This document shows, in pieces, positions 1 through 64,000 of a stretch of DNA of 64,000 nucleotides (position 1 is the stretch's first letter; the number at the start of each line of letters is the position of its first letter). The notes beneath the pieces are model-generated. The model was not told where the DNA came from. It saw only the letters and a program-made list of their open reading frames with translations, and did not search any database. Source of the DNA: Gammaproteobacteria bacterium (GTDB taxonomy: Bacteria > Pseudomonadota > Gammaproteobacteria > HTCC5015); contig BPKE01000001.1 in NCBI GenBank assembly GCA_026004975.1, forward strand, positions 373,788 through 437,787, written 5' to 3'. The position numbers were made by a program, and so were the translations under genes.

Positions 1-967
1 CCGGGCTGACGATTTCCAGCTTGTACCAGCCCTTGCGTTCGGCGCCCTGGCCGGGCGTCGCCGCGAACTGCCCCTGGACGCCCGGCGCGACCTCGCGGTA
101 CCAGCCGGCCAGCGTGTATTCGCCCGCGGCGACCGCCTTCTGCGTGCGCAGCGCCGAGCGCACCCCTTTCTCGTCCACGTAGCGGTAGCTGAACGTGCCG
201 GGATAGGCCACCTTCACCTTGCCGGTCACCGCGTGCTTGACCGGGCAAGCCCCTTCGTGATGCGGCGGCGCCACGGCCACCGAAACGGCCTGGATGAAGG
301 CGGCCAGATGCGCCTTCTTCGGCTCCGGCTCGGGTTCGAGCGCCTTGGCGGCCTTCTCCGAGGGCAGGCAGCGGATCTTCAGGTCGTACTCCTCGTGCTG
401 CGTGTGCTCGTCGATGAAACCGCCGGCCGCCGGCATGCACCACAACTGCACCTCGAGGGCGCCCCCGTCGTCCACCAGCAGGTCGAAGCCTTCGGCGAGA
501 AAGGCCTCCCGCGGAGTATTCGGATCATTGAAGGCCCGCCGCATCAACTCGTCGTTGCAGGCCTGGACCGGGTCGACGAACTCGCCGGGGACCGGCTTGA
601 GGTAACTGGTTTTCATGCGCACGATCGTGTCGATCGGCGTCTGTACGTAGTGGTCGCCGTAATCGGGCGGGTCGTTCCCGAAGTGGCTCCACTTCGGCGA
701 CACCAAGGTGTGCGACAAACCATGGGTTTCGAACTCGAGCTCGTTGAGCGCGTGTTCCTGGAAACCGGGCTTCTTGTCCACCTGGCAGTCGGCCTGGAGC
801 CGGAAGCGCAACTCGCCCGTGCGCGTCACATGGGTGTATTTGATCCCGTCGCTCGACGCCACCTCCACCTCGAGCGGATCCGGATCCCACAGGTCCAATT
901 CGGTCACCTTGTTCGCCCACGCGGCCGTGGAGCCGAACACGATGCCGGCAATGAACAAGCGTCTCAT
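1..967 (-). CDS. hypothetical secreted protein; C-terminal end lies beyond the window edge
   Basis: ATG at 967-965. The N-terminus MRRLFIAGIVFGSTAAWA looks like a Sec signal peptide. I scanned this frame by hand down to nt 2 and found no stop; it is absent from the ORF track because no stop lies in the window. No family recognised. Confidence 0.6.
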   Translation of the reverse strand, partial: MRRLFIAGIVFGSTAAWANKVTELDLWDPDPLEVEVASSDGIKYTHVTRTGELRFRLQADCQVDKKPGFQEHALNELEFETHGLSHTLVSPKWSHFGNDPPDYGDHYVQTPIDTIVRMKTSYLKPVPGEFVDPVQACNDELMRRAFNDPNTPREAFLAEGFDLLVDDGGALEVQLWCMPAAGGFIDEHTQHEEYDLKIRCLPSEKAAKALEPEPEPKKAHLAAFIQAVSVAVAPPHHEGACPVKHAVTGKVKVAYPGTFSYRYVDEKGVRSALRTQKAVAAGEYTLAGWYREVAPGVQGQFAATPGQGAERKGWYKLEIVSP

Positions 968-1132
968 GGCGCGTCCTCCTCGCTGCCCCGTGACGGTGCG
1001 TCGCCCTACCCGGCGGGCGGGTTCACCCGCTGCCACGGAGCATAGCAGACCCGTCGGCGACGCCCGCCCCGCGCGGCCCGCGGCGAAACGCCCACGCGGC
1101 GTGGCATCAAGCGGTTCGGGCAGCGAACCGAA

Positions 1133-1612
1133 TCAGGCCGAGGCGTCGAGCGGCAGCGCGCGGGCGAGCACGAGGGCGTCTTCGCGTCCGTCCGGCGCGG
1201 GGTAGTAGCGCGGGCGGCGGCCCACGGTTTCGAAACCGAGAGAGCGATAGAGGCCCAGGGCGGCGGCGTTGCTGGGCCGCACTTCGAGGTACACCCGCGA
1301 AGCGCCGGCGCGCTGCGCTTCGCCCAGGGCGTGCAGCAGCAGCGCCCGCCCCCAACCGCGGCGGCGCATGCCGGGGTCGACGCAGAGATTGAGCACGTGG
1401 CATTCGCCGACGGCGATCTGGCAAACGACGTAACCGACCGCGCGCGCCGTTTCCAGGCCGAGCCAGGCGGGATAGCCGACGCGCAGGCAATCGCGGAACA
1501 CGCCGGCGCTCCAGGGATAGGGATAGGCGCGGCGCTCGATGTCGAGCACGGCCTCGAGGTCGGCTTCGTCGAGCGGGCGGATGCGGCGGAGGGGGTGCTC
1601 GACGGCCGACAT
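1133..1612 (-). CDS. rimI: ribosomal-protein-alanine N-acetyltransferase (GNAT)
   Basis: Last 159 codons of track ORF 1133..2803, starting [23 protein letters not shown] acetyl-CoA motif VDPGMRRRGWGRALL. The ATG at 1612 overlaps the upstream stop by 1 nt. Confidence 0.85.
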   Translation of the reverse strand: MSAVEHPLRRIRPLDEADLEAVLDIERRAYPYPWSAGVFRDCLRVGYPAWLGLETARAVGYVVCQIAVGECHVLNLCVDPGMRRRGWGRALLLHALGEAQRAGASRVYLEVRPSNAAALGLYRSLGFETVGRRPRYYPAPDGREDALVLARALPLDASA

Positions 1613-2304
1613 CAGCGCGCCACCGGGCACTGCCGCCATGCGAGTTGCAGGTCCGCCCAGGCCTTGCGCTTTTCGCCGGGCCGACGCAACAGGTAGGCCG
1701 GATGATAGGTGACGACGACGGGAATGCCGCGGCCCGGCAGGGTGTGCACGCGGCCGCGCAGGGCCGAGGTCGGCCGGTCGGTTTCGAGCAGGGTCTGGGC
1801 GGCGACGCGGCCGAGGGCGAGGATCAGGCGCGGCGCGACCCAGTCGATCTGCCGCTGCAGGTAGGGGAGGCAGGCGGCGATTTCTTCCGGCTTGGGGTCG
1901 CGGTTGCCGGGCGGCCGGCACTTGAGGACGTTGGCGATGTAGACGCGCTCGCGCGACAGGCCGACCGCTTCGAGCATGGCGTTGAGCAACTGGCCGGCGC
2001 GGCCGACGAAGGGTTCGCCCTGGGCGTCTTCTTCGGCGCCGGGCGCCTCGCCGACGAGCATCCAGGCGGCATCGACGGCGCCCACGCCGAACACCGTCTG
2101 GGTTCGGCTCTGGTGCAGGGCGCAGCGCGTGCAGGCCGCGACGGCGCGCGCGAGCGCCGCCCAGTCGGGCGCCTCGGCCGCGTCCGGGTCCGGCGGCGAG
2201 GCGGTTTCGGCTGCGCTCCCGCGCGTGTCCGGCCCGGCCGGCGGCCGGCGCAGCCGCCAGCGCACGATGCCCATGGCGTCCAGCCAGGCCGTCTTGTCGG
2301 GCAT
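1612..2304 (-). CDS. uracil-DNA glycosylase, family 4
   Basis: ORF 1612..2304. Motifs [28 protein letters not shown] and HPAYLLR are typical of family-4 UDG. Confidence 0.85.
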
Positions 2305-2307
2305 GGC

Positions 2308-3114
2308 TCAGCCGCCGGCGGCGGGTCGCTGGCGACGGCGGCGGCGGACCGCGCGCAGCGCGGTCTGCAGCGGCGCCGAGAGGAGGTAGGCGAAGAAGAC
2401 GAGGAACAGCACCTTGGGCGGATCGTAGGCGACCAGCACGAGGGCCGCGACCACCAGCAGCATGGCCGTGAAGGGCACGCGCTGCTGCCCGCGCAGTTCC
2501 TTGAAGCTGTAGTAGGCGAAGCGGCTCACCATCAAGCCGCCGCAGCAGACGGTGAGCAACAGCGCCGGCCAGGCCAGCGCCGGCCCCGGCCAGCCGAGGT
2601 CGTGGGCCGTCCACACCAGCCCGACCATGACGGCGGCCGCCGCGGGGCTGGGCAAGCCCTGGAAGTAGCGCCGGTCGGCGGTCGGCGCCTGGACGTTGAA
2701 GCGCGCCAGGCGCAGCGCCGCGCCGGCGACGTAGACGAAAGCCGCCAGCCAGCCGAGTTTGCCGCCGTACCAGGCGAGATCGCGCAGGCTGGACAGCGAC
2801 CATTCGTACATGACCAGGGCCGGGGCGAGGCCGAAGGACACCATGTCCGAAAGGCTGTCCAACTGCGCGCCGAAGGCGCTTTGCGTCTGGGTCAGGCGCG
2901 CCACGCGGCCGTCGAGGCCGTCGAGCACCATGGCGACCAGCACCGCCACCGCCGCCGCCTGGAAACGCCCCTGGCCGGCGGCGACGATGGCGTAGAAGCC
3001 CGCGAACAGGGCGCCGGTGGTCAGCAGGTTGGGCAGCAGGTAGATGCCGCCCCGCCGCCGGCGGCCGCCGGCGCCTTCATGTTCATGCCCCTGTTCGGGC
3101 CGGGCCTCGTTCAC
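2308..3114 (-). CDS. pssA: CDP-diacylglycerol--serine O-phosphatidyltransferase
   Basis: ORF 2308..3114 with a GTG start. CDP-alcohol phosphatidyltransferase motif DGLDGRVARLTQTQSAFGAQLDSLSD. Multi-pass membrane protein. Confidence 0.85.
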   Translation of the reverse strand: MNEARPEQGHEHEGAGGRRRRGGIYLLPNLLTTGALFAGFYAIVAAGQGRFQAAAVAVLVAMVLDGLDGRVARLTQTQSAFGAQLDSLSDMVSFGLAPALVMYEWSLSSLRDLAWYGGKLGWLAAFVYVAGAALRLARFNVQAPTADRRYFQGLPSPAAAAVMVGLVWTAHDLGWPGPALAWPALLLTVCCGGLMVSRFAYYSFKELRGQQRVPFTAMLLVVAALVLVAYDPPKVLFLVFFAYLLSAPLQTALRAVRRRRRQRPAAGG

Positions 3115-3118
3115 GCGC

Positions 3119-4138
<1,020 letters not shown>

Positions 4139-4193
4139 CTACCAACCACTCCTCGATGGCAAAGGTGGGACGAACGGCGGCGCGCAGGCCGGC

Positions 4194-4685
4194 TCAGACA
4201 CGCAGGGCGCGGCCGCCGCGGGCGATGGCCAAGGGACCGGAGCGCACCACTTCGATGAGGTCGTAACCCTGGAGATTGTCCACGAAGGCGTCGAGCTTCG
4301 TACCGGTGCCGGTCAGCTCGATCGTGTAGGTGTCGCCCGCGACGTCGATGACGTGGCCGCGGAAGATCTCCACCAGCTGGCCGAGCCGGCCGTTCTCCTC
4401 GCGCGGCACCGCGACCTTCACGAGCATCATCTCGCGCTCGATGTGCGCCGACTCGGTCAGGTCGATGACGCGGATCACGTCGATGAGCTTGTTGAGCTGC
4501 TTGGTGATCTGCTCGATGATCTCGTCGGTGCCCTGGGTGACGATGGTCATGCGCGAGACCGTCTCGTCGTCGGTGGGCGCGACGCTCAATGCCTCGATGT
4601 TGTAACCCCTGGCCGAGAACAGGTTGGCCACGCGTGAGAGCGCGCCCGCCTCGTTCTCGAGCAACACGGCGATCACGTGTCTCAT
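4194..4685 (-). CDS. ilvH: acetolactate synthase small (regulatory) subunit
   Basis: ATG at 4685, MRHVIAVLLENEAGALSRVANLFSARGYNIEAL (ACT domain). The upstream part of track ORF 4194..4799 is not coding. Confidence 0.93.
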   Translation of the reverse strand: MRHVIAVLLENEAGALSRVANLFSARGYNIEALSVAPTDDETVSRMTIVTQGTDEIIEQITKQLNKLIDVIRVIDLTESAHIEREMMLVKVAVPREENGRLGQLVEIFRGHVIDVAGDTYTIELTGTGTKLDAFVDNLQGYDLIEVVRSGPLAIARGGRALRV

Positions 4686-4758
4686 GTGTTTACCCTTGTC
4701 GATTCCGCGGGGGAGCGTCGGGCCGAACCGACCGGCCGGCAGGCGGTCGCGCGTGCGG

Positions 4759-6489
4759 TCAAGCAAGTTCCCGTTCCTCCGGCGCGAGGTGCATTTCATG
4801 GTGCCCCTTGCCCTGCGCGATCATCGGGTAGACGTTTTCCGTCGGATCGGTGATCACGTCCAGGAACACCAGGCGGTCCTTCATCGCGAAGGCGTCCTGG
4901 AGGGTTTTTTCCAGGTCCTTGGGGTCTTCCACGCGCAGCCCGACGTGCCCGTAGGCCTCCGCGAGCTTCACGAAATCGGGCAGCGCGTCCATATAGGACA
5001 TCGAATAGCGCCCCTCGTAGAACATTTCCTGCCACTGCCGGACCATGCCGAGGTAGCGGTTGTTGAGGCTGACGATCTTGACCGGCAGGCGGTACTGCAG
5101 GCAGGTCGAGAGTTCCTGGATGCACATCTGGATGGAGCCCTCGCCGGTGATGCAGACCACCGTCGCGTCCGGGTGGGCGAGCTGGACGCCCATCGCCGCC
5201 GGCAGGCCGAAGCCCATGGTGCCCAACCCGCCGGAGTTGATCCAGCGCCGGGGCTCGTCGAACTTGTAGAACTGCGCCGCCCACATCTGGTGCTGGCCGA
5301 CGTCGGAGGTGACGTAGGCCCGGCCCTCGGTGATGCGGTACAGCGCCTCGATCACCGCCTGCGGCTTGATCTTCTTGCTGTCGCGGTCGTAATGCAGGCA
5401 ATCGACCTTCTTCCACTCCTCGATCTGCTGCCACCAGGCGGCCAACGCCTTCTCGTCGGGCTTGCGGCGCGTCTTGTCCAGCTGCTCGAGCATCTGTTCG
5501 AGCACCCGCTTGACCGGACCGACGATCGGCACGTCCACCTTGACGTTCTTGGAGATCGACGAAGGGTCGATGTCGATGTGGATGATCTTGGCGTAGGGGC
5601 AGAAGTGCTCGAGGTTGCCGGTCACCCGGTCGTCGAAACGCGCGCCCACGGCGAACAGCACGTCGCATTCGTGCATCGCCATGTTGGCCTCGTAGGTGCC
5701 GTGCATGCCGAGCATGCCGAGGAACTGGCGGTCGGTGGCCGGGTAGGCCCCCAGGCCCATGAGGGTGCTGGTGATGGGGTAACCCAGCCGCCGCACCAGG
5801 GCGCGCAGCGGCTCGGACCCTTCGCCGAGCACGACGCCGCCGCCGGTGTAGATCATCGGCCGCTTGGCCGCGAGCAACAGCTCGACGGCGCGCTTGATCT
5901 GCCCCGGGTGACCCGCTTCCGCCGGCTTGTACGAACGCAGGCTGATGGTCTCGGGATATTCGAACGGGATCTTGACGCGCGGATCGGTGGCGTCCTTGGT
6001 GATGTCCACGAGCACCGGGCCGGGCCGGCCGGTGGTCGCGATGTGGAACGCCTTCTTGACCGTCGGCGCGATGTCCTCCACCCGCTTGACCAGGAAGTTG
6101 TGCTTGACGCAGGGCCGGGTGATGCCCGTGGCGTCGACCTCCTGGAAGGCGTCCGAGCCGATCACGCTGCTCGGCACCTGGCCGCTGATCACGACCATCG
6201 GGATCGAATCCATGTACGCGGTCGCGATGCCGGTCACGGCGTTGGTGACGCCGGGGCCGGAGGTCACCAGCACCACCCCGGGCTTGCCGGTGGCGCGCGC
6301 GTAACCGTCGGCGGCGTGGGTCGCGCCCTGCTCGTGGCGGACCAGGATGTGGCGGGGCGCGCCGTCGTCCTGCATGCGGAACAGGGCGTCATAGATGTGC
6401 AATACGGCGCCGCCGGGATACCCGAAAATGAACTCGACCCCTTCCCGCTTCAGGCACTCGATGAGGATTTCGCCACCGGACAGTTGCAC
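4759..6489 (-). CDS. ilvI: acetolactate synthase large (catalytic) subunit
   Basis: Last ~576 codons of track ORF 4759..8217. ThDP-enzyme motifs [14 protein letters not shown] and [18 protein letters not shown] at 6489 is preceded by AAGGTGA; GTG at 6498 is an alternative start. Confidence 0.93.
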
Positions 6490-6639
6490 GCCGATCACCT
6501 TGGGTTTGACGCGTTTGGAAAGACGGCTAAGGGTAGCAGATTCGGGGCGCACCGTTAAGGAACGCAGAGCGTTGCCTTGCGGGGAACCCCGCGCCCACGC
6601 TGGGGTCTGTGCTGCACCCGGCCGTGGTATGCTCGCCCC

Positions 6640-8109
6640 ATGCCGACCGTTCTCTGCCGCGCCCTTCTCGCCCTCGGCCTGGCGGCCGCCACGACGCTGG
6701 CCGCCGCCCGCGCCGACCTCGACGCCCAACTGCCCGAGCTGGGCGACCCCGCGGACCGCTACCTCTCCCCCGCCCAGGAACGGGAACTGGGGGCGGCCTT
6801 CCTGCGCGACGTCTACCGCGCCGGCCTGGTGCTGGAGGACGCGGAAGTCAGCGCCTACATCCAGCACCTCGGGGACGAGCTGTCCAACGCGCTGGCGCGC
6901 AAGCCCTACCCCTTCACGTTCTTCATCGTGCGCGACGACGCCATCAACGCCTTCGCCGTGCCCGGCGGCTACATCGGCGTCAACAGCGGTCTGATCCTGG
7001 CCTCGAACAACGAAAGCGAGCTGGCCGCGGTGCTCGCCCACGAAATCGCCCACGTCGCCCAGCGCCACATCGCCCGGGCGATCGCCGAGGCCGCCAGCGG
7101 CTCGACCGCGGCCCTGGGGGCGATCCTCGCCGGCATGCTGATCGCCATGGCCGGCGGGAGCAACGCCGACGCGGGGGCGGCGCTCGCCTACGCCGGCGCC
7201 GCCGCCCAGGCCCAGGCGCAAATCAACTACACGCGCAGCAACGAAATCGAGGCCGACCGGATCGGCCTGGAGATCCTCCACCGGGCCGGTTTCGACCCCA
7301 ACGGCATGGCCAGCTTCTTCCGCACCATGCAATTGCGCCGCTTCGGCGCCATCCCGCGGGAGTTCCAGTTCATCCTCACCCACCCGCTGGACGAGACGCG
7401 CATCGCCGAGGCGCGCGCCCGCCTGGCGAAGCTGCCGCCGCAACCGCACGCGGACAGCCCGCACTACCGCTACGGCAAGGCGCGGCTGCGCGCCCTGGTG
7501 CACCCCGAGCCGATCCGCCTGGCGCGCGAGCTGCGCCGCGACGTGGAGGCCCTGAACAAACCCGACCCGGTGTTGCTCTACGCGCTGTCCCAGGCGCTCG
7601 AGCGCGCCCGCGACCCCGCCGGCGCCGCCGCCGTGCTCGCGCCCCTGCTGCGCGAAGACCCGGAGAACCTGAGCCTCCAGTTGGCGATGGCCCGCGCCGA
7701 ACTCGACCAGGGCAAGCGCGCGGCCGCCGCGGCGCGGATGGAAAAACTGCTCGCGTTGCATCCGGATCACTTCGCCGTGGTGTACCACCACGCGCTGGCG
7801 CAGCGCGGCGGCCCGACACCCGAGAAGGGCTGGCAACCGCTGAAGACACTCCTGGAGCACCGCCGGCCGGTGATCCTCGAGGCCTATCGGCTGCTCGCCG
7901 AACTGTACGAGCAGGACGGCCGGACGGTGGACGCCCGCGAAACGATCGCCGAGTACTACTACCAGCGCGGCGACACGCACGCGGCCGTGTTCCAGTTGCG
8001 CAGCGCCCTGCGCGAGCCCGGTTTGAGCACGGCGCGCCGGGTCGTGCTGGAACGGCGCCTGCGCCAGATCCTCGACGAAACGCGCCGCGACGAGCAACCG
8101 CGGCGCTGA
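6640..8109 (+). CDS. bepA: M48-family periplasmic metalloprotease with TPR region (BepA/YfgC-like)
   Basis: ATG at 6640 gives the signal peptide [29 protein letters not shown] zinc motif. Helical TPR-like C-terminal half. Confidence 0.85.
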
Positions 8110-8244
8110 CGCGTTTTCCTCGCATAGCCGCAAATCGACGCAACATAAATACGAATTACAAGCTTTTCGCCGCAATTGGCGATAGAATCGCTCGCGGGCC
8201 GCCGACCTGGACCACATCTAAACGGGGGCCACGACGCCGAGCGA

Positions 8245-8637
8245 ATGACCCACAGACACGACGAGACCACGGGACGGATCCCGGCCCTGATCGGCATGGT
8301 GGTGCGCGCCTTGCGCCAGGCGCGCGGGCTGGGGGTCAACCAGCTCGGCGTGGCGGCGGGCATCGAACCGGCGAACCTGTCGCGTTTCGAGCGCGGGGTG
8401 CGCGGCGGCGTGCACGCCGCCAAATACCTGGACCTGATCGCGCACTGCCTGGACACGCGCGCCTCGGTGCTCTACGCGGTGGCCGAACTGGCTCAGACCC
8501 GCCCGGAAATCCTCGACCAGCCCGAGCGGCTCAGCCGCACCGTCACCGATCTGACCCGCCTGATGCGCGCGTACTTGGAGCTCCCGGATACGGCGCGGCG
8601 GCGCATCGACGCCATTCTCGCCGAGAACCGGGGCTGA
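8245..8637 (+). CDS. XRE-family helix-turn-helix transcriptional regulator
   Basis: HTH segment LRQARGLGVNQLGVAAGIEPANLSRFERG. The track ORF starts at a TTG (8176); the ATG at 8245 is more plausible. Start uncertain. Confidence 0.65.
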   Translation: MTHRHDETTGRIPALIGMVVRALRQARGLGVNQLGVAAGIEPANLSRFERGVRGGVHAAKYLDLIAHCLDTRASVLYAVAELAQTRPEILDQPERLSRTVTDLTRLMRAYLELPDTARRRIDAILAENRG

Positions 8638-8652
8638 AACGGAAGAAAGAGG

Positions 8653-8728
8653 TGGTGGGGCGTATAGGATTCGAACCTATGACCAACTGGTTAAAAGCCA
8701 GCTGCTCTACCAGCTGAGCTAACGCCCC
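8653..8728 (-). tRNA. tRNA-Lys (anticodon UUU)
   Basis: Minus strand reads GGGGCGTTAGCTCAGCTGGTAGAGCAGCTGGCTTTTAACCAGTTGGTCATAGGTTCGAATCCTATACGCCCCACCA. It has a 7-bp acceptor stem, anticodon loop CTTTTAA, a TPsiC arm GGTTCGAATCC and an encoded CCA. Confidence 0.95.
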
Positions 8729-8779
8729 GTCCCGCCGCTCGCGGCGGGGCCGCGCATTCTAACAGAATCGCCGCGGCGC

Positions 8780-9478
8780 TCAAGACGCCGGGCGGTAGGG
8801 GGTCGGGTCGGGCAGGCCGGCCTGCTCGAAACCGCGACGGCGGAAGCGGCAGGCGTCGCAGCGGCCGCAGGCCCGCCCGGCCTCGTCGGCCTGGTAACAG
8901 GACACGGTCAGCGCGTAATCCACACCCAGCGCGTGGCCCAGGCGGATGATGTCCGCCTTGCGCAGATGCAGCAGCGGGGCGTGTACGCGGTAGCGGCCGC
9001 GGCCCTCGACGGCGGCGCGCGTGGCGACGTTGGCCAGGGCCTCGAAGGCCTCGAGGAAGGCCGGGCGGCAATCCGGGTAACCCGAATAGTCCACGGCGTT
9101 CGCCCCGATGAACAGGTCGAAGGCCTCGAGGGTTTCGGCCCAGGCCAGCGCCAGGGACAGCAGCACCGTGTTGCGCGCCGGCACGTAGGTGAGGGGAATG
9201 CCGTCGGCCGGCGCCTCGGGCACGGCCAGCGCCGGGTCGGTCAGGGCCGAGCCGCCGAAGGCGGCCAGGTCCAGGCCGACGACGCGGTGCTCCACCGCCC
9301 CGAGCCGCTCGGCGAGGCGGGCGGCGAACTGGAGTTCGACGGCGTGGCGCTGCCCGTAGCGCACGCTCAGCGCATGGCAACGGTAACCCCGGTCGCGGGC
9401 CACGGCGAGCACCGTGGCCGAGTCCAGGCCGCCGGAGAGCAACACGACGGCGGGGCGGCCCTCAGCGTCCCGGCTCAT
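8780..9478 (-). CDS. queC: 7-cyano-7-deazaguanine synthase
   Basis: PP-loop [13 protein letters not shown] and C-terminal Cys cluster [17 protein letters not shown]. Confidence 0.93.
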
Positions 9479-10148
9479 CGCCCCACAACACCTTGTGCAG
9501 TTGCAATTGCAAGCGCACCGGCAGGCGGTCCGCGAGGATCCACTCGGCGAGCTCGGCCGGCTCCAGTCGCCCCCATGCCGGCGAGAACAACACCTCCCGC
9601 CCGGCCGGGAGTTGCGGCAGGCGGGCGCGCGCCCACTCGTAGTCGGCGCGGTCGGTGAGGACGAATTTGATCTGGTCGGCCGGACCGAGCAAGGCCAGGT
9701 TCGCCCAGCGGTTGCGCGCCGCCTCCCCCGAACCCGGCGTCTTGATGTCGAGGATCTTGATCACCCGCGGATCGACGCCGCCGACGTCCAGGGCGCCGCT
9801 CGTCTCCAGGGACACCACGTGGCCGCGGTCGCACAGGGCGCGCAGCAGCGCCAGGCTGCCCTTCTGGGCCAGGGGTTCGCCGCCGGTGACGGTGACGTGC
9901 CGCACCCCGAAGGCCGCCACCTCGTCGAGCAAGGTCGCGAGCGGCACGCTGCGCCCGCCGTGGAAGGCGTAAGCGGTGTCGCAGTAGCGGCAGCGCAGGG
10001 GGCAGCCGGTGAGGCGCACGAACACCGTCGGCAGACCGGCCAGGGTGGACTCGCCCTGGATCGACAAGAAGATCTCGGTGACGCGCAGGTCGCGCGCGGC
10101 GCCCGTCGTCGCCCGGCGACCGTGCTCGACGGCCGGCGTCGCGCCCAT
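9462..10148 (-). CDS. queE: 7-carboxy-7-deazaguanine synthase (radical SAM)
   Basis: Radical-SAM cluster motif [10 protein letters not shown]. Adjacent to and overlapping queC. Confidence 0.9.
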
Positions 10149-10945
10149 CAGTGCCCTTCTTCGCTCATCCGCGCCAGGCGTTTCTCCGCCAGCGCCGCCG
10201 CGGCGCTGTTCGGATGCTGGCGGCGCACCGCGTCGAGGGCGCGGCGCGCCTCTTCCCAGTGCCCCATCTCGTAATAGGTGAAGCCGAGCTTGAGGCGCGC
10301 GTCGGCGAGCTTGTTGCTGTCGGGGAAGGCGTCGATGACCTTGCGGAAGGCGGCGGCGGCCTCGTCGAAACGCCGGCGGGCGTAATAGGCTTCGCCGAGC
10401 CAGTACCAGGCGTTGTCGCTGTACGGGCCCTGCGGGTAACGCTCGAGGAAGCGCTGGAAGGCGGCGATGGCTTCCTCGTGCCGGCCCTCGCGCAGCAGCG
10501 CGAAGGCGTCGGTATAGGCCCGCCGCTGCGCCTCCTCGTCGGCGGCGGCCGGCGCCGACGCGGCGGGCGCGGCGGGCGCGGCGGGCGCGTCGCCGACGGG
10601 GGCCGGCGACGGCGCGGCCGCCGGGGCGCGCGAGAGCGCGAGCTCGTTCAGGCGGCGATCCAGGTCCAGATACAGCTCCCGCTGCCGGCGGCGCAGTTCT
10701 TCCAGCGCGTGCGCCTGGGTCTCCAACTCGCCGCGCAGCGCACGCAGCTCCTCCTGGACGCGCTGCAACGTGCGCGCCATGTCCATCAACGCCTGGCTGC
10801 CGAGCACCGCCTCGATGCGGTCGAGGCGGGCGCGCAGCTCCGCCTGCCCGCCCTGCAGCGCCTCGATGTCGTCACGCACGCCGGCGCCGGCGGCCGTCGC
10901 CGCGGCCGAGAACGCGATCGCCAACAACTTAGGGCATCTGGTCAT
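10148..10945 (-). CDS. cpoB: Tol-Pal associated cell-division coordinator CpoB (YbgF), TPR protein
   Basis: Signal peptide, coiled-coil N-terminal part, C-terminal TPRs (YPQGPYSDNAWYWLGEAYY...). Located after pal. Confidence 0.88.
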   Translation of the reverse strand: MTRCPKLLAIAFSAAATAAGAGVRDDIEALQGGQAELRARLDRIEAVLGSQALMDMARTLQRVQEELRALRGELETQAHALEELRRRQRELYLDLDRRLNELALSRAPAAAPSPAPVGDAPAAPAAPAASAPAAADEEAQRRAYTDAFALLREGRHEEAIAAFQRFLERYPQGPYSDNAWYWLGEAYYARRRFDEAAAAFRKVIDAFPDSNKLADARLKLGFTYYEMGHWEEARRALDAVRRQHPNSAAAALAEKRLARMSEEGH

Positions 10946-11468
10946 AGACGAACTCCACGCGCCGGTTCTGGGCCCACGCGGACTCGTCGTGGCCGGGGTC
11001 GAGCGGGATCTCCTCGCCGAAACTGATCACGCTGATCTGCGCCTCGGGCACGCCCTGCAGCACCAGCATGCGCCGCACCGCCTTGGCCCGCTCTTCCCCC
11101 AACGCCAGGTTGTATTCGCGCGAACCGCGCTCGTCGGTGTGTCCCTCCAGCCGCACTTTGACGTCCGGGTAGGACAACAGGTACTGGGCGTGCGCGCGGA
11201 TCACCGGCTCGTACTCCGGCTTGACCAGCGCGCTGTCGAAATCGAAGAACACCATGCGCTGGGCCAGCGGGCTGGTGGGGTCGTCGAGGTCGGCGCGGCG
11301 GAACGCGCAGGGCGGCTGGCAGTCCTCGTCGAGCGGGTTGACCGCCACATCCGCCCCGCCGCCCTCGGCCGGCGCCGCGTCCCACGCTTCTTCCGGCGCC
11401 AGGCCGCCGCGGCCGGCGCAGGCAGCGAGCAAAAACCCCAGCAGGAATACGGACGACAGTCTGGTCAT
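10929..11468 (-). CDS. pal: peptidoglycan-associated lipoprotein Pal (OmpA family)
   Basis: Lipobox FLLAACAG. OmpA_C motifs RLEGHTDERGSREYNLALGERRA and NRRVEF. Confidence 0.95.
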   Translation of the reverse strand: MTRLSSVFLLGFLLAACAGRGGLAPEEAWDAAPAEGGGADVAVNPLDEDCQPPCAFRRADLDDPTSPLAQRMVFFDFDSALVKPEYEPVIRAHAQYLLSYPDVKVRLEGHTDERGSREYNLALGEERAKAVRRMLVLQGVPEAQISVISFGEEIPLDPGHDESAWAQNRRVEFVYDQMP

Positions 11469-11520
11469 GGCATGGTCCTCGACGGAAGCAAAGGCGGGAA
11501 GCGGCGCCGGGCAAGTGTAA

Positions 11521-12816
11521 TCAGCGCGCCGGGCGGTTTAAAGGGCCCCAGGCCGGTTCCCGGACCTGGCCCTCGCGCACGGCCAGGCGCTGACGCGCCC
11601 CGCCGTGCAGCGCCGCGGCGGCGAGCACGCCCCGCCCCTCGGCCTGGGTGGCGTATAAGACCATCGCCCCGTTCGGCGCGAAACTCGGCGACTCGTCCAG
11701 GCGGCCGTCGGTCAGGCGGCGCATCGTGCCGCTGGCGAGATCCAGCGCGGCGATCCGGAACGCCCCGCCCTCGCCGTGCACGAACACCAGGGTCCGGCCG
11801 TCCGGCGACACGTCGGGGCTGGCGTTGTATGTCCCCTCGAAGGTCAGGCGCCGCACCCGCCGGTCGGCCAGGTCGAGACGGTAAACCTGCGCGCCGCCGG
11901 CACGTCCCGAAGCGAACGCCAGGCTGCGGCCGTCCGGGAACCAGCTCGGCTCGGTGTCGATCGCCGAATCGCGGGTCAGGCGCTCGCTGCGCCCCGTGTC
12001 CAGGTCGAGCAGGTACAGTTCGGAATTGCCCTCGTGGGACGCGGCGTAGGCGAGCCGGCGGCCGTCGGGCGCAAAAGCCGGCGCGCCGTTGATGCCTTCG
12101 TGGGCGGCGATCCGCTCCCGGCGCCCCTCGTAGATCCACTGCAGGTAGATCTCGGAGCGGTCGTTCTCGAACGACACGTAGGCCAACCGGCGGCCGTCGG
12201 GCGCGAAGGCCGGCGACAAGATCGGCCGCTTGGAGCGCAGCAGAATGCGCGGATCAGCGCCGTCGGCGTCGGCCACCTCCAGCCGCCATTCGCGGTCGCG
12301 GCCCTCGCCGACGACGACGATGTAGGCGATGCGGGTGCTGAAGGCACCCGGCTCGCCGGTCAGCGCCTCGTAGATCACGTCGGCGGCGGCGTGCGCCAGG
12401 GCGCGCCAGCGCCCCTCCGGCACCTCCAGCCGCTGGCCGGCCAGTTGGCGGCCGGTGTAGACGTCGAACACCTGCACGCCCAGGGCGCTGCGACCCGCGG
12501 CGGCGGGCAGGAAGCGGCCGATCACCAGGTGGCCGGCCTCGCCCCCTCGCCACAGCTCGAAACGGATGTCGGCGGCGCGCTGCGGCCGTTGCGGCAGTGC
12601 GGCTTCGTCCACCACCCGAAAGCGGCCGGTGCGCTCCAGGTCGGCGACGACGATGCGCCGCACCTCCGGATCGCCGGCGGCGCCGGCTTCGACCCCGAAC
12701 GGCACCACCGCGAGCGGCGTCGCGCCGCTGCCGGTGCCGGTCACGACGATGTGCAACTGCGCCTGGGCGGCGCCGGCGAACAGGAACAAAACGCTGTACA
12801 GGGCGCGTCGACTCAT
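11521..12816 (-). CDS. tolB: Tol-Pal system beta-propeller protein TolB
   Basis: ATG at 12816 (MSRRALYSVLFLFAGAAQA signal peptide) overlaps the tolA stop as ATGA. Repeated PxFAPDGRRLAY propeller blades. Confidence 0.95.
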   Translation of the reverse strand: MSRRALYSVLFLFAGAAQAQLHIVVTGTGSGATPLAVVPFGVEAGAAGDPEVRRIVVADLERTGRFRVVDEAALPQRPQRAADIRFELWRGGEAGHLVIGRFLPAAAGRSALGVQVFDVYTGRQLAGQRLEVPEGRWRALAHAAADVIYEALTGEPGAFSTRIAYIVVVGEGRDREWRLEVADADGADPRILLRSKRPILSPAFAPDGRRLAYVSFENDRSEIYLQWIYEGRRERIAAHEGINGAPAFAPDGRRLAYAASHEGNSELYLLDLDTGRSERLTRDSAIDTEPSWFPDGRSLAFASGRAGGAQVYRLDLADRRVRRLTFEGTYNASPDVSPDGRTLVFVHGEGGAFRIAALDLASGTMRRLTDGRLDESPSFAPNGAMVLYATQAEGRGVLAAAALHGGARQRLAVREGQVREPAWGPLNRPAR

Positions 12817-13725
12817 GGGGCTGGCACCGTGAAAGTGAACAACAAGCGGCGTTCGAACAAGGCGGGATCCGGCGGCGCCGGCAGCGGCGAGGCGCGCCAT
12901 ACCGCCTGTTCCACCGACTGGCGGAACTGGGCGTCACCGTCGCAGGCCAGGATGCGCACCGCGACCACGTCCCCGCCCGGAATCTGCTCGACTTCGACCT
13001 CGCATCGCTGGCCGGTGCGCGCCGACGGCGGGCGGACCCAGGTCCGATCGACGCGGTCCTTGATCGCCGCCTGGTACCAGGCCAGGGCATCGGCGCGGCG
13101 CGCCGCCCGGGCGCGCTCGGCCGCTTCGGCCTCGGCACGCTGCAAGGCCTCCCATTCTGCACGTTCGGCGGCTTCGCGCAAACGCCGCTCTTCGGCCAGA
13201 CGCGCCTCCTCGGCGGCGCGCCGCCGTTCCGCCTCCCGCCTGGCCTTTTCCCGCTCGGCCTTTTCCCGCTCGGCCTTTTCCCGCTCGGCCTTTTCCCGCT
13301 CGGCCTTCTCCCGCTCGGCCTTCTCCCGCTCGGCCTTCTCCCGCTCGGCCTTCTCCCGCTCGGCCTTCTCCCGCTCGGCCTTCTCCCGCTCGGCCTTCTC
13401 CCGCTCGGCCTTCTCCCGCTCGGCCTTTTCCCGTTCGGCCTTTTCCTCGTTCGGCCTTTTCTCGTTCGGCCTTTTCTCGTTCGGCCTTTTCCCGCTCGGC
13501 CTTTTCCCGCTCGGCCTTTTCCCGCTCGGCCTTTTCCCGTTCGGCCTTCTCCCGTTCGAGCTTCGCGGTGGCGTCCGGGTCGGGCACGAGCGCGACGGGC
13601 AGACTGTGGTCGCCGGGCGGCGGCGGGCGCTCGCGCCACAGCACGGCCACCGCCAGGCCGAACAGCAGCACGGCGTGCAAGCCGATCGAGGCCGCCCACG
13701 GCCCCCAGCCACGCGGTGATTTCAT
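12813..13725 (-). pseudogene. tolA: Tol-Pal protein TolA; reading frame broken once inside its repeat region, as sequenced
   Basis: The TM anchor [30 protein letters not shown] plus (EKAER)n lies in the frame of ORF 12934..13725. The rest of (EKAER)n and the TolA C-terminal domain (...EVEVEQIPGGDVVAVRILACDGDAQFRQSVEQAVWRASPLP) lie in the frame of ORF 12813..13712. The span is 913 nt (3n+1). ATGA overlaps with the tolR stop and the tolB start. Confidence 0.85.
13242..13557 (-). repeat. about 21 tandem 15-bp units (GGCCTT[T/C]TCCCG[C/T]TC on the + strand) encoding the (EKAER)n helical domain of TolA
   Basis: Read directly. The units are head-to-tail with no spacers, and runs of 4 and 8 are identical. 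One unit (13437-13452) is 16 bp. Confidence 0.95.
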
Positions 13726-14135
13726 CGTGCCTCGTCGGGGCGGCTGACCAGACCGAGCCGGCGGGCGCCCGCGCCCTGGAGGATTTCGATCACGGCGACG
13801 ACGCGCTGGTAGGGCAGATTGCGGTCGCCGTGCAGCAGGACCGGACGGTCGGGCTCGGCGGCGAGGGCGGCGGCGACGCGGGCCCGCAACGCGGTCTCGT
13901 CGAGCCGCTCGCGGCCGAGCCCGGCGTCGAGGTAGAGCCGCCCGGCGGCGTCGATGCTGACCCGCAGCGGTGCCGTTTCCGCCGGCAGCGCACCGCCGTC
14001 GGCGGCCGGCAATTCCAGCGCCAAGCCTTCTTCGAGCAGGGGCGCGGTCACCATGAAAATGATCAGCAGGACGAGCATCACGTCGATGTATGGCACGACG
14101 TTGATCTGGGCCATGGGGCGCAGGCGGCGGGACAT
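13722..14135 (-). CDS. tolR: Tol-Pal system protein TolR (ExbD/TolR family)
   Basis: 137 aa, [32 protein letters not shown]. Sits between tolQ and tolA. Confidence 0.93.
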
Positions 14136-14137
14136 GG

Positions 14138-14821
14138 TCAGGCGCGCTCCCGGGCGAAGACCTGGCGGTGCACCAGGGTGTAGAACTCTTCGGCGAAAGT
14201 CTCGTAACGCCCCGCCAGGCGCTCGACTTGTTCGGCGAAGCGGTTGTAGGCGATGACCGCCGGGATGGCGGCGAACAGGCCGCCGGCGGTGGCGACCAGC
14301 GCCTCGGAGATCGCCGGCGCCACGGTGGCCAGCGTCGCCTGCTGCAGGCGCCCGAGCCCCTGGAAGGCGTGCATGATGCCCCAGACGGTGCCGAGCAGAC
14401 CCACGTAGGGGCTGGTGGAGCCGACCGTGGCGAGAAAATTGAGCCGCGTCTCGAGCCGGTCGCGCTCGCGCATCAGCCCGACGCGCATGGCGCGCTGCAC
14501 GCCCTCGGCGATGCGCTCGGCCGGCGCCTGCTTGCGCACCAGCCGCAGGTACTCGTTGTAGGCCGCCTCGAACAGGCGCTCCATGCCGCCGCGCGCGCCG
14601 CCGCGGGCGCGCAGCGCCTCGTAGAGCTCGTTGAGCGCGCCGCCGGACCAGAAGGCCGCCTCGAAGGCGTCGGCGGCGCGGCGCGCGCCCGACAACTCGC
14701 GCGCCTTGCCGAAGATGAAGGCCCAACTGGCCACCGAGGCGGCGAGCAGCGCGAGCATCACCAGCTGAACGACCAGGCTGGCTTGGCTGAACAGCGCCCA
14801 CAGGGAGGGTTCATTCGGCAT
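14138..14821 (-). CDS. tolQ: Tol-Pal system protein TolQ (MotA/TolQ/ExbB family)
   Basis: 227 aa. Motif GSTSPYVGLLGTVWGIMHAF. ATG at 14821. Confidence 0.95.
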   Translation of the reverse strand: MPNEPSLWALFSQASLVVQLVMLALLAASVASWAFIFGKARELSGARRAADAFEAAFWSGGALNELYEALRARGGARGGMERLFEAAYNEYLRLVRKQAPAERIAEGVQRAMRVGLMRERDRLETRLNFLATVGSTSPYVGLLGTVWGIMHAFQGLGRLQQATLATVAPAISEALVATAGGLFAAIPAVIAYNRFAEQVERLAGRYETFAEEFYTLVHRQVFARERA

Positions 14822-15221
14822 GGTGCAGGCACTCGCGGACGGCGTCGGGGATGCGCACGGGACGGAAGCGCGCGGCGTCCAAACAGGCGACTTGGACCCG
14901 CGCCCGGCACAGCGGGTTCTCGCTGCCGCTGCGGCGCACGGCCTGTTCGAAATCGAGGCCGACGCGGCCGACTTCGACCACCACCGCGTCGACCTCGAGG
15001 GCGTCACCGAGGCGCGCCGGGGCGCGGTATTCGACCTCGAGGCGGGCGACGACGAAGACCACCCCGTAGCGCTCGGCCAGTTGCGGCGGGGCGAGTTCGT
15101 GGGCCTGCAGCAGGTCGCTGCGGGCGTGTTCCATGTAGCGCAGGTAGTGGGTGTGGTACATGACGCCGGCGGCGTCGGTGTCGTCGTAGTAGACGCGGCG
15201 CGCGATGGTGATGCGGCGCAT
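14811..15221 (-). CDS. ybgC: Tol-Pal associated acyl-CoA thioesterase (4HBT hotdog fold)
   Basis: 136 aa, RVYYDDTDAAGVMYHTHYLRYME. Located between ruvB and tolQ. Confidence 0.88.
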   Translation of the reverse strand: MRRITIARRVYYDDTDAAGVMYHTHYLRYMEHARSDLLQAHELAPPQLAERYGVVFVVARLEVEYRAPARLGDALEVDAVVVEVGRVGLDFEQAVRRSGSENPLCRARVQVACLDAARFRPVRIPDAVRECLHHAE

Positions 15222-15228
15222 GGGGGCC

Positions 15229-16278
<1,050 letters not shown>

Positions 16279-16288
16279 CGTCGCGCGC

Positions 16289-16879
16289 TCATTTCAGGGC
16301 CTGCTTGAGCGCCAGGCGGATGAGGGTTTCGACGTCGCCCCCCTGCGCAGCGGGCACGGCCGCGACCAGGCGCTCGGCCTCGGCGGGACGGTAGCCCAGG
16401 GCCACCAGCGCCTCGACGGCTTGCTCGGCCGGCGCGGCGGGACCGGGTGCGGTGACGGCGGCGGCCGGCGCGCCGGCCTCGCCGAGGCGGTCGCGCAGTT
16501 CGACGACGATGCGCTCGGCGGTCTTGCGGCCGATGCCCGGCACCCGGGTCAGGGCCCGGTGGTCGCCCTCGTGGATGGCGTTCACGAAACGCTCGGGATC
16601 CATGCCGGACAGGATGGCGAGCGCCATGCGCACGCCGATGCCGTTGACGCGGATCAAGGTGCGGAACAGCTCGCGCTCGGTTTCGCTGGCGAAACCGAAC
16701 AGGGCGATGGCGTCCTCGCGGACGTGGGTGTGGACCAGCAGGGTCACGGCCGCACCGGCCTCGGGCAGGACGTAGAAGGTGGACATCGGCGCTTCGAGCT
16801 CGTAGCCGACCCCGGCCACGTCCAGCAACAGACGCGGCGGGCGCTTGCTCACCAGGGTGCCGCTCAACCGCCCGATCAT
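16289..16879 (-). CDS. ruvA: Holliday junction DNA helicase subunit RuvA
   Basis: [31 protein letters not shown]; HhH motif [12 protein letters not shown]. Confidence 0.95.
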
Positions 16880-17418
16880 CCCCGCCCCTCGCCCGGAAGC
16901 ACACGCCAGCGGCCGGCCCGGCGACGCCGGACCGGAGCGGGGCCATTATAGCCGCCCGCGCGGTGGTGACTGTGACACAGCGCCAAGGCCAGGGCATCGG
17001 CGGCGTCCGGCGGCGGCGTCTCGGGCAAGGCGAGCAGCACGCGCACCATGTGTTGTACCTGGGCCTTGGCGGCGGCGCCGCGGCCGACCACGGCCAGCTT
17101 GACCTGCCGCGCGGCGTATTCGTGCACCTCGAGACCGCCGGCCATGCAGGCGGCCAGCACCACGCCGCGGGCCTGGCCGAGCTTGAGGGCGGAAGCCGGG
17201 TTGCGGGCGACGAAGACCTCCTCGACGGCGGCCGCCGCGGGGCGATGGGTCTCGATCAGCGCGGACAGGGTGTCCAGCAGGCGGCCGAGACGCCCGGCCA
17301 ACTCGGCGCCGCCCAGTTCGATCACGCCCCAAGCGACGGCACGGCTGCGGCGGCCGTCGCTGTCGATGAGGCCGTAACCGGTCCTCACCGAGCCCGGATC
17401 GATGCCCAGAATGCGCAG
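16876..17418 (-). CDS. ruvC: crossover junction endodeoxyribonuclease RuvC (start codon unresolved)
   Basis: Conserved (L)RILGIDPGSVRTGYGLID... through the C-terminus. The stop overlaps the ruvA ATG (ATGA). There is no in-frame ATG, GTG or TTG between the yebC stop and the conserved N-terminus. I place the start at the CTG at 17418. Confidence 0.8.
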   Translation of the reverse strand: MRILGIDPGSVRTGYGLIDSDGRRSRAVAWGVIELGGAELAGRLGRLLDTLSALIETHRPAAAAVEEVFVARNPASALKLGQARGVVLAACMAGGLEVHEYAARQVKLAVVGRGAAAKAQVQHMVRVLLALPETPPPDAADALALALCHSHHRAGGYNGPAPVRRRRAGRWRVLPGEGRG

Positions 17419-17450
17419 GCCGCTGTCGACGGGACGTCCTCCCGGCGGGC

Positions 17451-18197
17451 TCAGTTCAGCGACGCCATGATCTCGTCGGAAATGTCGGCATTGGAGTAGA
17501 CCTGCTGGACGTCGTCCAGCTCCTCCAAGGCCTCGATGAGCTTGAGCAGCTTCTCGGCGGTGTCGCGGTCGACGGGCACGTCGGTCATGGCGCGCATGGT
17601 GAGCTCGGCGTAATCGGGCTGGAGGCCGGCGGCGAGCAGCGCGTCCTTGACCGTGGAAAAGGACTCCGGCGAGGTGAGCACGTCGCAAGAGCCGTCCGGG
17701 TGGCTGACCACGTCGTCGGCACCGGCTTCCAGCGCCGCCTCCAGGACGCGCTCTTCGCCGATTTCGGCCGAAAAACCGATGACGCCGCGCTTCTCGAACA
17801 GGTAGGCCACCGAACCGTCAGTGCCGAGGTTGCCGCCGTGCTTGGTGAAGGCGTGACGCACTTCGGCCACGGTGCGGTTGCGGTTGTCGGTGAGGCAATC
17901 GACCATCACCGCCACGCCGCCCGGGCCGTAGCCCTCGTAACGCACTTCTTCGTACTGGCTGCCGTCCTGTTCGCCGCCGCCGCGCTTGATGGCGCGTTCG
18001 ATGGTGTCCTTGGGCATGTTGGCGTCGAGCGCCTTGTCGATCGCCAGCCGCAGGCGGGGGTTGGCGGCCGGGTCGGCCCCGCCCATGCGCGCGGCGACGG
18101 TGATCTCACGGATCAGGCGGGTGAACAGCTTGCCGCGCTTGGCGTCCTGGGCCTTTTTGCGGTGCTGGATGTTCGCCCATTTGCTGTGACCGGCCAT
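17451..18197 (-). CDS. yebC: YebC/PmpR-family DNA-binding transcriptional regulator
   Basis: [32 protein letters not shown]. 248 aa. Confidence 0.95.
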
Positions 18198-18292
18198 CGT
18201 TCGCTGACACTCCGCTCGACGCTGTCGGGGCGCGCAAGTTTACCACCGCCGCGGGGCGCCTCGAAACGCCCCGCGCCGGCGCGCCCCAGCGC

Positions 18293-19387
18293 TCAGGCGG
18301 ACACCTCGAGCATGCGCTCGAGGGCGAGGCGGGCGAGCGCGGCGGTTTCTTCGGGCACGCGGATGGCGTTCACCACGCGATCCTCGACCAGGTTCTCCAG
18401 CACCCAGGCCAGGTGCTGCGGGTCGGTGCGGAACATGGTCGAACACATGCAGACGGTCGGCGCCATGAAATGCACCGGGCGGTCGGGGAAACGCCGCGCC
18501 AGCCGGTTGACGAGGTTCAGCTCGGTGCCGACCAGCCAACGCGTGCCGGGCGCGGAGGCGGCGATGGTCTTGACGATGTACTCGGTCGAGCCGACGTGAT
18601 CGGCCTTGCGGCACACCTCGAAGCTGCACTCGGGATGGGCGATCACCCGGGTGTCGGGGTGCTGGGCCTTGAAGCGGTCGATGTGCTCGGGCCGGAACAT
18701 CTGGTGCACCGAGCAATGGCCCTTCCAGAGGATCAGGCGCGCCCGCTCGACCGCCTCGCGGCTCAGCCCGCCTTGGGGCTGGAAGGGATCCCAAACCACC
18801 ATGTCCTCCAGCGGCACGCCCATGTCGTAGGCGGTGTTCCGCCCCAGGTGCTGGTCCGGGAAGAACAGCACCTTCTCGCGCCGCGCCCAGGCCCACTCGA
18901 GCACCGCGCGGGCGTTGCTGGAGGTGCAGACGATCCCGCCGTGGCGGGCGCAGAACGCCTTGAGGTCCGCGGCGGAATTGATGTAGGTGACGGGCGTGAC
19001 GCGCGCCTCGACGTCGATCAGCGCCGCCAATTGATCCCAGGCGCGTTGCACGTTGACGCGGTCGGCCATGTCCGCCATCGAGCAACCCGCGGCCAGATCC
19101 GGCAGGATGCTCACCTGGTCCGGCCGCGACAGGATGTCGGCGACCTCGGCCATGAAATGCACGCCGCAGAACACGATGTAGCGCGCGCCGGAGCGGGCCG
19201 CCTGCTGCGACAATTTGAGCGAATCACCGGTGACGTCGGCGTGCCGGAAGACCTCGTCGCGCTGGTAGTGGTGACCGAGGATCAACACGCGGTCACCGAG
19301 CCGGGCCTTGGCGCGCTCGATGCGGATCTGGCATTCTTCGTCGTCGAGCAGCGCGTACTGCTCGATGGGAACGGCCACTGCGCTCAT
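18293..19387 (-). CDS. nadA: quinolinate synthase
   Basis: ATG at 19387 (MSAVAVPIEQY...). NadA-like three-fold repeat with conserved Cys residues (CSMADMA, CTSSNA, CMCSTM). Confidence 0.9.
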   Translation of the reverse strand: MSAVAVPIEQYALLDDEECQIRIERAKARLGDRVLILGHHYQRDEVFRHADVTGDSLKLSQQAARSGARYIVFCGVHFMAEVADILSRPDQVSILPDLAAGCSMADMADRVNVQRAWDQLAALIDVEARVTPVTYINSAADLKAFCARHGGIVCTSSNARAVLEWAWARREKVLFFPDQHLGRNTAYDMGVPLEDMVVWDPFQPQGGLSREAVERARLILWKGHCSVHQMFRPEHIDRFKAQHPDTRVIAHPECSFEVCRKADHVGSTEYIVKTIAASAPGTRWLVGTELNLVNRLARRFPDRPVHFMAPTVCMCSTMFRTDPQHLAWVLENLVEDRVVNAIRVPEETAALARLALERMLEVSA

Positions 19388-19489
19388 CGTCGGATGCACT
19401 CCTCGAGGAAGTCCGCGATACACTCCCCGGCGCGGGGCCGCCGATTATAGCGCAGCCCCGCGCAAAAACCGAGAAAAACACTCGGGATT

Positions 19490-20284
19490 ATGGCCGCCGC
19501 CGACCGCCCCACCGACACCGCCCCGGCCGCCCTGCGGGTGCTCACCTACAACATCCACAAGGGCTTCAGCGGCTTCGACGGCCGCTTCGTCCTGCACGCC
19601 ATCCGCGAGGCGCTGCGCGGCGTCGGGCCCGACCTGGTGTTCCTGCAGGAAATCCACGGTGAGCACGCCGGCCACCGCCGCCGGCTGCGCGACTGGCCGG
19701 AGGAAAGCCAGTTCGAGTTCCTCGCCGACCGACTGTGGCCGCACTACGCCTACGGCAAGAACGCCATCTACCAGGCCGGCCACCACGGCAACGCCATCCT
19801 CAGCCGCTACCCGTTCCGCGCCTGGGAGAACTTCAATCTCTCGGCCCTGCGCCACGCCAGCCGCAGCGTGCTGCACGGCGTGGTCGGCACCCCGGGCGGG
19901 GTGCTGCACGTGATGTGCGTGCACCTGGACGTGCTCGGTCCCGAGCGCCGCCGCCAGCTCGGCGTGCTCGCCGAGCTGATCAGCACCCGCATCGGCCCCG
20001 ACGAGCCGCTGATCGTCGCCGGCGACTTCAACGACTGGCGGGGGCGCGGCCACCGGCTGCTGACGCACGAACTGGGCCTGCGCGAGGCCTTCGGCGAGCG
20101 GCAGGGGCGCTGCGCGCGGACCTTCCCGGCCTGGCTGCCGCTGCTTCGCCTGGACCGGATCTACTACCGCGGCCTGGAGGCGATCGACAGCCGTCGCCTG
20201 GACGAACGCCACTGGCGCCGCCTGTCGGACCACGCCCCGCTGCTCGCCACCTTCGTGCCCCAAGCGGCGGCGCCGGGTCGATGA
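19490..20284 (+). CDS. endonuclease/exonuclease/phosphatase (EEP) family protein, YbhP-like
   Basis: LRVLTYNIHKG...LVFLQEI...GNAILSRYP...AGDFNDW...SDHAPL are EEP catalytic motifs. Confidence 0.85.
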   Translation: MAAADRPTDTAPAALRVLTYNIHKGFSGFDGRFVLHAIREALRGVGPDLVFLQEIHGEHAGHRRRLRDWPEESQFEFLADRLWPHYAYGKNAIYQAGHHGNAILSRYPFRAWENFNLSALRHASRSVLHGVVGTPGGVLHVMCVHLDVLGPERRRQLGVLAELISTRIGPDEPLIVAGDFNDWRGRGHRLLTHELGLREAFGERQGRCARTFPAWLPLLRLDRIYYRGLEAIDSRRLDERHWRRLSDHAPLLATFVPQAAAPGR

Positions 20285-20844
20285 CGGCCGCCGACCGCCT
20301 GACGCTGTTCCGCCTGGTCGCCGCCCTGCTGCTGCCGGCGGTGGCGGCGCTGGCCGGCCGCGGGGCGTTCTTGGCGCTGCTGGTCCTGGCGCTGGCGAGC
20401 GACGCCCTCGACGGTCCCCTCGCCCGCCGCCTCGGCCAGGCCTCGCCGCGCGGCGCCCGGCTCGATTCGCTGGCCGACCTGGCCCTGTACGGCGCGGTGC
20501 TGCTGTGCGTGCCGGTGCTGTGGCCGGAGGTCGCCGCGGCCGAGGCGCCGTGGCTGTGGACGCTGGCGGCCTGCCTGCTCGTCCCGCAGGCGGCGGCCTG
20601 GCTGAAATTCCGCACCCTGCCCTGCTACCACACCTACCTGGCCAAGGCCGCCGCCGCGGCCGTGAGCCTGACCGGCCTGTGGCGCCTGCTGGGCGGTCCG
20701 GCCTGGCCGCTGCATGCGGCCATCGCCCTGGCCGTCGTCGCCGCCGCCGAGCAACTGGCCCTCACGGCGCTGCTCGAGCGCCCGCAGGCGGACCTGCATT
20801 CGCTGTGGGCGGCGCTCGACCGGCGGCGGCGCAAGGGGGCCTGA
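20281..20844 (+). CDS. CDP-alcohol phosphatidyltransferase family membrane protein
   Basis: The ATG at 20281 overlaps the EEP stop (ATGA). Motif DALDGPLARRLGQASPRGARLDSLAD (D-x2-DG-x2-AR...D-x3-D). Several TM segments. Confidence 0.8.
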   Translation: MTAADRLTLFRLVAALLLPAVAALAGRGAFLALLVLALASDALDGPLARRLGQASPRGARLDSLADLALYGAVLLCVPVLWPEVAAAEAPWLWTLAACLLVPQAAAWLKFRTLPCYHTYLAKAAAAAVSLTGLWRLLGGPAWPLHAAIALAVVAAAEQLALTALLERPQADLHSLWAALDRRRRKGA

Positions 20845-20857
20845 GCCCCGCCGCGGT

Positions 20858-21943
20858 TCACTGCCGGCCCAGCCGCACCAGCGCGCGCCGCGGTCCCCAA
20901 GCACCCGGACCGGAACCGAAACGGCCGGGCAACGGCCGCCCGCAGCCCGCGCAGGCGCCCTCGCGCAAGCCCCAGTGGGTGATGCGGTAGCCGTCGCGGC
21001 CGATGAGCAGGGCGCCGCAACCCGGGCACCAGGTGCTCTGCCCTTCCGGGTCGCGGACGTTGCCGGTGTAGACGAAGTGCAGGCCGTGGTCCATGGCGAT
21101 GCGTCGCGCGCGCCGCAAGGTTTCGGGCGGTGTCGGCGGATGGTCGAGCATCTTCCAGTCCGGGTGGAAGGCGGTGAAATGCAGCGGCACTTCGGCGCCG
21201 AGCGCGTCGTGGACCCAACGGCTGAGCGCGGCGATTTCCGCGTCGCCGTCGTTCTCCCCCGGAATGAGCAGGGTGGTGATCTCCAGCCACACCTCGGTTT
21301 CGTGGCGCAGGTACTGCAGGGTGTCCAGCACCGGCGCGAGGCGCCCGGAGGTGATGCGCCGGTAGAAGCGCTCGGTGAAGGCCTTGAGGTCGATGTTCGC
21401 CGCGTCCATCACCGAGAACAGTTCCCGGCGCGGCGCGGGGCAAACGTAGCCGGCGCTCACCGCCACCGTCGCCAGGCCGCGCTCGCGACAGGCCTGGGCG
21501 GTGTCCACGGCGTACTCCAGGAACACCACCGGGTCGTTGTAGGTGAAGGCCACCGAGGCGCAGCCGAGCCGCTCGGCGGCGGCCGCGATGTCCTCCGGCC
21601 AGGCCGCTTCGGCCAGCGTGTCCACGCTGCGCGATTTGCTGATGTCCCAGTTCTGGCAGAAGCGGCAGGCGAGGTTGCAGCCGGCGGTGCCGAAAGACAG
21701 CACCGCGCTGCCGGGCAGGAAGTGGTTCAGCGGCTTCTTTTCGATCGGGTCGATGCAGAACCCGCTGGCGCGGCCGTAGCTGCGCAGCACCACCGCCCCG
21801 CCCTCGTTGGCCCGGACGAAGCACAAGCCCGCCTGGCCCTCGTGCAGCTTGCAATGGCGCGGACAGACGTCGCACTGCACGCGCCCGTCGTCGAGCGCAT
21901 GCCAATGGCGGGTCGGGTGAACGAAGGAACGCTCGCGGTCCAT
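20858..21943 (-). CDS. AmmeMemoRadiSam-system radical SAM enzyme
   Basis: N-terminal Cys motif VQCDVCPRHCKL, DPIEKKPLNHF, and radical-SAM cluster GCNLACRFCQNWDIS. Confidence 0.85.
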   Translation of the reverse strand: MDRERSFVHPTRHWHALDDGRVQCDVCPRHCKLHEGQAGLCFVRANEGGAVVLRSYGRASGFCIDPIEKKPLNHFLPGSAVLSFGTAGCNLACRFCQNWDISKSRSVDTLAEAAWPEDIAAAAERLGCASVAFTYNDPVVFLEYAVDTAQACRERGLATVAVSAGYVCPAPRRELFSVMDAANIDLKAFTERFYRRITSGRLAPVLDTLQYLRHETEVWLEITTLLIPGENDGDAEIAALSRWVHDALGAEVPLHFTAFHPDWKMLDHPPTPPETLRRARRIAMDHGLHFVYTGNVRDPEGQSTWCPGCGALLIGRDGYRITHWGLREGACAGCGRPLPGRFGSGPGAWGPRRALVRLGRQ

Positions 21944-22033
21944 GGCGACCTCCCGCGGCGCGGGGACGGACCGCCGCGCCCGAGGCCAGCCATGGGGTCG
22001 CCCCGGGCGCTTTTCAAGCGCCCGCGCGGCGGC

Positions 22034-23806
22034 TCAAGCCGGCGACCGGCGCAGGGCCAGGCCGAGCTCGCGCAGTTGCGCGGGCTCGATTTCGGCGGGG
22101 GCCTCGGTGAGCGGGCAGGCGGCCGATTGCGTTTTCGGGAAGGCGATCACGTCGCGGATCGACTGGGCGCCCGAGAGCAACATCACCAGCCGATCCAGGC
22201 CGAAGGCGATGCCGCCGTGGGGCGGCGCCCCGTAGCGCAGGGCCCGCAGCAGGAAACCGAACTTGGCCTCGGCGGCCGCGGCGTCGATGCCGAGCACGTC
22301 GAACACCGCCTGCTGCATGGCCGGATCGTGGATACGCACCGAGCCGCCGCCGATTTCGACGCCGTTGAGCACCATGTCGTAGGCGCGGGAGCGGGCCCCC
22401 GCCGGATCGGCGCGCAGCGCCTCGGGGTCGGCGACCGCCGGGGCGGTGAAGGGGTGATGCAGGGCCTGGTAGCGCTTCTCCTTCTCGTCCCACTCGAACA
22501 TCGGGAAATCGGTCACCCACAGCAGGCGCCAGCCCGGCTCGACCAGGCCGCGGTCGTGCCCGAGCTTCAGGCGCAAGGCGCCGAGCGCGTCGTTCACCAC
22601 CTCGGCGCGGTCGGCGCCGAAGAACACGATGTCGCCGTCGGCGGCGCCGGTGCGCTCGAGGATCGCCGTCACGGCCGCATCGGGCAGGAACTTGAGGATC
22701 GGCGACTGCAAGCCGTCGCGGCCGCGCGCGACCTCGGTGCACTTGATGTAGGCCAGGCCCTTGGCGCCGAAGCGGGCGACGTAGGCGGTGTAGTCGTCGA
22801 TCTCCTTGCGGCTCAGCGCCGCCCCGCCGGGCAGGCGCAGCGCCGCCACCCGGCCGCGCGGATCGCGCGCCGGCGCCGAGAACACCTTGAACTCGACGTC
22901 GCGCATGACATCCGCCAGGTCCACCAGCTCGAGCGGGATGCGCAGATCGGGCTTGTCGCTGCCGAAGCGGCGCAGCGCTTCGGCATGGCCGAGGCGCGGC
23001 ACCGGCAGGGCGATGTCGACGCCGAGGGTCTCGCGGAACAGCTCGGCGATCATCGCTTCCATGATCGCCATGATGCCCTCTTCGTCGATGAACGCGGCCT
23101 CGATGTCCAGCTGGGTGAACTCGGGCTGCCGGTCGGCGCGCAAATCCTCGTCGCGGAAGCAGCGCACGATCTGGTAATAGCGGTCGAAGCCGCCCATCAT
23201 CAGCAATTGCTTGAACAACTGCGGCGACTGCGGCAGGGCGAAAAACTTGCCCGGATGGGTTCGGCTGGGCACGACGTAGTCGCGCGCGCCCTCGGGCGTC
23301 GCGCGGGTGAGCATCGGGGTTTCGATTTCGATGAAGCCCCGCGCTTCGAGGAAGCGGCGCAGGCAGGCGGCGGCGCGGGCGCGCAGGCGCAGGCGCTGCT
23401 GCATCACCGGCCGGCGCAGGTCGATGTAACGGTGCTTGAGCCGGATCTCTTCGCCGACTTCCTCCTCGTCGAGCTGGAAGGGCGGGGTCTCGGCGGTGTT
23501 CAACACGTCCAGCGCCTCGGCGAGCAGCTCCACCTGGCCGGTCGGCAGCTCGGGGTTGGCGGTGCCCTCGGGACGGCGGCGCAGGCGGCCGCGCACGCGC
23601 AGCACGTATTCGCTTCGCAGGCGCTCGGCCAGGGCGAAGACCTCGGGACGCGAGGGGTCGAAAACGATCTGGACCAGGCCAGTGTGATCGCGCAGGTCGA
23701 CGAAGATCACCCCGCCGTGGTCGCGGCGCCGGTGCACCCAGCCGCAAAAGGTGATTTCACGGTCGATGTCGGCCTCGCCCACCCGGCCGCAATAATCACT
23801 ACGCAT
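22034..23806 (-). CDS. aspS: aspartate--tRNA ligase
   Basis: 590 aa. [19 protein letters not shown] (OB fold), class II motifs [18 protein letters not shown] and GGIAFGLDR. Confidence 0.97.
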
Positions 23807-23866
23807 GCTCTTTCGTCCCGGGTCACGCGGCGCGGGCGCCGCACAAGGCGCCGAATATTACGAGAA

Positions 23867-23897
23867 GGCCCGCGGCCGGTGCAACCGGCCGCGGGCC
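23867..23897 (-). terminator. strong GC hairpin downstream of the zinc-ribbon gene (candidate intrinsic terminator)
   Basis: GGCCCGCGGCCGGT-gca-ACCGGCCGCGGGCC forms a perfect 14-bp stem. On the minus strand it is followed by TTCTCGTAATATT. Confidence 0.55.
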
Positions 23898-23923
23898 CGA
23901 TCCGATCGGCGTGAACGCCGCGA

Positions 23924-24211
23924 TCAGGCGGCGTCGGCGGTCGAATCGCTGCAGGCGCCGCAGGTCCCGCCGCCGCAGCCCTCGGCGGGCGCCGCGCCGC
24001 CGTCGGAATCGGCGAGGTTGCGCTTGTTCTTGGTCTTGAAGTCCGTTTCGTACCAACCGCCGCCCTTGAGCCGGAAGGCCGCCGCGGAAATGCGCTTGTG
24101 CAGGCTCGGCCGCCCGCAGGCCGGGCAGTCGACGAGCGGCGCCTCGTCGATCTTCTGCAGGACTTCCAACTGCTCGCCGCATTCGCGACATTGATATTCG
24201 TAAAAGGGCAT
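23924..24211 (-). CDS. FmdB-family zinc-ribbon protein
   Basis: MPFYEYQCRECGEQLEVLQKIDEAPLVDCPACG (CxxC...CxxC). Confidence 0.85.
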   Translation of the reverse strand: MPFYEYQCRECGEQLEVLQKIDEAPLVDCPACGRPSLHKRISAAAFRLKGGGWYETDFKTKNKRNLADSDGGAAPAEGCGGGTCGACSDSTADAA

Positions 24212-24400
24212 CTCGGCTGCTCTCCTTGTGTCGAGGGAGTTCTTGGATGCGGCCGGCGGCGGCGCTTTTCAAGCCCCACCGGCGGCGCCGGGATGATAAC
24301 CGATGTCGATGACGAGACGACGACCGGTCTGGCCGCCTTGGGCCGGTTTCGGTACAATCCGCGCGCCCGCATCCCGGAGCCTTCGCGGAGTAGCGACACC

Positions 24401-24729
24401 ATGATCCACCGCCGGCACCGAACCGCCGCCCTCGCCGCCCTGCTCACCGCCACCCCTGCCGTTGGCCGCCGCGCCGGTCGGGGATCCGGAGGCCGGGGCG
24501 CGCGAAAGCCGAGCCCTGCCTGGGCTGTCACGCCATCCCCAACTACAGCGCGACCTACCCGGGCTACCGGGTGCCCAAGCTCGCTGGGCAACGGCCGGAA
24601 TACATCGTCGAGGCGCTGAAAGCCTACCGCTCCGGCGCCCGCCGCCATCCGAGCATGCAAGCCAACGCCGCGGCGCTGACCGACCAGGACATCGCCGATC
24701 TGGCCGCCTACCTGAGTGCCGCGAAATGA
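24401..24729 (+). pseudogene. monohaem class I cytochrome c; two single-base frame breaks near the 5' end, as sequenced
   Basis: The signal peptide MIHRRHRTAALAALLTAT lies in the frame of the 24401 ATG. AAAPVGDPEAGAR lies in the next frame. AKAEPCLGCHAIPNYSATYPGYRVPKLAGQRPEYIVEALKAYRSG...LAAYLSAAK* lies in the third frame. Haem motif CLGCH. Confidence 0.75.
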
Positions 24730-25073
24730 ACCGCAAAACCGCTTTTTTGCTGTGCACGAGCCTGTTCACATTGCCGGCGGCCGCCGGCGGCGACCCGCAA
24801 GCCGGCGCGCTCAAGGCCCAGCAACTGGGCTGCGTGAGCTGCCACGGCGTCGACGGACACTCGACCATGCCGCCGGCGCCGGGCCTGGTGGTGCCGCACA
24901 TCGGCGGCCAGTACGCCGATTATCTCGCCAAGGCGCTGCGTGACTACCGTTCCGGCGAGCGCCAGAACCCGACGATGAACGGCCTGGCGGCCGGCCTGAG
25001 CGACCAGGACATCGAGGACCTGGCCGCCCACTACGCCGCCCAGTCCGGGCTCGAGGTCGTCCGGCCCAAGTGA
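24726..25073 (+). CDS. monohaem class I cytochrome c
   Basis: The ATG at 24726 overlaps the upstream stop. Signal peptide MNRKTAFLLCTSLFTLPAAA, haem motif CVSCHG, distal Met in QNPTMNG. Confidence 0.88.
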   Translation: MNRKTAFLLCTSLFTLPAAAGGDPQAGALKAQQLGCVSCHGVDGHSTMPPAPGLVVPHIGGQYADYLAKALRDYRSGERQNPTMNGLAAGLSDQDIEDLAAHYAAQSGLEVVRPK

Positions 25074-25876
25074 GCCGGACGGAAGGCCTGGTCCTTTCCG
25101 GCCGGTTTTACCCGCCGCGGCAGGAACCGGCGGCGGTTCCGCTGGTGCTGCTGCACGGCCTGTTCGGCGCCCACGCCAACCTCGGCGTGTTGGCGCGCGG
25201 CCTGAGCGAGCGCCATCCCGTCCTCGCCCTGGATCTGCGCAACCATGGCGATTCGCCCTGGGCCGAGGACATGTCCCTGCCGGCGCTGGCCGCCGACCTG
25301 GCCGCCACCCTGGACGCCCGGGGCTGGCCGGCGGCGGCGCTGGTCGGCCACTCACTGGGCGGCAAGGCGGCGATGCAGTTCGCGCTCGACGCCCCGCAGC
25401 GTTGCCTGGCCCTGGCCGTCCTGGACATCGCAGCGCGTTCCTACCCGCCGCGCCACCAGCGGATCTTCGCCGCCATCGAAGCCCTGGCGAGCAATCCTCC
25501 CGACAGCCGGCAGGCGGCCGATGCGCGCATCGCCGAGTGGATCCCGGAGCCCGCCGTGCGCCAGTTCCTGCTGGCCAATCTGCGCCGCGAGGCCGACGGC
25601 CGGCTGCGCTGGCGTTTCAACGCCGAGGCGCTCCGGGCCGGTTACGCGGCGCTCAGCGCCGCCCCGCAAGGGGACACGCCCTACCCCGGCCCGGCCTTGT
25701 TCCTGCGCGGCAGCCGCTCGGATTACGTGCGCGACGAGGACATCCCGGCGCTGCGCCGCCTGTTCCCGCAGGCGCGGGTCGAGACGGTGGACGCCGGCCA
25801 CTGGCTGCACGCGGACGCGCCGCAAGCGGTGCTGGACCACTTGCGGCGCTTTTTCGCCGCGCTCGGGCCCGCCTGA
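25070..25876 (+). CDS. alpha/beta-fold hydrolase (YbfF-type esterase-like)
   Basis: The GTG start overlaps the cytochrome stop. LVLLHGLFG and nucleophile elbow GHSLGG. Confidence 0.8.
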
Positions 25877-25889
25877 GGCGGACACCCCA

Positions 25890-28477
25890 TCAGCGCTTGC
25901 GGAACACGAACTCGCCGCCCTCGGCGTCCACCAGGATGGTGTCCTTGGGCCCGAAACGCCCCTCGAGAATCGCCTTGGCCAGCGGGTTCTCGATGCGCTG
26001 CTGGATGGTGCGCTTGAGCGGCCGCGCGCCGTACACCGGGTCGAAACCGCTCTCGGCGAGCAGGTCGAGCGCGGCGTCGCTGATCTCGAAGCCGATCTCC
26101 CGATCCGCCAGGCGCTTGCGCAGGTAATCGAGCTGGATCGAGGCGATCTTGCGGATCTGGTCGCGCTCGAGCGGGTGGAACACCACGACCTCGTCGATGC
26201 GGTTGATGAACTCGGGCCGGAAGTGCCCGGCGACGACCTCCATCACCGCGGACTTGAGCTTGGCGTAATCCCCTTCCCGCGCCAGGTCCTGGATGATCTG
26301 GCTGCCCAGGTTCGAGGTCATGATGATCACCGTGTTGCGGAAATCCACCGTGCGGCCGTGGCCGTCGGTGAGCCGCCCGTCGTCCAGCACCTGCAACAGG
26401 ATGCCGAACACGTCCGGGTGCGCTTTTTCGACCTCGTCGAGCAGCACGACGCTGTAGGGACGGCGCCGCACGGCCTCGGTCAGGTAGCCGCCTTCCTCGT
26501 AGCCGACGTAGCCCGGCGGCGCACCGATCAGCCGCGCCACGGAGTGCTTCTCCATGAACTCCGACATGTCGATGCGCACCATGGCGTCCTCGGTGTCGAA
26601 CAGGAATTCGGCCAGCGCCTTGCTCAGCTCGGTCTTGCCCACACCGGTCGGCCCGAGGAACAGGAAGGAACCGATCGGCCGGCGCGGGTCGGACAGGCCG
26701 GCGCGCGAGCGGCGGATGGCGTTGGCCACGGCCGTGACCGCCTCCATCTGGCCGACCACGCGGCGGCCCAGGGCTTCTTCCATGCGCAGCAGCTTTTCGC
26801 GCTCGCCCTCGAGCATCTTCGAGACCGGGATGCCCGTCCAGCGCGAGACGACCTCGGCGACCTCCTCTTCGGTGACCTTGTTGCGCAACAGCTTGAAGCT
26901 GCGCTGGCCCTCACCGGCCTCCTGGGCGGCCTTGAGCTGGCGCTCCAGTTCCGGGATGCGCCCGTACTGCAGCTCGCTCATGCGCGCCAGGTCGCCGGCG
27001 CGGCGCGCCGCCTCCAGCTCGACGCGGGCGCGGTCGAGGGCTTCCTTGATGTGCGCGCTGCCTTCGACCGCGGCCTTCTCCGCCTTCCAGACCTCTTCGA
27101 GGTCCGCGTATTCTTTTTCGAGGTCGCGGATCTGCTGTTCCAGGGCTTCGAGGCGCTTGCGCGAGGCCTCGTCGGTCTCCTTCTTGAGCGCTTCGCGCTC
27201 GATCTTGAGCTGGATCAGCCGCCGCTCGAGGCGGTCCATGACCTCGGGCTTGGAGTCGATCTCCATGCGGATGCGGCTGGCGGCCTCGTCGATGAGGTCG
27301 ATGGCCTTGTCGGGCAGCCGGCGGTCGGTGATGTAGCGGTGCGAGAGCGTCGCGGCGGCGACGATCGCCGAGTCGGTGATCTCCACGCCGTGGTGGACCT
27401 CGTAGCGCTCCTTGAGGCCGCGCAGGATGGCGATGGTGTCCTCGACGGAGGGCTCGTCCACCAAGACCTTCTGGAAGCGTCGTTCCAGCGCCGCGTCCTT
27501 CTCGATGTACTCGCGGTACTCGTCCAGCGTGGTGGCGCCGATGCAGCGCAGCTCACCGCGGGCGAGCGCCGGCTTGAGCATGTTGCCGGCGTCCATGGCG
27601 CCCTCGGCCTTGCCCGCGCCGACCATGGTGTGCAGCTCGTCGATGAAGAGGATGATGCGCCCCTGTTGTTTTTTCAGGTCGTTGAGCACCGCCTTGAGGC
27701 GCTCCTCGAATTCGCCGCGGAACTTGGCGCCGGCGATCAGCGCGCCCAGTCGAGCGCCAGCAGGCGCTTGTCGCGCAAGCCCTCGGGCACTTCACCGTTG
27801 ACGATGCGCTGGGCCAGCCCCTCGACGATCGCGGTCTTGCCGACACCCGGTTCGCCGATGAGCACCGGGTTGTTCTTGGTCCGGCGCAGCAGGATCTGGA
27901 TGGTCCGGCGGATTTCGTCGTCGCGGCCGATCACCGGGTCCAGCTTGCCCTGCTCGGCCAGCGCCGTCAGGTCGACGGTGAACTTGTCCAACGCCTGGCG
28001 GGTGTCCTCGGCCGCCGGGTCGTTCACCGCACCGCCGCCGCGCAAGGTTTCGATCTCACGCTCGAGCTGGCCCTTGACCAGGCCGGCCTGCTTGAGCAAG
28101 TCGGCGACCGGGCCGCCGACTTCGAGCAGCGCCAGCAGGAACAGCTCGCTGGAAATGTACTGGTCCTTGCGCTGCTGGGCGAGCTTGTCGGTGACGTTCA
28201 GAACGCGCGCCAGATCCTTGGAAATCTGCACGTCGCCGGCGACGCCCTGGCCCCCGACCTGCGGCAGGCGGTCGAGCATCTCGTTGAGCTTGGAGCGCAG
28301 CAGGTTCAGGTTCACCTCGCATTTGGCGAGCAGGGGCCGGATGCTGCCGTCCGGCTGATCGAGCATCGCCAGCAGCACGTGCGCCGGCTCGATGAATTGG
28401 TGGTCGCGGCCCACCGCCAGCGACTGCGCGTCGCTCAGGGCCATTTGGAATTTGTTGGTCAGCTTGTCCAGTCTCAT
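25890..28477 (-). pseudogene. clpB: ATP-dependent chaperone ClpB; single-base frame break at about 27748/27749, as sequenced
   Basis: The N-domain and NBD1 Walker A ([15 protein letters not shown]) lie in ORF 27737..28477, which ends [13 protein letters not shown]. The continuation [39 protein letters not shown], the coiled-coil and NBD2 ([10 protein letters not shown]) lie in the frame of ORF 25890..27689. Confidence 0.9.
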
Positions 28478-28507
28478 TGCACGTCCGCTCCGCTCGTCGA
28501 AGATTCG

Positions 28508-28528
28508 GCCGCGGGCCGGGCCCGCGGC
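28508..28528 (-). terminator. GC hairpin between the pgeF stop and the clpB start (weak terminator candidate)
   Basis: GCCGCGGGC-cgg-GCCCGCGGC forms a 9-bp stem. There is no clear U-tract. Confidence 0.3.
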
Positions 28529-28562
28529 GGCTGCCTACAACATGGAGGCGCGGCGGACGGAT

Positions 28563-29292
28563 TCAACCCGCCTCGGGGTCGATCCAGACGAGACTGGCCA
28601 TGCGGCCGACGCCGCCTTCGCGGCGGTGAGAGAAAAACCGATCGGCGTCTCGCCAGGTGCAGTGCCCGCCGCCCCAGACGGCCGTCACCCCCAGCGCCGC
28701 CAGCCGGGCGCGGGCGGCGGCATACAGATCCAGCCGCCAGTGACCCGTCCGGGTGGGCGTGAACCACGGTCCGGCGCCGACCGCCCGGTACACCGGGGTA
28801 TCCACCTCGTAATGGTCCGCGCCGATCGCCGGGCCCAGCCAGGCCAGCAACGTTTCGGGCGGGGCGTCGAGCGCCGCCACGGCCGCCTCGATGACGCCGG
28901 CGGCGAGCCCCCGCCAACCGGCGTGCACCGCCGCCACGGCGCCGGCGTCGCGCCGACACAGCAGAACCGGCAGGCAGTCGGCGGTCAGCACCACACAAAC
29001 CACCCCGGGCCGGCGGGTGAAGGCGGCGTCGGCGCGGCGCGGCGGCGCGGGGTCGCGGTCGAGATCGAGCACGGTGGCGCCGTGCACCTGCTCCAGCCAG
29101 GCCGGCTCGCCGGGCAGGGCCAAGGCCTCGACGAGCCGCGCGCGGGCCGCGGTGGCGGCCGGATCCAGCCGCGTCGAGAGATTGAAGGGGCGGGCCGGGT
29201 CACCGCCGGGCGGCGGCCGACGGGTGGTGGTGACCGCCCGCACCGCCGCCGGCGCCGGCCAGCCCGGGTACAACAGCGCGCCCTCGAAGCGG

Positions 29293-29303
<11 letters not shown>
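28563..29303 (-). CDS. pgeF: peptidoglycan editing factor PgeF (YfiH / laccase-domain family)
   Basis: VLTADCLPVLL...AVHAGWRG...HYEV...FFSHRR. The start is at 29303 or 29327. Confidence 0.85.
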
Positions 29304-30264
<961 letters not shown>

Positions 30265-30328
30265 CGCGGTTCGGTCCTGCGCGAACGGATAGGATACAAT
30301 GAGCGCCCCTTTCGGACCGGATGCGACG

Positions 30329-31090
30329 ATGAAGTTGCGCCTGCTCGTCTTGCTCGCCCTCGGCCTGCTCGCCGCCTGCGGCGGCAAGGAACTCGACCTG
30401 GTGACCGCCGAGGAAGACGCCCAGCAACTCTACGAGCGCGCCCGCGGCCACCTGGACGGCGCCCGCTTCGAGCAGGCGATCCGCTACTTCAAGCTGCTCG
30501 AAACACGCTACCCGTTCAGCCCCTACGCGCTGCAGGCGCAGCTCGACCTGGCCTACGCCTACCTGCTCTACGGCCAGACCGAAAAGGCGATCGCCGAGGC
30601 GGAACGCTTCATCCGCTTCAACCCGACCCACCCCCAGGTGGCCTACGCCTATTACCTCAAAGGGGTCGCCGCCTTCGGCCGGCGGCGGGCCTTCGAAGGC
30701 TGGTTTCCACGCAATCCGGCCGATTACGACAAAAAGCCCCTCGAGGAGGCCTTTGCCACCTTCAAGCAGCTCGTGGAGCGCCACCCGAACAGCCCTTACG
30801 CCGCCGACGCCTACCGCCGGATGGTGTACCTGGCCAACCTGCTCGCCCGCCACGAACTCGAGGTCGCCCGCTTCTACGCCGGACACGGCGCCTGGATCGC
30901 GGCGGCCAACCGGATCACGTACCTGCTCGAACACTTCCCCCGCAGCCCCTCGGCACGCGAGGCGCTGCCGCTGCTGGTGGAGGCCTACCGGGCGCTCGGC
31001 GCGGAAGACGCCGCCGCCGACGCCGAGCGCCTGCTGCGCCTGAACGCACCGCGCCGGGCGACCGCGGTCAAGGACGGTAGCCGCAAGTGA
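30329..31090 (+). CDS. bamD: outer membrane protein assembly factor BamD
   Basis: ATG at 30329. Lipobox LGLLAACGG. TPR motif YFKLLETRYPFSPYALQAQLDLAYAY. Divergent from rluD, as is usual. Confidence 0.92.
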   Translation: MKLRLLVLLALGLLAACGGKELDLVTAEEDAQQLYERARGHLDGARFEQAIRYFKLLETRYPFSPYALQAQLDLAYAYLLYGQTEKAIAEAERFIRFNPTHPQVAYAYYLKGVAAFGRRRAFEGWFPRNPADYDKKPLEEAFATFKQLVERHPNSPYAADAYRRMVYLANLLARHELEVARFYAGHGAWIAAANRITYLLEHFPRSPSAREALPLLVEAYRALGAEDAAADAERLLRLNAPRRATAVKDGSRK

Positions 31091-32690
31091 TCGGGTAGCG
31101 GCGCTCGCGCCCGAAGGCGCGGCGCGTGATCTTCACGCCGGGCGCCGCCTGGCGGCGCTTGTACTCGTTGCGGTCCACCCGCCGCACCACGTCCCGCACC
31201 ACCTCGGGGTCGAAACCCTCGGCGACGATCCGCTCCACCGACGCCTCGCCGTCGATGTAGCGCTCGAGGATCGCGTCGAGCAACGGATACGGCGGCAGGC
31301 TGTCCTCGTCTTTCTGATTCTCGGCCAGCTCGGCGGTCGGCGGCCGGGTCAGCACGCGCTCGGGGATCACCGGCGATATGGCGTTGCGATACCGGCACAG
31401 CCGGTAGACGCGCTGCTTGTAGACGTCCTTGAGCGGCGCGTACCCGCCGGCCATGTCGCCGTAAAGCGTCGCGTAGCCCACCGACAGCTCGCTCTTGTTG
31501 CCCGTGGCCAACACCAGTGCACCGGTCTTGTTCGACACCGCCATCAGCAACACGCCGCGGCAGCGGGCCTGGATGTTCTCCTGGGTGACATCGGCAGGCC
31601 ACTGTCCGTCGGCGCCGGCGAACAGGGGCCGCAAGGTCTCGACGAAAGCGCCGAAGGGCCCCTCGATCGACAGCTCGTGGTAGACCAGGCCGAGGTTGCG
31701 CGCCAGCGCACGCGCGTCCTCCAGGCTCGCGCTCGAGGTGTAGCGCGAGGGCATCATCAAGGCCTGAACCGCCTCGGCGCCGAGCGCGTCCACCGCCAAC
31801 GCCGCGGTGAGCGCCGAATCCACGCCGCCGGACAAGCCCAGCACCACCCCGTTGAAGCCGTTCTTGCGCACGTAGTCACGAATCGCCAGGACCAAGGCCC
31901 GGTACACCGTCTCGTCCTCGTCCTCGCCCAGGTCCTGCGGCGCCGCGCAAGGCCGACCGTCCTCGAAGCGCACGACCTCGAGGGCCGGCTCGAAACCCGG
32001 CAGGGCCGCGCACACCCGCCCCGCGCCGTCCACCACCAGCGAACGGCCGTCGAACACCAGCTCGTCCTGGCCGCCGACCAGGTTCACGTACACCACCGGC
32101 AAACCGGTTTCGTTGCAGCGTTGGCGCAACACCGCCAGGCGATCACCGAGCTTGCCGACGTGGAAAGGCGAGGCGTTCAGATTGATCAGCAACTCCGCCC
32201 CGGCCTCGCGGGCGGCCCGTGCCGGGCCGGGCTGCCAGATGTCCTCGCAGATCGTCACGCCGATGCGCACGCCACCGAGCGTCGTCACCGCCGGTTCCGT
32301 CCCCGGGACGAAATACCGCTTCTCGTCGAACACCCCGTAGTTCGGCAACAACTGCTTGTCGTACACCAGCCGGCGCTCGCCGCCGGCGAGCAGGGTCGCC
32401 GCGTTCGCCAGGCCGCCGGGCACGCGGCGCGGATGCCCGACCAGCACGGCGATGTCCCGCGCCGCGCCGGCCAGCCGCTCCACGGCCGCCTCGCAGGCCT
32501 CGACGAACCCCTCGCGGAACAGCAGATCGTCCGGCGGATAACCACACACCGCCAGCTCCGGGAACACCACGAGATCGGCGCCGGCGGCGCGCGCCCGGGC
32601 GACGGCCGCCTCGATCAGCACGCGGTTGCCCGCCACGTCCCCGACCAGCGGGTCGATCTGCGCCAAGGCGATGTTCAGGACTCGCGCCAT
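31068..32690 (-). CDS. nadE: glutamine-dependent NAD+ synthetase
   Basis: 540 aa. N-terminal nitrilase-like domain (LVVFPELAVCGYP) and C-terminal synthetase domain with PP-loop LGLSGGVDSAL. Confidence 0.93.
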   Translation of the reverse strand: MARVLNIALAQIDPLVGDVAGNRVLIEAAVARARAAGADLVVFPELAVCGYPPDDLLFREGFVEACEAAVERLAGAARDIAVLVGHPRRVPGGLANAATLLAGGERRLVYDKQLLPNYGVFDEKRYFVPGTEPAVTTLGGVRIGVTICEDIWQPGPARAAREAGAELLINLNASPFHVGKLGDRLAVLRQRCNETGLPVVYVNLVGGQDELVFDGRSLVVDGAGRVCAALPGFEPALEVVRFEDGRPCAAPQDLGEDEDETVYRALVLAIRDYVRKNGFNGVVLGLSGGVDSALTAALAVDALGAEAVQALMMPSRYTSSASLEDARALARNLGLVYHELSIEGPFGAFVETLRPLFAGADGQWPADVTQENIQARCRGVLLMAVSNKTGALVLATGNKSELSVGYATLYGDMAGGYAPLKDVYKQRVYRLCRYRNAISPVIPERVLTRPPTAELAENQKDEDSLPPYPLLDAILERYIDGEASVERIVAEGFDPEVVRDVVRRVDRNEYKRRQAAPGVKITRRAFGRERRYPITCGYRP

Positions 32691-32776
32691 CCTCCGGCCC
32701 CCGCGGAAAAGTGTGGCATTATACGCACAGCGCGGCCCGCCGGCCGCGCGCCTTCGACCGATCCGGGCGTGCCGTC

Positions 32777-33022
32777 ATGCGTTTCCTCCTCGTCGTCATC
32801 GTGCTGGCCATCGTCGGCCACCTGCTGCGCAAGGCCCTGCGCCCACCCCCGCGGGGCGGCGAGACGCGACCGGCGCAACCCGAAACCATGGTGCGCTGCG
32901 CCCTGTGCGACCTGCATCTGCCGCGGTCCGAGGCGCTCGCCGAAGGCGAACGACACTTCTGCTGCGCGGACCACCGCCGGCGCTGGCGGGAACGCGCCGA
33001 GGCCCAGCGCGGCCGGAACTGA
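32777..33022 (+). CDS. small membrane-anchored Cys-rich protein (PP0621-family-like; tentative)
   Basis: 81 aa with an N-terminal TM segment (MRFLLVVIVLAIVGHLL) followed by CALCDLHLPRSEAL...HFCCADH. Immediately upstream of the kinase gene. Confidence 0.65.
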   Translation: MRFLLVVIVLAIVGHLLRKALRPPPRGGETRPAQPETMVRCALCDLHLPRSEALAEGERHFCCADHRRRWRERAEAQRGRN

Positions 33023-33031
33023 ACGGGCGGC

Positions 33032-34678
33032 ATGCCGAGCCCGCTCGCCAAGCTGCGCCAACGCCACCGGGATGTGCTGGAAGGCGCCGAGCGCTGGTAC
33101 GCCCTGCGGCTGCTCGCGCTCTACCGCCTGTTCATCCTGGTGCTGCTGCTCTCCTTGGCGCACGGCGATTTCGCGCCCGTCGCCCTGGGCGACCGCTCAC
33201 CGGCCCTGTTCGCCGCCGCCGGCGCCACCGGCCTCGCCCTCGCCCTGCTCTGGCTGCTCCTCATCCACCTGCGGCGTCCCGAACACACCCTGCAAGCCCA
33301 GCTCCAGGTGCTCGGCGACATCGCCGTCGGCGTCCTGCTGATGCACGCCAGCGGCGGGGTCGCCAGCGGCCTGGGCATCCTGCTGGTCGTCAACGTCGCC
33401 GCCGCGGCGCTCATCTTGAGCCAGGTCGAAGGGTTGTTCTTCGCCGCCCTGGCCAGCCTCGCCGTGCTCGGCGAAGCCGTCTACACCGACCTGCTCGGGC
33501 ACCGCGCGCCCTCCTACCCCCAAGCCGCGGCCCTCGGCGCCGCCTTCTTCGGCGTCACCCTGTTGCTCGCCGCCATCAAGCGGCGGCTCTTGGAAAGCGA
33601 GCGCATCGCCGAGCAGCGCGAATTGGACCTCGCCAACCTCGGCCAGTTGAACGAGCACATCGTCCAGCACATGGACAGCGGCGTGATCGTCGTCGACCCG
33701 GCCGGGACCATCCGCCTCATCAACGCCGCCGCCCGCCTGCAACTCAACGCCCCCGACCTCGCGCCGTCCACGCCCCTCGAACGGCTCTCCGCCGATCTGG
33801 CCTCACGGCTCACCCTGTGGCGCGAGGCCCCCGAACAACCCGTGCCGCGGCTGCGCAGCCCCGGCAACCCTTTCGAACTGCAGCCCCGCTTCACCCCGCT
33901 GGGCCCCGGCGGCCGCGCCGGCACCCTGATCCTGCTCGAAGACACCACCCCCTACTCGCGCGAATTCCAGAACATGAAGCTGGCCTCGCTGGGCCGCCTC
34001 ACCGCCAGCATCGCCCACGAAATCCGCAACCCCCTCTCGGCCATCCGCCACGCCGCCCAACTGCTCGCCGAAGCCGAACAACCCGGCCCGCAGGAACGGC
34101 GCCTGATCGAAATCATTCTCCAGCAGAGCGAACGCATCAACGGCATCATCGACAACATCCTGCAACTGTCGGTCAAGCGGCGCGGCGAACCCGTCGAACT
34201 CGAACTCGCCCCTTGGTTGCGCGAGCTGGCCGAAGAATTCGCGAGCCGGCACGGCGACGCGCTCGTCGAACTCGACCTCGACCTGCAACCGGGCGCCAGC
34301 GCCCTGGTCGATCCCGGCCAGCTTCACCAGATCGTCTGGAACCTGTGCAGCAACGCCCTGCGCCACGGCGCCGGGCCCGACGGCCGGCTGCAGCTCACCC
34401 TGGGCTGCGCGCAGCGGCCCGACGGCGGCGCCGCCCTGTTCGTCGCCGACCGTGGTCCGGGAGTCCCCCCCGCGCTTCAGGATAAGATTTTCGAGCCGTT
34501 CTTCTCCGGCGGCGCCGGCGGCAGCGGGCTCGGGTTGTACATCGTCCGCGAACTGTGCGCCTTCAACGGCGCGCAGATCCAGTTGCAAACCCGCCCCGGC
34601 GGCGGCGCCCTGTTCCGCATCGACTTTCCATCGCCGCGCCAGGCCGCGGCCCACTGGCCAACGAGGGAGAGCGAATGA
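33032..34678 (+). CDS. sensor histidine kinase, PilS/NtrB-like
   Basis: Multi-TM N-terminal region. H-box LGRLTASIAHEIRNPLSAI. N and G boxes WNLCSNALRHG, DRGPGV, GGSGLGLYIVREL. Confidence 0.88.
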   Translation: MPSPLAKLRQRHRDVLEGAERWYALRLLALYRLFILVLLLSLAHGDFAPVALGDRSPALFAAAGATGLALALLWLLLIHLRRPEHTLQAQLQVLGDIAVGVLLMHASGGVASGLGILLVVNVAAAALILSQVEGLFFAALASLAVLGEAVYTDLLGHRAPSYPQAAALGAAFFGVTLLLAAIKRRLLESERIAEQRELDLANLGQLNEHIVQHMDSGVIVVDPAGTIRLINAAARLQLNAPDLAPSTPLERLSADLASRLTLWREAPEQPVPRLRSPGNPFELQPRFTPLGPGGRAGTLILLEDTTPYSREFQNMKLASLGRLTASIAHEIRNPLSAIRHAAQLLAEAEQPGPQERRLIEIILQQSERINGIIDNILQLSVKRRGEPVELELAPWLRELAEEFASRHGDALVELDLDLQPGASALVDPGQLHQIVWNLCSNALRHGAGPDGRLQLTLGCAQRPDGGAALFVADRGPGVPPALQDKIFEPFFSGGAGGSGLGLYIVRELCAFNGAQIQLQTRPGGGALFRIDFPSPRQAAAHWPTRESE

Positions 34679-36012
34679 CCCTGCCGCGCATCCTCATCGT
34701 CGACGACGAACCGGACCTGTGCGAGCTGCTGGAAATCACCCTCTCGCGCATGAAGCTCAACACCGCCTCGGCGCAGAACCTCGCCGCCGCCAAGCGGCTG
34801 ATGGAAGAAAAACACTTCGACCTGGTGCTCACCGACATGCGTCTGCCCGACGGCGACGGCCTGGACTTCGTCGAGTGGGTGCAACGACGCCATCCCGGCA
34901 CGCCCATCGCCGTGATCACCGCCCACGGCAACATGGAAGCCGCCATCCGCGCCCTCAAGTCCGGCGCCTTCGACTTCATCTCCAAGCCCCTGGACCTCAA
35001 GCAACTGCGCCAACTGGTCGCTTCCGCCCTCAAGCTCGGCCCCGCCGCCGGGGCCGAGAACCGCCCCGACCAGCCCCTGCTGCTCGGCGAATCGCCCGCC
35101 ATGCAGCAACTGAAGAAAACCATCGCCAAGCTCGCCCGCAGCCAGGCCCCCGTCCACATCCACGGCGAATCGGGCACCGGCAAGGAACTGGTCGCCCGCC
35201 TCATCCACGCCCAGAGCGCGCGGCGCGACGGCCCCTTCGTCGCCGTCAACTGCAGCGCCATCCCCTCCGAGCTGATGGAAAGCGAATTCTTCGGCCACCT
35301 CAAGGGCAGCTTCACCGGCGCCGTCAGCGACAAGCAAGGCCTGTTCGCCGCCGCCAGCGGCGGCACCCTGTTCCTCGACGAAATCGCCGAACTGCCCGTC
35401 CCCATGCAGGTCAAGCTGCTGCGCGCCATTCAGGAACGCGCCGTCCGCCCCGTCGGCGGCACCCACGAACTGCCCGTCGACGTGCGCATCCTGAGCGCCT
35501 CGCACAAGGATCTCGACCGCCTCGTCGCCGAGGGGCAATTCCGCCAGGACCTCTATTACCGCATCAACGTCATCCGCATCGACGTGCCGCCGCTGCGCGA
35601 GCGGCGTGAAGACATCCCCCTGCTCGCCACCCGCATCCTCGAAACCATCGGCGCCAAGCAGGGCCAAAGCTACACCCTGAGCGACGCCGCCCTCGCCGCC
35701 CTGCAGCAACACCGCTTCCCCGGCAACGTGCGGGAACTGGAAAACATCCTCGAGCGCGCCGCCGCCCTGTGCGAAGGCAATCTCATCCGCCCCGAAGACC
35801 TGGGCTTGAACGGCGGCCTCGCCGCCGCACCCCCGCCCGGCCGGACCGAGGAGGGCGACCTGCCCCTCGACGACCGGCTCGAAGAAGAAGAACGCCGCAC
35901 CATCCTCGAGGCCCTGGAAGCGACGCGGTGGAACAAGACCCGCGCCGCCGAGCGCCTCGGCATCAGCTTCAGGCAACTGCGCTACCGCATCAAGAAACTG
36001 GGCATCGAATGA
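34675..36012 (+). CDS. sigma54-dependent response regulator, PilR/NtrC-like
   Basis: The ATG overlaps the kinase stop (ATGA). Receiver domain (LIVDDEPDL...[11 protein letters not shown]), AAA+ domain ([24 protein letters not shown]) and Fis-type HTH ([26 protein letters not shown]). Confidence 0.9.
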
Positions 36013-36101
36013 ATGCACCGCCCTCGATGCTCGAGCGCCTCCGGCCGCGGGCATCGCGGGCGGTTGCGGTCGATGGCCTCCATGGCGATGGCGGCAAAGC
36101 T

Positions 36102-36803
36102 TCACCGCCATTTAAGCGGCGGGATCGGGACAGGCCGACAGGCTGCCTCACTTCCCCGATCTCGGGCGTTCTCTAAGCACCCGCAGGCGGGTGGATCGAT
36201 GTCTGCCGCGAGCTCGCCCTTGCGCAGCGCCGCCCGCGGGCCGCTCGCATCGAAAAGCGCCTGCGCCGCGAGGGGCACGACGGCATCACGGCCCGCTCGG
36301 GTGCTCACTCCTGCGGCGATACCGGGGAAAACGCGGACAACCACCAAAACGCGCTGGCGCGGATCGACATACGGCGCGTCGATCGTTCGATCACGTCGCG
36401 CACGCCACACCGCGGCCCCGAAGGCCGACGCAACGAGCGGATACGCCCTCGACACAGGACGCCAATCACCGCCTTGCAACGGCGACGCTCCCGAACCGGG
36501 ATAGCGAAACCACGGCAAACGAGCCGTGACGAGCAGCGCGACGAGCGCCGCGGCGAGCCGGATTCGGCTCATGCGTCGCAAGGACTCGCCTTCGGCATCG
36601 AAGGCGGTTTCACTTTCTTGCGCTGCGCGCCCTACCGACACCCAACGCGATTTTTCGATCTTTGCCATCGCCGCATCGGCCGGAACCGCCCGTCGATTCG
36701 GCTCGTCGGAGAAGACTTCGACTTCCTGCGAAAATGCCTCAAGGCATGTCTTTTCCGCGGGATGGCTCAACAGCGTAGAAATCGCCGCCTGGAGGGCCTG
36801 CAT
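36102..36803 (-). CDS. hypothetical single-pass membrane or secreted protein (weak call; alternative start 36572)
   Basis: This is the only plausible ORF in the visibly lower-GC 1.2-kb gap. It has an internal hydrophobic segment MSRIRLAAALVALLVTA, and its codon usage looks atypical for the window. No family recognised. Confidence 0.3.
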   Translation of the reverse strand: MQALQAAISTLLSHPAEKTCLEAFSQEVEVFSDEPNRRAVPADAAMAKIEKSRWVSVGRAAQESETAFDAEGESLRRMSRIRLAAALVALLVTARLPWFRYPGSGASPLQGGDWRPVSRAYPLVASAFGAAVWRARRDRTIDAPYVDPRQRVLVVVRVFPGIAAGVSTRAGRDAVVPLAAQALFDASGPRAALRKGELAADIDPPACGCLENARDRGSEAACRPVPIPPLKWR

Positions 36804-37218
36804 CTTCCATTCCCGCCGTTGCCGCACAAAGACGCCTCGAGCTCGTCGAGGCGCGCCGAGGGCATGGCTTCCCATGATTCTCCAACATCGCGAGGGCGGC
36901 ATCGACACCGCCCCGATCCGCTTGGGGTTGCGCCGGCCGCATGCCCGTCAACCCGGCGGCCTTCTTCTTGCCTCGCCCAGCGTTTTCAAAGCTCTGCGAA
37001 GCGTTTGTGCGCTTCCAAGGATCCGGCCATTTTTTTCCGATCGGATTCGGCGCCCATACGCCCCCCAGGCGATGCCCCGGGAAGGGGAAAACGGCATCCG
37101 CCCTCAAGCATTGCACGGACCCGGCGCTCGCCCAGGAAGTCACGGCGGCATGCGACCGTCGCCGCTGTCGCTCGAGCGAGCCACGAGGGCCGCTCGGTCG
37201 CCGAGCAACCGACCGGCT

Positions 37219-40200
37219 TCAGAATTTGCCGACGAGGTTGATGAAGGCGCCCTGGCTGTCGTAGTCCAGGTCGGTGAGGTCGTCGGAGAAGTCGGTGAAG
37301 TTGTAGCCGACGCCGAGCTTGACGTGGCGGCCGAGGTGTTTGTAGAGGGCGGTGAGGAAGCCGGCGCGTTCGTCCTGGGCTTGTTCGACGGCGAGGCGGC
37401 GCCCTTCGATGAGCCAGTCCCAGCTGTGCACGAGGTGCCAGTCGACGCGCAGGATGGTGAGGTCGGCGTTGCTGGCGAAGAACTCGGGGTTGCTGCGGTC
37501 CAGGGCGACTTCGCCCAGGCGCCGCGCCCATTTGGCGCCGAGGGTCCAGCGCGCCGTGAGGCGGTAGTTGCCGTCGATGGAGAGGATGCGGCTTTTCTGG
37601 ATGAATTCGCTGCGGGTGCCGGGCAGGCTTTCTTGTTCGGGCGCGGGCAGGTTTTCGAACCAGGTGAGTTTGAACAGCAGATTGAGCCGGTCGTGGGCGA
37701 CGGGCCGGTAGGCGTAGCCGAGGACGGCTTCGGTGAAGTCGCCGTCGTAGAAGGCGCCGCGGTTGGAACGGCTGCGCGCGGCGTTGTACTTGGCCAGCAG
37801 GCGGCCGTCGTCGCCGAGCCGCCATTCGAGGTTGGAACGCCACAGCCGGGTGGTGCGCCGGTCCTGGAGGCTGGCGTCTTCGCGCCATTCGAGGGCGGCG
37901 GCGGCACGCAGCGCATCGCCGCGCCAGCCGGTGGAGAAGCTGTAGGCGGAACGGTCGAGGACCAGGCCGGTGAAGGGGTCTTGGAGTTCGCCGCGTTCCA
38001 CGGCCAGACCCAGGGCGAGGGTCTCGACGGGGTTCCAGTCGAGCCCCCAGGCGTGGGTGAGGCCGCTGGGCTGCTCGCCGAAGGCGTAGCGTTCTTCGCC
38101 GTAGACGCTCAAGGCGTCGCTGTAGCGGCTGCGCAGGCCGACCAGCCCCCGGCCCTGCCGGCCGCCGCTGCGCCCGGCCAGGCGGCTGAAGTCGTCGCGG
38201 TCGGTGTCCACCTGGTAGGCGAAATAGAGTTGGGTGCGGTCGCTGGCGAGGAAGTCGAGGCCCAGGCGGCCGCCGGCGCCGAGGTCGCCGTCGGAGATTT
38301 CGCCGTCGAGCCGCCAGCGGTCGGAAAGCTGGTAGCGGCCCCCGACGCCGATGCGGTCGTTCTCGGCGCGGCCGCCGGCGGTGTCGAGGGTGCTCTGGAG
38401 GAAGCCGTAGCCGGTCCAGCGGTCGCGGCTGTCGTAGGCGACTTCCAGGCCGAGGTCGGTGCGTTCGCCGAGGGCGTCGGCCGGCAGCAGGCTGCCGGCA
38501 CGTTGGTCTTCGCGCCGGTCGCGGCGCAGGGCGGAACCGAGGCGCCAGTGTTCGTCGAGGGTGTAGCGCGCTTCGAGTTCGGCGGCTTCGCTGTCCAGGC
38601 CCTGTTGCTGGCGATGGGCGTCGAAGCGGCCGGCGACGGTCCAGCGCGACCCGATCGGCAGTTCGAGGTCGAGGCCGTGTTGTTCGGTCTCGAGCGGGGC
38701 GAGTTGGCCGGGGGCCGCGAAACCGGCTTCGCGCTGCTGCAGGTAGAGGCGCAGGCGCCCTTCGAAGTCGAAGAGCTCGGAGAACAACCCGGCGGCTTCC
38801 AGGCGCCAGGCGCCGTGGGCCCGGTCGTCGGCGGCGTCGAGGGTCTGGTCGAAGAAGTTGAAACCGCCGTCTTCGGACAGGCGCTGGCTCCAGCCGGGAC
38901 CGCGGCTGCGGGCGCTTTCGAGTTTGACATAGGTCTGGGCGGTCTTGCGCAGCACGAGGTCGACGCCGCCGAGTTCGGCGCGCTCGCCGAAGCGGTCTTC
39001 GTCGGCGGCGGTGAGCCCGAGCTGCAGGTGGTCGCCGAACCAGTGGGCGAGGCGCAGGCCGCGGCTGGTGTCGTCGATCTCTTCGAAGCCGGGGGTGTAT
39101 TCGTAGCGGGCGACGAGGAAGACGGGGTGCCCGCCCAGGCCGTCGGTCTGGACGATGCGCCCGTCGTCGGCGGTGGACGGCAGGGGCTGGTTGAGCAGGA
39201 TGCGGCCCTGGATGTAGTCGATGTCGTAGTCCTGGCCCCAGACGAGTTCGCGGGTGGACAGGACGATGCCGGAGTCCTTGTCGCGCACTTCGATGCGCAG
39301 GCGTTCGGAGCCCTGGGTGATGTCGCGGTTGCGCAGGTAGTAGAGGGAGCCGCCGGTGCCGCGGAATTCGTCGCGGGCGAGGACGGTGCCGGGCTGGGCG
39401 AGGTAGAGTTCGCCGCGGCTGCGCCGTTCGCCCAGTTCGGTGACGGCGTCGCTTTCCAGGTGCAGTTGCGCGCCGTAGAGGACGCGGTCGACCTGGGCGA
39501 GTTCGGTGTCGAGCCAGCGCGCCTTGAAGTTGCCCCACAGGACGTGGTCCTGGTCTTTTTCGGCGCGCAGGTAGAAGCGGCCGGAGGTGGGCGCGTCTTC
39601 GATGAGGACGCTGTCGTCGCCGAAGGTGGGGTAGTGGCGGTCGGGGTCGAGGCGCCGGAACAGGGTGTCGGGGTCTTTCTTGTCGAAGTTGCTGAACAAC
39701 TCGTCGATCGGTTGCTCGCGGGTGTCGGCGCTGGCGGTGACGGTCCAGCCGCCTTCGGTGCGCCCCTTGGTGTAGAAGGCGAGCCGGCCGTCGGCCCAGA
39801 ATTCGCTGTTGTAGTGGGTCGGATCCTGGGTGACGAGGCTGGCCGGGCCGTTGGTTTCGTCGCGACCGAGGACCAGGTCGGCGAGCCCGACCAGGAACCA
39901 GTCGTTTTCGGCCATGTGCAGGTCGCGCAGGTAGAGGCGGCCGTTCCCCCGTTCGTCCAGCACGGCGACTTCGACCGTGTGGTAACCCGGGGGCACGATT
40001 TGTTCGGCGACGAAGCGGCCGTCTTCGCCGACCGGGACGCGCCGGCCCATGACCCAGACGCGGTGCCCCGGCGGCAGGTTGCGGCCGGCGACGGTGACGA
40101 CGCCGCCGCGGACGGGGATCCGGCGCTGGGCGAGGCGGCTCTCACCCCAACCGGCGCGCTCGATCTCGGCCTCGAGCGCCTCGGCGGCGGCCGGGTCGAG

Positions 40201-42351
40201 CACGCGCGAGACCAGCCAGATCGGCTGCGGCTCGGTCTGGTCCCAGCGGCCTTCGGCGTCGTAGACGCGCAGCACGTACTTCAGGGGCTGGACGGGCCCG
40301 GCGAAGGGTTCGAGCGGCGGCGGGGTCCACCATTCGGCCTGGCCGTCGTCGTTTAGCGGCAAAACGGCGAGCGGCTCGGCCTGGAGGCTGTCTTCGGCGT
40401 GGTGGATGCGCACTTCGGCGCGGGCGATGAAGGCGCTGTAGTTGCTGTAGGCGACGAAGCGGATCTTGTTTTCCATGCGCCGCGTGGCCGGGTCGTCCCA
40501 GTCGCTCAGGTAGGGCGGCAGGGCCTGGATGTCGAGCCGCGGCGCGGCGCCCAGGGGGTCGTAGCGCAGTTGCAGATCGGCTTCGGCCAGGGCGCGGTCG
40601 ATGCAGCGCTGTTCGTCGGCGCCGTGGCGGCGGCCGTCGTCGACGGGTTGCCCGTCCACGCTGATGCGGATCGGCTGGAGCAGGAAGGGGCTGACGGGCG
40701 GTTCGTCGACCTGGACGCGCTCGATGACCAGGTTGGGGTCTTCGACGAGTTCGGCCGCTTCTTCGTAGAGGAATTCGAGTTCGACGCGGTTGTCGCGCGG
40801 GTCGACGGTGCCCTCCTCTTCCGCGCCGGCGGCCTCGAAGCGCAGGCGGGCGAAGGGCGAGTCGTCGGCGCGCCGGTACGGCTCGAGGAAGCCGCGCCCT
40901 TCGGTGAGCAGGCGGTCTTCGGGCAGGCCGAGGCGGCGCGCGAGTTCGGCCTTGACGCGCTCGGCGCGCGCCAGGGAGAGCTTGAAGTGGTCGCCGTAGA
41001 GGGCGGCGGCGCGGCGGCTGAGGGCCTCGTTGCTGGTGTGGCCCACGACGTTGATGCGCAGCCCGGGCTTGTCGCGCAGGGTGTCGAGGATGCGCCGCAC
41101 GCTTTCGAAGAAGCCGTTGGGATAGACCGGGTCGCCGGCCTTGAAGAAGACGACGGGTTTTTCGTCCTGGTAGACGGCGGTGACGGTTTCGCTCTGCGCG
41201 GCGCCGGGACAGGGCCGCGGGGTTTCGACGGCTTCGGGGTCGGGGTCGTCGTGCCAGATCTCGATTTCGATGCGGCGGTTCAGGGCGCGGCCCTGGGCGT
41301 CGGCGTTGGAGGCCACCGGCTCGGTCTCGCCCTTGCCGACGGCGGTGATCATGCGGTTGGGCAGGCGCAGCGTCTCGGCGAGTTCGCGGGCGAGGCGCCC
41401 GGCCAGGGCCTTGGAGAGGGTGAGCTTGTCGCCGTAGAGACGGGCGAGTTCGGGCGGCAGGGGCAGGTTGTCGGTGTGGGCGACGACGCGCAGCGACAGG
41501 CCGGGCAGGTCGCGCAGTTCGGCGAGCGCGTCGCGGATGCGGATCAAGTGGCGCTCGTCGAGTTCGACCTGGGTGCCGTCGTAGTGCAGGGGCGGCACGG
41601 CGCCGACGACCTGGATGCGCCGGCGCTGGCCCTGTTTGCGCTTGTACAGGCAGCGCTCGACGCGGCGGCAGACGGGGACCTGGCGCAGGCCGGGGTCTTT
41701 TTCGACGCGCTCCTGGACGCGGCGTTCTTCGATTTCGTCGTACCAGACTTGCACTTCGACGCGCCGGTTGCGGGCGCGCCCGGCCGGGGTGGCGTTGTCG
41801 GCGATCGGTTCGGCGGCGCCGCGGCCTTCGAAGGTGACCGCCTCGGGCGGCAGTCCCAGGGCGCGCTGGAAGAACTCGGCGGCCATGCGCGCCCGCGCCT
41901 CGGACAGGCCGACGTTGTCGCCGTAGAGGGCGCGGCCGCGTGGGCCGAGCGGCTGGTTGTCGGTGTGGCCGATGATGTGCAGGCGCAGGTTGGGCTTGTT
42001 TTCGAGTTCGGCGAGCACGGTGCGCAGGCGCTCGACGACGGTGTCCGGGATGTCGGCGCGGCCGGTGGCGAAACCGATCGGTTCGACGACGTCGGTGAGT
42101 TTGACGGTGCGCGCCTCGCGCTGGAGGGTGGTGCGCAACTCGACGGTGTCCTCGCCGCTCGGCCGGAAGTCGTCCTCGTCGTGCACCCAGAGGGTGAATT
42201 GGAGGTCGGGCAGGAGGCGCTCTCCGGCGGGCGGCGCCTCGGCCCGGCCGAGCACCGGCCCGCTGCAGTCGGCGCGGCCGCAGGCGCCCTGCCCGGCCGC
42301 CGGACCGGCCAGGAGCAGGGTGCAGAGCCAGGCGGCGAGACGGCGCGTCAT
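37219..42351 (-). CDS. 1,710-aa outer-membrane protein: signal peptide, three OmpA_C-like peptidoglycan-binding modules, and a very large C-terminal putative beta-barrel
   Basis: Uninterrupted frame inside track ORF 37219..43764. ATG at 42351 (MTRRLAAWLCTLLLAGPAAG). OmpA-like modules carry HIIGHTDNQPLG...LSEARARMAAEFF...NRRVEVQVW, VVAHTDNLPL...NRRIEIEIW and VVGHTSNEAL...DNRVELEF (about aa 88-527). Residues ~815-1710 show amphipathic-strand-like periodicity and end ...GVGYNFTDFSDDLTDLDYDSQGAFINLVGKF (terminal Phe). Confidence 0.85.
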   Translation of the reverse strand: MTRRLAAWLCTLLLAGPAAGQGACGRADCSGPVLGRAEAPPAGERLLPDLQFTLWVHDEDDFRPSGEDTVELRTTLQREARTVKLTDVVEPIGFATGRADIPDTVVERLRTVLAELENKPNLRLHIIGHTDNQPLGPRGRALYGDNVGLSEARARMAAEFFQRALGLPPEAVTFEGRGAAEPIADNATPAGRARNRRVEVQVWYDEIEERRVQERVEKDPGLRQVPVCRRVERCLYKRKQGQRRRIQVVGAVPPLHYDGTQVELDERHLIRIRDALAELRDLPGLSLRVVAHTDNLPLPPELARLYGDKLTLSKALAGRLARELAETLRLPNRMITAVGKGETEPVASNADAQGRALNRRIEIEIWHDDPDPEAVETPRPCPGAAQSETVTAVYQDEKPVVFFKAGDPVYPNGFFESVRRILDTLRDKPGLRINVVGHTSNEALSRRAAALYGDHFKLSLARAERVKAELARRLGLPEDRLLTEGRGFLEPYRRADDSPFARLRFEAAGAEEEGTVDPRDNRVELEFLYEEAAELVEDPNLVIERVQVDEPPVSPFLLQPIRISVDGQPVDDGRRHGADEQRCIDRALAEADLQLRYDPLGAAPRLDIQALPPYLSDWDDPATRRMENKIRFVAYSNYSAFIARAEVRIHHAEDSLQAEPLAVLPLNDDGQAEWWTPPPLEPFAGPVQPLKYVLRVYDAEGRWDQTEPQPIWLVSRVLDPAAAEALEAEIERAGWGESRLAQRRIPVRGGVVTVAGRNLPPGHRVWVMGRRVPVGEDGRFVAEQIVPPGYHTVEVAVLDERGNGRLYLRDLHMAENDWFLVGLADLVLGRDETNGPASLVTQDPTHYNSEFWADGRLAFYTKGRTEGGWTVTASADTREQPIDELFSNFDKKDPDTLFRRLDPDRHYPTFGDDSVLIEDAPTSGRFYLRAEKDQDHVLWGNFKARWLDTELAQVDRVLYGAQLHLESDAVTELGERRSRGELYLAQPGTVLARDEFRGTGGSLYYLRNRDITQGSERLRIEVRDKDSGIVLSTRELVWGQDYDIDYIQGRILLNQPLPSTADDGRIVQTDGLGGHPVFLVARYEYTPGFEEIDDTSRGLRLAHWFGDHLQLGLTAADEDRFGERAELGGVDLVLRKTAQTYVKLESARSRGPGWSQRLSEDGGFNFFDQTLDAADDRAHGAWRLEAAGLFSELFDFEGRLRLYLQQREAGFAAPGQLAPLETEQHGLDLELPIGSRWTVAGRFDAHRQQQGLDSEAAELEARYTLDEHWRLGSALRRDRREDQRAGSLLPADALGERTDLGLEVAYDSRDRWTGYGFLQSTLDTAGGRAENDRIGVGGRYQLSDRWRLDGEISDGDLGAGGRLGLDFLASDRTQLYFAYQVDTDRDDFSRLAGRSGGRQGRGLVGLRSRYSDALSVYGEERYAFGEQPSGLTHAWGLDWNPVETLALGLAVERGELQDPFTGLVLDRSAYSFSTGWRGDALRAAAALEWREDASLQDRRTTRLWRSNLEWRLGDDGRLLAKYNAARSRSNRGAFYDGDFTEAVLGYAYRPVAHDRLNLLFKLTWFENLPAPEQESLPGTRSEFIQKSRILSIDGNYRLTARWTLGAKWARRLGEVALDRSNPEFFASNADLTILRVDWHLVHSWDWLIEGRRLAVEQAQDERAGFLTALYKHLGRHVKLGVGYNFTDFSDDLTDLDYDSQGAFINLVGKF

Positions 42352-45300
42352 TGCAAGGGGCGCCCCCGGCGCCAGTAGGTTTCGGTTTCGACGAGCAGGC
42401 GGTAGCAGCAGCCTTCGGCACGCCAGCGCGCTTCGATCTCGGCGACGACGGCGGCCAGGCGGGCGGCGGCCAGGGCGCCGGATTCGAGGTCGCCGAGGTA
42501 GGCGACGCGCAGCACGCTGGGCGCTTCGCGCAGGCGTTCGAACAGGGTGTCGAGTTCGCCGGCCCAGTGCGGGCGCAGGGCGACGCCGCCGGGCTCGAAG
42601 GCGGCGTCGGCGAGATCGAGCCGCACGACGCGGTGGACGGCGGCGCCGAAGGCGACCTGGCCGAATTTGCCGCGGGTCAGGCGCAACACGCGCGGGTTTT
42701 CGCTGGTGACGCGGTAGCCGCTGGGCAGGGTGCGCGGGTCGAGTTCGATGATGAAGTGGCTGCCGCGGTCGAGGTTCGGCACCTGGGCGCAGGCGATGTG
42801 GAAGCGGCCGTGCGCGTCGGTGGTGACGAGCAGGCCGCGGGCGGTGGCGAGCCGAACGCCGGCGAGCCCGGGTTCGCCCGGATCGGGCTCGCCGTCCAGG
42901 TCGCGGTCGTCGAAGACTTTGCCGACGATGTCGGCGCAGTCGAAGGTGGGGTCGGGCACGACGCGCACGGTGGCGCTGGCCTCGCCGGAGACCGGCTCGG
43001 CCAGACCGGCGATGAAGGCCTGGGCGAGGTTGACGTATTCGCCCTCGCCGACGCCGGCGCCGACGACCAGCAGCAGTTGGATGCGGCTGCGCGCGCCGGG
43101 CGCCAGGGCGAAGGGCGGAAAGTCGAGCCGGCGACCGTCGCCGAGCGGTTCGAAGGGCAGGCCGTCGCGGCGCGCCGAGCCGGGCAGGTATTTGAAGCCC
43201 GGCGGCATGGTGTCGCGCACGATCAGGCCGCTGATGTTGAAGTCCTGCGGGTTGCTCACCTCGATGGTGTAGGGCACGGCCTCGCCGCGCACGACGTTTT
43301 TCAGGGGCGTGGTCTTGCTGATGGTGACCAGGCCGGCGGGCACGTCGTCGAGCGGGATATGGTGGTTGAAGGGGCCGCGCTCGCCGTCGCCGTAACGGAC
43401 GGTGAGGTGGTAGCGGGTGCCGGGGCCGGGCGGCACGTCGCTGGCGGGCGCTTCGGGCTGGGGCTGCACTTCGCACTCGGCGGTGGCGGGCACGGCGTCG
43501 GCACCGCAGTTTTCGGGATCGAGGGTGGTCGGCTCGGGCGGGATGACGACCGAGACGTTTTCGCGCCAGCCGCCGGCGCCGTCCGGGGTTTCGACGAGCA
43601 GGCGGTAGACGCCGCCCACCGGGCAGGCGGGGTCGGCGCCGGGACGCAGGTCGAAGCGGTAGAAGGCTTCGCCGTCGCTGATCTGGCCCTGCTGGCTGCC
43701 CAGGTGCGGCGGGGTGTCGAAGCAGGCCTCGGGCAGCGGCCCGCCGTCCTGGCGACGCAGCCACAGCCGCGCGCCGGCCGGGAAACGCTCGCGGGTGACG
43801 GAGTTGTAGAGCCGGCCGTGCGGATCCAGCGGCAGGTTTTCATCGAGGACGTTGCGCCCGGCTTCGGCCTGGATACCGGCGATGCGCATCAGGCCGGCCT
43901 CGCCGACGGCCGGGGCGCTGCGGCCGAGGGCGCGGTTGGAGCCGGCCGGCCAGCCGGGGCTGCCTTCGGGGACGGCGAAGGTGACGGTGTAGGGGCCGCC
44001 GGGCGCCAGCCCGACGATGGCGAAGCGGCCGTCCTCGCTGGTGGTGAAGCGGTCGATGGGGGCGTCGGCCGGGCCCGGCGCGGGCCGGTCGAGGTAGACG
44101 GCCAGCGGCCAGCCGCCGAAGACCTGCTCGCCCTCGTCGTGGCGGTCGTCGTGGTCCGGGTCGTGCCAGATGCGGCCGCGCAGGGTGACGGTGCCGGGGG
44201 CGCCGCCGACGTCGACGCGGGCGCTGTCGGTGGGGCAGCCGCTCATGCAGGCGTTCCAGCGCACTTCGGCGGTGTTGACGATGGGCGTGCCCTCGGCGAG
44301 GGTGTCGTCGAGGGTGACGCGGAAACTGAATTCGAAGTCCGCACCCGGCTGCAGGGCGCCGTAGGTGGCCCCGTAGTCGGCGCTGAGGGTGGCGCCGGTG
44401 ACGCTCACGCCCCGGGCGAAACCGTCGAGCAAGGCGCTGCCGGCGACCAGCTCGGTGCCGGCCGGCAGGGTGTCGAGCACGCGCAAGCCGCTGATCGGCA
44501 CGGCGCCGGGGTTGGCGACCCGGATGCGGTATTCGAGCCGGCCGCCGGGTTCGGCGGTGCCGCCGCCGACCACCAGGACTTCCTTGCTGATGGTCGGACG
44601 GCCGTCGCCGCCGACCACGAAGCGGGTCGGGCCGTCGCCGTTTTCGTCGTTGCCGTCGGCGTCGCTGGGCTCCTCGGGCTGCACGACCGAGCGCAGCCGC
44701 GCCTGGTTCTCGACGACGGTGCCCGCGGCGGTGCCCGGCGCCACCCGGGCGTCGACGGTGACCTGGACGCCGCCGCCGGCCGGCAGCTCGAAGCGCAACC
44801 CGCCCTGGGCGGGGTCAAGCGGCGGGCCGGCGCCGTCGGGCTGGACGACGCCGTCGAGGGTGGTGGTCCCGGGCAGGTAGGCGAGCTCGGCGGGCAGCGC
44901 GTCGAGCAGGGTGACTTCGCCGGCGTCGAGGTTGCCGCGGTTGGTGGCGACGAGGGTGTAGCGGACGCTGTCGCCGGCGTCGATGACGCCGTCGCCGTCG
45001 AGGTCGTCGACCAGGGCGACGGTCTTGAGCAGATCGAGGTTGACGCCGCGACCGACCACGTCCTGGGTGGGGTCGGCGGGCAAGGGAGTGTCGGGATCGT
45101 CGCTGAACACGGGCGGGAACGGCAGCGGCGGCGCGGCCGGGTCGGCCTGCTCGATGCCGCCGCGCAGCACGCCCTGGTTGGAGAGCACGGTGCCGTTGGC
45201 CAGGCCCTCGTCGACGCGCACGTCGAAGGTGACGACGGCGACGTTGCCGGCGGCCGGATCGGGGTCGGCGGCCAGCCGCCCGGCGCCGGCGCCCGGGGAC

Positions 45301-48300
45301 TGGATGAGCAGGCCCGCTTCCAGCGGCGCGCCGCCATCGGCCGGGTCGGGCACGGGCGCGCCGTTGAGGGTGGTGCTGCCGGCCACGTAGCGGGTGTGGG
45401 CCGGCACGGTGTCGGTGAGCACCACGCCGACGGCGTCGGCGTCGCCGACGTTCTTGACGGTGAGGGTGTAACGCAAGCGCTCGCCGCCGAGCAGCACGCC
45501 GGGGTCGCCGTCGAGGTCGGCGGAGGTCTTCTCGAAGACCAGTTCCGGTTCGGCGCCGATGAGGGTGACGGTGGGGTCGGCGGGCTCGGGGGTGAGCGGG
45601 TCGTCGCTGGGCCGCGGACTCATGGCCGGGGCGTCGATTTCGGCCTGGTTGGCGACGACGAGGCCGGCCGGCAGCGGCGCGGCCAGCGTCAGTTCGAAGA
45701 CCAGTTCGATGCGGTCGGCGCCGCCCCCGGCCGCGTCGATCGGGATGTCGTCGATGGCGATGAGGCCGTTGCCGGCCGCGCCGCCGGCGGGGTCGGTGGC
45801 GTCGTTCCAGGCCGGGTCGGGCGGCACGACCCACACCAGGCTGCCGGGCGCGAAGGCCGCCGGTGTGTTCAGGGCGTCGATCTGGTCGCGCAGTTGCAGG
45901 ACCGTGCCGAGGCGGCCGGTGTTGGTGATTTCCAGGGTGTAGCGCAGGGTGTCGCCGGGCCGCGCGGTCAGCCCCGGGTCGGCGCCGCTGCTGGCGTTGA
46001 CCACGCGCTTGGTGAAGCTGAGCACGGGGGCGCGGGTCTCGAGCGGCAGATCGTGCGCCCAGTCGTCGTCGGCGACGGCGACGGTGCCGGAGCCGGCCGG
46101 TTGCTGGTAGACGACGGCGCCCGGCGGGACGCCGGCGCTGGTGTCCTCGCCGTACCAGCGCTCGACCAGGGCGCGGTTGACGACGGCCAGGCCGTCGCCG
46201 GTGTCCTCGACCAGGGCGGCCTCGTAGACGACGCGCAGGACCTCGCCGGGCTCGATGCGCGCCGCCGCCGAGCGCAGCTCGATGGTGAAGGCGCCGCTCG
46301 CCGGGTCGTAGGCGAGGTCGTAGTCGTCGGGGCCGGCTTCGCTCAGGCTGCGCCCGCCGACTTCGATGGAGACGATCTGCGGCGGATCGGCGCCGCGCAT
46401 TTCGGGCGGCAGGATGTCGAGCAGGCGCGCCTGCCAGATGGTGGTGGTGTTCGGCGCGTCGTTGGCGACTTCCAGGGCGAAGCGCTCGGGCGTGCCCAGA
46501 TCGATGAAGCCGTCGGCGCCGGGGGCGGCTGCGGGGCCGAGCTCGATCTTGCTGAGCAGGGGTTGCGGGACGACGACGGTGAAGCTGGCCTCGTCGCTGC
46601 CGCCGAAGGTGTTGGCCGGCTGGCCGGGGGCGTCGGCGAAGCGGTACTCGGCCCGGTTGGTGACGACGGTGCCGGCCGGTCCGGCCGCCGGCTCGACGCG
46701 CACGCTGAGCAGGATCTCGGCCTGGCTGCCGGCGGGCAGCTGTTGCAGGCGCAGGCGCACCTGGTTGCTGCCGGGGGCGGTGAGGTCGGTGAGGCCGACG
46801 GCGCCGTTGCCGGGGCCGAAGGCGGCGCCGAGGTAGGTCAGGCCGGGCGGCAGGTCGTCGTCGACTTCGACCTCGTAGAGGGTGGTGACGGCCGGGGTGT
46901 CGGGGAAAGCGCAGCCGGTACTCGATGGTCTGGCCGTGGGTGGCCTCGGCCGGGCCGTCCTTGATCATGTTCATGGGGGTCTGGGCGGTAACGGTCACGG
47001 CGACCGGGCCGACCGGACCGTAGAGCCGCGCCGGATCGGTGGGCCGCGAGGCGTAGCGGTCCACTTGCAGGCGGTTGCTGAAGATGGCGCCGGGGCCGAC
47101 CTCGGGGTCGACGTTGAGGGCGTAGACGATGACCAGGCAGTTGCCGGGGGCCTGGTGATCGAGGGCGTCGCCGGGCGCCAGGGTCCAGATCAGTTCGCCG
47201 CCGGCGAAGGCGAAGTTCGGGCTGTTTTCGTCGTAGTCGGGGGTGCGGTCGACGCCGCCGAGGGTGACGCTGACGACGTCCGGGTCGGGCGGCGCGCCGT
47301 CGGCCCCGTCGAGCTCCGGCGGCAGGGTGTCGCGCAGCACGAGACCGTAGGCCGGGGCGGTGCCGCTGTTGCACACCTGCAGGGTGAATTCGAGCCGCTG
47401 GCCCGCGCTGACCAGGGCCGGGCCGCCGTCGCTGCGCTGCTTGTCGAGGTCGGCCGGGCCGATGAAGGGTTGCTGGACGGTGATCGTGGCGGCGGCGTCG
47501 GCGCCGGCGGCGGGCGTGCCGTCGTCGCGCAGGTGGTCGACGCGCGCCAGGTTGGCCAGGGCGGTGCTGCTGGCGCCGGCGGCGGGGTAAGGCACGGCGA
47601 CGGCGTCGTCGCGCACCCGCGCCCGGTAGCGGATGACGAAACGGTCGTTGGCCGGGTCGTTGTCGGCGGCGTTGCCGACGTCGCCGAGGGTCCAGGTGAG
47701 GGTTCCGGTGGCGCCGGCGGCCGGGGTGGCGGCGGCGGCGATGGGGGCGTGGGCGAAGGGCGCGACCGCCTCGTAGGGCGCGCTGTCGTCGCCGTTGACG
47801 CTGAGCGTGGCGACGAATTCGAGGCCGGGCGGCAGGGTGTCTTGGACCACCAGCCCGCGCACCAGCCCTTCCTGGAGACGGATTTCGAGGCGGAAATCGA
47901 CGGTGTCGCCGACGCGCAGGTCGTCCGGTGTACCGGGGTATTCGTCGGCCTCGCGGGTTTTGTCCAGGGCGGTGAGCTCGGGCACGGCGGCGGCGGCCTG
48001 GACGGGGCCGGCGCAATAATCGTCGGGGGCGGTGACGGCGGGACAGCCGGCGCCGTCGCGCTCGAGATCGGAGGGGCCGTCGAGCGAGCTCCAGTCGGCG
48101 CTCAGACTGTTGTCGAGCACCGCGCCGGGCTGGGCGTCGTCGGCCACCCGCAGGCGGTAGACGAGCACGAACACGCCGCCGGCGGGGATGTCGAGGCTGT
48201 CGTCGCCGTTGCCGCGCCCCCAGACGAGCGGCCCGGCCGGGGCGCCGGCGGGGACCGGGTTGAAGCCGGCGAGCGGCGCGCCGTCGAGGGTGGCCGAGAC

Positions 48301-51300
48301 GGTGGCGTCGAAGCGCAGGGCCGGCGGCAGGGTGTCGACGAGGTCGACGTCGAAGGCGGTGGCGGTGCCGGTGTTCTCGACGGTGAGGGTGTATTCAACG
48401 AGGTCGCCGGCGTCGGGCCCGGCCGCCGGCGGGGTGAGGGTCTTGGTGAGCTGCAGTTGCGGCTCGACCACGGTGAGGACGACGGGGGGCGCGGTGACGG
48501 GCGCGGCTGCGCCGGCATGGCTCACCTCGGCGGCGTTCTGCAGCAGGTCACCGGCGTCGACGTCCAGGGCGTTGTCGATGCGCACGGTGTAGACGACGCG
48601 CAGGTAGGGGTCGATGGCGCCGCCGCCGGCGTCGTTCTCGCTCTGGGTGACGACGGTGCCGAAGTTCCATTCGATGAGGCCGGTGGCCTCGTCGGCGGGT
48701 TCGACGACGGCGCCGGCCAGGGCGGCGGTGAGCGCGGCGCTGTCGCTGCAGTCCACGGGAATGCCGGCGACGCTGACCAGACCGGCGCACTCGTAGAGGA
48801 TGTCGGCGCCGGCCTCGTGTTCGAGGACCAGGCCGGGGCCGCCGGCGGCGAGGTCGTCGCGCAGGCGCAGATCGAGCGCGCGGCCTTCGGGCAGGCCGAT
48901 CTCGAGGGCGAAGCGCTTGCGCTGGCCCACGGCCGCCGGCAGGGCGGGATCGAGGTCGCTCTTGGCGAGCGTCGGGGCGGGCACATCGAGGGCGGCGGTG
49001 ACCCCGGTTTCGTAGTCGTTGATCCCGCCGTCCGGCGGGATCTGACCGTTGCGCAGGCCGTCGGCGGCGCCGTCGGCGCCGATCGTGCCGCCGCCGTTGA
49101 GGGCGGTGGCGGCGCTGGGCAGGGAGGTCCAGGCGGCGTACAGATCGTGCGGGATGCTCTGCTCGGGGTTGACGGTGCCGAGCACGCGCAGGCGGTAGCT
49201 GAAGTCGAAGGCGCCGCCGACGGGCACGGCGTCGCCGGGAGCGAAGGTGAAGCTCGGGTTGCCGGCCCCGTCGACGGTGACGGTCGGCGCCGGCGTGCCG
49301 GGGGCGGTGACGACGCTGCCCGGCACGTATTCGAGCAGGCCGGCGGGCAGGCCGTCGTAGACGACGAGGTTGTAGGCGTCGGCGGTGCCGGTGTTCTCGG
49401 CCCGGACCTCGACGGTGATCTCGTCTCCGGCGTCGATCTGGTTGTCGGGGGTGACGAGGTTGGGCGGCGGGTCGCCGTCGAAGGGGATGGGGTCACCGAA
49501 CCAGGTCTGCAGGGTGATCTGCGGCTCGCGCAGGGTGAGCCGCGCTTCGTTGATGTCGATGGTGACGGTGCTGCCGGAGGCGTCGACGTAGCGGACGTTC
49601 ACGGCGGTGGACGCGCCGCCGTTGGCGAGCACCAGGCCGTCGTCGATGCCGGCGAGGTTCTCGACCCGGGCGATGAAGCGCGCCTGCAGGGTGTACTGGC
49701 CGACGCCGCCGCTGCCGAGCAGGCGCTGGTCGCCGGCGGTGGACAGATCCCATTCGACGGCGTCGGCGTCGCACTGCACGGCGGGGAAGGTGCCGCCCGG
49801 GTCGAAGCCCGGATCCTGGGCCGGCGGGTCGTAGAGAGGCAGCTCGACGGGGAAGGCTTCGATGCAGCGCAGGCCGGCCGGCAGCTCGTCGCGCAGCCGG
49901 AAGTCGCGCAGCTCGGAGACGGGGATGCCGACCTCGAGCTGGATTTCGACTTCTTCGCCGACAACGGCGGTTTCGTCCACGCAGGGGGTGGGCGTGCAGG
50001 CGCCCGTCACCAGGCCGGCGGCGCGGCGCGCGGTGGCGGTGAACGTCTTGGAACCGGGGGTGACGGTGACGTCGAGCACGCGGATGCCGGCGCGCGCCTC
50101 GGGCAGCACGTATTCGCGCGCGCCGGTGAGGCCGCCGCTGGCGCCGGCGGGCGCACTCTGGTTGCCGCTGGCGCCGGCCAGGCTGTCGTAGCGGCCGGCG
50201 GCGGCGTTGCCGTCGCCGGTGGGGCCGCCGGCGACGTTGTCCAGCACCTGGGTGGGGGTGACGTCGCTGTCCAGCCGCGCGTAGTAGTACAGCTCGACGC
50301 TGGCGCCGGGGTCGAGGCGCGCCAGGGCCGGCGAGTGGTCGCCTTCGAAGGTGAGCACGGCGGGAACGCCGTCGGCCATGACGGTGTTGCTGACGCTGCC
50401 CTCCCCGTCCGGGTCGGCGGCGTCGACCAAACCGTCGCCGTCGTTGTCGATGCCGTCGGTGGCGAGGTTTTCGGGCAGGAGCTGGTCGGAGGGGTCGGTC
50501 GCGTCCTCGATGCGCAGGTCGAAAGCGGGGGCGCGCGGCAGGCCGCCGGCGTCCGCCTCGTTGCTCAGGGTCAGGCGGAAGATGTAGCGGTCGTCGGCGT
50601 CGCCCTCGGCACGCTGCGGCCAGGTGACGAAGGGCTGGCAGGCCGGGCCGACGGCCAGCGGATCGGCGGCGGCCGACAGCGATTCGTTGCACACCGCCTT
50701 GACCAGGCCGACGGCCGGCTCGGCGATGCGCAGGCGGCGTTCGCGGTCGGCGGCGGTCGGGTAGCCGGGGCTGTTTTCGTCGAAGGTGATGCGGTTGCCG
50801 CTGCCGGTGAAGTAGACGTCGAAACGGACGTTCACCTCGTCGAAGCGCTCGGCGGCGTGGACGTTGGGCGCGGCCGAAGCGTTGACCGGGTCGTTCAGGC
50901 TGCGGGTGCTGAACTCGGCGACGAAGCGTTGCTCGGCGCGGTCGTCGGCCGGCGCGGTGATGGGGTCGAGGCGCCAGGCCAAGGCGGTTTCCTGCAGGTC
51001 GGTCGGTGCGGCGGGGTTCTGCACGGCGACGGTCACGCCGGGGGAGCTCGCGGAGAAGTCGATGCCGGCCGGCAGCACGCCCTGGCCGTCGAGGGGATCG
51101 GGCAGGTTGGGCGGATCGGCGGCGGGATCGGCCTCGACCGGCGGCGGGTTGTTGCCGCGCGCGCCCTCGTAGACGCGGGCGTTGCGGATCTCGATGTTGC
51201 CGAAACCGGGGGTGGCGAAACCGAACCAACCGGCGGTGAGCCGGTAACGGCATTCCTCGCCGATCTGGACGATCGGATCGGGGGGTGCGCCGGCCTCGCT

Positions 51301-54300
51301 GCAGGAGACGATCTCCTTGCGCAGGTTGAAGCCGATGATGCGCACCAGGACGTTGTCCTTGCTGTAGTACGGCCAGCCGGCCGCGCCGCGGTCGGGCACG
51401 GGGTTGCCGTCGGCGCCGACGGCGCGGCCGAGGACGTCGGCCCGGAAGGTGAGGTCGCCGGAGCTGCCCAGCGGCAGGGTGCGCTGGATGGTGAAGGTGA
51501 AGGTGTTGCTGGCGCCGGGCGGCAAGGGCTCGTCGAGCCGGCAGAGGAAGCTGCGCGAATCGCCGGGGTCGTACTCGGGCGGCAGGATGCCGCCGGGGTT
51601 GATCGGGTCTTCGCCCAGCTCCGGCGGCGGCGCGGCCGGGTTGCAGCCGGCCGGCAGGGCGCCGGCGTCGATGCCGTTGCCGACGGTGACGTAGAGGTCG
51701 TAGTTGGCGGCGTCGTGACCGCCGCGGTTGGTGAGCACGACGTCGAAGGTGAGCGTCGCCGCGGGGTCGCTGAGGATGTAGAAAAGATCCGGGTCGGCCG
51801 GGTTGATGTCGACGTCCAGGTCTTCGGGATCGACGGGCGCGACGAGCTCGGACGGCAGGTTGACGCTGTCGTCGTCGTCGAAGACGGTGCCGCAGGTGTT
51901 CTCGAAGCGCAGACTGACGCGGTTGGTGGCATCGGCCGGATAGGCGGGGTCGGTGCCGTCGGCCGGGGTTTCCTCGCGCACCTCGGGCTGGTTCAGCGCG
52001 TCGAAGGGGCGCACGCGCACCAGTTGCAGGGTCAGGGTCAGGCGGTCGCCGTGGCGCAACAGATTCGATTGCACGGCGGTGCCGCTGGTGCTGGAGGTGA
52101 AATCGAAGACCGGTTGCGCCGGGTTGCTGTCATCCAGGACGTAGCCGTCGACGAGGCCGGGGTAGTTGCCGAAAGCGGGCTGGACGTCGAGCCCGATCGG
52201 CGCGGTCAGGTCGAGTTCGTAGTCGGCCGGCAGGGTGTCGATGAGCCGCAGGTTGCGCACCGTGCCGCCGGAGTTGTTGAGCACGGTGAGGGTGAGCACG
52301 CCGCGGGTGCCGAGGGGCTGGGCGGGATCGAGGCCGGTCAAGGTCTGCTGGACGATCACGCCGTTGGGATCGACGCCCGCGCTGAGCGCGGCGCCGTCGG
52401 CGTCGTCGGCGCCGACCACGCCCGGGGTGGCGGCATCGAGCCCGCCGGCCGGGGGGCTGGCCTCGCAACCCCATTCGATGGCGGCGTCGTTCTGTTCGTT
52501 GCTGCACAGGTTGCCGACCCGGCCCAGCACGTAGAGGTCGGTGCGGCCGCCGGCGGGCAGGTCGACGAAGGCGCCCGGTTCGTCGTTGGCGGGACTGCCG
52601 AAAGGATCGTCCACGTCGAGGGCGGCGCTGTAAGCGACGCAGGGCGCGAGCAGGCCGCCGCCGCTTTCCATGGCCGCCGCCTGGGCTTCGGCGGCCCCTT
52701 GGTCGGGGCAGATGTAGAGCAGTTGCAGGTTGGTGCCGGGGGTGAGGGTGTCGCGCAGCAGCAGGTCTTCGAGGTCGGCCGAATCGGGGGCGCCGGCCTC
52801 GTCGATGCGCACCCGCCAGATGAGGATGTCGTCGGTGCCGCCGTAGACGGGATCGGCGGCCTGGGCCTCGCCTTGCCGCGCCGAGTAATTGCGCCCCCGC
52901 TTGTCGACCTGCGGCTGGGGCTGGCGCAGCGGCACCTGGAAGGTCTCCTGCGTCGGCGGCAACCCGGGGTCACCGCAGAACAGGTCGAAGTCGGCGCGGG
53001 CGGTGATCTGGCGCGAGGCGCCGGCCAGGGCCTCGGGGTCGGCGCCGGCGGCGCGCACCCGGAAGCGGATGCGCAGGCCGGTGGGCAGGTTGCCGGCGAG
53101 GTCGGAGTAGAGCCGGGCGAGCTCGGGGACGCTGCCGGCGTCCCAGGACAGGGCCGTCGCGCCGTCGGCGTTCGGGTCGGCGGCAAGGACGTAGGCGGCG
53201 CCGCCCTCGGGCACGATTTCGGTCTGGCCGTCGTAGACCAGGCCGGAACCGGTCAGGTCTTCGTCGACGACCACGTCGTAGAGGTCCGAGGCGCCGTCGT
53301 TGCGCACCTCCAGCTCGACCCAGCCGGAACGGCACAACTCGCAGAAACTCTCGGCCTGGTGTTCCAGGGCGAGGTCGATGAGCGGGAAGACGACGTTCGG
53401 CCCGTTCTCGCTGAACAGCACGCTGCCGGCGGTGCAGGCACGGCGGATCTCGGTCTGGTTCGGGTTGCCGACGTTGCAACCGCCGCCTTGCGGCAGGCCG
53501 ATGGCGACGATGACCTCGGTCGAACCGCCGGGCGGCAGGTCCGGCAGGCCGCTCCAGACCATCAGCGGATCGCCGAGCGCGCCCGGGTCGGCCGCCGGGG
53601 TGGAGCCCGCGCGGTACGGCAGGAAGCCGGGCGGCACGCGGTTGGTGAACACCCAGTTCTCGAGCGGCGCGACGCCGGTGTTGGTGATGCGCACCCGCCA
53701 GCGGAACACGCCTTCGTTGCCGGGCAAGCCGGGGTCGACGTCGGCGAAGGCCTGCGGCTCGCCGAGGATCACGTTGGGCGGCAGGAATTCGACGTCGAGC
53801 TGGGCGGGCGGCGTGGTGCCGACGACCGTGATGCTGCGCTGGCGGTCTTCGTCGTCGTCCCAGCCGTTGCCGATGTCCGGCGAGGTGTGGTTGCTGTCCC
53901 AGTAGACCGTCGCGGTCAGTTCGCGGCCCGGCGCGCCGGGCAGGAGGCTGATGGGGAAGCGCACCGTCGACAGGTCGACCAGGTCGTCGCCGTCGTTGGG
54001 GGTGACGTGGATTTCGAGCTGCCCCGGCCCGGGATTGATCTGGGGGGCGAGCGCGGCCAGCGGGCCGCTCAGGGTGACGTCGGTCGCCGCGGCCGGCAAC
54101 TGGTAATCGCTGCTGGTGAACAGCAGCCGGACGTTGTCGGCGACCAGCGGCCGCGGGCTCGGCCCGAGGATGTCGAACACCGCCTCGGTCTGGCCGCAGA
54201 CGCCGGCGTCGTTGGTCTCCTCGATGCGCCCGGTCAGGTTGATCTCGCCGCGCACCAGGGCGAAGGGCAACCCCTGGGTGTAACTGTCGTCCCCGGTGCA

Positions 54301-56828
54301 GGCGCTCGGGTTGTTGGCGACGGTCAGGGTCACGCGCTCGATCCAGCCGCCGAGATTGACGTCGTCGACCGGCTGGCCGTTGGCGTCGAGGTTGCCTTCG
54401 GGGGCGGTGGCGCGGTAGCGAACCAGAAGGCGCGTGCCGGCCATGGCGTTGCCGAGCACGCCGACCAGCGAGGAGAGGTCGATGTCGAAACCGCCGCCCG
54501 GCAAGCGGTTGACTTCGCCGGGGCCGGAACCGAAGGGGAGGAAGGTTTCAGGCAGACCGGGACCATTGGGGTCGACGACCTCGATGCTCACCCCGCTCTG
54601 CTCGCCGTCGTCGGGCTGGCCGTTGCCGTTGGCATCGACGAAGGCCAACTGCAGCGGCGGACCAGGCAGCCCGCCGGCGCCGCTGCCGAGCTCGGCGGCG
54701 AAGCGGCTGCCGGTCCAGACGCCCGCATACGGGTCCGGGAACTGGTAGTCGGCGAGGAAGGTGAGGCGCTCGCCCTCGTTCGGCTCGTCGCCGGCGACCA
54801 GGTTGGTGTCGGGGCGGCCGATCTCGAAGGGCCCTTCCGCGGTGCCCGGGGCGAACATGAAGTTCTGCGCCGGGCTGTCGACCGGGCTTTCGTTGAGGGT
54901 GGTGACCGCGGTGGAACCGAAGGTGAAGCCGCAGGCGGGGTATTCGAGGATCGCGCCGTTGAAGACCTGCACCGGCAGGACCGGCGGCGTGGCCGGACAG
55001 GCGTAGGTGAAATCGATGACGAGGGACGGCAGCGGATCGGAAAGATCCTGCTGGTCGCCGCGCCACTCGATGTAGGCCCCGCCCGGCACGGGGACGTTGC
55101 TGTCGGCGTCGTCGTAGCCGACGCCGTTGATGTACACCCGTGTGCCGGCCGGGATGGCCGGAATGACGCCGGGGCCGACCTCGTTCGGCAGATTGTCGAT
55201 CACCACCCAGTCGTTGTCGTTGTCGATCGCGTCGGCCGGCGGCAAGGCGGCCACGTTCTGGCCGGTCAAGCCGAGCTCGTACTGGCCGGGCTGGCCGAAG
55301 TTCGAGCTGGGGCTGTCGACCTGCTTGAGGACGGTCAACTCGGGGGCGTTGTTGACGGCGTAGGCCGATTGGCGCTGCGGCGGGCTGAAAGGCGTGCCGC
55401 AGACGTTTTCGTAATACGGCGACCAGGTCAGGAAGGCGCCGCCGGTGGGCCCGGCGCAGTCGGGCACCGAGACCTCGAAGGACAAGTCGACGACCCCGCC
55501 GGAGTCGAGCACCTCGTCGCCCGAGGCTTCGACGCCGTCCGGACCGAGCCAGACGAAGGTGGCGGTGGGCGCGTCCCAGCGCCATTGCGGCCCGACGTTG
55601 GCGATCGTCAGACCGGCCAGGCCGGTGACGGTCATGCGGATGTTGCGCGCCGGCCCGCCGTTGCCGCCCAGCCCCGGGTTGGCGATCGGCACGCTGACGG
55701 TCGTCGGCGTGCCGTAGTCGATGGCGATGTTGGGCGCGGTGTAATCGAGCAGCGGATCCTGCAGATCGAGCACCACCGAGTCGAAGGCGGCACTGGTGTT
55801 GCCGATGCGGTCGGCCACCGATACGTCGTTGCGCAGGTCGGGGCAGCTGCCGCCCATGGCGATCACCGCCACTTCGGCCTCGACGACGATGTCGGCGCGC
55901 GCGCCCGGCGCGAGATAGGCGATGGTGTATTGGCCGCTGCCGGACGGCACCGGCAAGGGGGCTGCCGGGCTGGGCGTTGGCTTGCGGCTGCAGGCTCAAG
56001 GTCGCCGCGTCGAAATGCGGACCGGGCGTGTCCTGGACAAGCACCGCGAAGGTGCCGCCCGAGCCGCTGTTGTAGACGCTGACCAGCCACCGGGCCGTTT
56101 CCCCCGTGGGCATAAGCGCCGTTGGGGTCGGCCGGGTTCGGCACGGCGCTCTTGGTGACGATCAGATCGCCGCGGCGCACGGCGACGGTCTGCTGGCCGG
56201 AGACCGCCGCGGCGCTGCCCGGATCACCGGGGACGCTGTTGAAGGTCGCCGTGTAGTCGAGGACGGCGGCGCCGGCCGGCGCGAAGGGCACGGCGTCGCG
56301 CGTCGTCAGGCCGAACTCGAAGCGCAGGCGGCATGGCTCGGCACCGCCGCCCTGCCCCGGCAGCGACGTGCCCGGCGGCAGGACGAAGCTCACGGTGGAT
56401 CCGCTCTGGGTGGCGGTGACGCCGGCCGGGGCGGTGCAGTTGCCGAGCCCCGGGTCGCCGCCGCTCGCGGTAACCGTCACCGGGAAGGGGCTGACCGGCA
56501 GGCGCAGGCCGGCGGGCAGGGTCAAGCTCACCGCGAGATCGTAGGCGATCTCGTCCACGGCCGGGTCGGGCTGGCCGGCGGCGGTGTTGCTGAGCGTGAA
56601 ACGGAAGGTGTCGCCGCTGCTGTTGGTGACCTCGGCCGCACCGTTCCAGGTGCCGCCCGAGTCCATGTACTCGTCGCCGCTGCCCGGCAGGCCGTCGGGG
56701 TCACGGTCCGGGTCGGCCGGGACGAATTCGAAGTCCGAGAAGGCGACTTGCGGCTGTCCCCAGGCCAGCGCCGATGCGGCCAGCGCGAGCAGGGCGAAAC
56801 ACGCACGGCGGCGCCCCGGGAACGCCAT
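42348..56828 (-). pseudogene. giant (~4,800-codon) secreted DUF11-type repeat surface protein or adhesin; three single-base frame breaks, as sequenced
   Basis: Sec signal MAFPGRRRACFALLALAASALAWG at 56828. The gene is four collinear segments: 56828 to ~56103 (ORF 55863..56828), to ~55959 (ORF 54548..56113), to ~46903 (ORF 44815..55956), and to 42348 (ORF 42348..46760). Dozens of modules look like GDLVEYTLTVENTGTATAFDVDLVDTLPPAL. SdrD-B-like modules occur near the C-terminus. The stop overlaps the next gene's ATG. Confidence 0.85.
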
Positions 56829-57135
56829 CAGGCCTGCCCCCGTGCCAACGGCCCGCCCTCGCGGACCTCACCGCGCAGCCAAGTGTCCAACATAACTTTC
56901 TGATTGTAGGGAAGTCTCCCGAGCGCCGGCGTGATCCATGCCGCAAAGGATGCACGCATGGCGCATGCGGCGGAGCTTACCGGGGGGACAGCGGATATGA
57001 AAGCCCGGACCGTCCCTATTCCCACCCGCACCGGGGGCACACCGGCCGGGGTCCGCTTGTCCAAGGGTGCGGACGGCCCATACACATCCCTTCCCCAGAC
57101 GGTCCTGACGCCCCGCGAGGGCGGGAGGTGGAACG

Positions 57136-57708
57136 ATGAAGCCCGAAACGTTGCTGCAGAAGGAAGACGCGCTGCTGATCGTCGATGTGCAGAACGACTT
57201 CATGCCGGGCGGCGCGCTGCCGGTTCCCGAAGGCGACCGGATCGTGCCGGTGCTGAACCGCTGGATCGAGGCGGCCCGGCGGGCCGGTGCCTGGGTGATC
57301 GCTTCGCGCGACTGGCATCCGCGCTTCCACGTGAGTTTTCGCGAGCAAGGGGGCCCCTGGCCCGAACACTGCGTCCAGGACACGCCGGGCGCGGCTTTCC
57401 ATCCGGGCCTCGCCCTGGGGCCGGAGACGATCGTGGTCAGCAAGGGCACCCGCTTCGACCGCGACGCCTACTCGGCCTTCCAGGACACCGGGCTCGAGGT
57501 GTTCCTGCGGACGCGCGGCGTGCGCCGGCTTTGGATCGGCGGGCTGGCCCAGGACGTGTGCGTGCTGCACACCGTGCTCGACGCCTGTCGGCACGGCTTC
57601 GAAACGCACTGGATCCGCGATGCCACCCGGCCGGTGTCCGCCGAGAGCGGGCCCAAGGCCGAGAAGGACATGGCCCGCGCCGGAGCCCGCGCGGTCGACA
57701 CCGCCTGA
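57136..57708 (+). CDS. pncA: nicotinamidase/pyrazinamidase (isochorismatase fold)
   Basis: LLIVDVQNDFMPGGAL, VVSKG, and catalytic Cys in GLAQDVCVLHT. GGGAGG Shine-Dalgarno sequence upstream. Confidence 0.88.
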   Translation: MKPETLLQKEDALLIVDVQNDFMPGGALPVPEGDRIVPVLNRWIEAARRAGAWVIASRDWHPRFHVSFREQGGPWPEHCVQDTPGAAFHPGLALGPETIVVSKGTRFDRDAYSAFQDTGLEVFLRTRGVRRLWIGGLAQDVCVLHTVLDACRHGFETHWIRDATRPVSAESGPKAEKDMARAGARAVDTA

Positions 57709-57737
57709 GGCAACGTGCCGGCATGCGCAAACATAAA

Positions 57738-57766
57738 GGGCGGGCCTTGCGGCCCGCCCCGTTTTT
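57738..57766. terminator. bidirectional intrinsic terminator between convergent pncA and the xylanase gene
   Basis: GGGCGGGCC-ttgc-GGCCCGCCC is followed by CGTTTTT on the + strand and by CTTTATGTTT on the minus strand. Confidence 0.75.
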
Positions 57767-57787
57767 GCAGAACGCGCGCCCGGCGAA

Positions 57788-59242
57788 TCAGGTGTCGCCG
57801 AAACCGATGGCGCCGTTGCAGTGCAGCCATTCGCTGTATTGGCCGCCCCCGCAGGAGCCGTTGGCCCAAACGCCGGTGTTGTAGCTCTGGTTCTCGGCCT
57901 GGCGGGTCTGGCCGTTGACGATGATGTAGTCGATCTGCACGTCACGGCCGCTTCCGTCGTTGATGAACTCGACGGTGATGCCGCCGGACAGGGTGGTGCT
58001 GGCGACGTAGTTCTGCATGCTGGTGGAAAGCGTCCAGGTCTGCACCGTCTGGTTGTTCACGCGCAGCCGGATCTGCTCGGAACCGCTGGTGCCGCGCGCG
58101 CGCACCGTGATGCTGTTGGCACCGGTGCCGCCGCCACCGCCGCTGGCGCCGCCGCCACCACCGCCGCCGGTGACGTCACCGAAGCCGATGGCGCCGTTGC
58201 AGTGCAGCCATTCGCTGTTCGAACCGCCGCCGCAGGAACCGTTGGCATAGACGCCGGTGTTGTAGCTCTGGTTCTCGGCCTGGCGGGTCTGGCCGTTGAC
58301 GATGATGTAGTCGATCTGCACGTCACGGCCGCTTCCGTCGTTGATGAACTCGACAGTGATGCCGCCGGTGAGGTTGGTGCTGGCGGTGTAGTTCTGCATG
58401 CTGGTGGAAAGCGTCCAGGTCTGCACCGTCTGGTTGTTCACGCGCAGCCGGATCTGCTCGGAACCACTGGTGCCGCGCGCGCGCACCGTGATGGTGTTGG
58501 CGCCGCCGGAGGAGCCGCCGCCGGAGCTGCCGCCGCCCGAACCGCCGCCGGAGCTGCCGCCGCCGATGGTGACGTTGGAGTTGCCGCTGCTCTGGTAGCC
58601 CTCGGTGGCCAGGATCATGTAATCCCAGCTGCTGCCGAGATTCATGCCGACGCTCGCCCAGGCGTCGAAATGGTTGCCGGCGGTGATCGTGCCGCTGGTG
58701 CGCTTGGACTGGCGCACGCTCCAGTACTGGTAGAAGGTCTGGGTGCCGTCGATGGACGGGGCGTTGACGCGCTGCGTGCGGTAGATGTCATAGGTGCCGC
58801 CGTCGCTGACGACCGTGCCCATGAAGGTGCCGGTCGGGCGGTAGGTGCCCCAGCTCTCCACGATGTAGTACTCGATCAGCGGGTTGCGCGTCCAGCCGTA
58901 CAGGGTCAGATAGGCGTTGCCGGAGGGATTGAAGCTCGCCGAGTAGGTCACCGTGCGCCGGCCGCCGCTCGACCAGCCCTTGCCGGCGACGAAGTTGCCG
59001 GTGTTGCTCCAGGACGTGCTGTAGTTGCCGCCGGAACCGAGGGTCATGGACACGGTTCCGGGTGCGTCGGTCCAGAACGAATAGAAATACCCGCCGTGGT
59101 TGCCGGTCTGGTTCGACGTGATGGTCTGCGCACCGGCGACCGCGGCGACCAGGGCCAAGGACGCCGCCGCAAGCACCCTGGCGGCCAGGCTCGTTTTCCC
59201 CCACACCCCCACGGGGGCCTCGACACGATGTTGATGGTTCAT
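57788..59242 (-). CDS. secreted GH11 endo-1,4-beta-xylanase with two tandem C-terminal carbohydrate-binding modules
   Basis: GH11 hallmarks [21 protein letters not shown] (nucleophile Glu) and [12 protein letters not shown] (acid/base Glu). Gly/Ser linkers are followed by two 110-aa modules ending [13 protein letters not shown]. They look CBM60/CBM36-like; that assignment is unverified. Confidence 0.92.
57794..58511 (-). repeat. direct tandem DNA duplication (period 381 bp) encoding the two binding modules of the xylanase
   Basis: The copies at ~57794-58130 and ~58175-58511 align base for base with few mismatches. The proteins differ at 8 of 110 residues. Confidence 0.9.
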
Positions 59243-59372
59243 GGGTTCTCGCTCTCTCTCGTTGGATGTCGAATGAACATCCGCCCCGTCCCGGCGTCGC
59301 CGGCCGCGGGCGCGGACTTTCGTTCTCCGTTACACGCCGCGACGGGGTCGCGACGCCCTCCTTGACACCATG

Positions 59373-59408
59373 GTGACAACGTCGTCACGCAATGGTGACA
59401 ACGTTGTC
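59373..59408. promoter_or_regulatory. two LacI/GalR-type palindromic operator candidates upstream of the xylanase gene
   Basis: GTGACAACGTCGTCAC (59373-59388, 7 of 8 pairs symmetric) and GACAACGTTGTC (59397-59408, perfect). Both are centred on CG with centres 22 bp apart. Each sits in the direct repeat ATGGTGACAACGT, 130-170 nt upstream of the ATG at 59242. Confidence 0.55.
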
Positions 59409-59570
59409 TATATCAGCCCGCGCGGAGGCTGTCAACAATCGGAAACGGACACCCGACCATGCGCCGGCCGGCGGCGCGCGGATACGCAAGGACCATTAGG
59501 ATGGCTCTATGCCGATCGTCGAAGCCGATCGATACGGCCTATCCAAATGCGGGCGGGGAAGAAAGCCGAC

Positions 59571-59660
59571 TGGCGGAGGGGGTGGGATTCGAACCCACGA
59601 GGGGCGCGGGCCCCTGCCGGTTTTCAAGACCGGTGTATTCGACCGCTCTACCACCCCTCC
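59571..59660 (-). tRNA. tRNA-Ser (anticodon UGA)
   Basis: Minus strand reads GGAGGGGTGGTAGAGCGGTCGAATACACCGGTCTTGAAAACCGGCAGGGGCCCGCGCCCCTCGTGGGTTCGAATCCCACCCCCTCCGCCA. It has a long variable arm, anticodon loop CTTGAAA and an encoded CCA. Confidence 0.93.
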
Positions 59661-59786
59661 GGCACCGCGCTCGGGCGGCCGTCGAATGATAGCCAGGGCC
59701 CGGCTCGGCGCCAAGGCGATGGTGGGGGAACCGGGCCTCTGCTAAGCTGTCGCAACCTTTCCCGACCGCAAGAACCGGAGGACGCG

Positions 59787-60455
59787 ATGATTCCGCAAAC
59801 GGCCACGACGACCACCGCCCTTCGCGATGTCACCGTCGGCAAACTGCTGCGCAACACCTACTGGCTGTTGTCCATGACGCTGTTGTGGAGCGCCGCGCTG
59901 GCCGCGCTGTCCACGGCCCTGAAGATGCCGCCGGTCACGCATCTGGTGGCGCTGGGCGCCGCCTTCGTGTTGATCTGGTTCGTGCTGCCGCGCACGGCGC
60001 GCTCGGCCGCCGGCCTGTGGACGGTGTTCGCGATCACCGGCCTGCTCGGCTTCGGCCTGGGCCCGGTGTTGTCGGCCTACCTCGCCCTGCCCAACGGCCC
60101 GACGATCGTCGCCATGGCGCTGGGCGGCACGGCGGTGATCTTCCTCGGCCTGTCCGCCTACGCGATCGCCTCCGGGCGCGATTTCAGTTTCCTGGGCGGC
60201 TTCGTGATGGTCGGCTTCCTGGTGGTGCTGGGCGCGGCGCTGGTGGCGTTGTTTTTGCCCGTGCCGCTGCTGACGGTGGCGATCAGCGCGGCCGTGGTGT
60301 TGCTGATGAGCGCGGCGATCTTGTTCCAGACCTCGCTGATGCTGCACCACGCCGAGCACCTGAACTACATCGAGATGACGGTGTCGCTCTATCTCGCCAT
60401 CTTCAACCTGTTCATCAGCCTGCTGCAACTGCTGGGCCTGGCCCGCGACGAATGA
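59787..60455 (+). CDS. BAX inhibitor-1/YccA-family membrane protein
   Basis: The ATG at 59787 follows GGAGGA. Seven hydrophobic segments. N-terminal LRNTYWLLSMTL and C-terminal YLAIFNLFISLLQLLG are typical of the family. Confidence 0.85.
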   Translation: MIPQTATTTTALRDVTVGKLLRNTYWLLSMTLLWSAALAALSTALKMPPVTHLVALGAAFVLIWFVLPRTARSAAGLWTVFAITGLLGFGLGPVLSAYLALPNGPTIVAMALGGTAVIFLGLSAYAIASGRDFSFLGGFVMVGFLVVLGAALVALFLPVPLLTVAISAAVVLLMSAAILFQTSLMLHHAEHLNYIEMTVSLYLAIFNLFISLLQLLGLARDE

Positions 60456-60477
60456 CGGCGGCGGGCGGAGCACTCCG

Positions 60478-60660
60478 ATGAGCCTGTGGATGAAGATCGG
60501 CGCGGCGTTGCTGCTCGGCGCGATGGTCGTGGCCATGCTGCCGGCGGCGCGCCACTGGCTCGAGCACGGTCCGCGGGGAAGCGCGGCCGAGTGGCTGAAC
60601 GCCGCCTTCGTCCTCGGCCTGGTGGTGCTGTTCGTGCTGCTCTTGATGCTCGCGGTCTGA
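60478..60660 (+). CDS. small hypothetical membrane protein (two TM segments)
   Basis: 60-aa ORF, MSLWMKIGAALLLGAMVVAMLP...AAFVLGLVVLFVLLLMLAV. It starts 20 nt after the preceding gene. No family recognised. Confidence 0.45.
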   Translation: MSLWMKIGAALLLGAMVVAMLPAARHWLEHGPRGSAAEWLNAAFVLGLVVLFVLLLMLAV

Positions 60661-60685
60661 GCGCGGCGGGCCCGGCCCGCCGCGC
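60661..60685. terminator. GC hairpin between the convergent small ORF and serS (terminator candidate)
   Basis: GCGCGGCGGGCCCGGCCCGCCGCGC is a near-perfect 25-nt palindrome. Only a weak T-run (GTTT) follows on the + strand. Confidence 0.45.
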
Positions 60686-60693
60686 GGACCGTT

Positions 60694-62632
<1,939 letters not shown>

Positions 62633-62633
<1 letters not shown>

Positions 62634-63166
62634 CAGACCGGTTTCGCCGGTTCGGCGAGCGCGGCCTCGTAGGCGCGCCGCACAGCGGGATCGAAGCAAA
62701 CCAGCAGCACCCGCTCGAGCGCCGGGTTTTCGGCCAGGGCGCGCCGGCATTCGGCGACGGCGATGCGCCCGGCCCGCTCCGGCGGAAAACCGTAGGCGCC
62801 GCAACTGATGGCGGGAAAGGCGATGCTGCGCACGCCGTGTTCGCGTGCGAGCGCGAAGCTGTGGCGCCAGGCCGAGCGCAGCAGCGCGTCCTCGCCGTGG
62901 CCGCCGCCGCGCCACACCGGACCGACCGCGTGGATGATCCAGCGCGCCGGCAGGTCGAAGCCGGGGGTGATGCGGGCCTCGCCGGTCGGACAACCGCCGA
63001 GCGTCGCGCAATGGGCCCGCAGGCGCGGTCCGGCGGCGCGATGAATGGCGCCGTCCACCCCGCCGCCGCCGAGCAGGCTCGTGTTGGCGGCGTTGACCAC
63101 GGCGTCCACCACCAGACGGGTGATGTCGCCGTCGACGAGCTCGATGCGGTCGTCCACGCCGGCCAT
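62633..63166 (-). CDS. ymdB: macro-domain protein (O-acetyl-ADP-ribose deacetylase type)
   Basis: ELVDGDITRLVVDAVVNAANTSLLGGGGVDGAIHRAAG and AFPAISCGAYGFP are canonical macro-domain motifs. Confidence 0.88.
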
Positions 63167-63180
63167 GCCCCCCTCCCGCC

Positions 63181-64000
63181 CTAGGCGAAAACGACGGTGC
63201 GGTTCTCGAACACGAGGATCTCGCGCTGCAGGTGATGCCAGACGGCGCGGGCGAGGACGAGTTTTTCCAGATCACGCCCCTTACGGACCAGATCCGCGAC
63301 GGTGTCCTTGTGCGTGACCCGCACCACGTCCTGCTCGATGATCGGGCCGGCGTCGAGTTCGGCCGTGACGTAGTGGCTGGTCGCACCGATGACCTTCACG
63401 CCGCGCGCCCAGGCGCTGTGATAAGGACGCGCCCCGGGAAAGGCCGGCAGGAAGGAATGGTGGATGTTGATGATGCGGTTGGGGAAGCGCGCCACGAACT
63501 GCGGGCTCAGGATCTGCATGTAGCGCGCCAGCACGATGAAATCGATGCCGTGCGCCTCCAGCAGGCGCAGTTGCTCGGCCTCCTGGCGCGCCTTGTTCTG
63601 CGCCGTGACGGGCAGCACGTGGCAGGCCAGCTCGAAACGCTTGGCGATGTCGGTGACGTCCGGATGGTTGCTGATGATCAGCGGGATCTCGACGTTCGGC
63701 CATTCGCCGGCGTGGTAGCGGGCGAGCAGGTCGAACAGGCAATGGAACTGGCGCGAGACGAAGATCGCCATGCGCAGTTTCTGGTCGCTGAAAAACAGCT
63801 CCCAGCGCATGCCGAAACGGGCCGCCACCGCCTCGTCGAAACGCGCGCCGATCGCCTCACGCGGCAGATCGAAGCCCGCCAGATCCCAGGCGACACGCAT
63901 GAAGAAGCGGCCGTGCTCGAGATCGGTGTGCTGGTCCAGGTCGAGGATGTTGCCGCCGTGGGCGCGGATGAACTGGGTGACGGCGGCGACCAGCCCCGGC
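63181..64000 (-). CDS. purU: formyltetrahydrofolate deformylase (N-terminal end beyond the window edge)
   Basis: INIHHSFLPAFPGARPYHSA and GATSHYVTAELDAGPII. The frame continues upstream of the track's ATG (63900) through ACT-domain sequence PGLVAAVTQFIRAHGGNILDLDQHTD to nt 64000. Confidence 0.92.
   Translation of the reverse strand, partial: PGLVAAVTQFIRAHGGNILDLDQHTDLEHGRFFMRVAWDLAGFDLPREAIGARFDEAVAARFGMRWELFFSDQKLRMAIFVSRQFHCLFDLLARYHAGEWPNVEIPLIISNHPDVTDIAKRFELACHVLPVTAQNKARQEAEQLRLLEAHGIDFIVLARYMQILSPQFVARFPNRIINIHHSFLPAFPGARPYHSAWARGVKVIGATSHYVTAELDAGPIIEQDVVRVTHKDTVADLVRKGRDLEKLVLARAVWHHLQREILVFENRTVVFA

Follow-up and report, generated by a model that had tools for sequence, protein, structure and literature searches.

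A giant DUF11-type fibrillar protein and its coupled outer-membrane partner as a possible split autotransporter-like display system

Two coupled genes on the minus strand of the window (the whole 64-kb stretch of DNA analysed here) encode a giant repeat protein and an outer-membrane protein, which raises the question of whether the two form one envelope machine that displays a very large adhesin. An earlier note had read them as an adhesin with its anchor/translocon. We put the probability that they act as a split, autotransporter-like system displaying a giant adhesin at roughly 0.5. The minus strand codes almost without interruption across 56828-37219, as had been claimed, and both a GC3 frame plot and a codon-usage HMM bear this out. 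It holds gene 1 (42348..56828), which encodes a giant CLIPPER/DUF11 fibrillar protein and was delimited by ORFs, frame plot, Pfam and orthologue alignments, and gene 2 (37219..42351), an intact ORF for a 1,710-aa OmpA-family outer-membrane protein (KatS3mg121_0375; ORF and Pfam). At the junction, which reads CAATGACG, the TGA of gene 1 (42348-42350) and the ATG of gene 2 (42349-42351) share the ATGA at 42348..42351 on the minus strand, exactly as first reported. Within the 64-kb window, no secretion genes were seen flanking the pair.

The translation of gene 1 opens with a Sec-type signal peptide, MAFPGRRRACFALLALAASALAWG, which is its only strongly hydrophobic N-terminal segment (minus strand, 56760..56828, MAFPGRRRACFALLALAASALAW). 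Pfam matched DUF11 (PF01345) in six stretches (E 1.7e-67) together with DUF7507, bMG10 and SdrD_B (residues 4636-4709), while a profile search added TIGR01451 and the RrgB_K2N isopeptide domain. The signal peptide, the DUF11 repeats and the SdrD-B/carboxypeptidase-regulatory-like modules described earlier were all recovered, the CarboxypepD_reg match being weak. Ca-binding acidic repeats are present in relatives. Neither RTX nor LPXTG nor a C-terminal transmembrane tag or helix is present anywhere in the protein, in agreement with the earlier reading on RTX and LPXTG, and Pfam, NCBIfam and sequence inspection recognised no secretion signal. At least 15 of the 24 lysines in its 4,825 residues stand at the first-strand position from which CLIPPER isopeptide bonds form (CLIPPER paper). 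The N-terminus is variable, with only two database relatives, and orthologues align colinearly over the C-terminal ~2,100 aa. Judged from sequence, the variable N-terminus, the lysine placement and the structural neighbours given below suggest the character of a surface adhesin.

The ~4,800-aa length originally given for gene 1 stands, at 4,825 aa after correction, but no single ORF spans it here. The raw sequence falls into four frame segments (56828-~56103, ~56103-~55959, ~55959-~46904 and ~46904-42348, minus strand), and each of the three +1 shifts lies at a short coding-strand homopolymer with one extra base (GGGGG at 56101..56105, CCCCC at 55957..55961 and CCCC at 46902..46905), as located by the corrected translation and orthologue alignment. 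Deleting one base at each site yields the 4,825-aa ORF with no internal stop, and the corrected frame aligns gap-free with intact orthologues over all three sites (P0121, L003). Some orthologues are called as one gene of 4.1-4.4 kaa. The deposited MAG annotation splits gene 1 likewise, its last 816 aa being KatS3mg121_0376.

We consider it unlikely that gene 1 is truly a pseudogene, or phase-variable or population-heterogeneous, in which case the pair would be non-functional or off in this organism, whatever its role in relatives. The shifts are present in the deposited assembly and all occur in short homopolymers, which are slippage-type sites, but the runs are only 4-5 bases, short for phase variation, and every change is +1. 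Gene 1 makes up 23% of the window and carries three of its four frameshifts (three in 14.5 kb versus one in the other ~50 kb), which favours a real defect; against this, GC3 is clearly highest in the shifted frame up to each site, there are no further stops or decay, and gene 2 is intact. The remaining frameshift is a similar +1 shift in the repeat region of tolA, a housekeeping envelope gene at ~13450, and the assembly was produced from PacBio HiFi reads with metaFlye and without short-read polishing. Given the tolA shift and the unpolished, HiFi-only assembly, errors in the consensus most probably account for the frameshifts in gene 1.

Gene 2 has the signal peptide, the three OmpA modules and the ~900 C-terminal residues ending in Phe that had been ascribed to it, and its ORF closes with the aromatic motif ...NLVGKF. 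The three OmpA_C-like peptidoglycan-binding domains (residues ~70-600; 40552..42144, minus strand) were matched by Pfam in three stretches (E 3.7e-30) and in a profile search also by TssL/MotB/Pal-type OmpA models, and HTDN...LS.ARA...NRRVE motifs are kept in domains 1 and 2. Conserved columns, and short strands where the model begins, mark a linker with one or more beta-sandwich (Ig-like) domains (residues ~601-814; 39910..40551, minus strand). The remainder (residues ~815-1710; 37222..39909, minus strand) is predicted to be a giant outer-membrane beta-barrel. In the AF2 model, the C-terminal 950 aa are almost all beta-strand with ~38-40 long strands; closure of the barrel, the number of strands and the size of the lumen are judged from the DSSP strand list of a model of moderate quality (pLDDT 72, pTM 0.59). 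A small beta-sandwich is inserted in the predicted barrel (model residues 219-298, corresponding to gene 2 residues ~978-1057). The Foldseek matches were all generic outer-membrane barrels, none with a TM-score above 0.25, and searching PDB sequences with gene 2 gave no match. Pfam and NCBIfam yielded only OmpA and a marginal Porin_4 match (30 bits), with no match to the TpsB, usher, LptD or T9SS families.

Comparative data show that the two genes belong together. At least 569 GTDB species genomes, from Pseudomonadota, Desulfobacterota, Nitrospirota, Acidobacteriota and further phyla, contain a barrel homologue. Carriers in culture include Microbulbifer, Alkalilimnicola ehrlichii, Thiohalomonas denitrificans and Desulfuromonas soudanensis. 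By tblastn, the sequence for the last 450 aa of gene 1 immediately precedes the barrel gene in ~74 of the 76 loci with enough upstream DNA (47-54% identity, full coverage), and the remaining two give only partial matches. Gene calls on five independent contigs likewise place a 2.5-4.4-kaa DUF11/SdrD_B protein before the barrel protein. Of 72 related loci, about half show a stop/start overlap of 1 or 4 nt; translational coupling of the kind seen at the ATGA is therefore frequent, though not universal. The synteny is thus very strong, and the probability that unrelated envelope genes merely lie side by side here is negligible: the pairing is kept across phyla and beside a distant OmpA-less barrel, the overlaps are frequent and in-frame fusions recur.

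The accompanying part of gene 1 is its C-terminal module (last 470 aa; 42351..43760, minus strand), which was defined by tblastn synteny, a conservation map, AF2 and Foldseek. Its parts are a Cys-containing region, the last CLIPPER domain, an SdrD_B-like domain and, at the end, a beta-alpha-beta-alpha-beta domain (...IETExxWRRG). AF2 models it with a pLDDT of 86, and its Foldseek neighbours are Gram-positive pilins, SdrD and the CLIPPER structure 9ifr. The co-occurrence of module and barrel is strict, and the last ~450 aa accompany the barrel even where OmpA domains are absent: an OmpA-less barrel with 38% identity is preceded by a gene 1-type module (41% identity, E 6e-51), the two genes overlapping by 4 nt. 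Because the module is retained beside this barrel, the core of the system, as read from sequence, appears to be the C-terminal module plus the barrel.

Stalk and barrel also occur in one chain. Among the best 150 of 3,435 related cluster representatives, at least 25 are single-chain fusions of 2.4-6.9 kaa with the barrel at the C-terminus, and all five that were scanned carry a DUF11/DUF7507/SdrD_B stalk N-terminal to it. One of two read closely, P0260, is an exact gene 1-gene 2 fusion in which the module end IETEVYWRRG continues through a Gly/Ser/Pro linker into the OmpA domains and barrel, without a second signal peptide; locus L069 has the same arrangement. Since the OmpA domains to which the stalk is joined in these fusions are periplasmic, a stalk outside the cell would require the chain to pass the membrane once, by way of the lumen. 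Such a single crossing is plausible, and the topology would also be compatible with an entirely periplasmic stalk.

These findings are consistent with the following mechanism. Gene 1 would be exported by Sec, and its bulk would form a stalk built from Ig-like domains of the CLIPPER/DUF11 type, variable at the N-terminal end, while its ~450-aa C-terminal module (CLIPPER, SdrD_B-like and small alpha/beta domains) would stay at or in the partner protein. Gene 2 would insert in the outer membrane as a ~38-40-strand barrel that its three N-terminal OmpA domains fix to peptidoglycan. The barrel would hold the docked module and most probably serve as the conduit for the stalk to the cell surface, so that the fibre would be mechanically coupled to the cell wall. 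The claim that no secretion machinery accompanies the pair holds for this window and for the gammaproteobacterial clade, where no conserved third gene lies beside it, but not for a sister clade, where an ExbB/ExbD/TPR/GltG-like cluster directly follows. There, the pair belongs to an operon-like cluster that includes a TolQR-type motor resembling the Agl/Glt 'core complex'. The two genes may therefore not suffice alone, in which case any further partners lie outside this window.

Two other accounts keep the pair together and deny the barrel its role as conduit. Gene 2 could be only a peptidoglycan-tethered outer-membrane anchor that holds the C-terminal module, the stalk surfacing with the help of BAM/TAM, through a T2SS or by a route encoded elsewhere, which we find doubtful. 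The OmpA domains and the conserved module suit anchoring, and in a view of 64 kb other systems may lie elsewhere in the genome; however, a ~900-aa predicted barrel of ~38-40 strands is far bigger than anchoring needs. The barrel of OmpA has 8 strands. Moreover, the module-barrel pairing persists in relatives without OmpA domains, fusions of the two in autotransporter order recur for stalk and barrel, and the gammaproteobacterial pair travels without a conserved third gene. A point in favour of anchoring is that, in a CLIPPER adhesin of Acinetobacter, an OmpA-like anchoring domain has been described at the C-terminus (CLIPPER paper).

It is quite improbable that the giant protein stays in the periplasm as a cell-envelope scaffold and, with the OmpA-barrel protein, links the outer membrane to peptidoglycan. 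This account draws on the contiguity of the fusion stalk's C-terminus with periplasmic OmpA domains, and on the lack of recognisable secretion signals in gene 1 and of machinery in the pair's flanks within the window. A chain of 25-35 Ig-like domains is estimated at well over 100 nm, several times the periplasmic width, which speaks against it. A scaffold also accords poorly with a highly variable N-terminal end opposite a conserved C-terminal end, and with isopeptide-type CLIPPER stalks and, in relatives, Ca-binding acidic repeats, which are typical of extracellular fibrillar adhesins; a 38-40-strand barrel would have no obvious role there. A comparable case for a periplasmic gene 1 is chlamydial OmcB, a DUF11 protein whose periplasmic location is debated.

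The adhesin and anchor/translocon proposal has therefore gained from the synteny and the fusions, and none of our searches contradicted it; gene 1 is frameshifted here, and the translocon role is still what we infer. The natural stalk-barrel fusions and the module that travels with the barrel are new results beyond the original argument. The pair was labelled 'two-partner-like', but with an N-terminal passenger and a conserved C-terminal putative docking end on gene 1, it resembles a split autotransporter more than a TpsA/TpsB pair. No described secretion pathway accommodates it, which leaves it a strong candidate for a new display mode of very large adhesins.

The minus strand codes without break from 56828 to 37219, as determined by a GC3 frame plot and a codon-usage HMM, in agreement with the earlier note. 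Within this span, gene 2 (37219..42351, minus strand, 1,710 aa) is an intact open reading frame, and the ATGA overlap between the two genes at 42348-42351 was borne out (...TTG CAA TGA, with the ATG one base upstream of the TGA). However, gene 1 (42348..56828, minus strand) is not the single open reading frame that had been described. Its frame jumps at GGGGG (56101-56105), CCCCC (55957-55961) and CCCC (46902-46905), which we call sites 1 to 3 and which that otherwise largely correct observation had overlooked. When one base is deleted at each site, the result is a 4,825-aa open reading frame without stops, whose product aligns gaplessly over sites 1 and 2 to a relative protein of 53% identity (P0121) and over site 3 to the Thiohalomonas orthologue.

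These frameshifts are more likely to be errors in the consensus than a true inactivation of gene 1. KatS3mg121_0375, from a gammaproteobacterial MAG of the Katase hot spring (52 °C), matches gene 2 with 100% identity, and the Katase MAGs were assembled from PacBio HiFi reads with metaFlye, without short-read polishing (PMC9671151). Public annotation splits gene 1 in the same way as the raw frames do. A missing-stop scan of every coding segment revealed only one further frameshift, a +1 insertion near 13450 in tolA (12813-13725, minus strand). It lies within an (EREKA)n repeat, where the frameshifted unit is GAGGAAAAGG and the other units are GAGAAAAGG, and it puts the transmembrane N-terminus in one frame and the C-terminal TolA domain in another. 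The surrounding tolQ-tolR-tolA-tolB...ybgF cluster is otherwise normal. We favor consensus error because all four +1 insertions occur at short runs, both affected genes are repeat-rich and the HiFi assembly was unpolished. There were no identical short-read or Logan contigs over the sites of gene 1 (the sole Logan contig, L006, is 10.1 kb long and ends 1.4 kb before site 3), and a protein search with the N-terminus of gene 1 returned no identical fragments. Real frameshifts are the less likely explanation, and on that choice depends whether the system is functional in the window's organism.

Gene 2 contains a signal peptide and three OmpA domains, as the earlier note had proposed. The Pfam OmpA model (PF00691) matches three stretches with 104.6 bits against a cut-off of 27.2, and domains 1 and 2 display HTDN...NRRVE motifs. 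Beyond these domains, nothing in Pfam or NCBIfam rises above noise except Porin_4 at 30 bits. A plasmid megablast with gene 2 and a PDB sequence search with residues 618-1710 both returned no match. In an AF2 model built from a 46-sequence alignment, residues 760-1710 are almost all beta-strand (pLDDT 72, pTM 0.59), and the DSSP list contains about 38-40 long strands after a small Ig-like domain, with one inserted beta-sandwich between them. Among PDB structures, Foldseek matched the model to generic outer-membrane barrels only, with TM scores of at most 0.25: TonB-dependent transporters (BtuB, Cir), LptD, SlpA, SprA, FimD and MtrB. Consequently, the fold assignment stops at an outer-membrane barrel. 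The modeled C-terminal region of gene 2 looks like a barrel outside any solved family, and as predicted it may be larger than any solved outer-membrane barrel.

The signal peptide of gene 1 is read directly from its translation. The train of DUF11 repeats that had been recognized by eye was recovered by Pfam (PF01345, 225 bits, 6 stretches, together with DUF7507), as was SdrD_B near the C-terminus; DUF11 and DUF7507 are now named CLIPPER and CLIPPER_2. Gene 1 also matches bMG10 in Pfam and, in NCBIfam, both TIGR01451 (7 stretches over two segments) and the isopeptide-domain model RrgB_K2N_iso_D2. One CLIPPER domain matches the CLIPPER crystal structure 9ifr with a Foldseek TMt of 0.78. Only 24 lysines occur in the 4,825 aa, and at least 15 of them are at the first-strand position. 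In CLIPPER domains, a first-strand lysine forms the isopeptide bond (bioRxiv 10.1101/2025.04.25.650565). The placement of the lysines and the RrgB match are indirect signs of putative intramolecular Lys-Asn isopeptide bonds in the stalk.

The C-terminal module of gene 1, its last ~450-470 aa, is predicted to be soluble. From a 67-sequence alignment, the last 470 aa were modeled as a CLIPPER domain, an SdrD_B-like domain and a terminal beta-alpha-beta-alpha-beta domain (pLDDT 86). Its structural neighbors in Foldseek are Gram-positive pilins, SdrD and 9ifr, and a profile search of the PDB with the module returned only SdrD B domains. We also considered whether the last ~100 aa are a degenerate OmpA-like domain, and this idea carries no weight in our reasoning; an hhalign comparison with OmpA domain 1 of gene 2 was not significant (P 0.0035, probability 9%). 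Gene 1 contains no GlyGly-CTERM motif and no C-terminal transmembrane helix or hydrophobic segment, and the reported absence of RTX (no GGxGxD motif), LPXTG and PEP-CTERM motifs held; the signals for sortase, exosortase and rhombosortase sorting are thereby lacking.

The pair formed by genes 1 and 2 is widely conserved. There are more than 660 full-length homologues of gene 2 with 45-60% identity and 1,650-1,780 aa, whose annotations say no more than 'OmpA family' or 'MotB', and a scan with one genome per species located the barrel in at least 569 species. Cultured carriers include Microbulbifer species, Alkalilimnicola ehrlichii, Thiohalomonas denitrificans and Desulfuromonas soudanensis. The expected synteny was present. 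Of the 76 loci in which enough DNA precedes the barrel gene, about 74 encode the last 450 aa of gene 1 immediately before it (47-54% identity, full coverage), and the other two had partial matches. The stop and start overlap by 1 nt in about 24 loci, as ATGA in about 12, and the remaining loci have gaps of up to 244 nt. In the gammaproteobacterial loci, no other gene is conserved beside or downstream of the pair. In Microbulbifer sediminum (NZ_JAJSAP010000001.1), two copies of the pair (L017 and L018) are apparently in tandem on a single contig, with barrels ~16 kb apart and identical tblastn scores; either a recent duplication or an assembly artefact would account for them. Gene 1 is colinear with its orthologues over at least the last ~2,100 aa, and its N-terminal 650 aa have only two relatives among 5.8 billion proteins. 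These comparisons picture gene 1 as a putative variable tip on a conserved base.

Several relatives encode both parts of the pair on one chain. An exhaustive phmmer search of 1.84 billion cluster representatives with the barrel returned 3,435 relatives (980 at E ≤ 1e-30). Among the best 150 of these, 25 are fused chains of 2.4-6.9 kaa with the barrel C-terminal, and all five fused chains that were scanned have DUF11, DUF7507 or SdrD_B stalks upstream of it. In particular, the fused relative P0260 has one N-terminal signal peptide, a stalk, a gene 1-type module ending in IETEVYWRRG, OmpA domains and a barrel; between the module and the OmpA domains, a Gly/Ser/Pro linker replaces the second signal peptide. 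Locus L069 has the same in-frame fusion (3279-3480), where no alternative frame encodes a signal peptide. Another fused relative, P0259, has acidic D-x-D-x-D-G repeats of the calcium-binding, thrombospondin type 3-like kind at residues ~450-1600, upstream of its CLIPPER stalk, and no OmpA domains before its barrel.

Many other barrel relatives are ~1,150 aa long and have no OmpA domains. One of them, P0284 (38% identity), is still preceded by a gene 1-type module (41% identity, E 6e-51), and the two genes overlap by 4 nt. Therefore, the conserved core consists of the C-terminal module and the barrel, and the OmpA domains, judged from these sequences, are a frequent accessory of it. The comparative data establish the pair as a dedicated cargo-barrel unit.

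We compared the pair to the known routes across the outer membrane. The absences listed in the earlier note were confirmed: neither protein has a Pfam or NCBIfam match to a TPS domain, a POTRA domain or a 16-strand ShlB/FhaC barrel; usher PF00577 and chaperone PF00345 match neither gene 2 nor the neighboring genes; and no ABC/MFP/TolC set of a type I system adjoins the pair, whose gene 1 has an N-terminal signal peptide. The Autotransporter beta-domain PF03797 is also without a match, and gene 1 ends in a predicted soluble alpha/beta domain rather than a 12-strand beta-domain. The features of intimin and invasin (type Ve; LysM and a 12-strand barrel) had no match, and the pair's domain order is reversed. 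Pfam and NCBIfam returned no match to a T9SS C-terminal domain, SprA, PorV or PorP, and Pfam detected no OstA/LptD domain on gene 2. Structural scores of the barrel model were equally low (Foldseek TM 0.18 to FimD, TMq 0.16-0.18 to SprA and TM 0.15-0.19 to LptD). The pair fails on every defining feature of types Va, Vb and Ve, chaperone-usher, T1SS, T9SS and LptD.

The pair's neighbors in the window, where G+C is ~71%, include no secretion genes. One flank contains pilS/pilR, nadE, bamD and rluD; the other contains an isochorismatase, a GH11 xylanase with CBM60, a Bax1-I protein and serS. The pilS/pilR-type two-component system (33032-36012, plus strand), a PilS sensor kinase with 6TM and a sigma-54 activator, runs toward the 3′ end of gene 2 from the opposite strand, and no pilin gene is visible near it. 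The 1.2 kb that separates the converging pilR and gene 2 (36010-37221) has neither a coding signature nor an Rfam match; a 257-aa gene call there on the Logan contig (36102-36908, minus strand) was taken as non-coding, having no family match and an unconvincing composition. Just upstream of gene 1 lies the secreted GH11 xylanase with two CBM60 xylan-binding modules (57788-59242, minus strand), an unusual cargo for a hot-spring gammaproteobacterium that may bear on what the adhesin binds. The sole Rfam matches in the window are two tRNA genes (8656-8728 and 59574-59660, both minus strand), and promoter and terminator scans of both flanks of the pair yielded nothing informative.

The pair shares the logic of type V secretion: the passenger is N-terminal and starts with a Sec signal, and its barrel lies either at the C-terminus of the same chain or in the next gene. 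Since it lacks the features of types Va, Vb and Ve and of the other systems, we regard it as a split, autotransporter-like display system whose giant barrel is tethered to peptidoglycan. The stalk of gene 1 would be exposed on the cell surface after passing through the barrel's lumen. We infer this from how large and variable the stalk is, from its adhesin-type domains, from a barrel that is oversized for a mere anchor, and from the topology of the fusions. The same barrel size counts against an alternative in which gene 2, with its OmpA domains, is an anchor only and the stalk surfaces by another route, which we consider less likely. Slightly less likely again is that the giant protein stays in the periplasm as an envelope scaffold together with gene 2; adhesin-type domains and a variable stalk speak for the surface instead. 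The earlier interpretation is supported in part and gains strength from the comparative data; the translocon role that it gave to gene 2 is still putative.

A possible source of energy appears in a sister clade. In 36 of 86 related loci, from Desulfobacterota, Nitrospirota, Acidobacteriota and others, an operon-like cluster follows the pair (15176-25079 in L001; also in L004, L026, L029, L030, L033, L038 and others). It encodes, in order, a 172-aa protein, TPR proteins of ~629, ~1,092 and ~227 aa, a 99-aa protein, ExbB/TolQ, two ExbD/TolR and a GltG-like TonB-type protein, and it is absent from the window and from the gammaproteobacterial loci. Its genes are 60-85% identical across the 36 loci. 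The carriers are bins assigned to widely separated phyla, a 'Parcubacteria' and a 'Chloroflexota' bin among them, and such identity across bins so far apart suggests horizontal transfer or mis-binning. The gene content matches the Agl/Glt core complex, which the available part of its description defines as gltC, D, E, G and aglR, Q, S, forming clusters in Gammaproteobacteria and Geobacter, with a function outside myxobacteria that is given as unknown; a DUF11 adhesin or OmpA barrel is not mentioned in that part (Luciano et al. 2011, PMC3169522). However, NCBIfam scores of the cluster are far below cut-offs (GltG, 38 bits versus 650), and the cluster therefore resembles the complex without being a member of it.

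The furthest-reaching reading, to which we give a probability of about one in four, is that the pair is a minimal, unrecognized outer-membrane secretion and display pathway, which an Agl/Glt-type TolQR motor energizes or moves in the Desulfobacterota/Nitrospirota clade. The 38-40-strand barrel would be wide enough for folded Ig-like domains and would export and retain the isopeptide-stabilized adhesin, recognizing it via the conserved C-terminal module. If so, the ancestral job of the core complex could be to power the secretion, tensioning or trafficking of a giant adhesin, a question open since 2011, and the pair would represent, outside Bacteroidota, an analogue of T9SS/SprB from which the focal-adhesion gliding of myxobacteria could plausibly have arisen. 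The sister-clade linkage by itself offers a concrete candidate substrate for an Agl/Glt-core-like machine of unknown function.

To our knowledge, how multi-thousand-residue, Sec-dependent adhesins are placed on Gram-negative surfaces is understood only for cargo of type V, chaperone-usher and T9SS systems. Here, a two-gene and sometimes one-gene module occurs in at least 569 species, with a barrel that no curated family includes. Should the barrel be the conduit, the module would be a widespread and unstudied branch of 'self-contained' secretion in which a fiber is coupled directly to peptidoglycan. Carriers that can be cultured (Microbulbifer, Alkalilimnicola, Thiohalomonas and Desulfuromonas) make the hypothesis directly testable, and the CLIPPER stalks, coming from a 52 °C hot spring, may serve as heat-stable protein scaffolds.

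We found no description of the pair in the literature on DUF11 with OmpA, TIGR01451 or giant barrels, and its closest likenesses are partial. As in type V systems, the passenger is exported by Sec and coupled to a beta-barrel in the outer membrane, which is either the C-terminal domain of the same chain or a co-transcribed partner; fused and split forms both occur, and the last residue of the barrel is aromatic, as in BAM substrates. Unlike those systems, the pair has a predicted barrel of ~900 aa and ~38-40 strands rather than 12 or 16, none of the PF03797, TPS, POTRA or ShlB domains, up to three periplasmic OmpA domains between cargo and barrel, and a passenger of isopeptide-type Ig domains instead of a beta-helix. 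The putative docking end of gene 1 is C-terminal, whereas type Vb uses an N-terminal TPS domain, and with classical autotransporters (Va) the pair shares only an architectural logic, via the fusions. Intimin and invasin also have a periplasmic peptidoglycan-binding domain directly N-terminal to the barrel and a passenger of tandem Ig-like domains, but that passenger follows the barrel instead of preceding it, intimin has a 12-strand barrel with LysM in place of OmpA, and there is no sequence match.

The T9SS resembles the pair in its very large single-chain barrel (SprA, 36 strands), in a giant repetitive adhesin whose conserved C-terminal domain is recognized and which is held by a co-encoded outer-membrane barrel (SprB/SprF), and, for the sister clade only, in an associated ExbBD/MotAB-like proton-driven motor. 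It differs in phylum, since the pair is mostly found in Pseudomonadota and Desulfobacterota, and in that the pair's barrel is dedicated to one cargo. Deinococcus SlpA/OmpM likewise places an N-terminal cell-wall-binding module before a large, 30-strand C-terminal barrel and is among the better Foldseek matches of gene 2 (TM 0.19-0.25). SlpA, however, carries SLH and a coiled coil in place of OmpA, lacks a partner adhesin and does not resemble gene 2 in sequence. Myxococcus TraA/TraB also combines a variable surface receptor with a co-encoded OmpA-domain barrel protein, and the TraB model matches gene 2 weakly (E 7e-12, OmpA domains only, far under cut-off); TraA is a lipid-anchored PA14/Cys-rich protein rather than a CLIPPER stalk, and TraB is only about 520 aa long. 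The CLIPPER adhesin B9T28_05395 of Acinetobacter silvestris has a signal peptide, a tandem CLIPPER stalk and an OmpA-type anchor, but the anchor is on the same chain, and the available text describes no giant barrel and does not address the export route of Gram-negative CLIPPER adhesins (bioRxiv 10.1101/2025.04.25.650565; Protein Sci 2025). Finally, a superfamily of 38- and 40-strand outer-membrane barrels has been predicted, in the available part of the report with no assigned function or partner (Solan et al., PNAS 2021, PMC8346858). Like the predicted gene 2 barrel, these are single-chain barrels above any solved size, the modeled count of ~38-40 strands fits that prediction, and the gene 2 barrel may belong to the same family (families 002/003).

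Follow-up and report, generated by a model that had tools for sequence, protein, structure and literature searches.

Barrel gene and upstream adhesin gene

We analysed a 64,000-nucleotide stretch of gammaproteobacterial DNA (referred to as the window). On its reverse strand, it contains a gene whose product has a signal peptide, three OmpA-like modules, a β-sandwich region of ~290 residues and ~900 residues of long amphipathic strands (referred to as the barrel protein). The open reading frame was confirmed at 37219 to 42351, where the initial annotation of this DNA had placed it, and the order of domains is as described there. The mechanical open reading frame extends to 43764. The 471 codons upstream of 42351 were rejected as coding sequence because they are arginine-rich and overlap the preceding gene out of frame. 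We assign the start to the ATG at 42351, since it is followed by the signal-peptide-like MTRRLAAWLCTLLLAGPAAG and homologues of the protein align from residue 1. This ATG overlaps the stop codon of the directly upstream gene as ATGA. The upstream gene encodes a giant fibrillar adhesin and is interrupted in the window by at least three frame changes. These changes may reflect indel errors in the assembly, or they may leave the module without function in this DNA. Genes neighbouring the pair encode PilS/PilR, a xylanase and NadE. The features of the locus, all on the reverse strand, are as follows.

37219..42351, reverse: gene for the protein with OmpA-like modules and predicted giant barrel, 1710 aa (open reading frame; profile and homologue searches)
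37219-37221, reverse: stop codon of this gene
42289..42351, reverse: putative signal peptide, aa 1-~21, MTRRLAAWLCTLLLAGPAAGQ (read from the sequence; homologues aligned from residue 1)
42091..42288, reverse: conserved N-terminal segment, aa ~22-87, motif LPDxxFxxWxxDxxxF (homologue comparison)
41707..42090, reverse: OmpA-like module 1, aa ~88-215 (Pfam, NCBIfam and PDB matches; residue check)
41227..41616, reverse: OmpA-like module 2, aa ~246-375 (Pfam and PDB matches; residue check)
40771..41181, reverse: OmpA-like module 3, aa ~391-527 (Pfam match; residue check)
39910..40770, reverse: middle region, aa 528-814, modelled as a helix and two β-sandwich domains (AlphaFold2; family mapping)
37222..39909, reverse: predicted giant β-barrel region, aa 815-1710, ~38-40 wall strands (AlphaFold2, Foldseek, amphipathicity, covariation, weak Porin_4 match)
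39070..39390, reverse: insert in the barrel region, aa 988-1094, including the conserved DYDIDYIQGRILL (covariation; low pLDDT)
37222..37251, reverse: C-terminal strand motif G-x-F-[IV]-N-[LIV]-[IV]-G-K-hydrophobic, β-signal-like (homologue comparison)
42348..56828, reverse: partner gene, giant (~4800 aa) CLIPPER/DUF11 and SdrD_B fibrillar adhesin with its own signal peptide
42351..43340, reverse: conserved C-terminal tail of the adhesin, last 330 aa

OmpA-like modules and middle region

Pfam model PF00691 matches the barrel protein in three stretches (total E = 3.7e-30; 104.6 bits against a cut-off of 27.2), and OmpA-like matches from the PDB cover aa 70-370. In the structures of Acinetobacter baumannii OmpA and Pal, the canonical peptidoglycan-binding residues, an Asp (GHTD) and an Arg (LSxxRA), bind diaminopimelate. 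The initial annotation raised the question of whether these residues are intact in each module, and the answer differs between modules. In module 1, D131 and R153 are intact together with N195-R196-R197, and these residues are kept in >96% of homologues (D131 in 110 and R153 in 109 of 113 sequences, comprising the query and 112 homologues). Module 2 keeps D294 and has Leu at the Arg position, while module 3 keeps R462 and has Ser at the Asp position; both substituted positions are variable among homologues. Module 1 is thus the only one with both canonical residues, and from these residues we infer that it, at least, binds peptidoglycan.

Across the family of related proteins, OmpA-like modules vary from zero to three copies, while the middle region is conserved together with the barrel. 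Judged by this comparison of homologues, the modules are a variable accessory and the middle region and barrel are the conserved core. The initial description of the protein as an inverted, triplicated and enlarged OmpA does not fit: its barrel has no relation to the 8-strand one of OmpA, and the barrel protein has no Pfam match to PF01389 (OmpA_membrane) at E ≤ 0.1. Within the middle region, the stretch VRGGVVTVAG...ERGNG, first described as Ig/CarboxypepD_reg-like, occupies aa 747-803, where AlphaFold2 models a β-sandwich; the CarboxypepD_reg part of that description found no Pfam match in this stretch.

Predicted fold of the C-terminal region

The C-terminal ~900 residues had been proposed to form a very large transmembrane β-barrel, and AlphaFold2, Foldseek, strand amphipathicity and covariation all support this proposal. 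AlphaFold2 modelled aa 819-1710 with moderate confidence (pLDDT 72, pTM 0.52) as ~45 strands of 7-17 residues connected by short loops, and most of these strands show dyad amphipathicity. Charged residues are abundant in the region (R 10.5%, D 9.8%). When the model was searched with Foldseek, outer-membrane barrels were the only matches (probability 1.0), with low TM-scores of 0.13-0.37. Because these matches are to generic barrels only, no structural family can be assigned. The models point to a meander of the transmembrane-barrel type without a close structural match.

To examine strand pairing, we applied covariation analysis (DCA) to aa 815-1710 with gappy columns masked (Neff ~158). For 25-31 of the 44 adjacent strand pairs, the score exceeded that of 95% of non-adjacent pairs. 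The first (aa 819-832) and last (aa 1699-1709) strands ranked 2-6 among 946 non-adjacent pairs in 9 of 9 settings, with the same register in every setting and no competing closure partner. This coupling, together with the predicted secondary structure, suggests that aa 815-1710 form one closed barrel of ~38-40 strands. The top-ranked non-adjacent pair consists of strands 978-987 and 1095-1105, and the insert between them (aa 988-1094), which has low pLDDT, is predicted to lie outside the barrel wall.

The barrel protein ends in ...AFINLVGKF, and its final Phe had been taken as the usual BAM signature. The Phe is present here but is not conserved, as it ends 15 of 77 sequences (query and 76 homologues); the others end in M (22), L (22), I (9), Y (7) or W (2), so that the terminal residue is hydrophobic in all 77. 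The generic features of a BAM-dependent barrel were found: a signal peptide, read from the sequence, amphipathic strands and a hydrophobic C-terminal residue.

Pairing and fusion with a giant adhesin

The last 330 residues of the adhesin are its most conserved part (0.65-0.82 column identity) and were modelled confidently (pLDDT 91.5). This tail consists of a CLIPPER domain, a CnaB/SdrD_B-like domain and an unassigned ~90-aa β-α-β-α-β domain. The latter has no match in Pfam or in the PDB profile search, and hhalign aligned it to the start of OmpA-like module 3 with a probability of only 3.3%. Foldseek matches of the tail model were dominated by its two Ig-like domains. No autotransporter, TPS, RTX, T9SS-CTD or sortase signal was found in the adhesin with Pfam and NCBIfam.

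Of 82 loci from several phyla that were searched with tblastn, 79 have a homologue of the C-terminal 1500 residues of the adhesin that terminates immediately ahead of the barrel gene. The remaining three loci lack upstream DNA, and the pairing therefore holds in 79 of 79 testable loci. The two proteins are also found as one: among the 150 representatives listed for the barrel family, ~30 (~20%) have lengths of 2000-6900 aa and carry the barrel at their very C-terminal end. All 19 long representatives that were mapped are natural fusions, in which the adhesin tail, with or without the stalk, is followed by zero to three OmpA-like modules, the middle region and the barrel. Four of them (P0125, P0138, P0148 and P0168) also match the adhesin head at the N-terminus. 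In fused relatives, the N-terminal segment with the motif LPDxxFxxWxxDxxxF comes directly after the adhesin tail, and the one junction read by eye, that of P0130, contains no internal signal peptide. Two fused genes that we checked stand alone among unrelated neighbours. Many family members without any OmpA-like module still keep the CLIPPER partner. The protein in the window has each feature that defines the family, namely a ~900-aa C-terminal barrel, a β-sandwich middle region before it, and an adjacent or fused CLIPPER adhesin.

Comparison with known outer-membrane systems

In its proposed role, the pair resembles type V secretion systems (Va, Vb and Ve/intimin), which are likewise self-contained and Sec-dependent, with an outer-membrane barrel dedicated to one large adhesin passenger. 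Fused relatives recall type Va, with the passenger N-terminal and the barrel C-terminal, and the split, adjacent genes recall type Vb. The single polypeptide of type Va is absent in the window, where there are two genes, and is found in P0125 and P0168. Intimin also adds a periplasmic peptidoglycan-binding domain. In contrast to type V systems, sequence and profile searches showed no similarity to the autotransporter β-domain, Omp85/TpsB, POTRA or TPS domains. Specifically, the barrel protein had no Pfam match to PF03797, the 12-strand autotransporter β-domain, and no Bac_surface_Ag or POTRA match, and the adhesin had no TPS domain. The predicted strand number also differs (~38-40 versus 12-16), OmpA-like modules and β-sandwich domains lie between passenger and barrel, and the passenger consists of CLIPPER/CnaB Ig-like domains rather than a β-helix.

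SprA (Sov), the translocon of the type IX system, is also a very large single-chain outer-membrane barrel and is thought to pass folded proteins. With 36 strands, it has been cited as the largest known (bioRxiv 10.64898/2026.03.07.710327). SprA is among the Foldseek matches, with a TM-score of only 0.15-0.19. The barrel protein differs from it in having no SprA Pfam match and a cargo without a T9SS C-terminal domain (Pfam, NCBIfam). No PorV, PorLM or other T9SS genes lie near the barrel gene, and the hosts of the family are Proteobacteria and other non-Bacteroidota phyla.

Wall-binding domains N-terminal to a large C-terminal barrel have precedents in SlpA/OmpM and intimin. SlpA of Deinococcus and OmpM of Negativicutes have periplasmic cell-wall-binding domains at the N-terminus and a large barrel, of 30 strands in SlpA, at the C-terminus, and they gave the best query-normalised Foldseek TM-scores (0.17-0.20). 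However, they are trimers, SLH domains and a coiled coil take the place of OmpA-like modules, they serve as abundant tethers or porins without a dedicated adhesin partner, and no sequence similarity between them and the barrel protein was found. Ushers (FimD/PapC) export folded Ig-like subunits of surface fibres through a barrel with inserted or plug domains, and the translocation domain of FimD had the highest target-normalised TM-score (0.37). In contrast to ushers, the barrel protein has no Pfam match to Usher (PF00577) and no adjoining periplasmic chaperone gene. Its cargo is one giant polypeptide rather than polymerising pilins, and an usher has 24 strands versus ~40 predicted here.

OmpA/OprF share the PF00691 domain, with the canonical Asp and Arg in module 1, but the order is reversed, there are three modules, and the barrel is unrelated and ~5x larger than the 8-strand barrel of OmpA. 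The MtrB sheath, a large barrel as well, has been proposed to surround another protein, and its structure is among the Foldseek matches (6r2q_B, TM 0.15-0.20). The initial analogy to MtrB nevertheless gained no support: the partner here is an adhesin, the barrel protein has no Pfam match to PF11854 (MtrB/PioB), and no multihaem or decahaem cytochrome genes are present in the neighbourhood.

Proposed role and alternative explanations

Because the barrel always adjoins or is fused to a giant adhesin, it is probably the adhesin's export channel and anchor. Our preferred reading, to which we assign a probability of roughly 0.6, is that the barrel protein is the outer-membrane partner of the upstream CLIPPER/DUF11 adhesin and that the two form a self-contained two-gene surface-display module, in which the barrel protein would act as a split, autotransporter-like translocator and anchor. 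Under this model, Sec would export both proteins, each by its own signal peptide, and the C-terminal ~900 residues would be inserted as a single closed barrel, of ~38-40 strands, in the outer membrane. The OmpA-like modules would remain periplasmic, with at least module 1 on peptidoglycan, bracing the barrel against load. The conserved tail of the adhesin would dock on the middle region or the barrel, and the ~4500-aa stalk of Ig-like domains would thread the wide lumen and stay held there. A lumen of this width would admit domains whose folding and disulfide formation had been completed in the periplasm. Points against this reading are that neither an energy source nor a chaperone gene is encoded nearby, that modules 2 and 3 each have only one of the two key peptidoglycan-binding residues, and that the barrel model is of moderate confidence with low TM-scores to known barrels. 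That the lumen could accommodate another polypeptide had been suggested from the sequence, and strong indirect support for this idea comes from the giant adhesin, with which the barrel is obligatorily paired and often fused.

The alternative with the next most weight, although improbable in our view, is that the barrel protein is an anchor only, a peptidoglycan-braced dock for the tail of an adhesin exported by type II secretion or another, unidentified pathway. A conserved tail and strict pairing suit docking as well as they suit translocation, the OmpA-like modules suggest a load-bearing role, and the lack of a nearby energy source fits as well. In fused relatives, however, one continuous polypeptide carries the adhesin N-terminal to the periplasmic OmpA-like modules and the barrel. 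Such a polypeptide has to traverse the membrane at some point, for which the co-encoded barrel is the sole candidate; the two fused genes checked have no secretion genes nearby. A barrel of ~40 strands would also be unnecessary for anchoring alone.

We consider it unlikely, at about one chance in ten, that the C-terminal region is something other than one closed transmembrane barrel, such as two smaller barrels, an open sheet or a soluble β-rich fold. The pTM of only 0.52, the low TM-scores to every solved barrel and the abundance of Arg and Asp would be compatible with this. Against it are the top Foldseek matches, which are all outer-membrane barrels, the dyad-amphipathic strands, the signal peptide, the family-wide conservation of a hydrophobic last residue and of the C-terminal strand motif, and the robust first-last coupling. 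Slightly less probable still is an adhesin-independent envelope tether or large porin like SlpA/OmpM, which would fasten the outer membrane to the cell wall through its peptidoglycan-binding modules and barrel. The CLIPPER protein would then be co-expressed only to reinforce the envelope, or it would be a periplasmic or outer-membrane-associated structural component. The shared layout of wall-binding domains followed by a large barrel, the SlpA TM-scores and the weak Porin_4 match speak for such a role. In contrast, the many members that keep the CLIPPER partner without any OmpA-like module, the fusions and the synteny at all testable loci point to a direct physical partnership rather than general envelope maintenance.

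More tentatively than the preferred reading of a paired translocator and anchor, and at somewhat less than even odds, we suggest that the family is an unrecognised export and anchoring system. In it, giant CLIPPER adhesins, pre-folded and stabilised by isopeptide bonds or disulfides, would be translocated and retained by a self-sufficient single-chain barrel that, at ~40 strands, would be the largest known. Fused and split forms of the system would span Proteobacteria, Desulfobacterota-type lineages, Nitrospirota, Acidobacteriota and Gemmatimonadota.

Spread of the family and significance

The architecture had been flagged as unusual. It instead belongs to a large conserved family: at 50% identity, public data contain 3334 clusters of the barrel module, which occurs in at least 579 species from several phyla, with >100 homologues at 47-60% identity over aa 530-1710. 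Carriers that can be cultivated include Microbulbifer, Neptuniibacter marinus and Thiohalomonas denitrificans. Databases label these proteins merely "OmpA family protein" or "MotB", and no described family with this exact architecture was encountered. No Pfam or NCBIfam model covers the barrel; apart from OmpA-type matches, only Porin_4 (marginal, 27.7 bits with the cut-off at 27) and DUF748 (below threshold) were found. In PDB sequence and profile searches, the OmpA-like modules matched, whereas the barrel and middle region did not. A literature search found no paper on the barrel family; a lead from the DUF11/Geobacter literature (PMC10787695) was discarded, as it concerns archaeal proteins. 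The barrel protein appears to be an undescribed, very large outer-membrane barrel with cell-wall-binding modules.

The paper characterising the CLIPPER domain (PMC12617251) makes no mention of secretion or the outer membrane, and thus does not cover how CLIPPER/DUF11 adhesins of several thousand residues are exported and held in Gram-negative bacteria. The barrel family offers a concrete, testable answer, namely a giant barrel dedicated to the adhesin and braced against peptidoglycan. If this is correct, it would be a new architecture among outer-membrane secretion systems and would explain the display of giant adhesins in many environmental bacteria, among them sulfur oxidisers, iron oxidisers, relatives of Geobacter and marine polysaccharide degraders. 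A barrel of ~38-40 strands would exceed the 36-strand SprA and set a new upper size for single-chain β-barrels, and so for BAM assembly.

Family members bearing OmpA-like modules are ~1300-1750 aa long, and bulk AlphaFold DB predictions are limited to 1280 residues (bioRxiv 10.64898/2026.03.07.710327). Most of these members exceed this limit, which may be the reason that barrel surveys missed them.

Gene structure and the adjacent adhesin

The barrel protein and its partner are encoded by overlapping genes:

37219-42351, minus strand: barrel protein gene (1710 aa)
42348-56828, minus strand: giant adhesin gene with CLIPPER/DUF11, DUF7507, SdrD_B, and RrgB-type isopeptide domains

The window has a G+C content of ~71%. 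The mechanical open reading frame of the barrel gene reaches 43764; this extension was rejected as coding because it is Arg-rich and overlaps the preceding gene out of frame. Read from the sequence, the ATG at 42351 begins the signal-peptide-like MTRRLAAWLCTLLLAGPAAG and forms an ATGA overlap with the stop codon of the upstream gene. Alignments of homologues to the barrel protein also begin at residue 1. Pfam matched PF00691 (OmpA) to three stretches (E = 3.7e-30), Porin_4 marginally to aa 1250-1353, and DUF748 below threshold (14 bits; cut-off, 50), and NCBIfam and PDB sequence searches gave matches confined to the OmpA-like part. Because these matches, the Ig-like stretch quoted in the initial annotation (aa 747-803), and the C-terminus ...AFINLVGKF are all present, the domain anatomy described there is real.

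The adhesin has its own signal peptide, MAFPGRRRACFALLALAASALAWG. Its frame shifts at ~56100, ~55960, and 46888-46904 (at least four reading-frame segments), indicating either a pseudogene or assembly indel errors; the 5.1-kb barrel gene beside it is intact. A sustained plus-strand GC skew of +0.13 to +0.18 spans 38000-56000, an exact match to the two giant genes on the minus strand.

A homologue of the adhesin C-terminal 1,500 aa ends right before the barrel gene in 79 of 82 related loci, the other three being without upstream DNA. The last ~210 aa are the most conserved part of the adhesin. The last 330 aa (the tail) were modeled confidently by AlphaFold2 (pLDDT 91.5) as a CLIPPER domain (TM 0.75 to 9ifr), a CnaB/SdrD_B-like domain, and a terminal β-α-β-α-β domain of ~90 aa (42351-42620, minus strand) ending in a conserved Y.L.IETE.FWRRG.P motif. 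This terminal domain had no Pfam or PDB sequence matches, and hhalign gave a probability of only 3.3% to its alignment with the beginning of OmpA module 3.

Predicted structure of the barrel region

AlphaFold2 modeling of aa 530-1710 with 76 homologues (mean pLDDT 72, pTM 0.52) yielded a helix and two β-sandwich domains (aa ~577-810), followed from aa 819 on by ~45 strands, each 7-17 residues long and joined by short loops; the final 34 strands (aa 1075-1710) are uninterrupted. The majority of strands are two-faced, with one mildly hydrophobic and one polar face. Foldseek against the PDB returned only outer-membrane barrels at a probability of 1.0 (TonB-dependent receptors, LptD, SlpA, FimD, SprA, and MtrB), but with TM-scores of just 0.13-0.37, which argues that the modeled region is barrel-type locally and globally similar to no solved barrel.

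We probed barrel closure by mean-field DCA of 334 family sequences (Neff ~158), summing couplings over antiparallel registers for every predicted strand pair. Between 25 and 31 of the 44 adjacent pairs scored higher than 95% of the 946 non-adjacent pairs, which supports a meander topology. The first (819-832) and last (1699-1709) strands ranked 2-6 among the non-adjacent pairs; this rank was stable in nine of nine alphabet and pseudocount settings, with the register unchanged, and in every setting the best partner of the last strand was the first. Strands 978-987 and 1095-1105 ranked 1-3. Their pairing would place residues 988-1094, with the invariant DYDIDYIQGRILL, in a predicted insert beyond the barrel wall, which strand parity would put on the extracellular or lumenal side. 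Discounting this insert leaves 38-40 strands. The rival reading is a fold other than one closed barrel; the covariation is modest yet consistent statistical evidence for closure. The largest known barrel is the 36-strand SprA, according to a 2026 preprint (bioRxiv 10.64898/2026.03.07.710327).

Between early barrel strands lies a near-invariant loop, FRRLDPDxYYPTFGDDS..EDAPTSGK (aa 877-925; 39574-39723, minus strand), modeled at very low confidence. That a barrel loop is so strongly conserved suggests that it faces the lumen or contacts a partner.

The terminal residue is hydrophobic in all 77 sequences (query and 76 homologues: M 22, L 22, F 15, I 9, Y 7, W 2) and is directly preceded by a conserved G-x-F-[IV]-N-[LIV]-[IV]-G-K motif. 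The C-terminal Phe is thus a property of the query but not a family rule.

Predicted peptidoglycan-binding residues of the OmpA-like modules

We compared the OmpA-like modules of the query and 112 full-length homologues (113 sequences) at the Asp and Arg positions that we take, from solved OmpA-like domains with bound peptidoglycan fragments, to bind peptidoglycan. Module 1 retains both (D131 in 110/113, R153 in 109/113) and the NRR motif. In module 2 the Asp is retained while the Arg position varies (V30, R30, E26, L17; Leu in the query), and in module 3 the Arg is retained while the Asp position varies (S31, D22, T13, G13; Ser in the query). Judged by these residues, module 1 alone appears fully binding-competent.

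Family extent, natural fusions, and proposed function

The middle region and barrel have at least 4,949 relatives at E ≤ 1e-5 in a 90%-identity collection; the best 120 share 47-60% identity and are named just "OmpA family protein" or "flagellar motor protein MotB". The barrel alone matched 3,334 clusters at 50% identity (924 with E ≤ 1e-30) and, among the matches listed, invariably occupies the extreme C-terminus of proteins of 850-6,889 aa. Scanning one genome per species gave at least 579 carrier species, distributed among Gammaproteobacteria (Microbulbifer, Thiohalomonas, Cellvibrionaceae), Betaproteobacteria (Sideroxydans, Thiobacillus, Nitrosomonadales), Alphaproteobacteria, Desulfuromonadales and Geobacter relatives, Thermodesulfobacteriota, Nitrospirota, Gemmatimonadota, and Acidobacteriota. 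The barrel lies outside every Pfam and NCBIfam model, and no description was found in the literature searched; the family appears to be undescribed. On one Microbulbifer sediminum contig (NZ_JAJSAP010000001.1), two adhesin and barrel modules (loci L009 and L010) lie ~16 kb apart, which looks as if the entire two-gene unit had been duplicated in tandem.

Approximately 30 of the 150 listed family representatives exceed 2,000 aa. All 19 of those mapped by blastp carry, in one polypeptide, the adhesin tail, zero to three OmpA modules, the middle region, and the barrel, in that order. In four (P0125, P0138, P0148, and P0168), the N-terminus matches the adhesin head, with the same head motif after the signal peptide. 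In representative P0130, the adhesin tail continues directly into the N-terminal segment of the barrel protein, and the junction lacks an internal signal peptide; we therefore regard it as a genuine fusion and rejected a frameshift artefact. The two fused genes inspected stand alone, with unrelated neighbors. Other representatives (P0150 and others) have no OmpA modules and still lie downstream of CLIPPER genes. The middle region plus barrel thus forms the conserved core of the family, the OmpA modules being an optional brace and the adhesin an obligatory partner.

Fused members combine an extracellular stalk and periplasmic OmpA modules in a single chain. Such a chain has to traverse the outer membrane, for which the co-encoded barrel is the sole candidate route. 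Type V secretion likewise has fused (autotransporters) and split (two-partner systems) forms. Together, the fused/split pattern and the chain crossing argue that the barrel protein would both translocate the adjacent adhesin and anchor it, with peptidoglycan as a brace. A lumen of great width would be suited to Ig-like domains folded and disulfide-bonded in the periplasm; 58% of intramolecular isopeptide domains from Pseudomonadota contain disulfides (PMC12617251). Passage of the adhesin through the lumen, a docking site, and an energy source are what we infer for such a machine.

Two rivals give the barrel protein a smaller part. It may only anchor the adhesin, a role that the conserved adhesin tail and the strict gene pairing fit as well as they fit translocation; the crossing of the fused chain is what argues for translocation. 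It may instead work independently as an envelope tether or a porin like SlpA/OmpM; SlpA/OmpM or intimin are closest in layout. The adhesin homologue preceding the barrel gene and the fusions point to a direct physical partnership. Tests of membership by Pfam placed the protein in none of classical OmpA, autotransporters, TpsB, ushers, SprA, LptD, and MtrB. SprA is closest in size, and a split autotransporter is closest in the proposed working. The suggestion in the initial annotation that the barrel houses another polypeptide is plausible, whereas its "inverted OmpA" reading and MtrB analogy are the wrong frame. The family is a strong candidate for a novel kind of machinery that exports and anchors adhesins.

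Neighboring features

31068-32690, minus strand: NadE, an ordinary glutamine-dependent NAD synthetase (CN_hydrolase and NAD_synthase domains)
33032-34678, plus strand: PilS-like sensor kinase
34555-36012, plus strand: PilR, a sigma-54-type response regulator
36102-36908, minus strand: spacer open reading frame with no Pfam match
57788-59242, minus strand: secreted GH11 xylanase with two CBM60 xylan-binding modules and Gly/Ser linkers between

The PilS/PilR pair (33032-36012) runs convergently toward the barrel gene's 3' end, with no evident link to the module. Downstream of the barrel gene is a 1.2-kb spacer of lower GC (~0.67; 36013-37218) that is not conserved in the two other loci inspected. 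The xylanase suggests that the host is a plant-polysaccharide-degrading, high-GC gammaproteobacterium.
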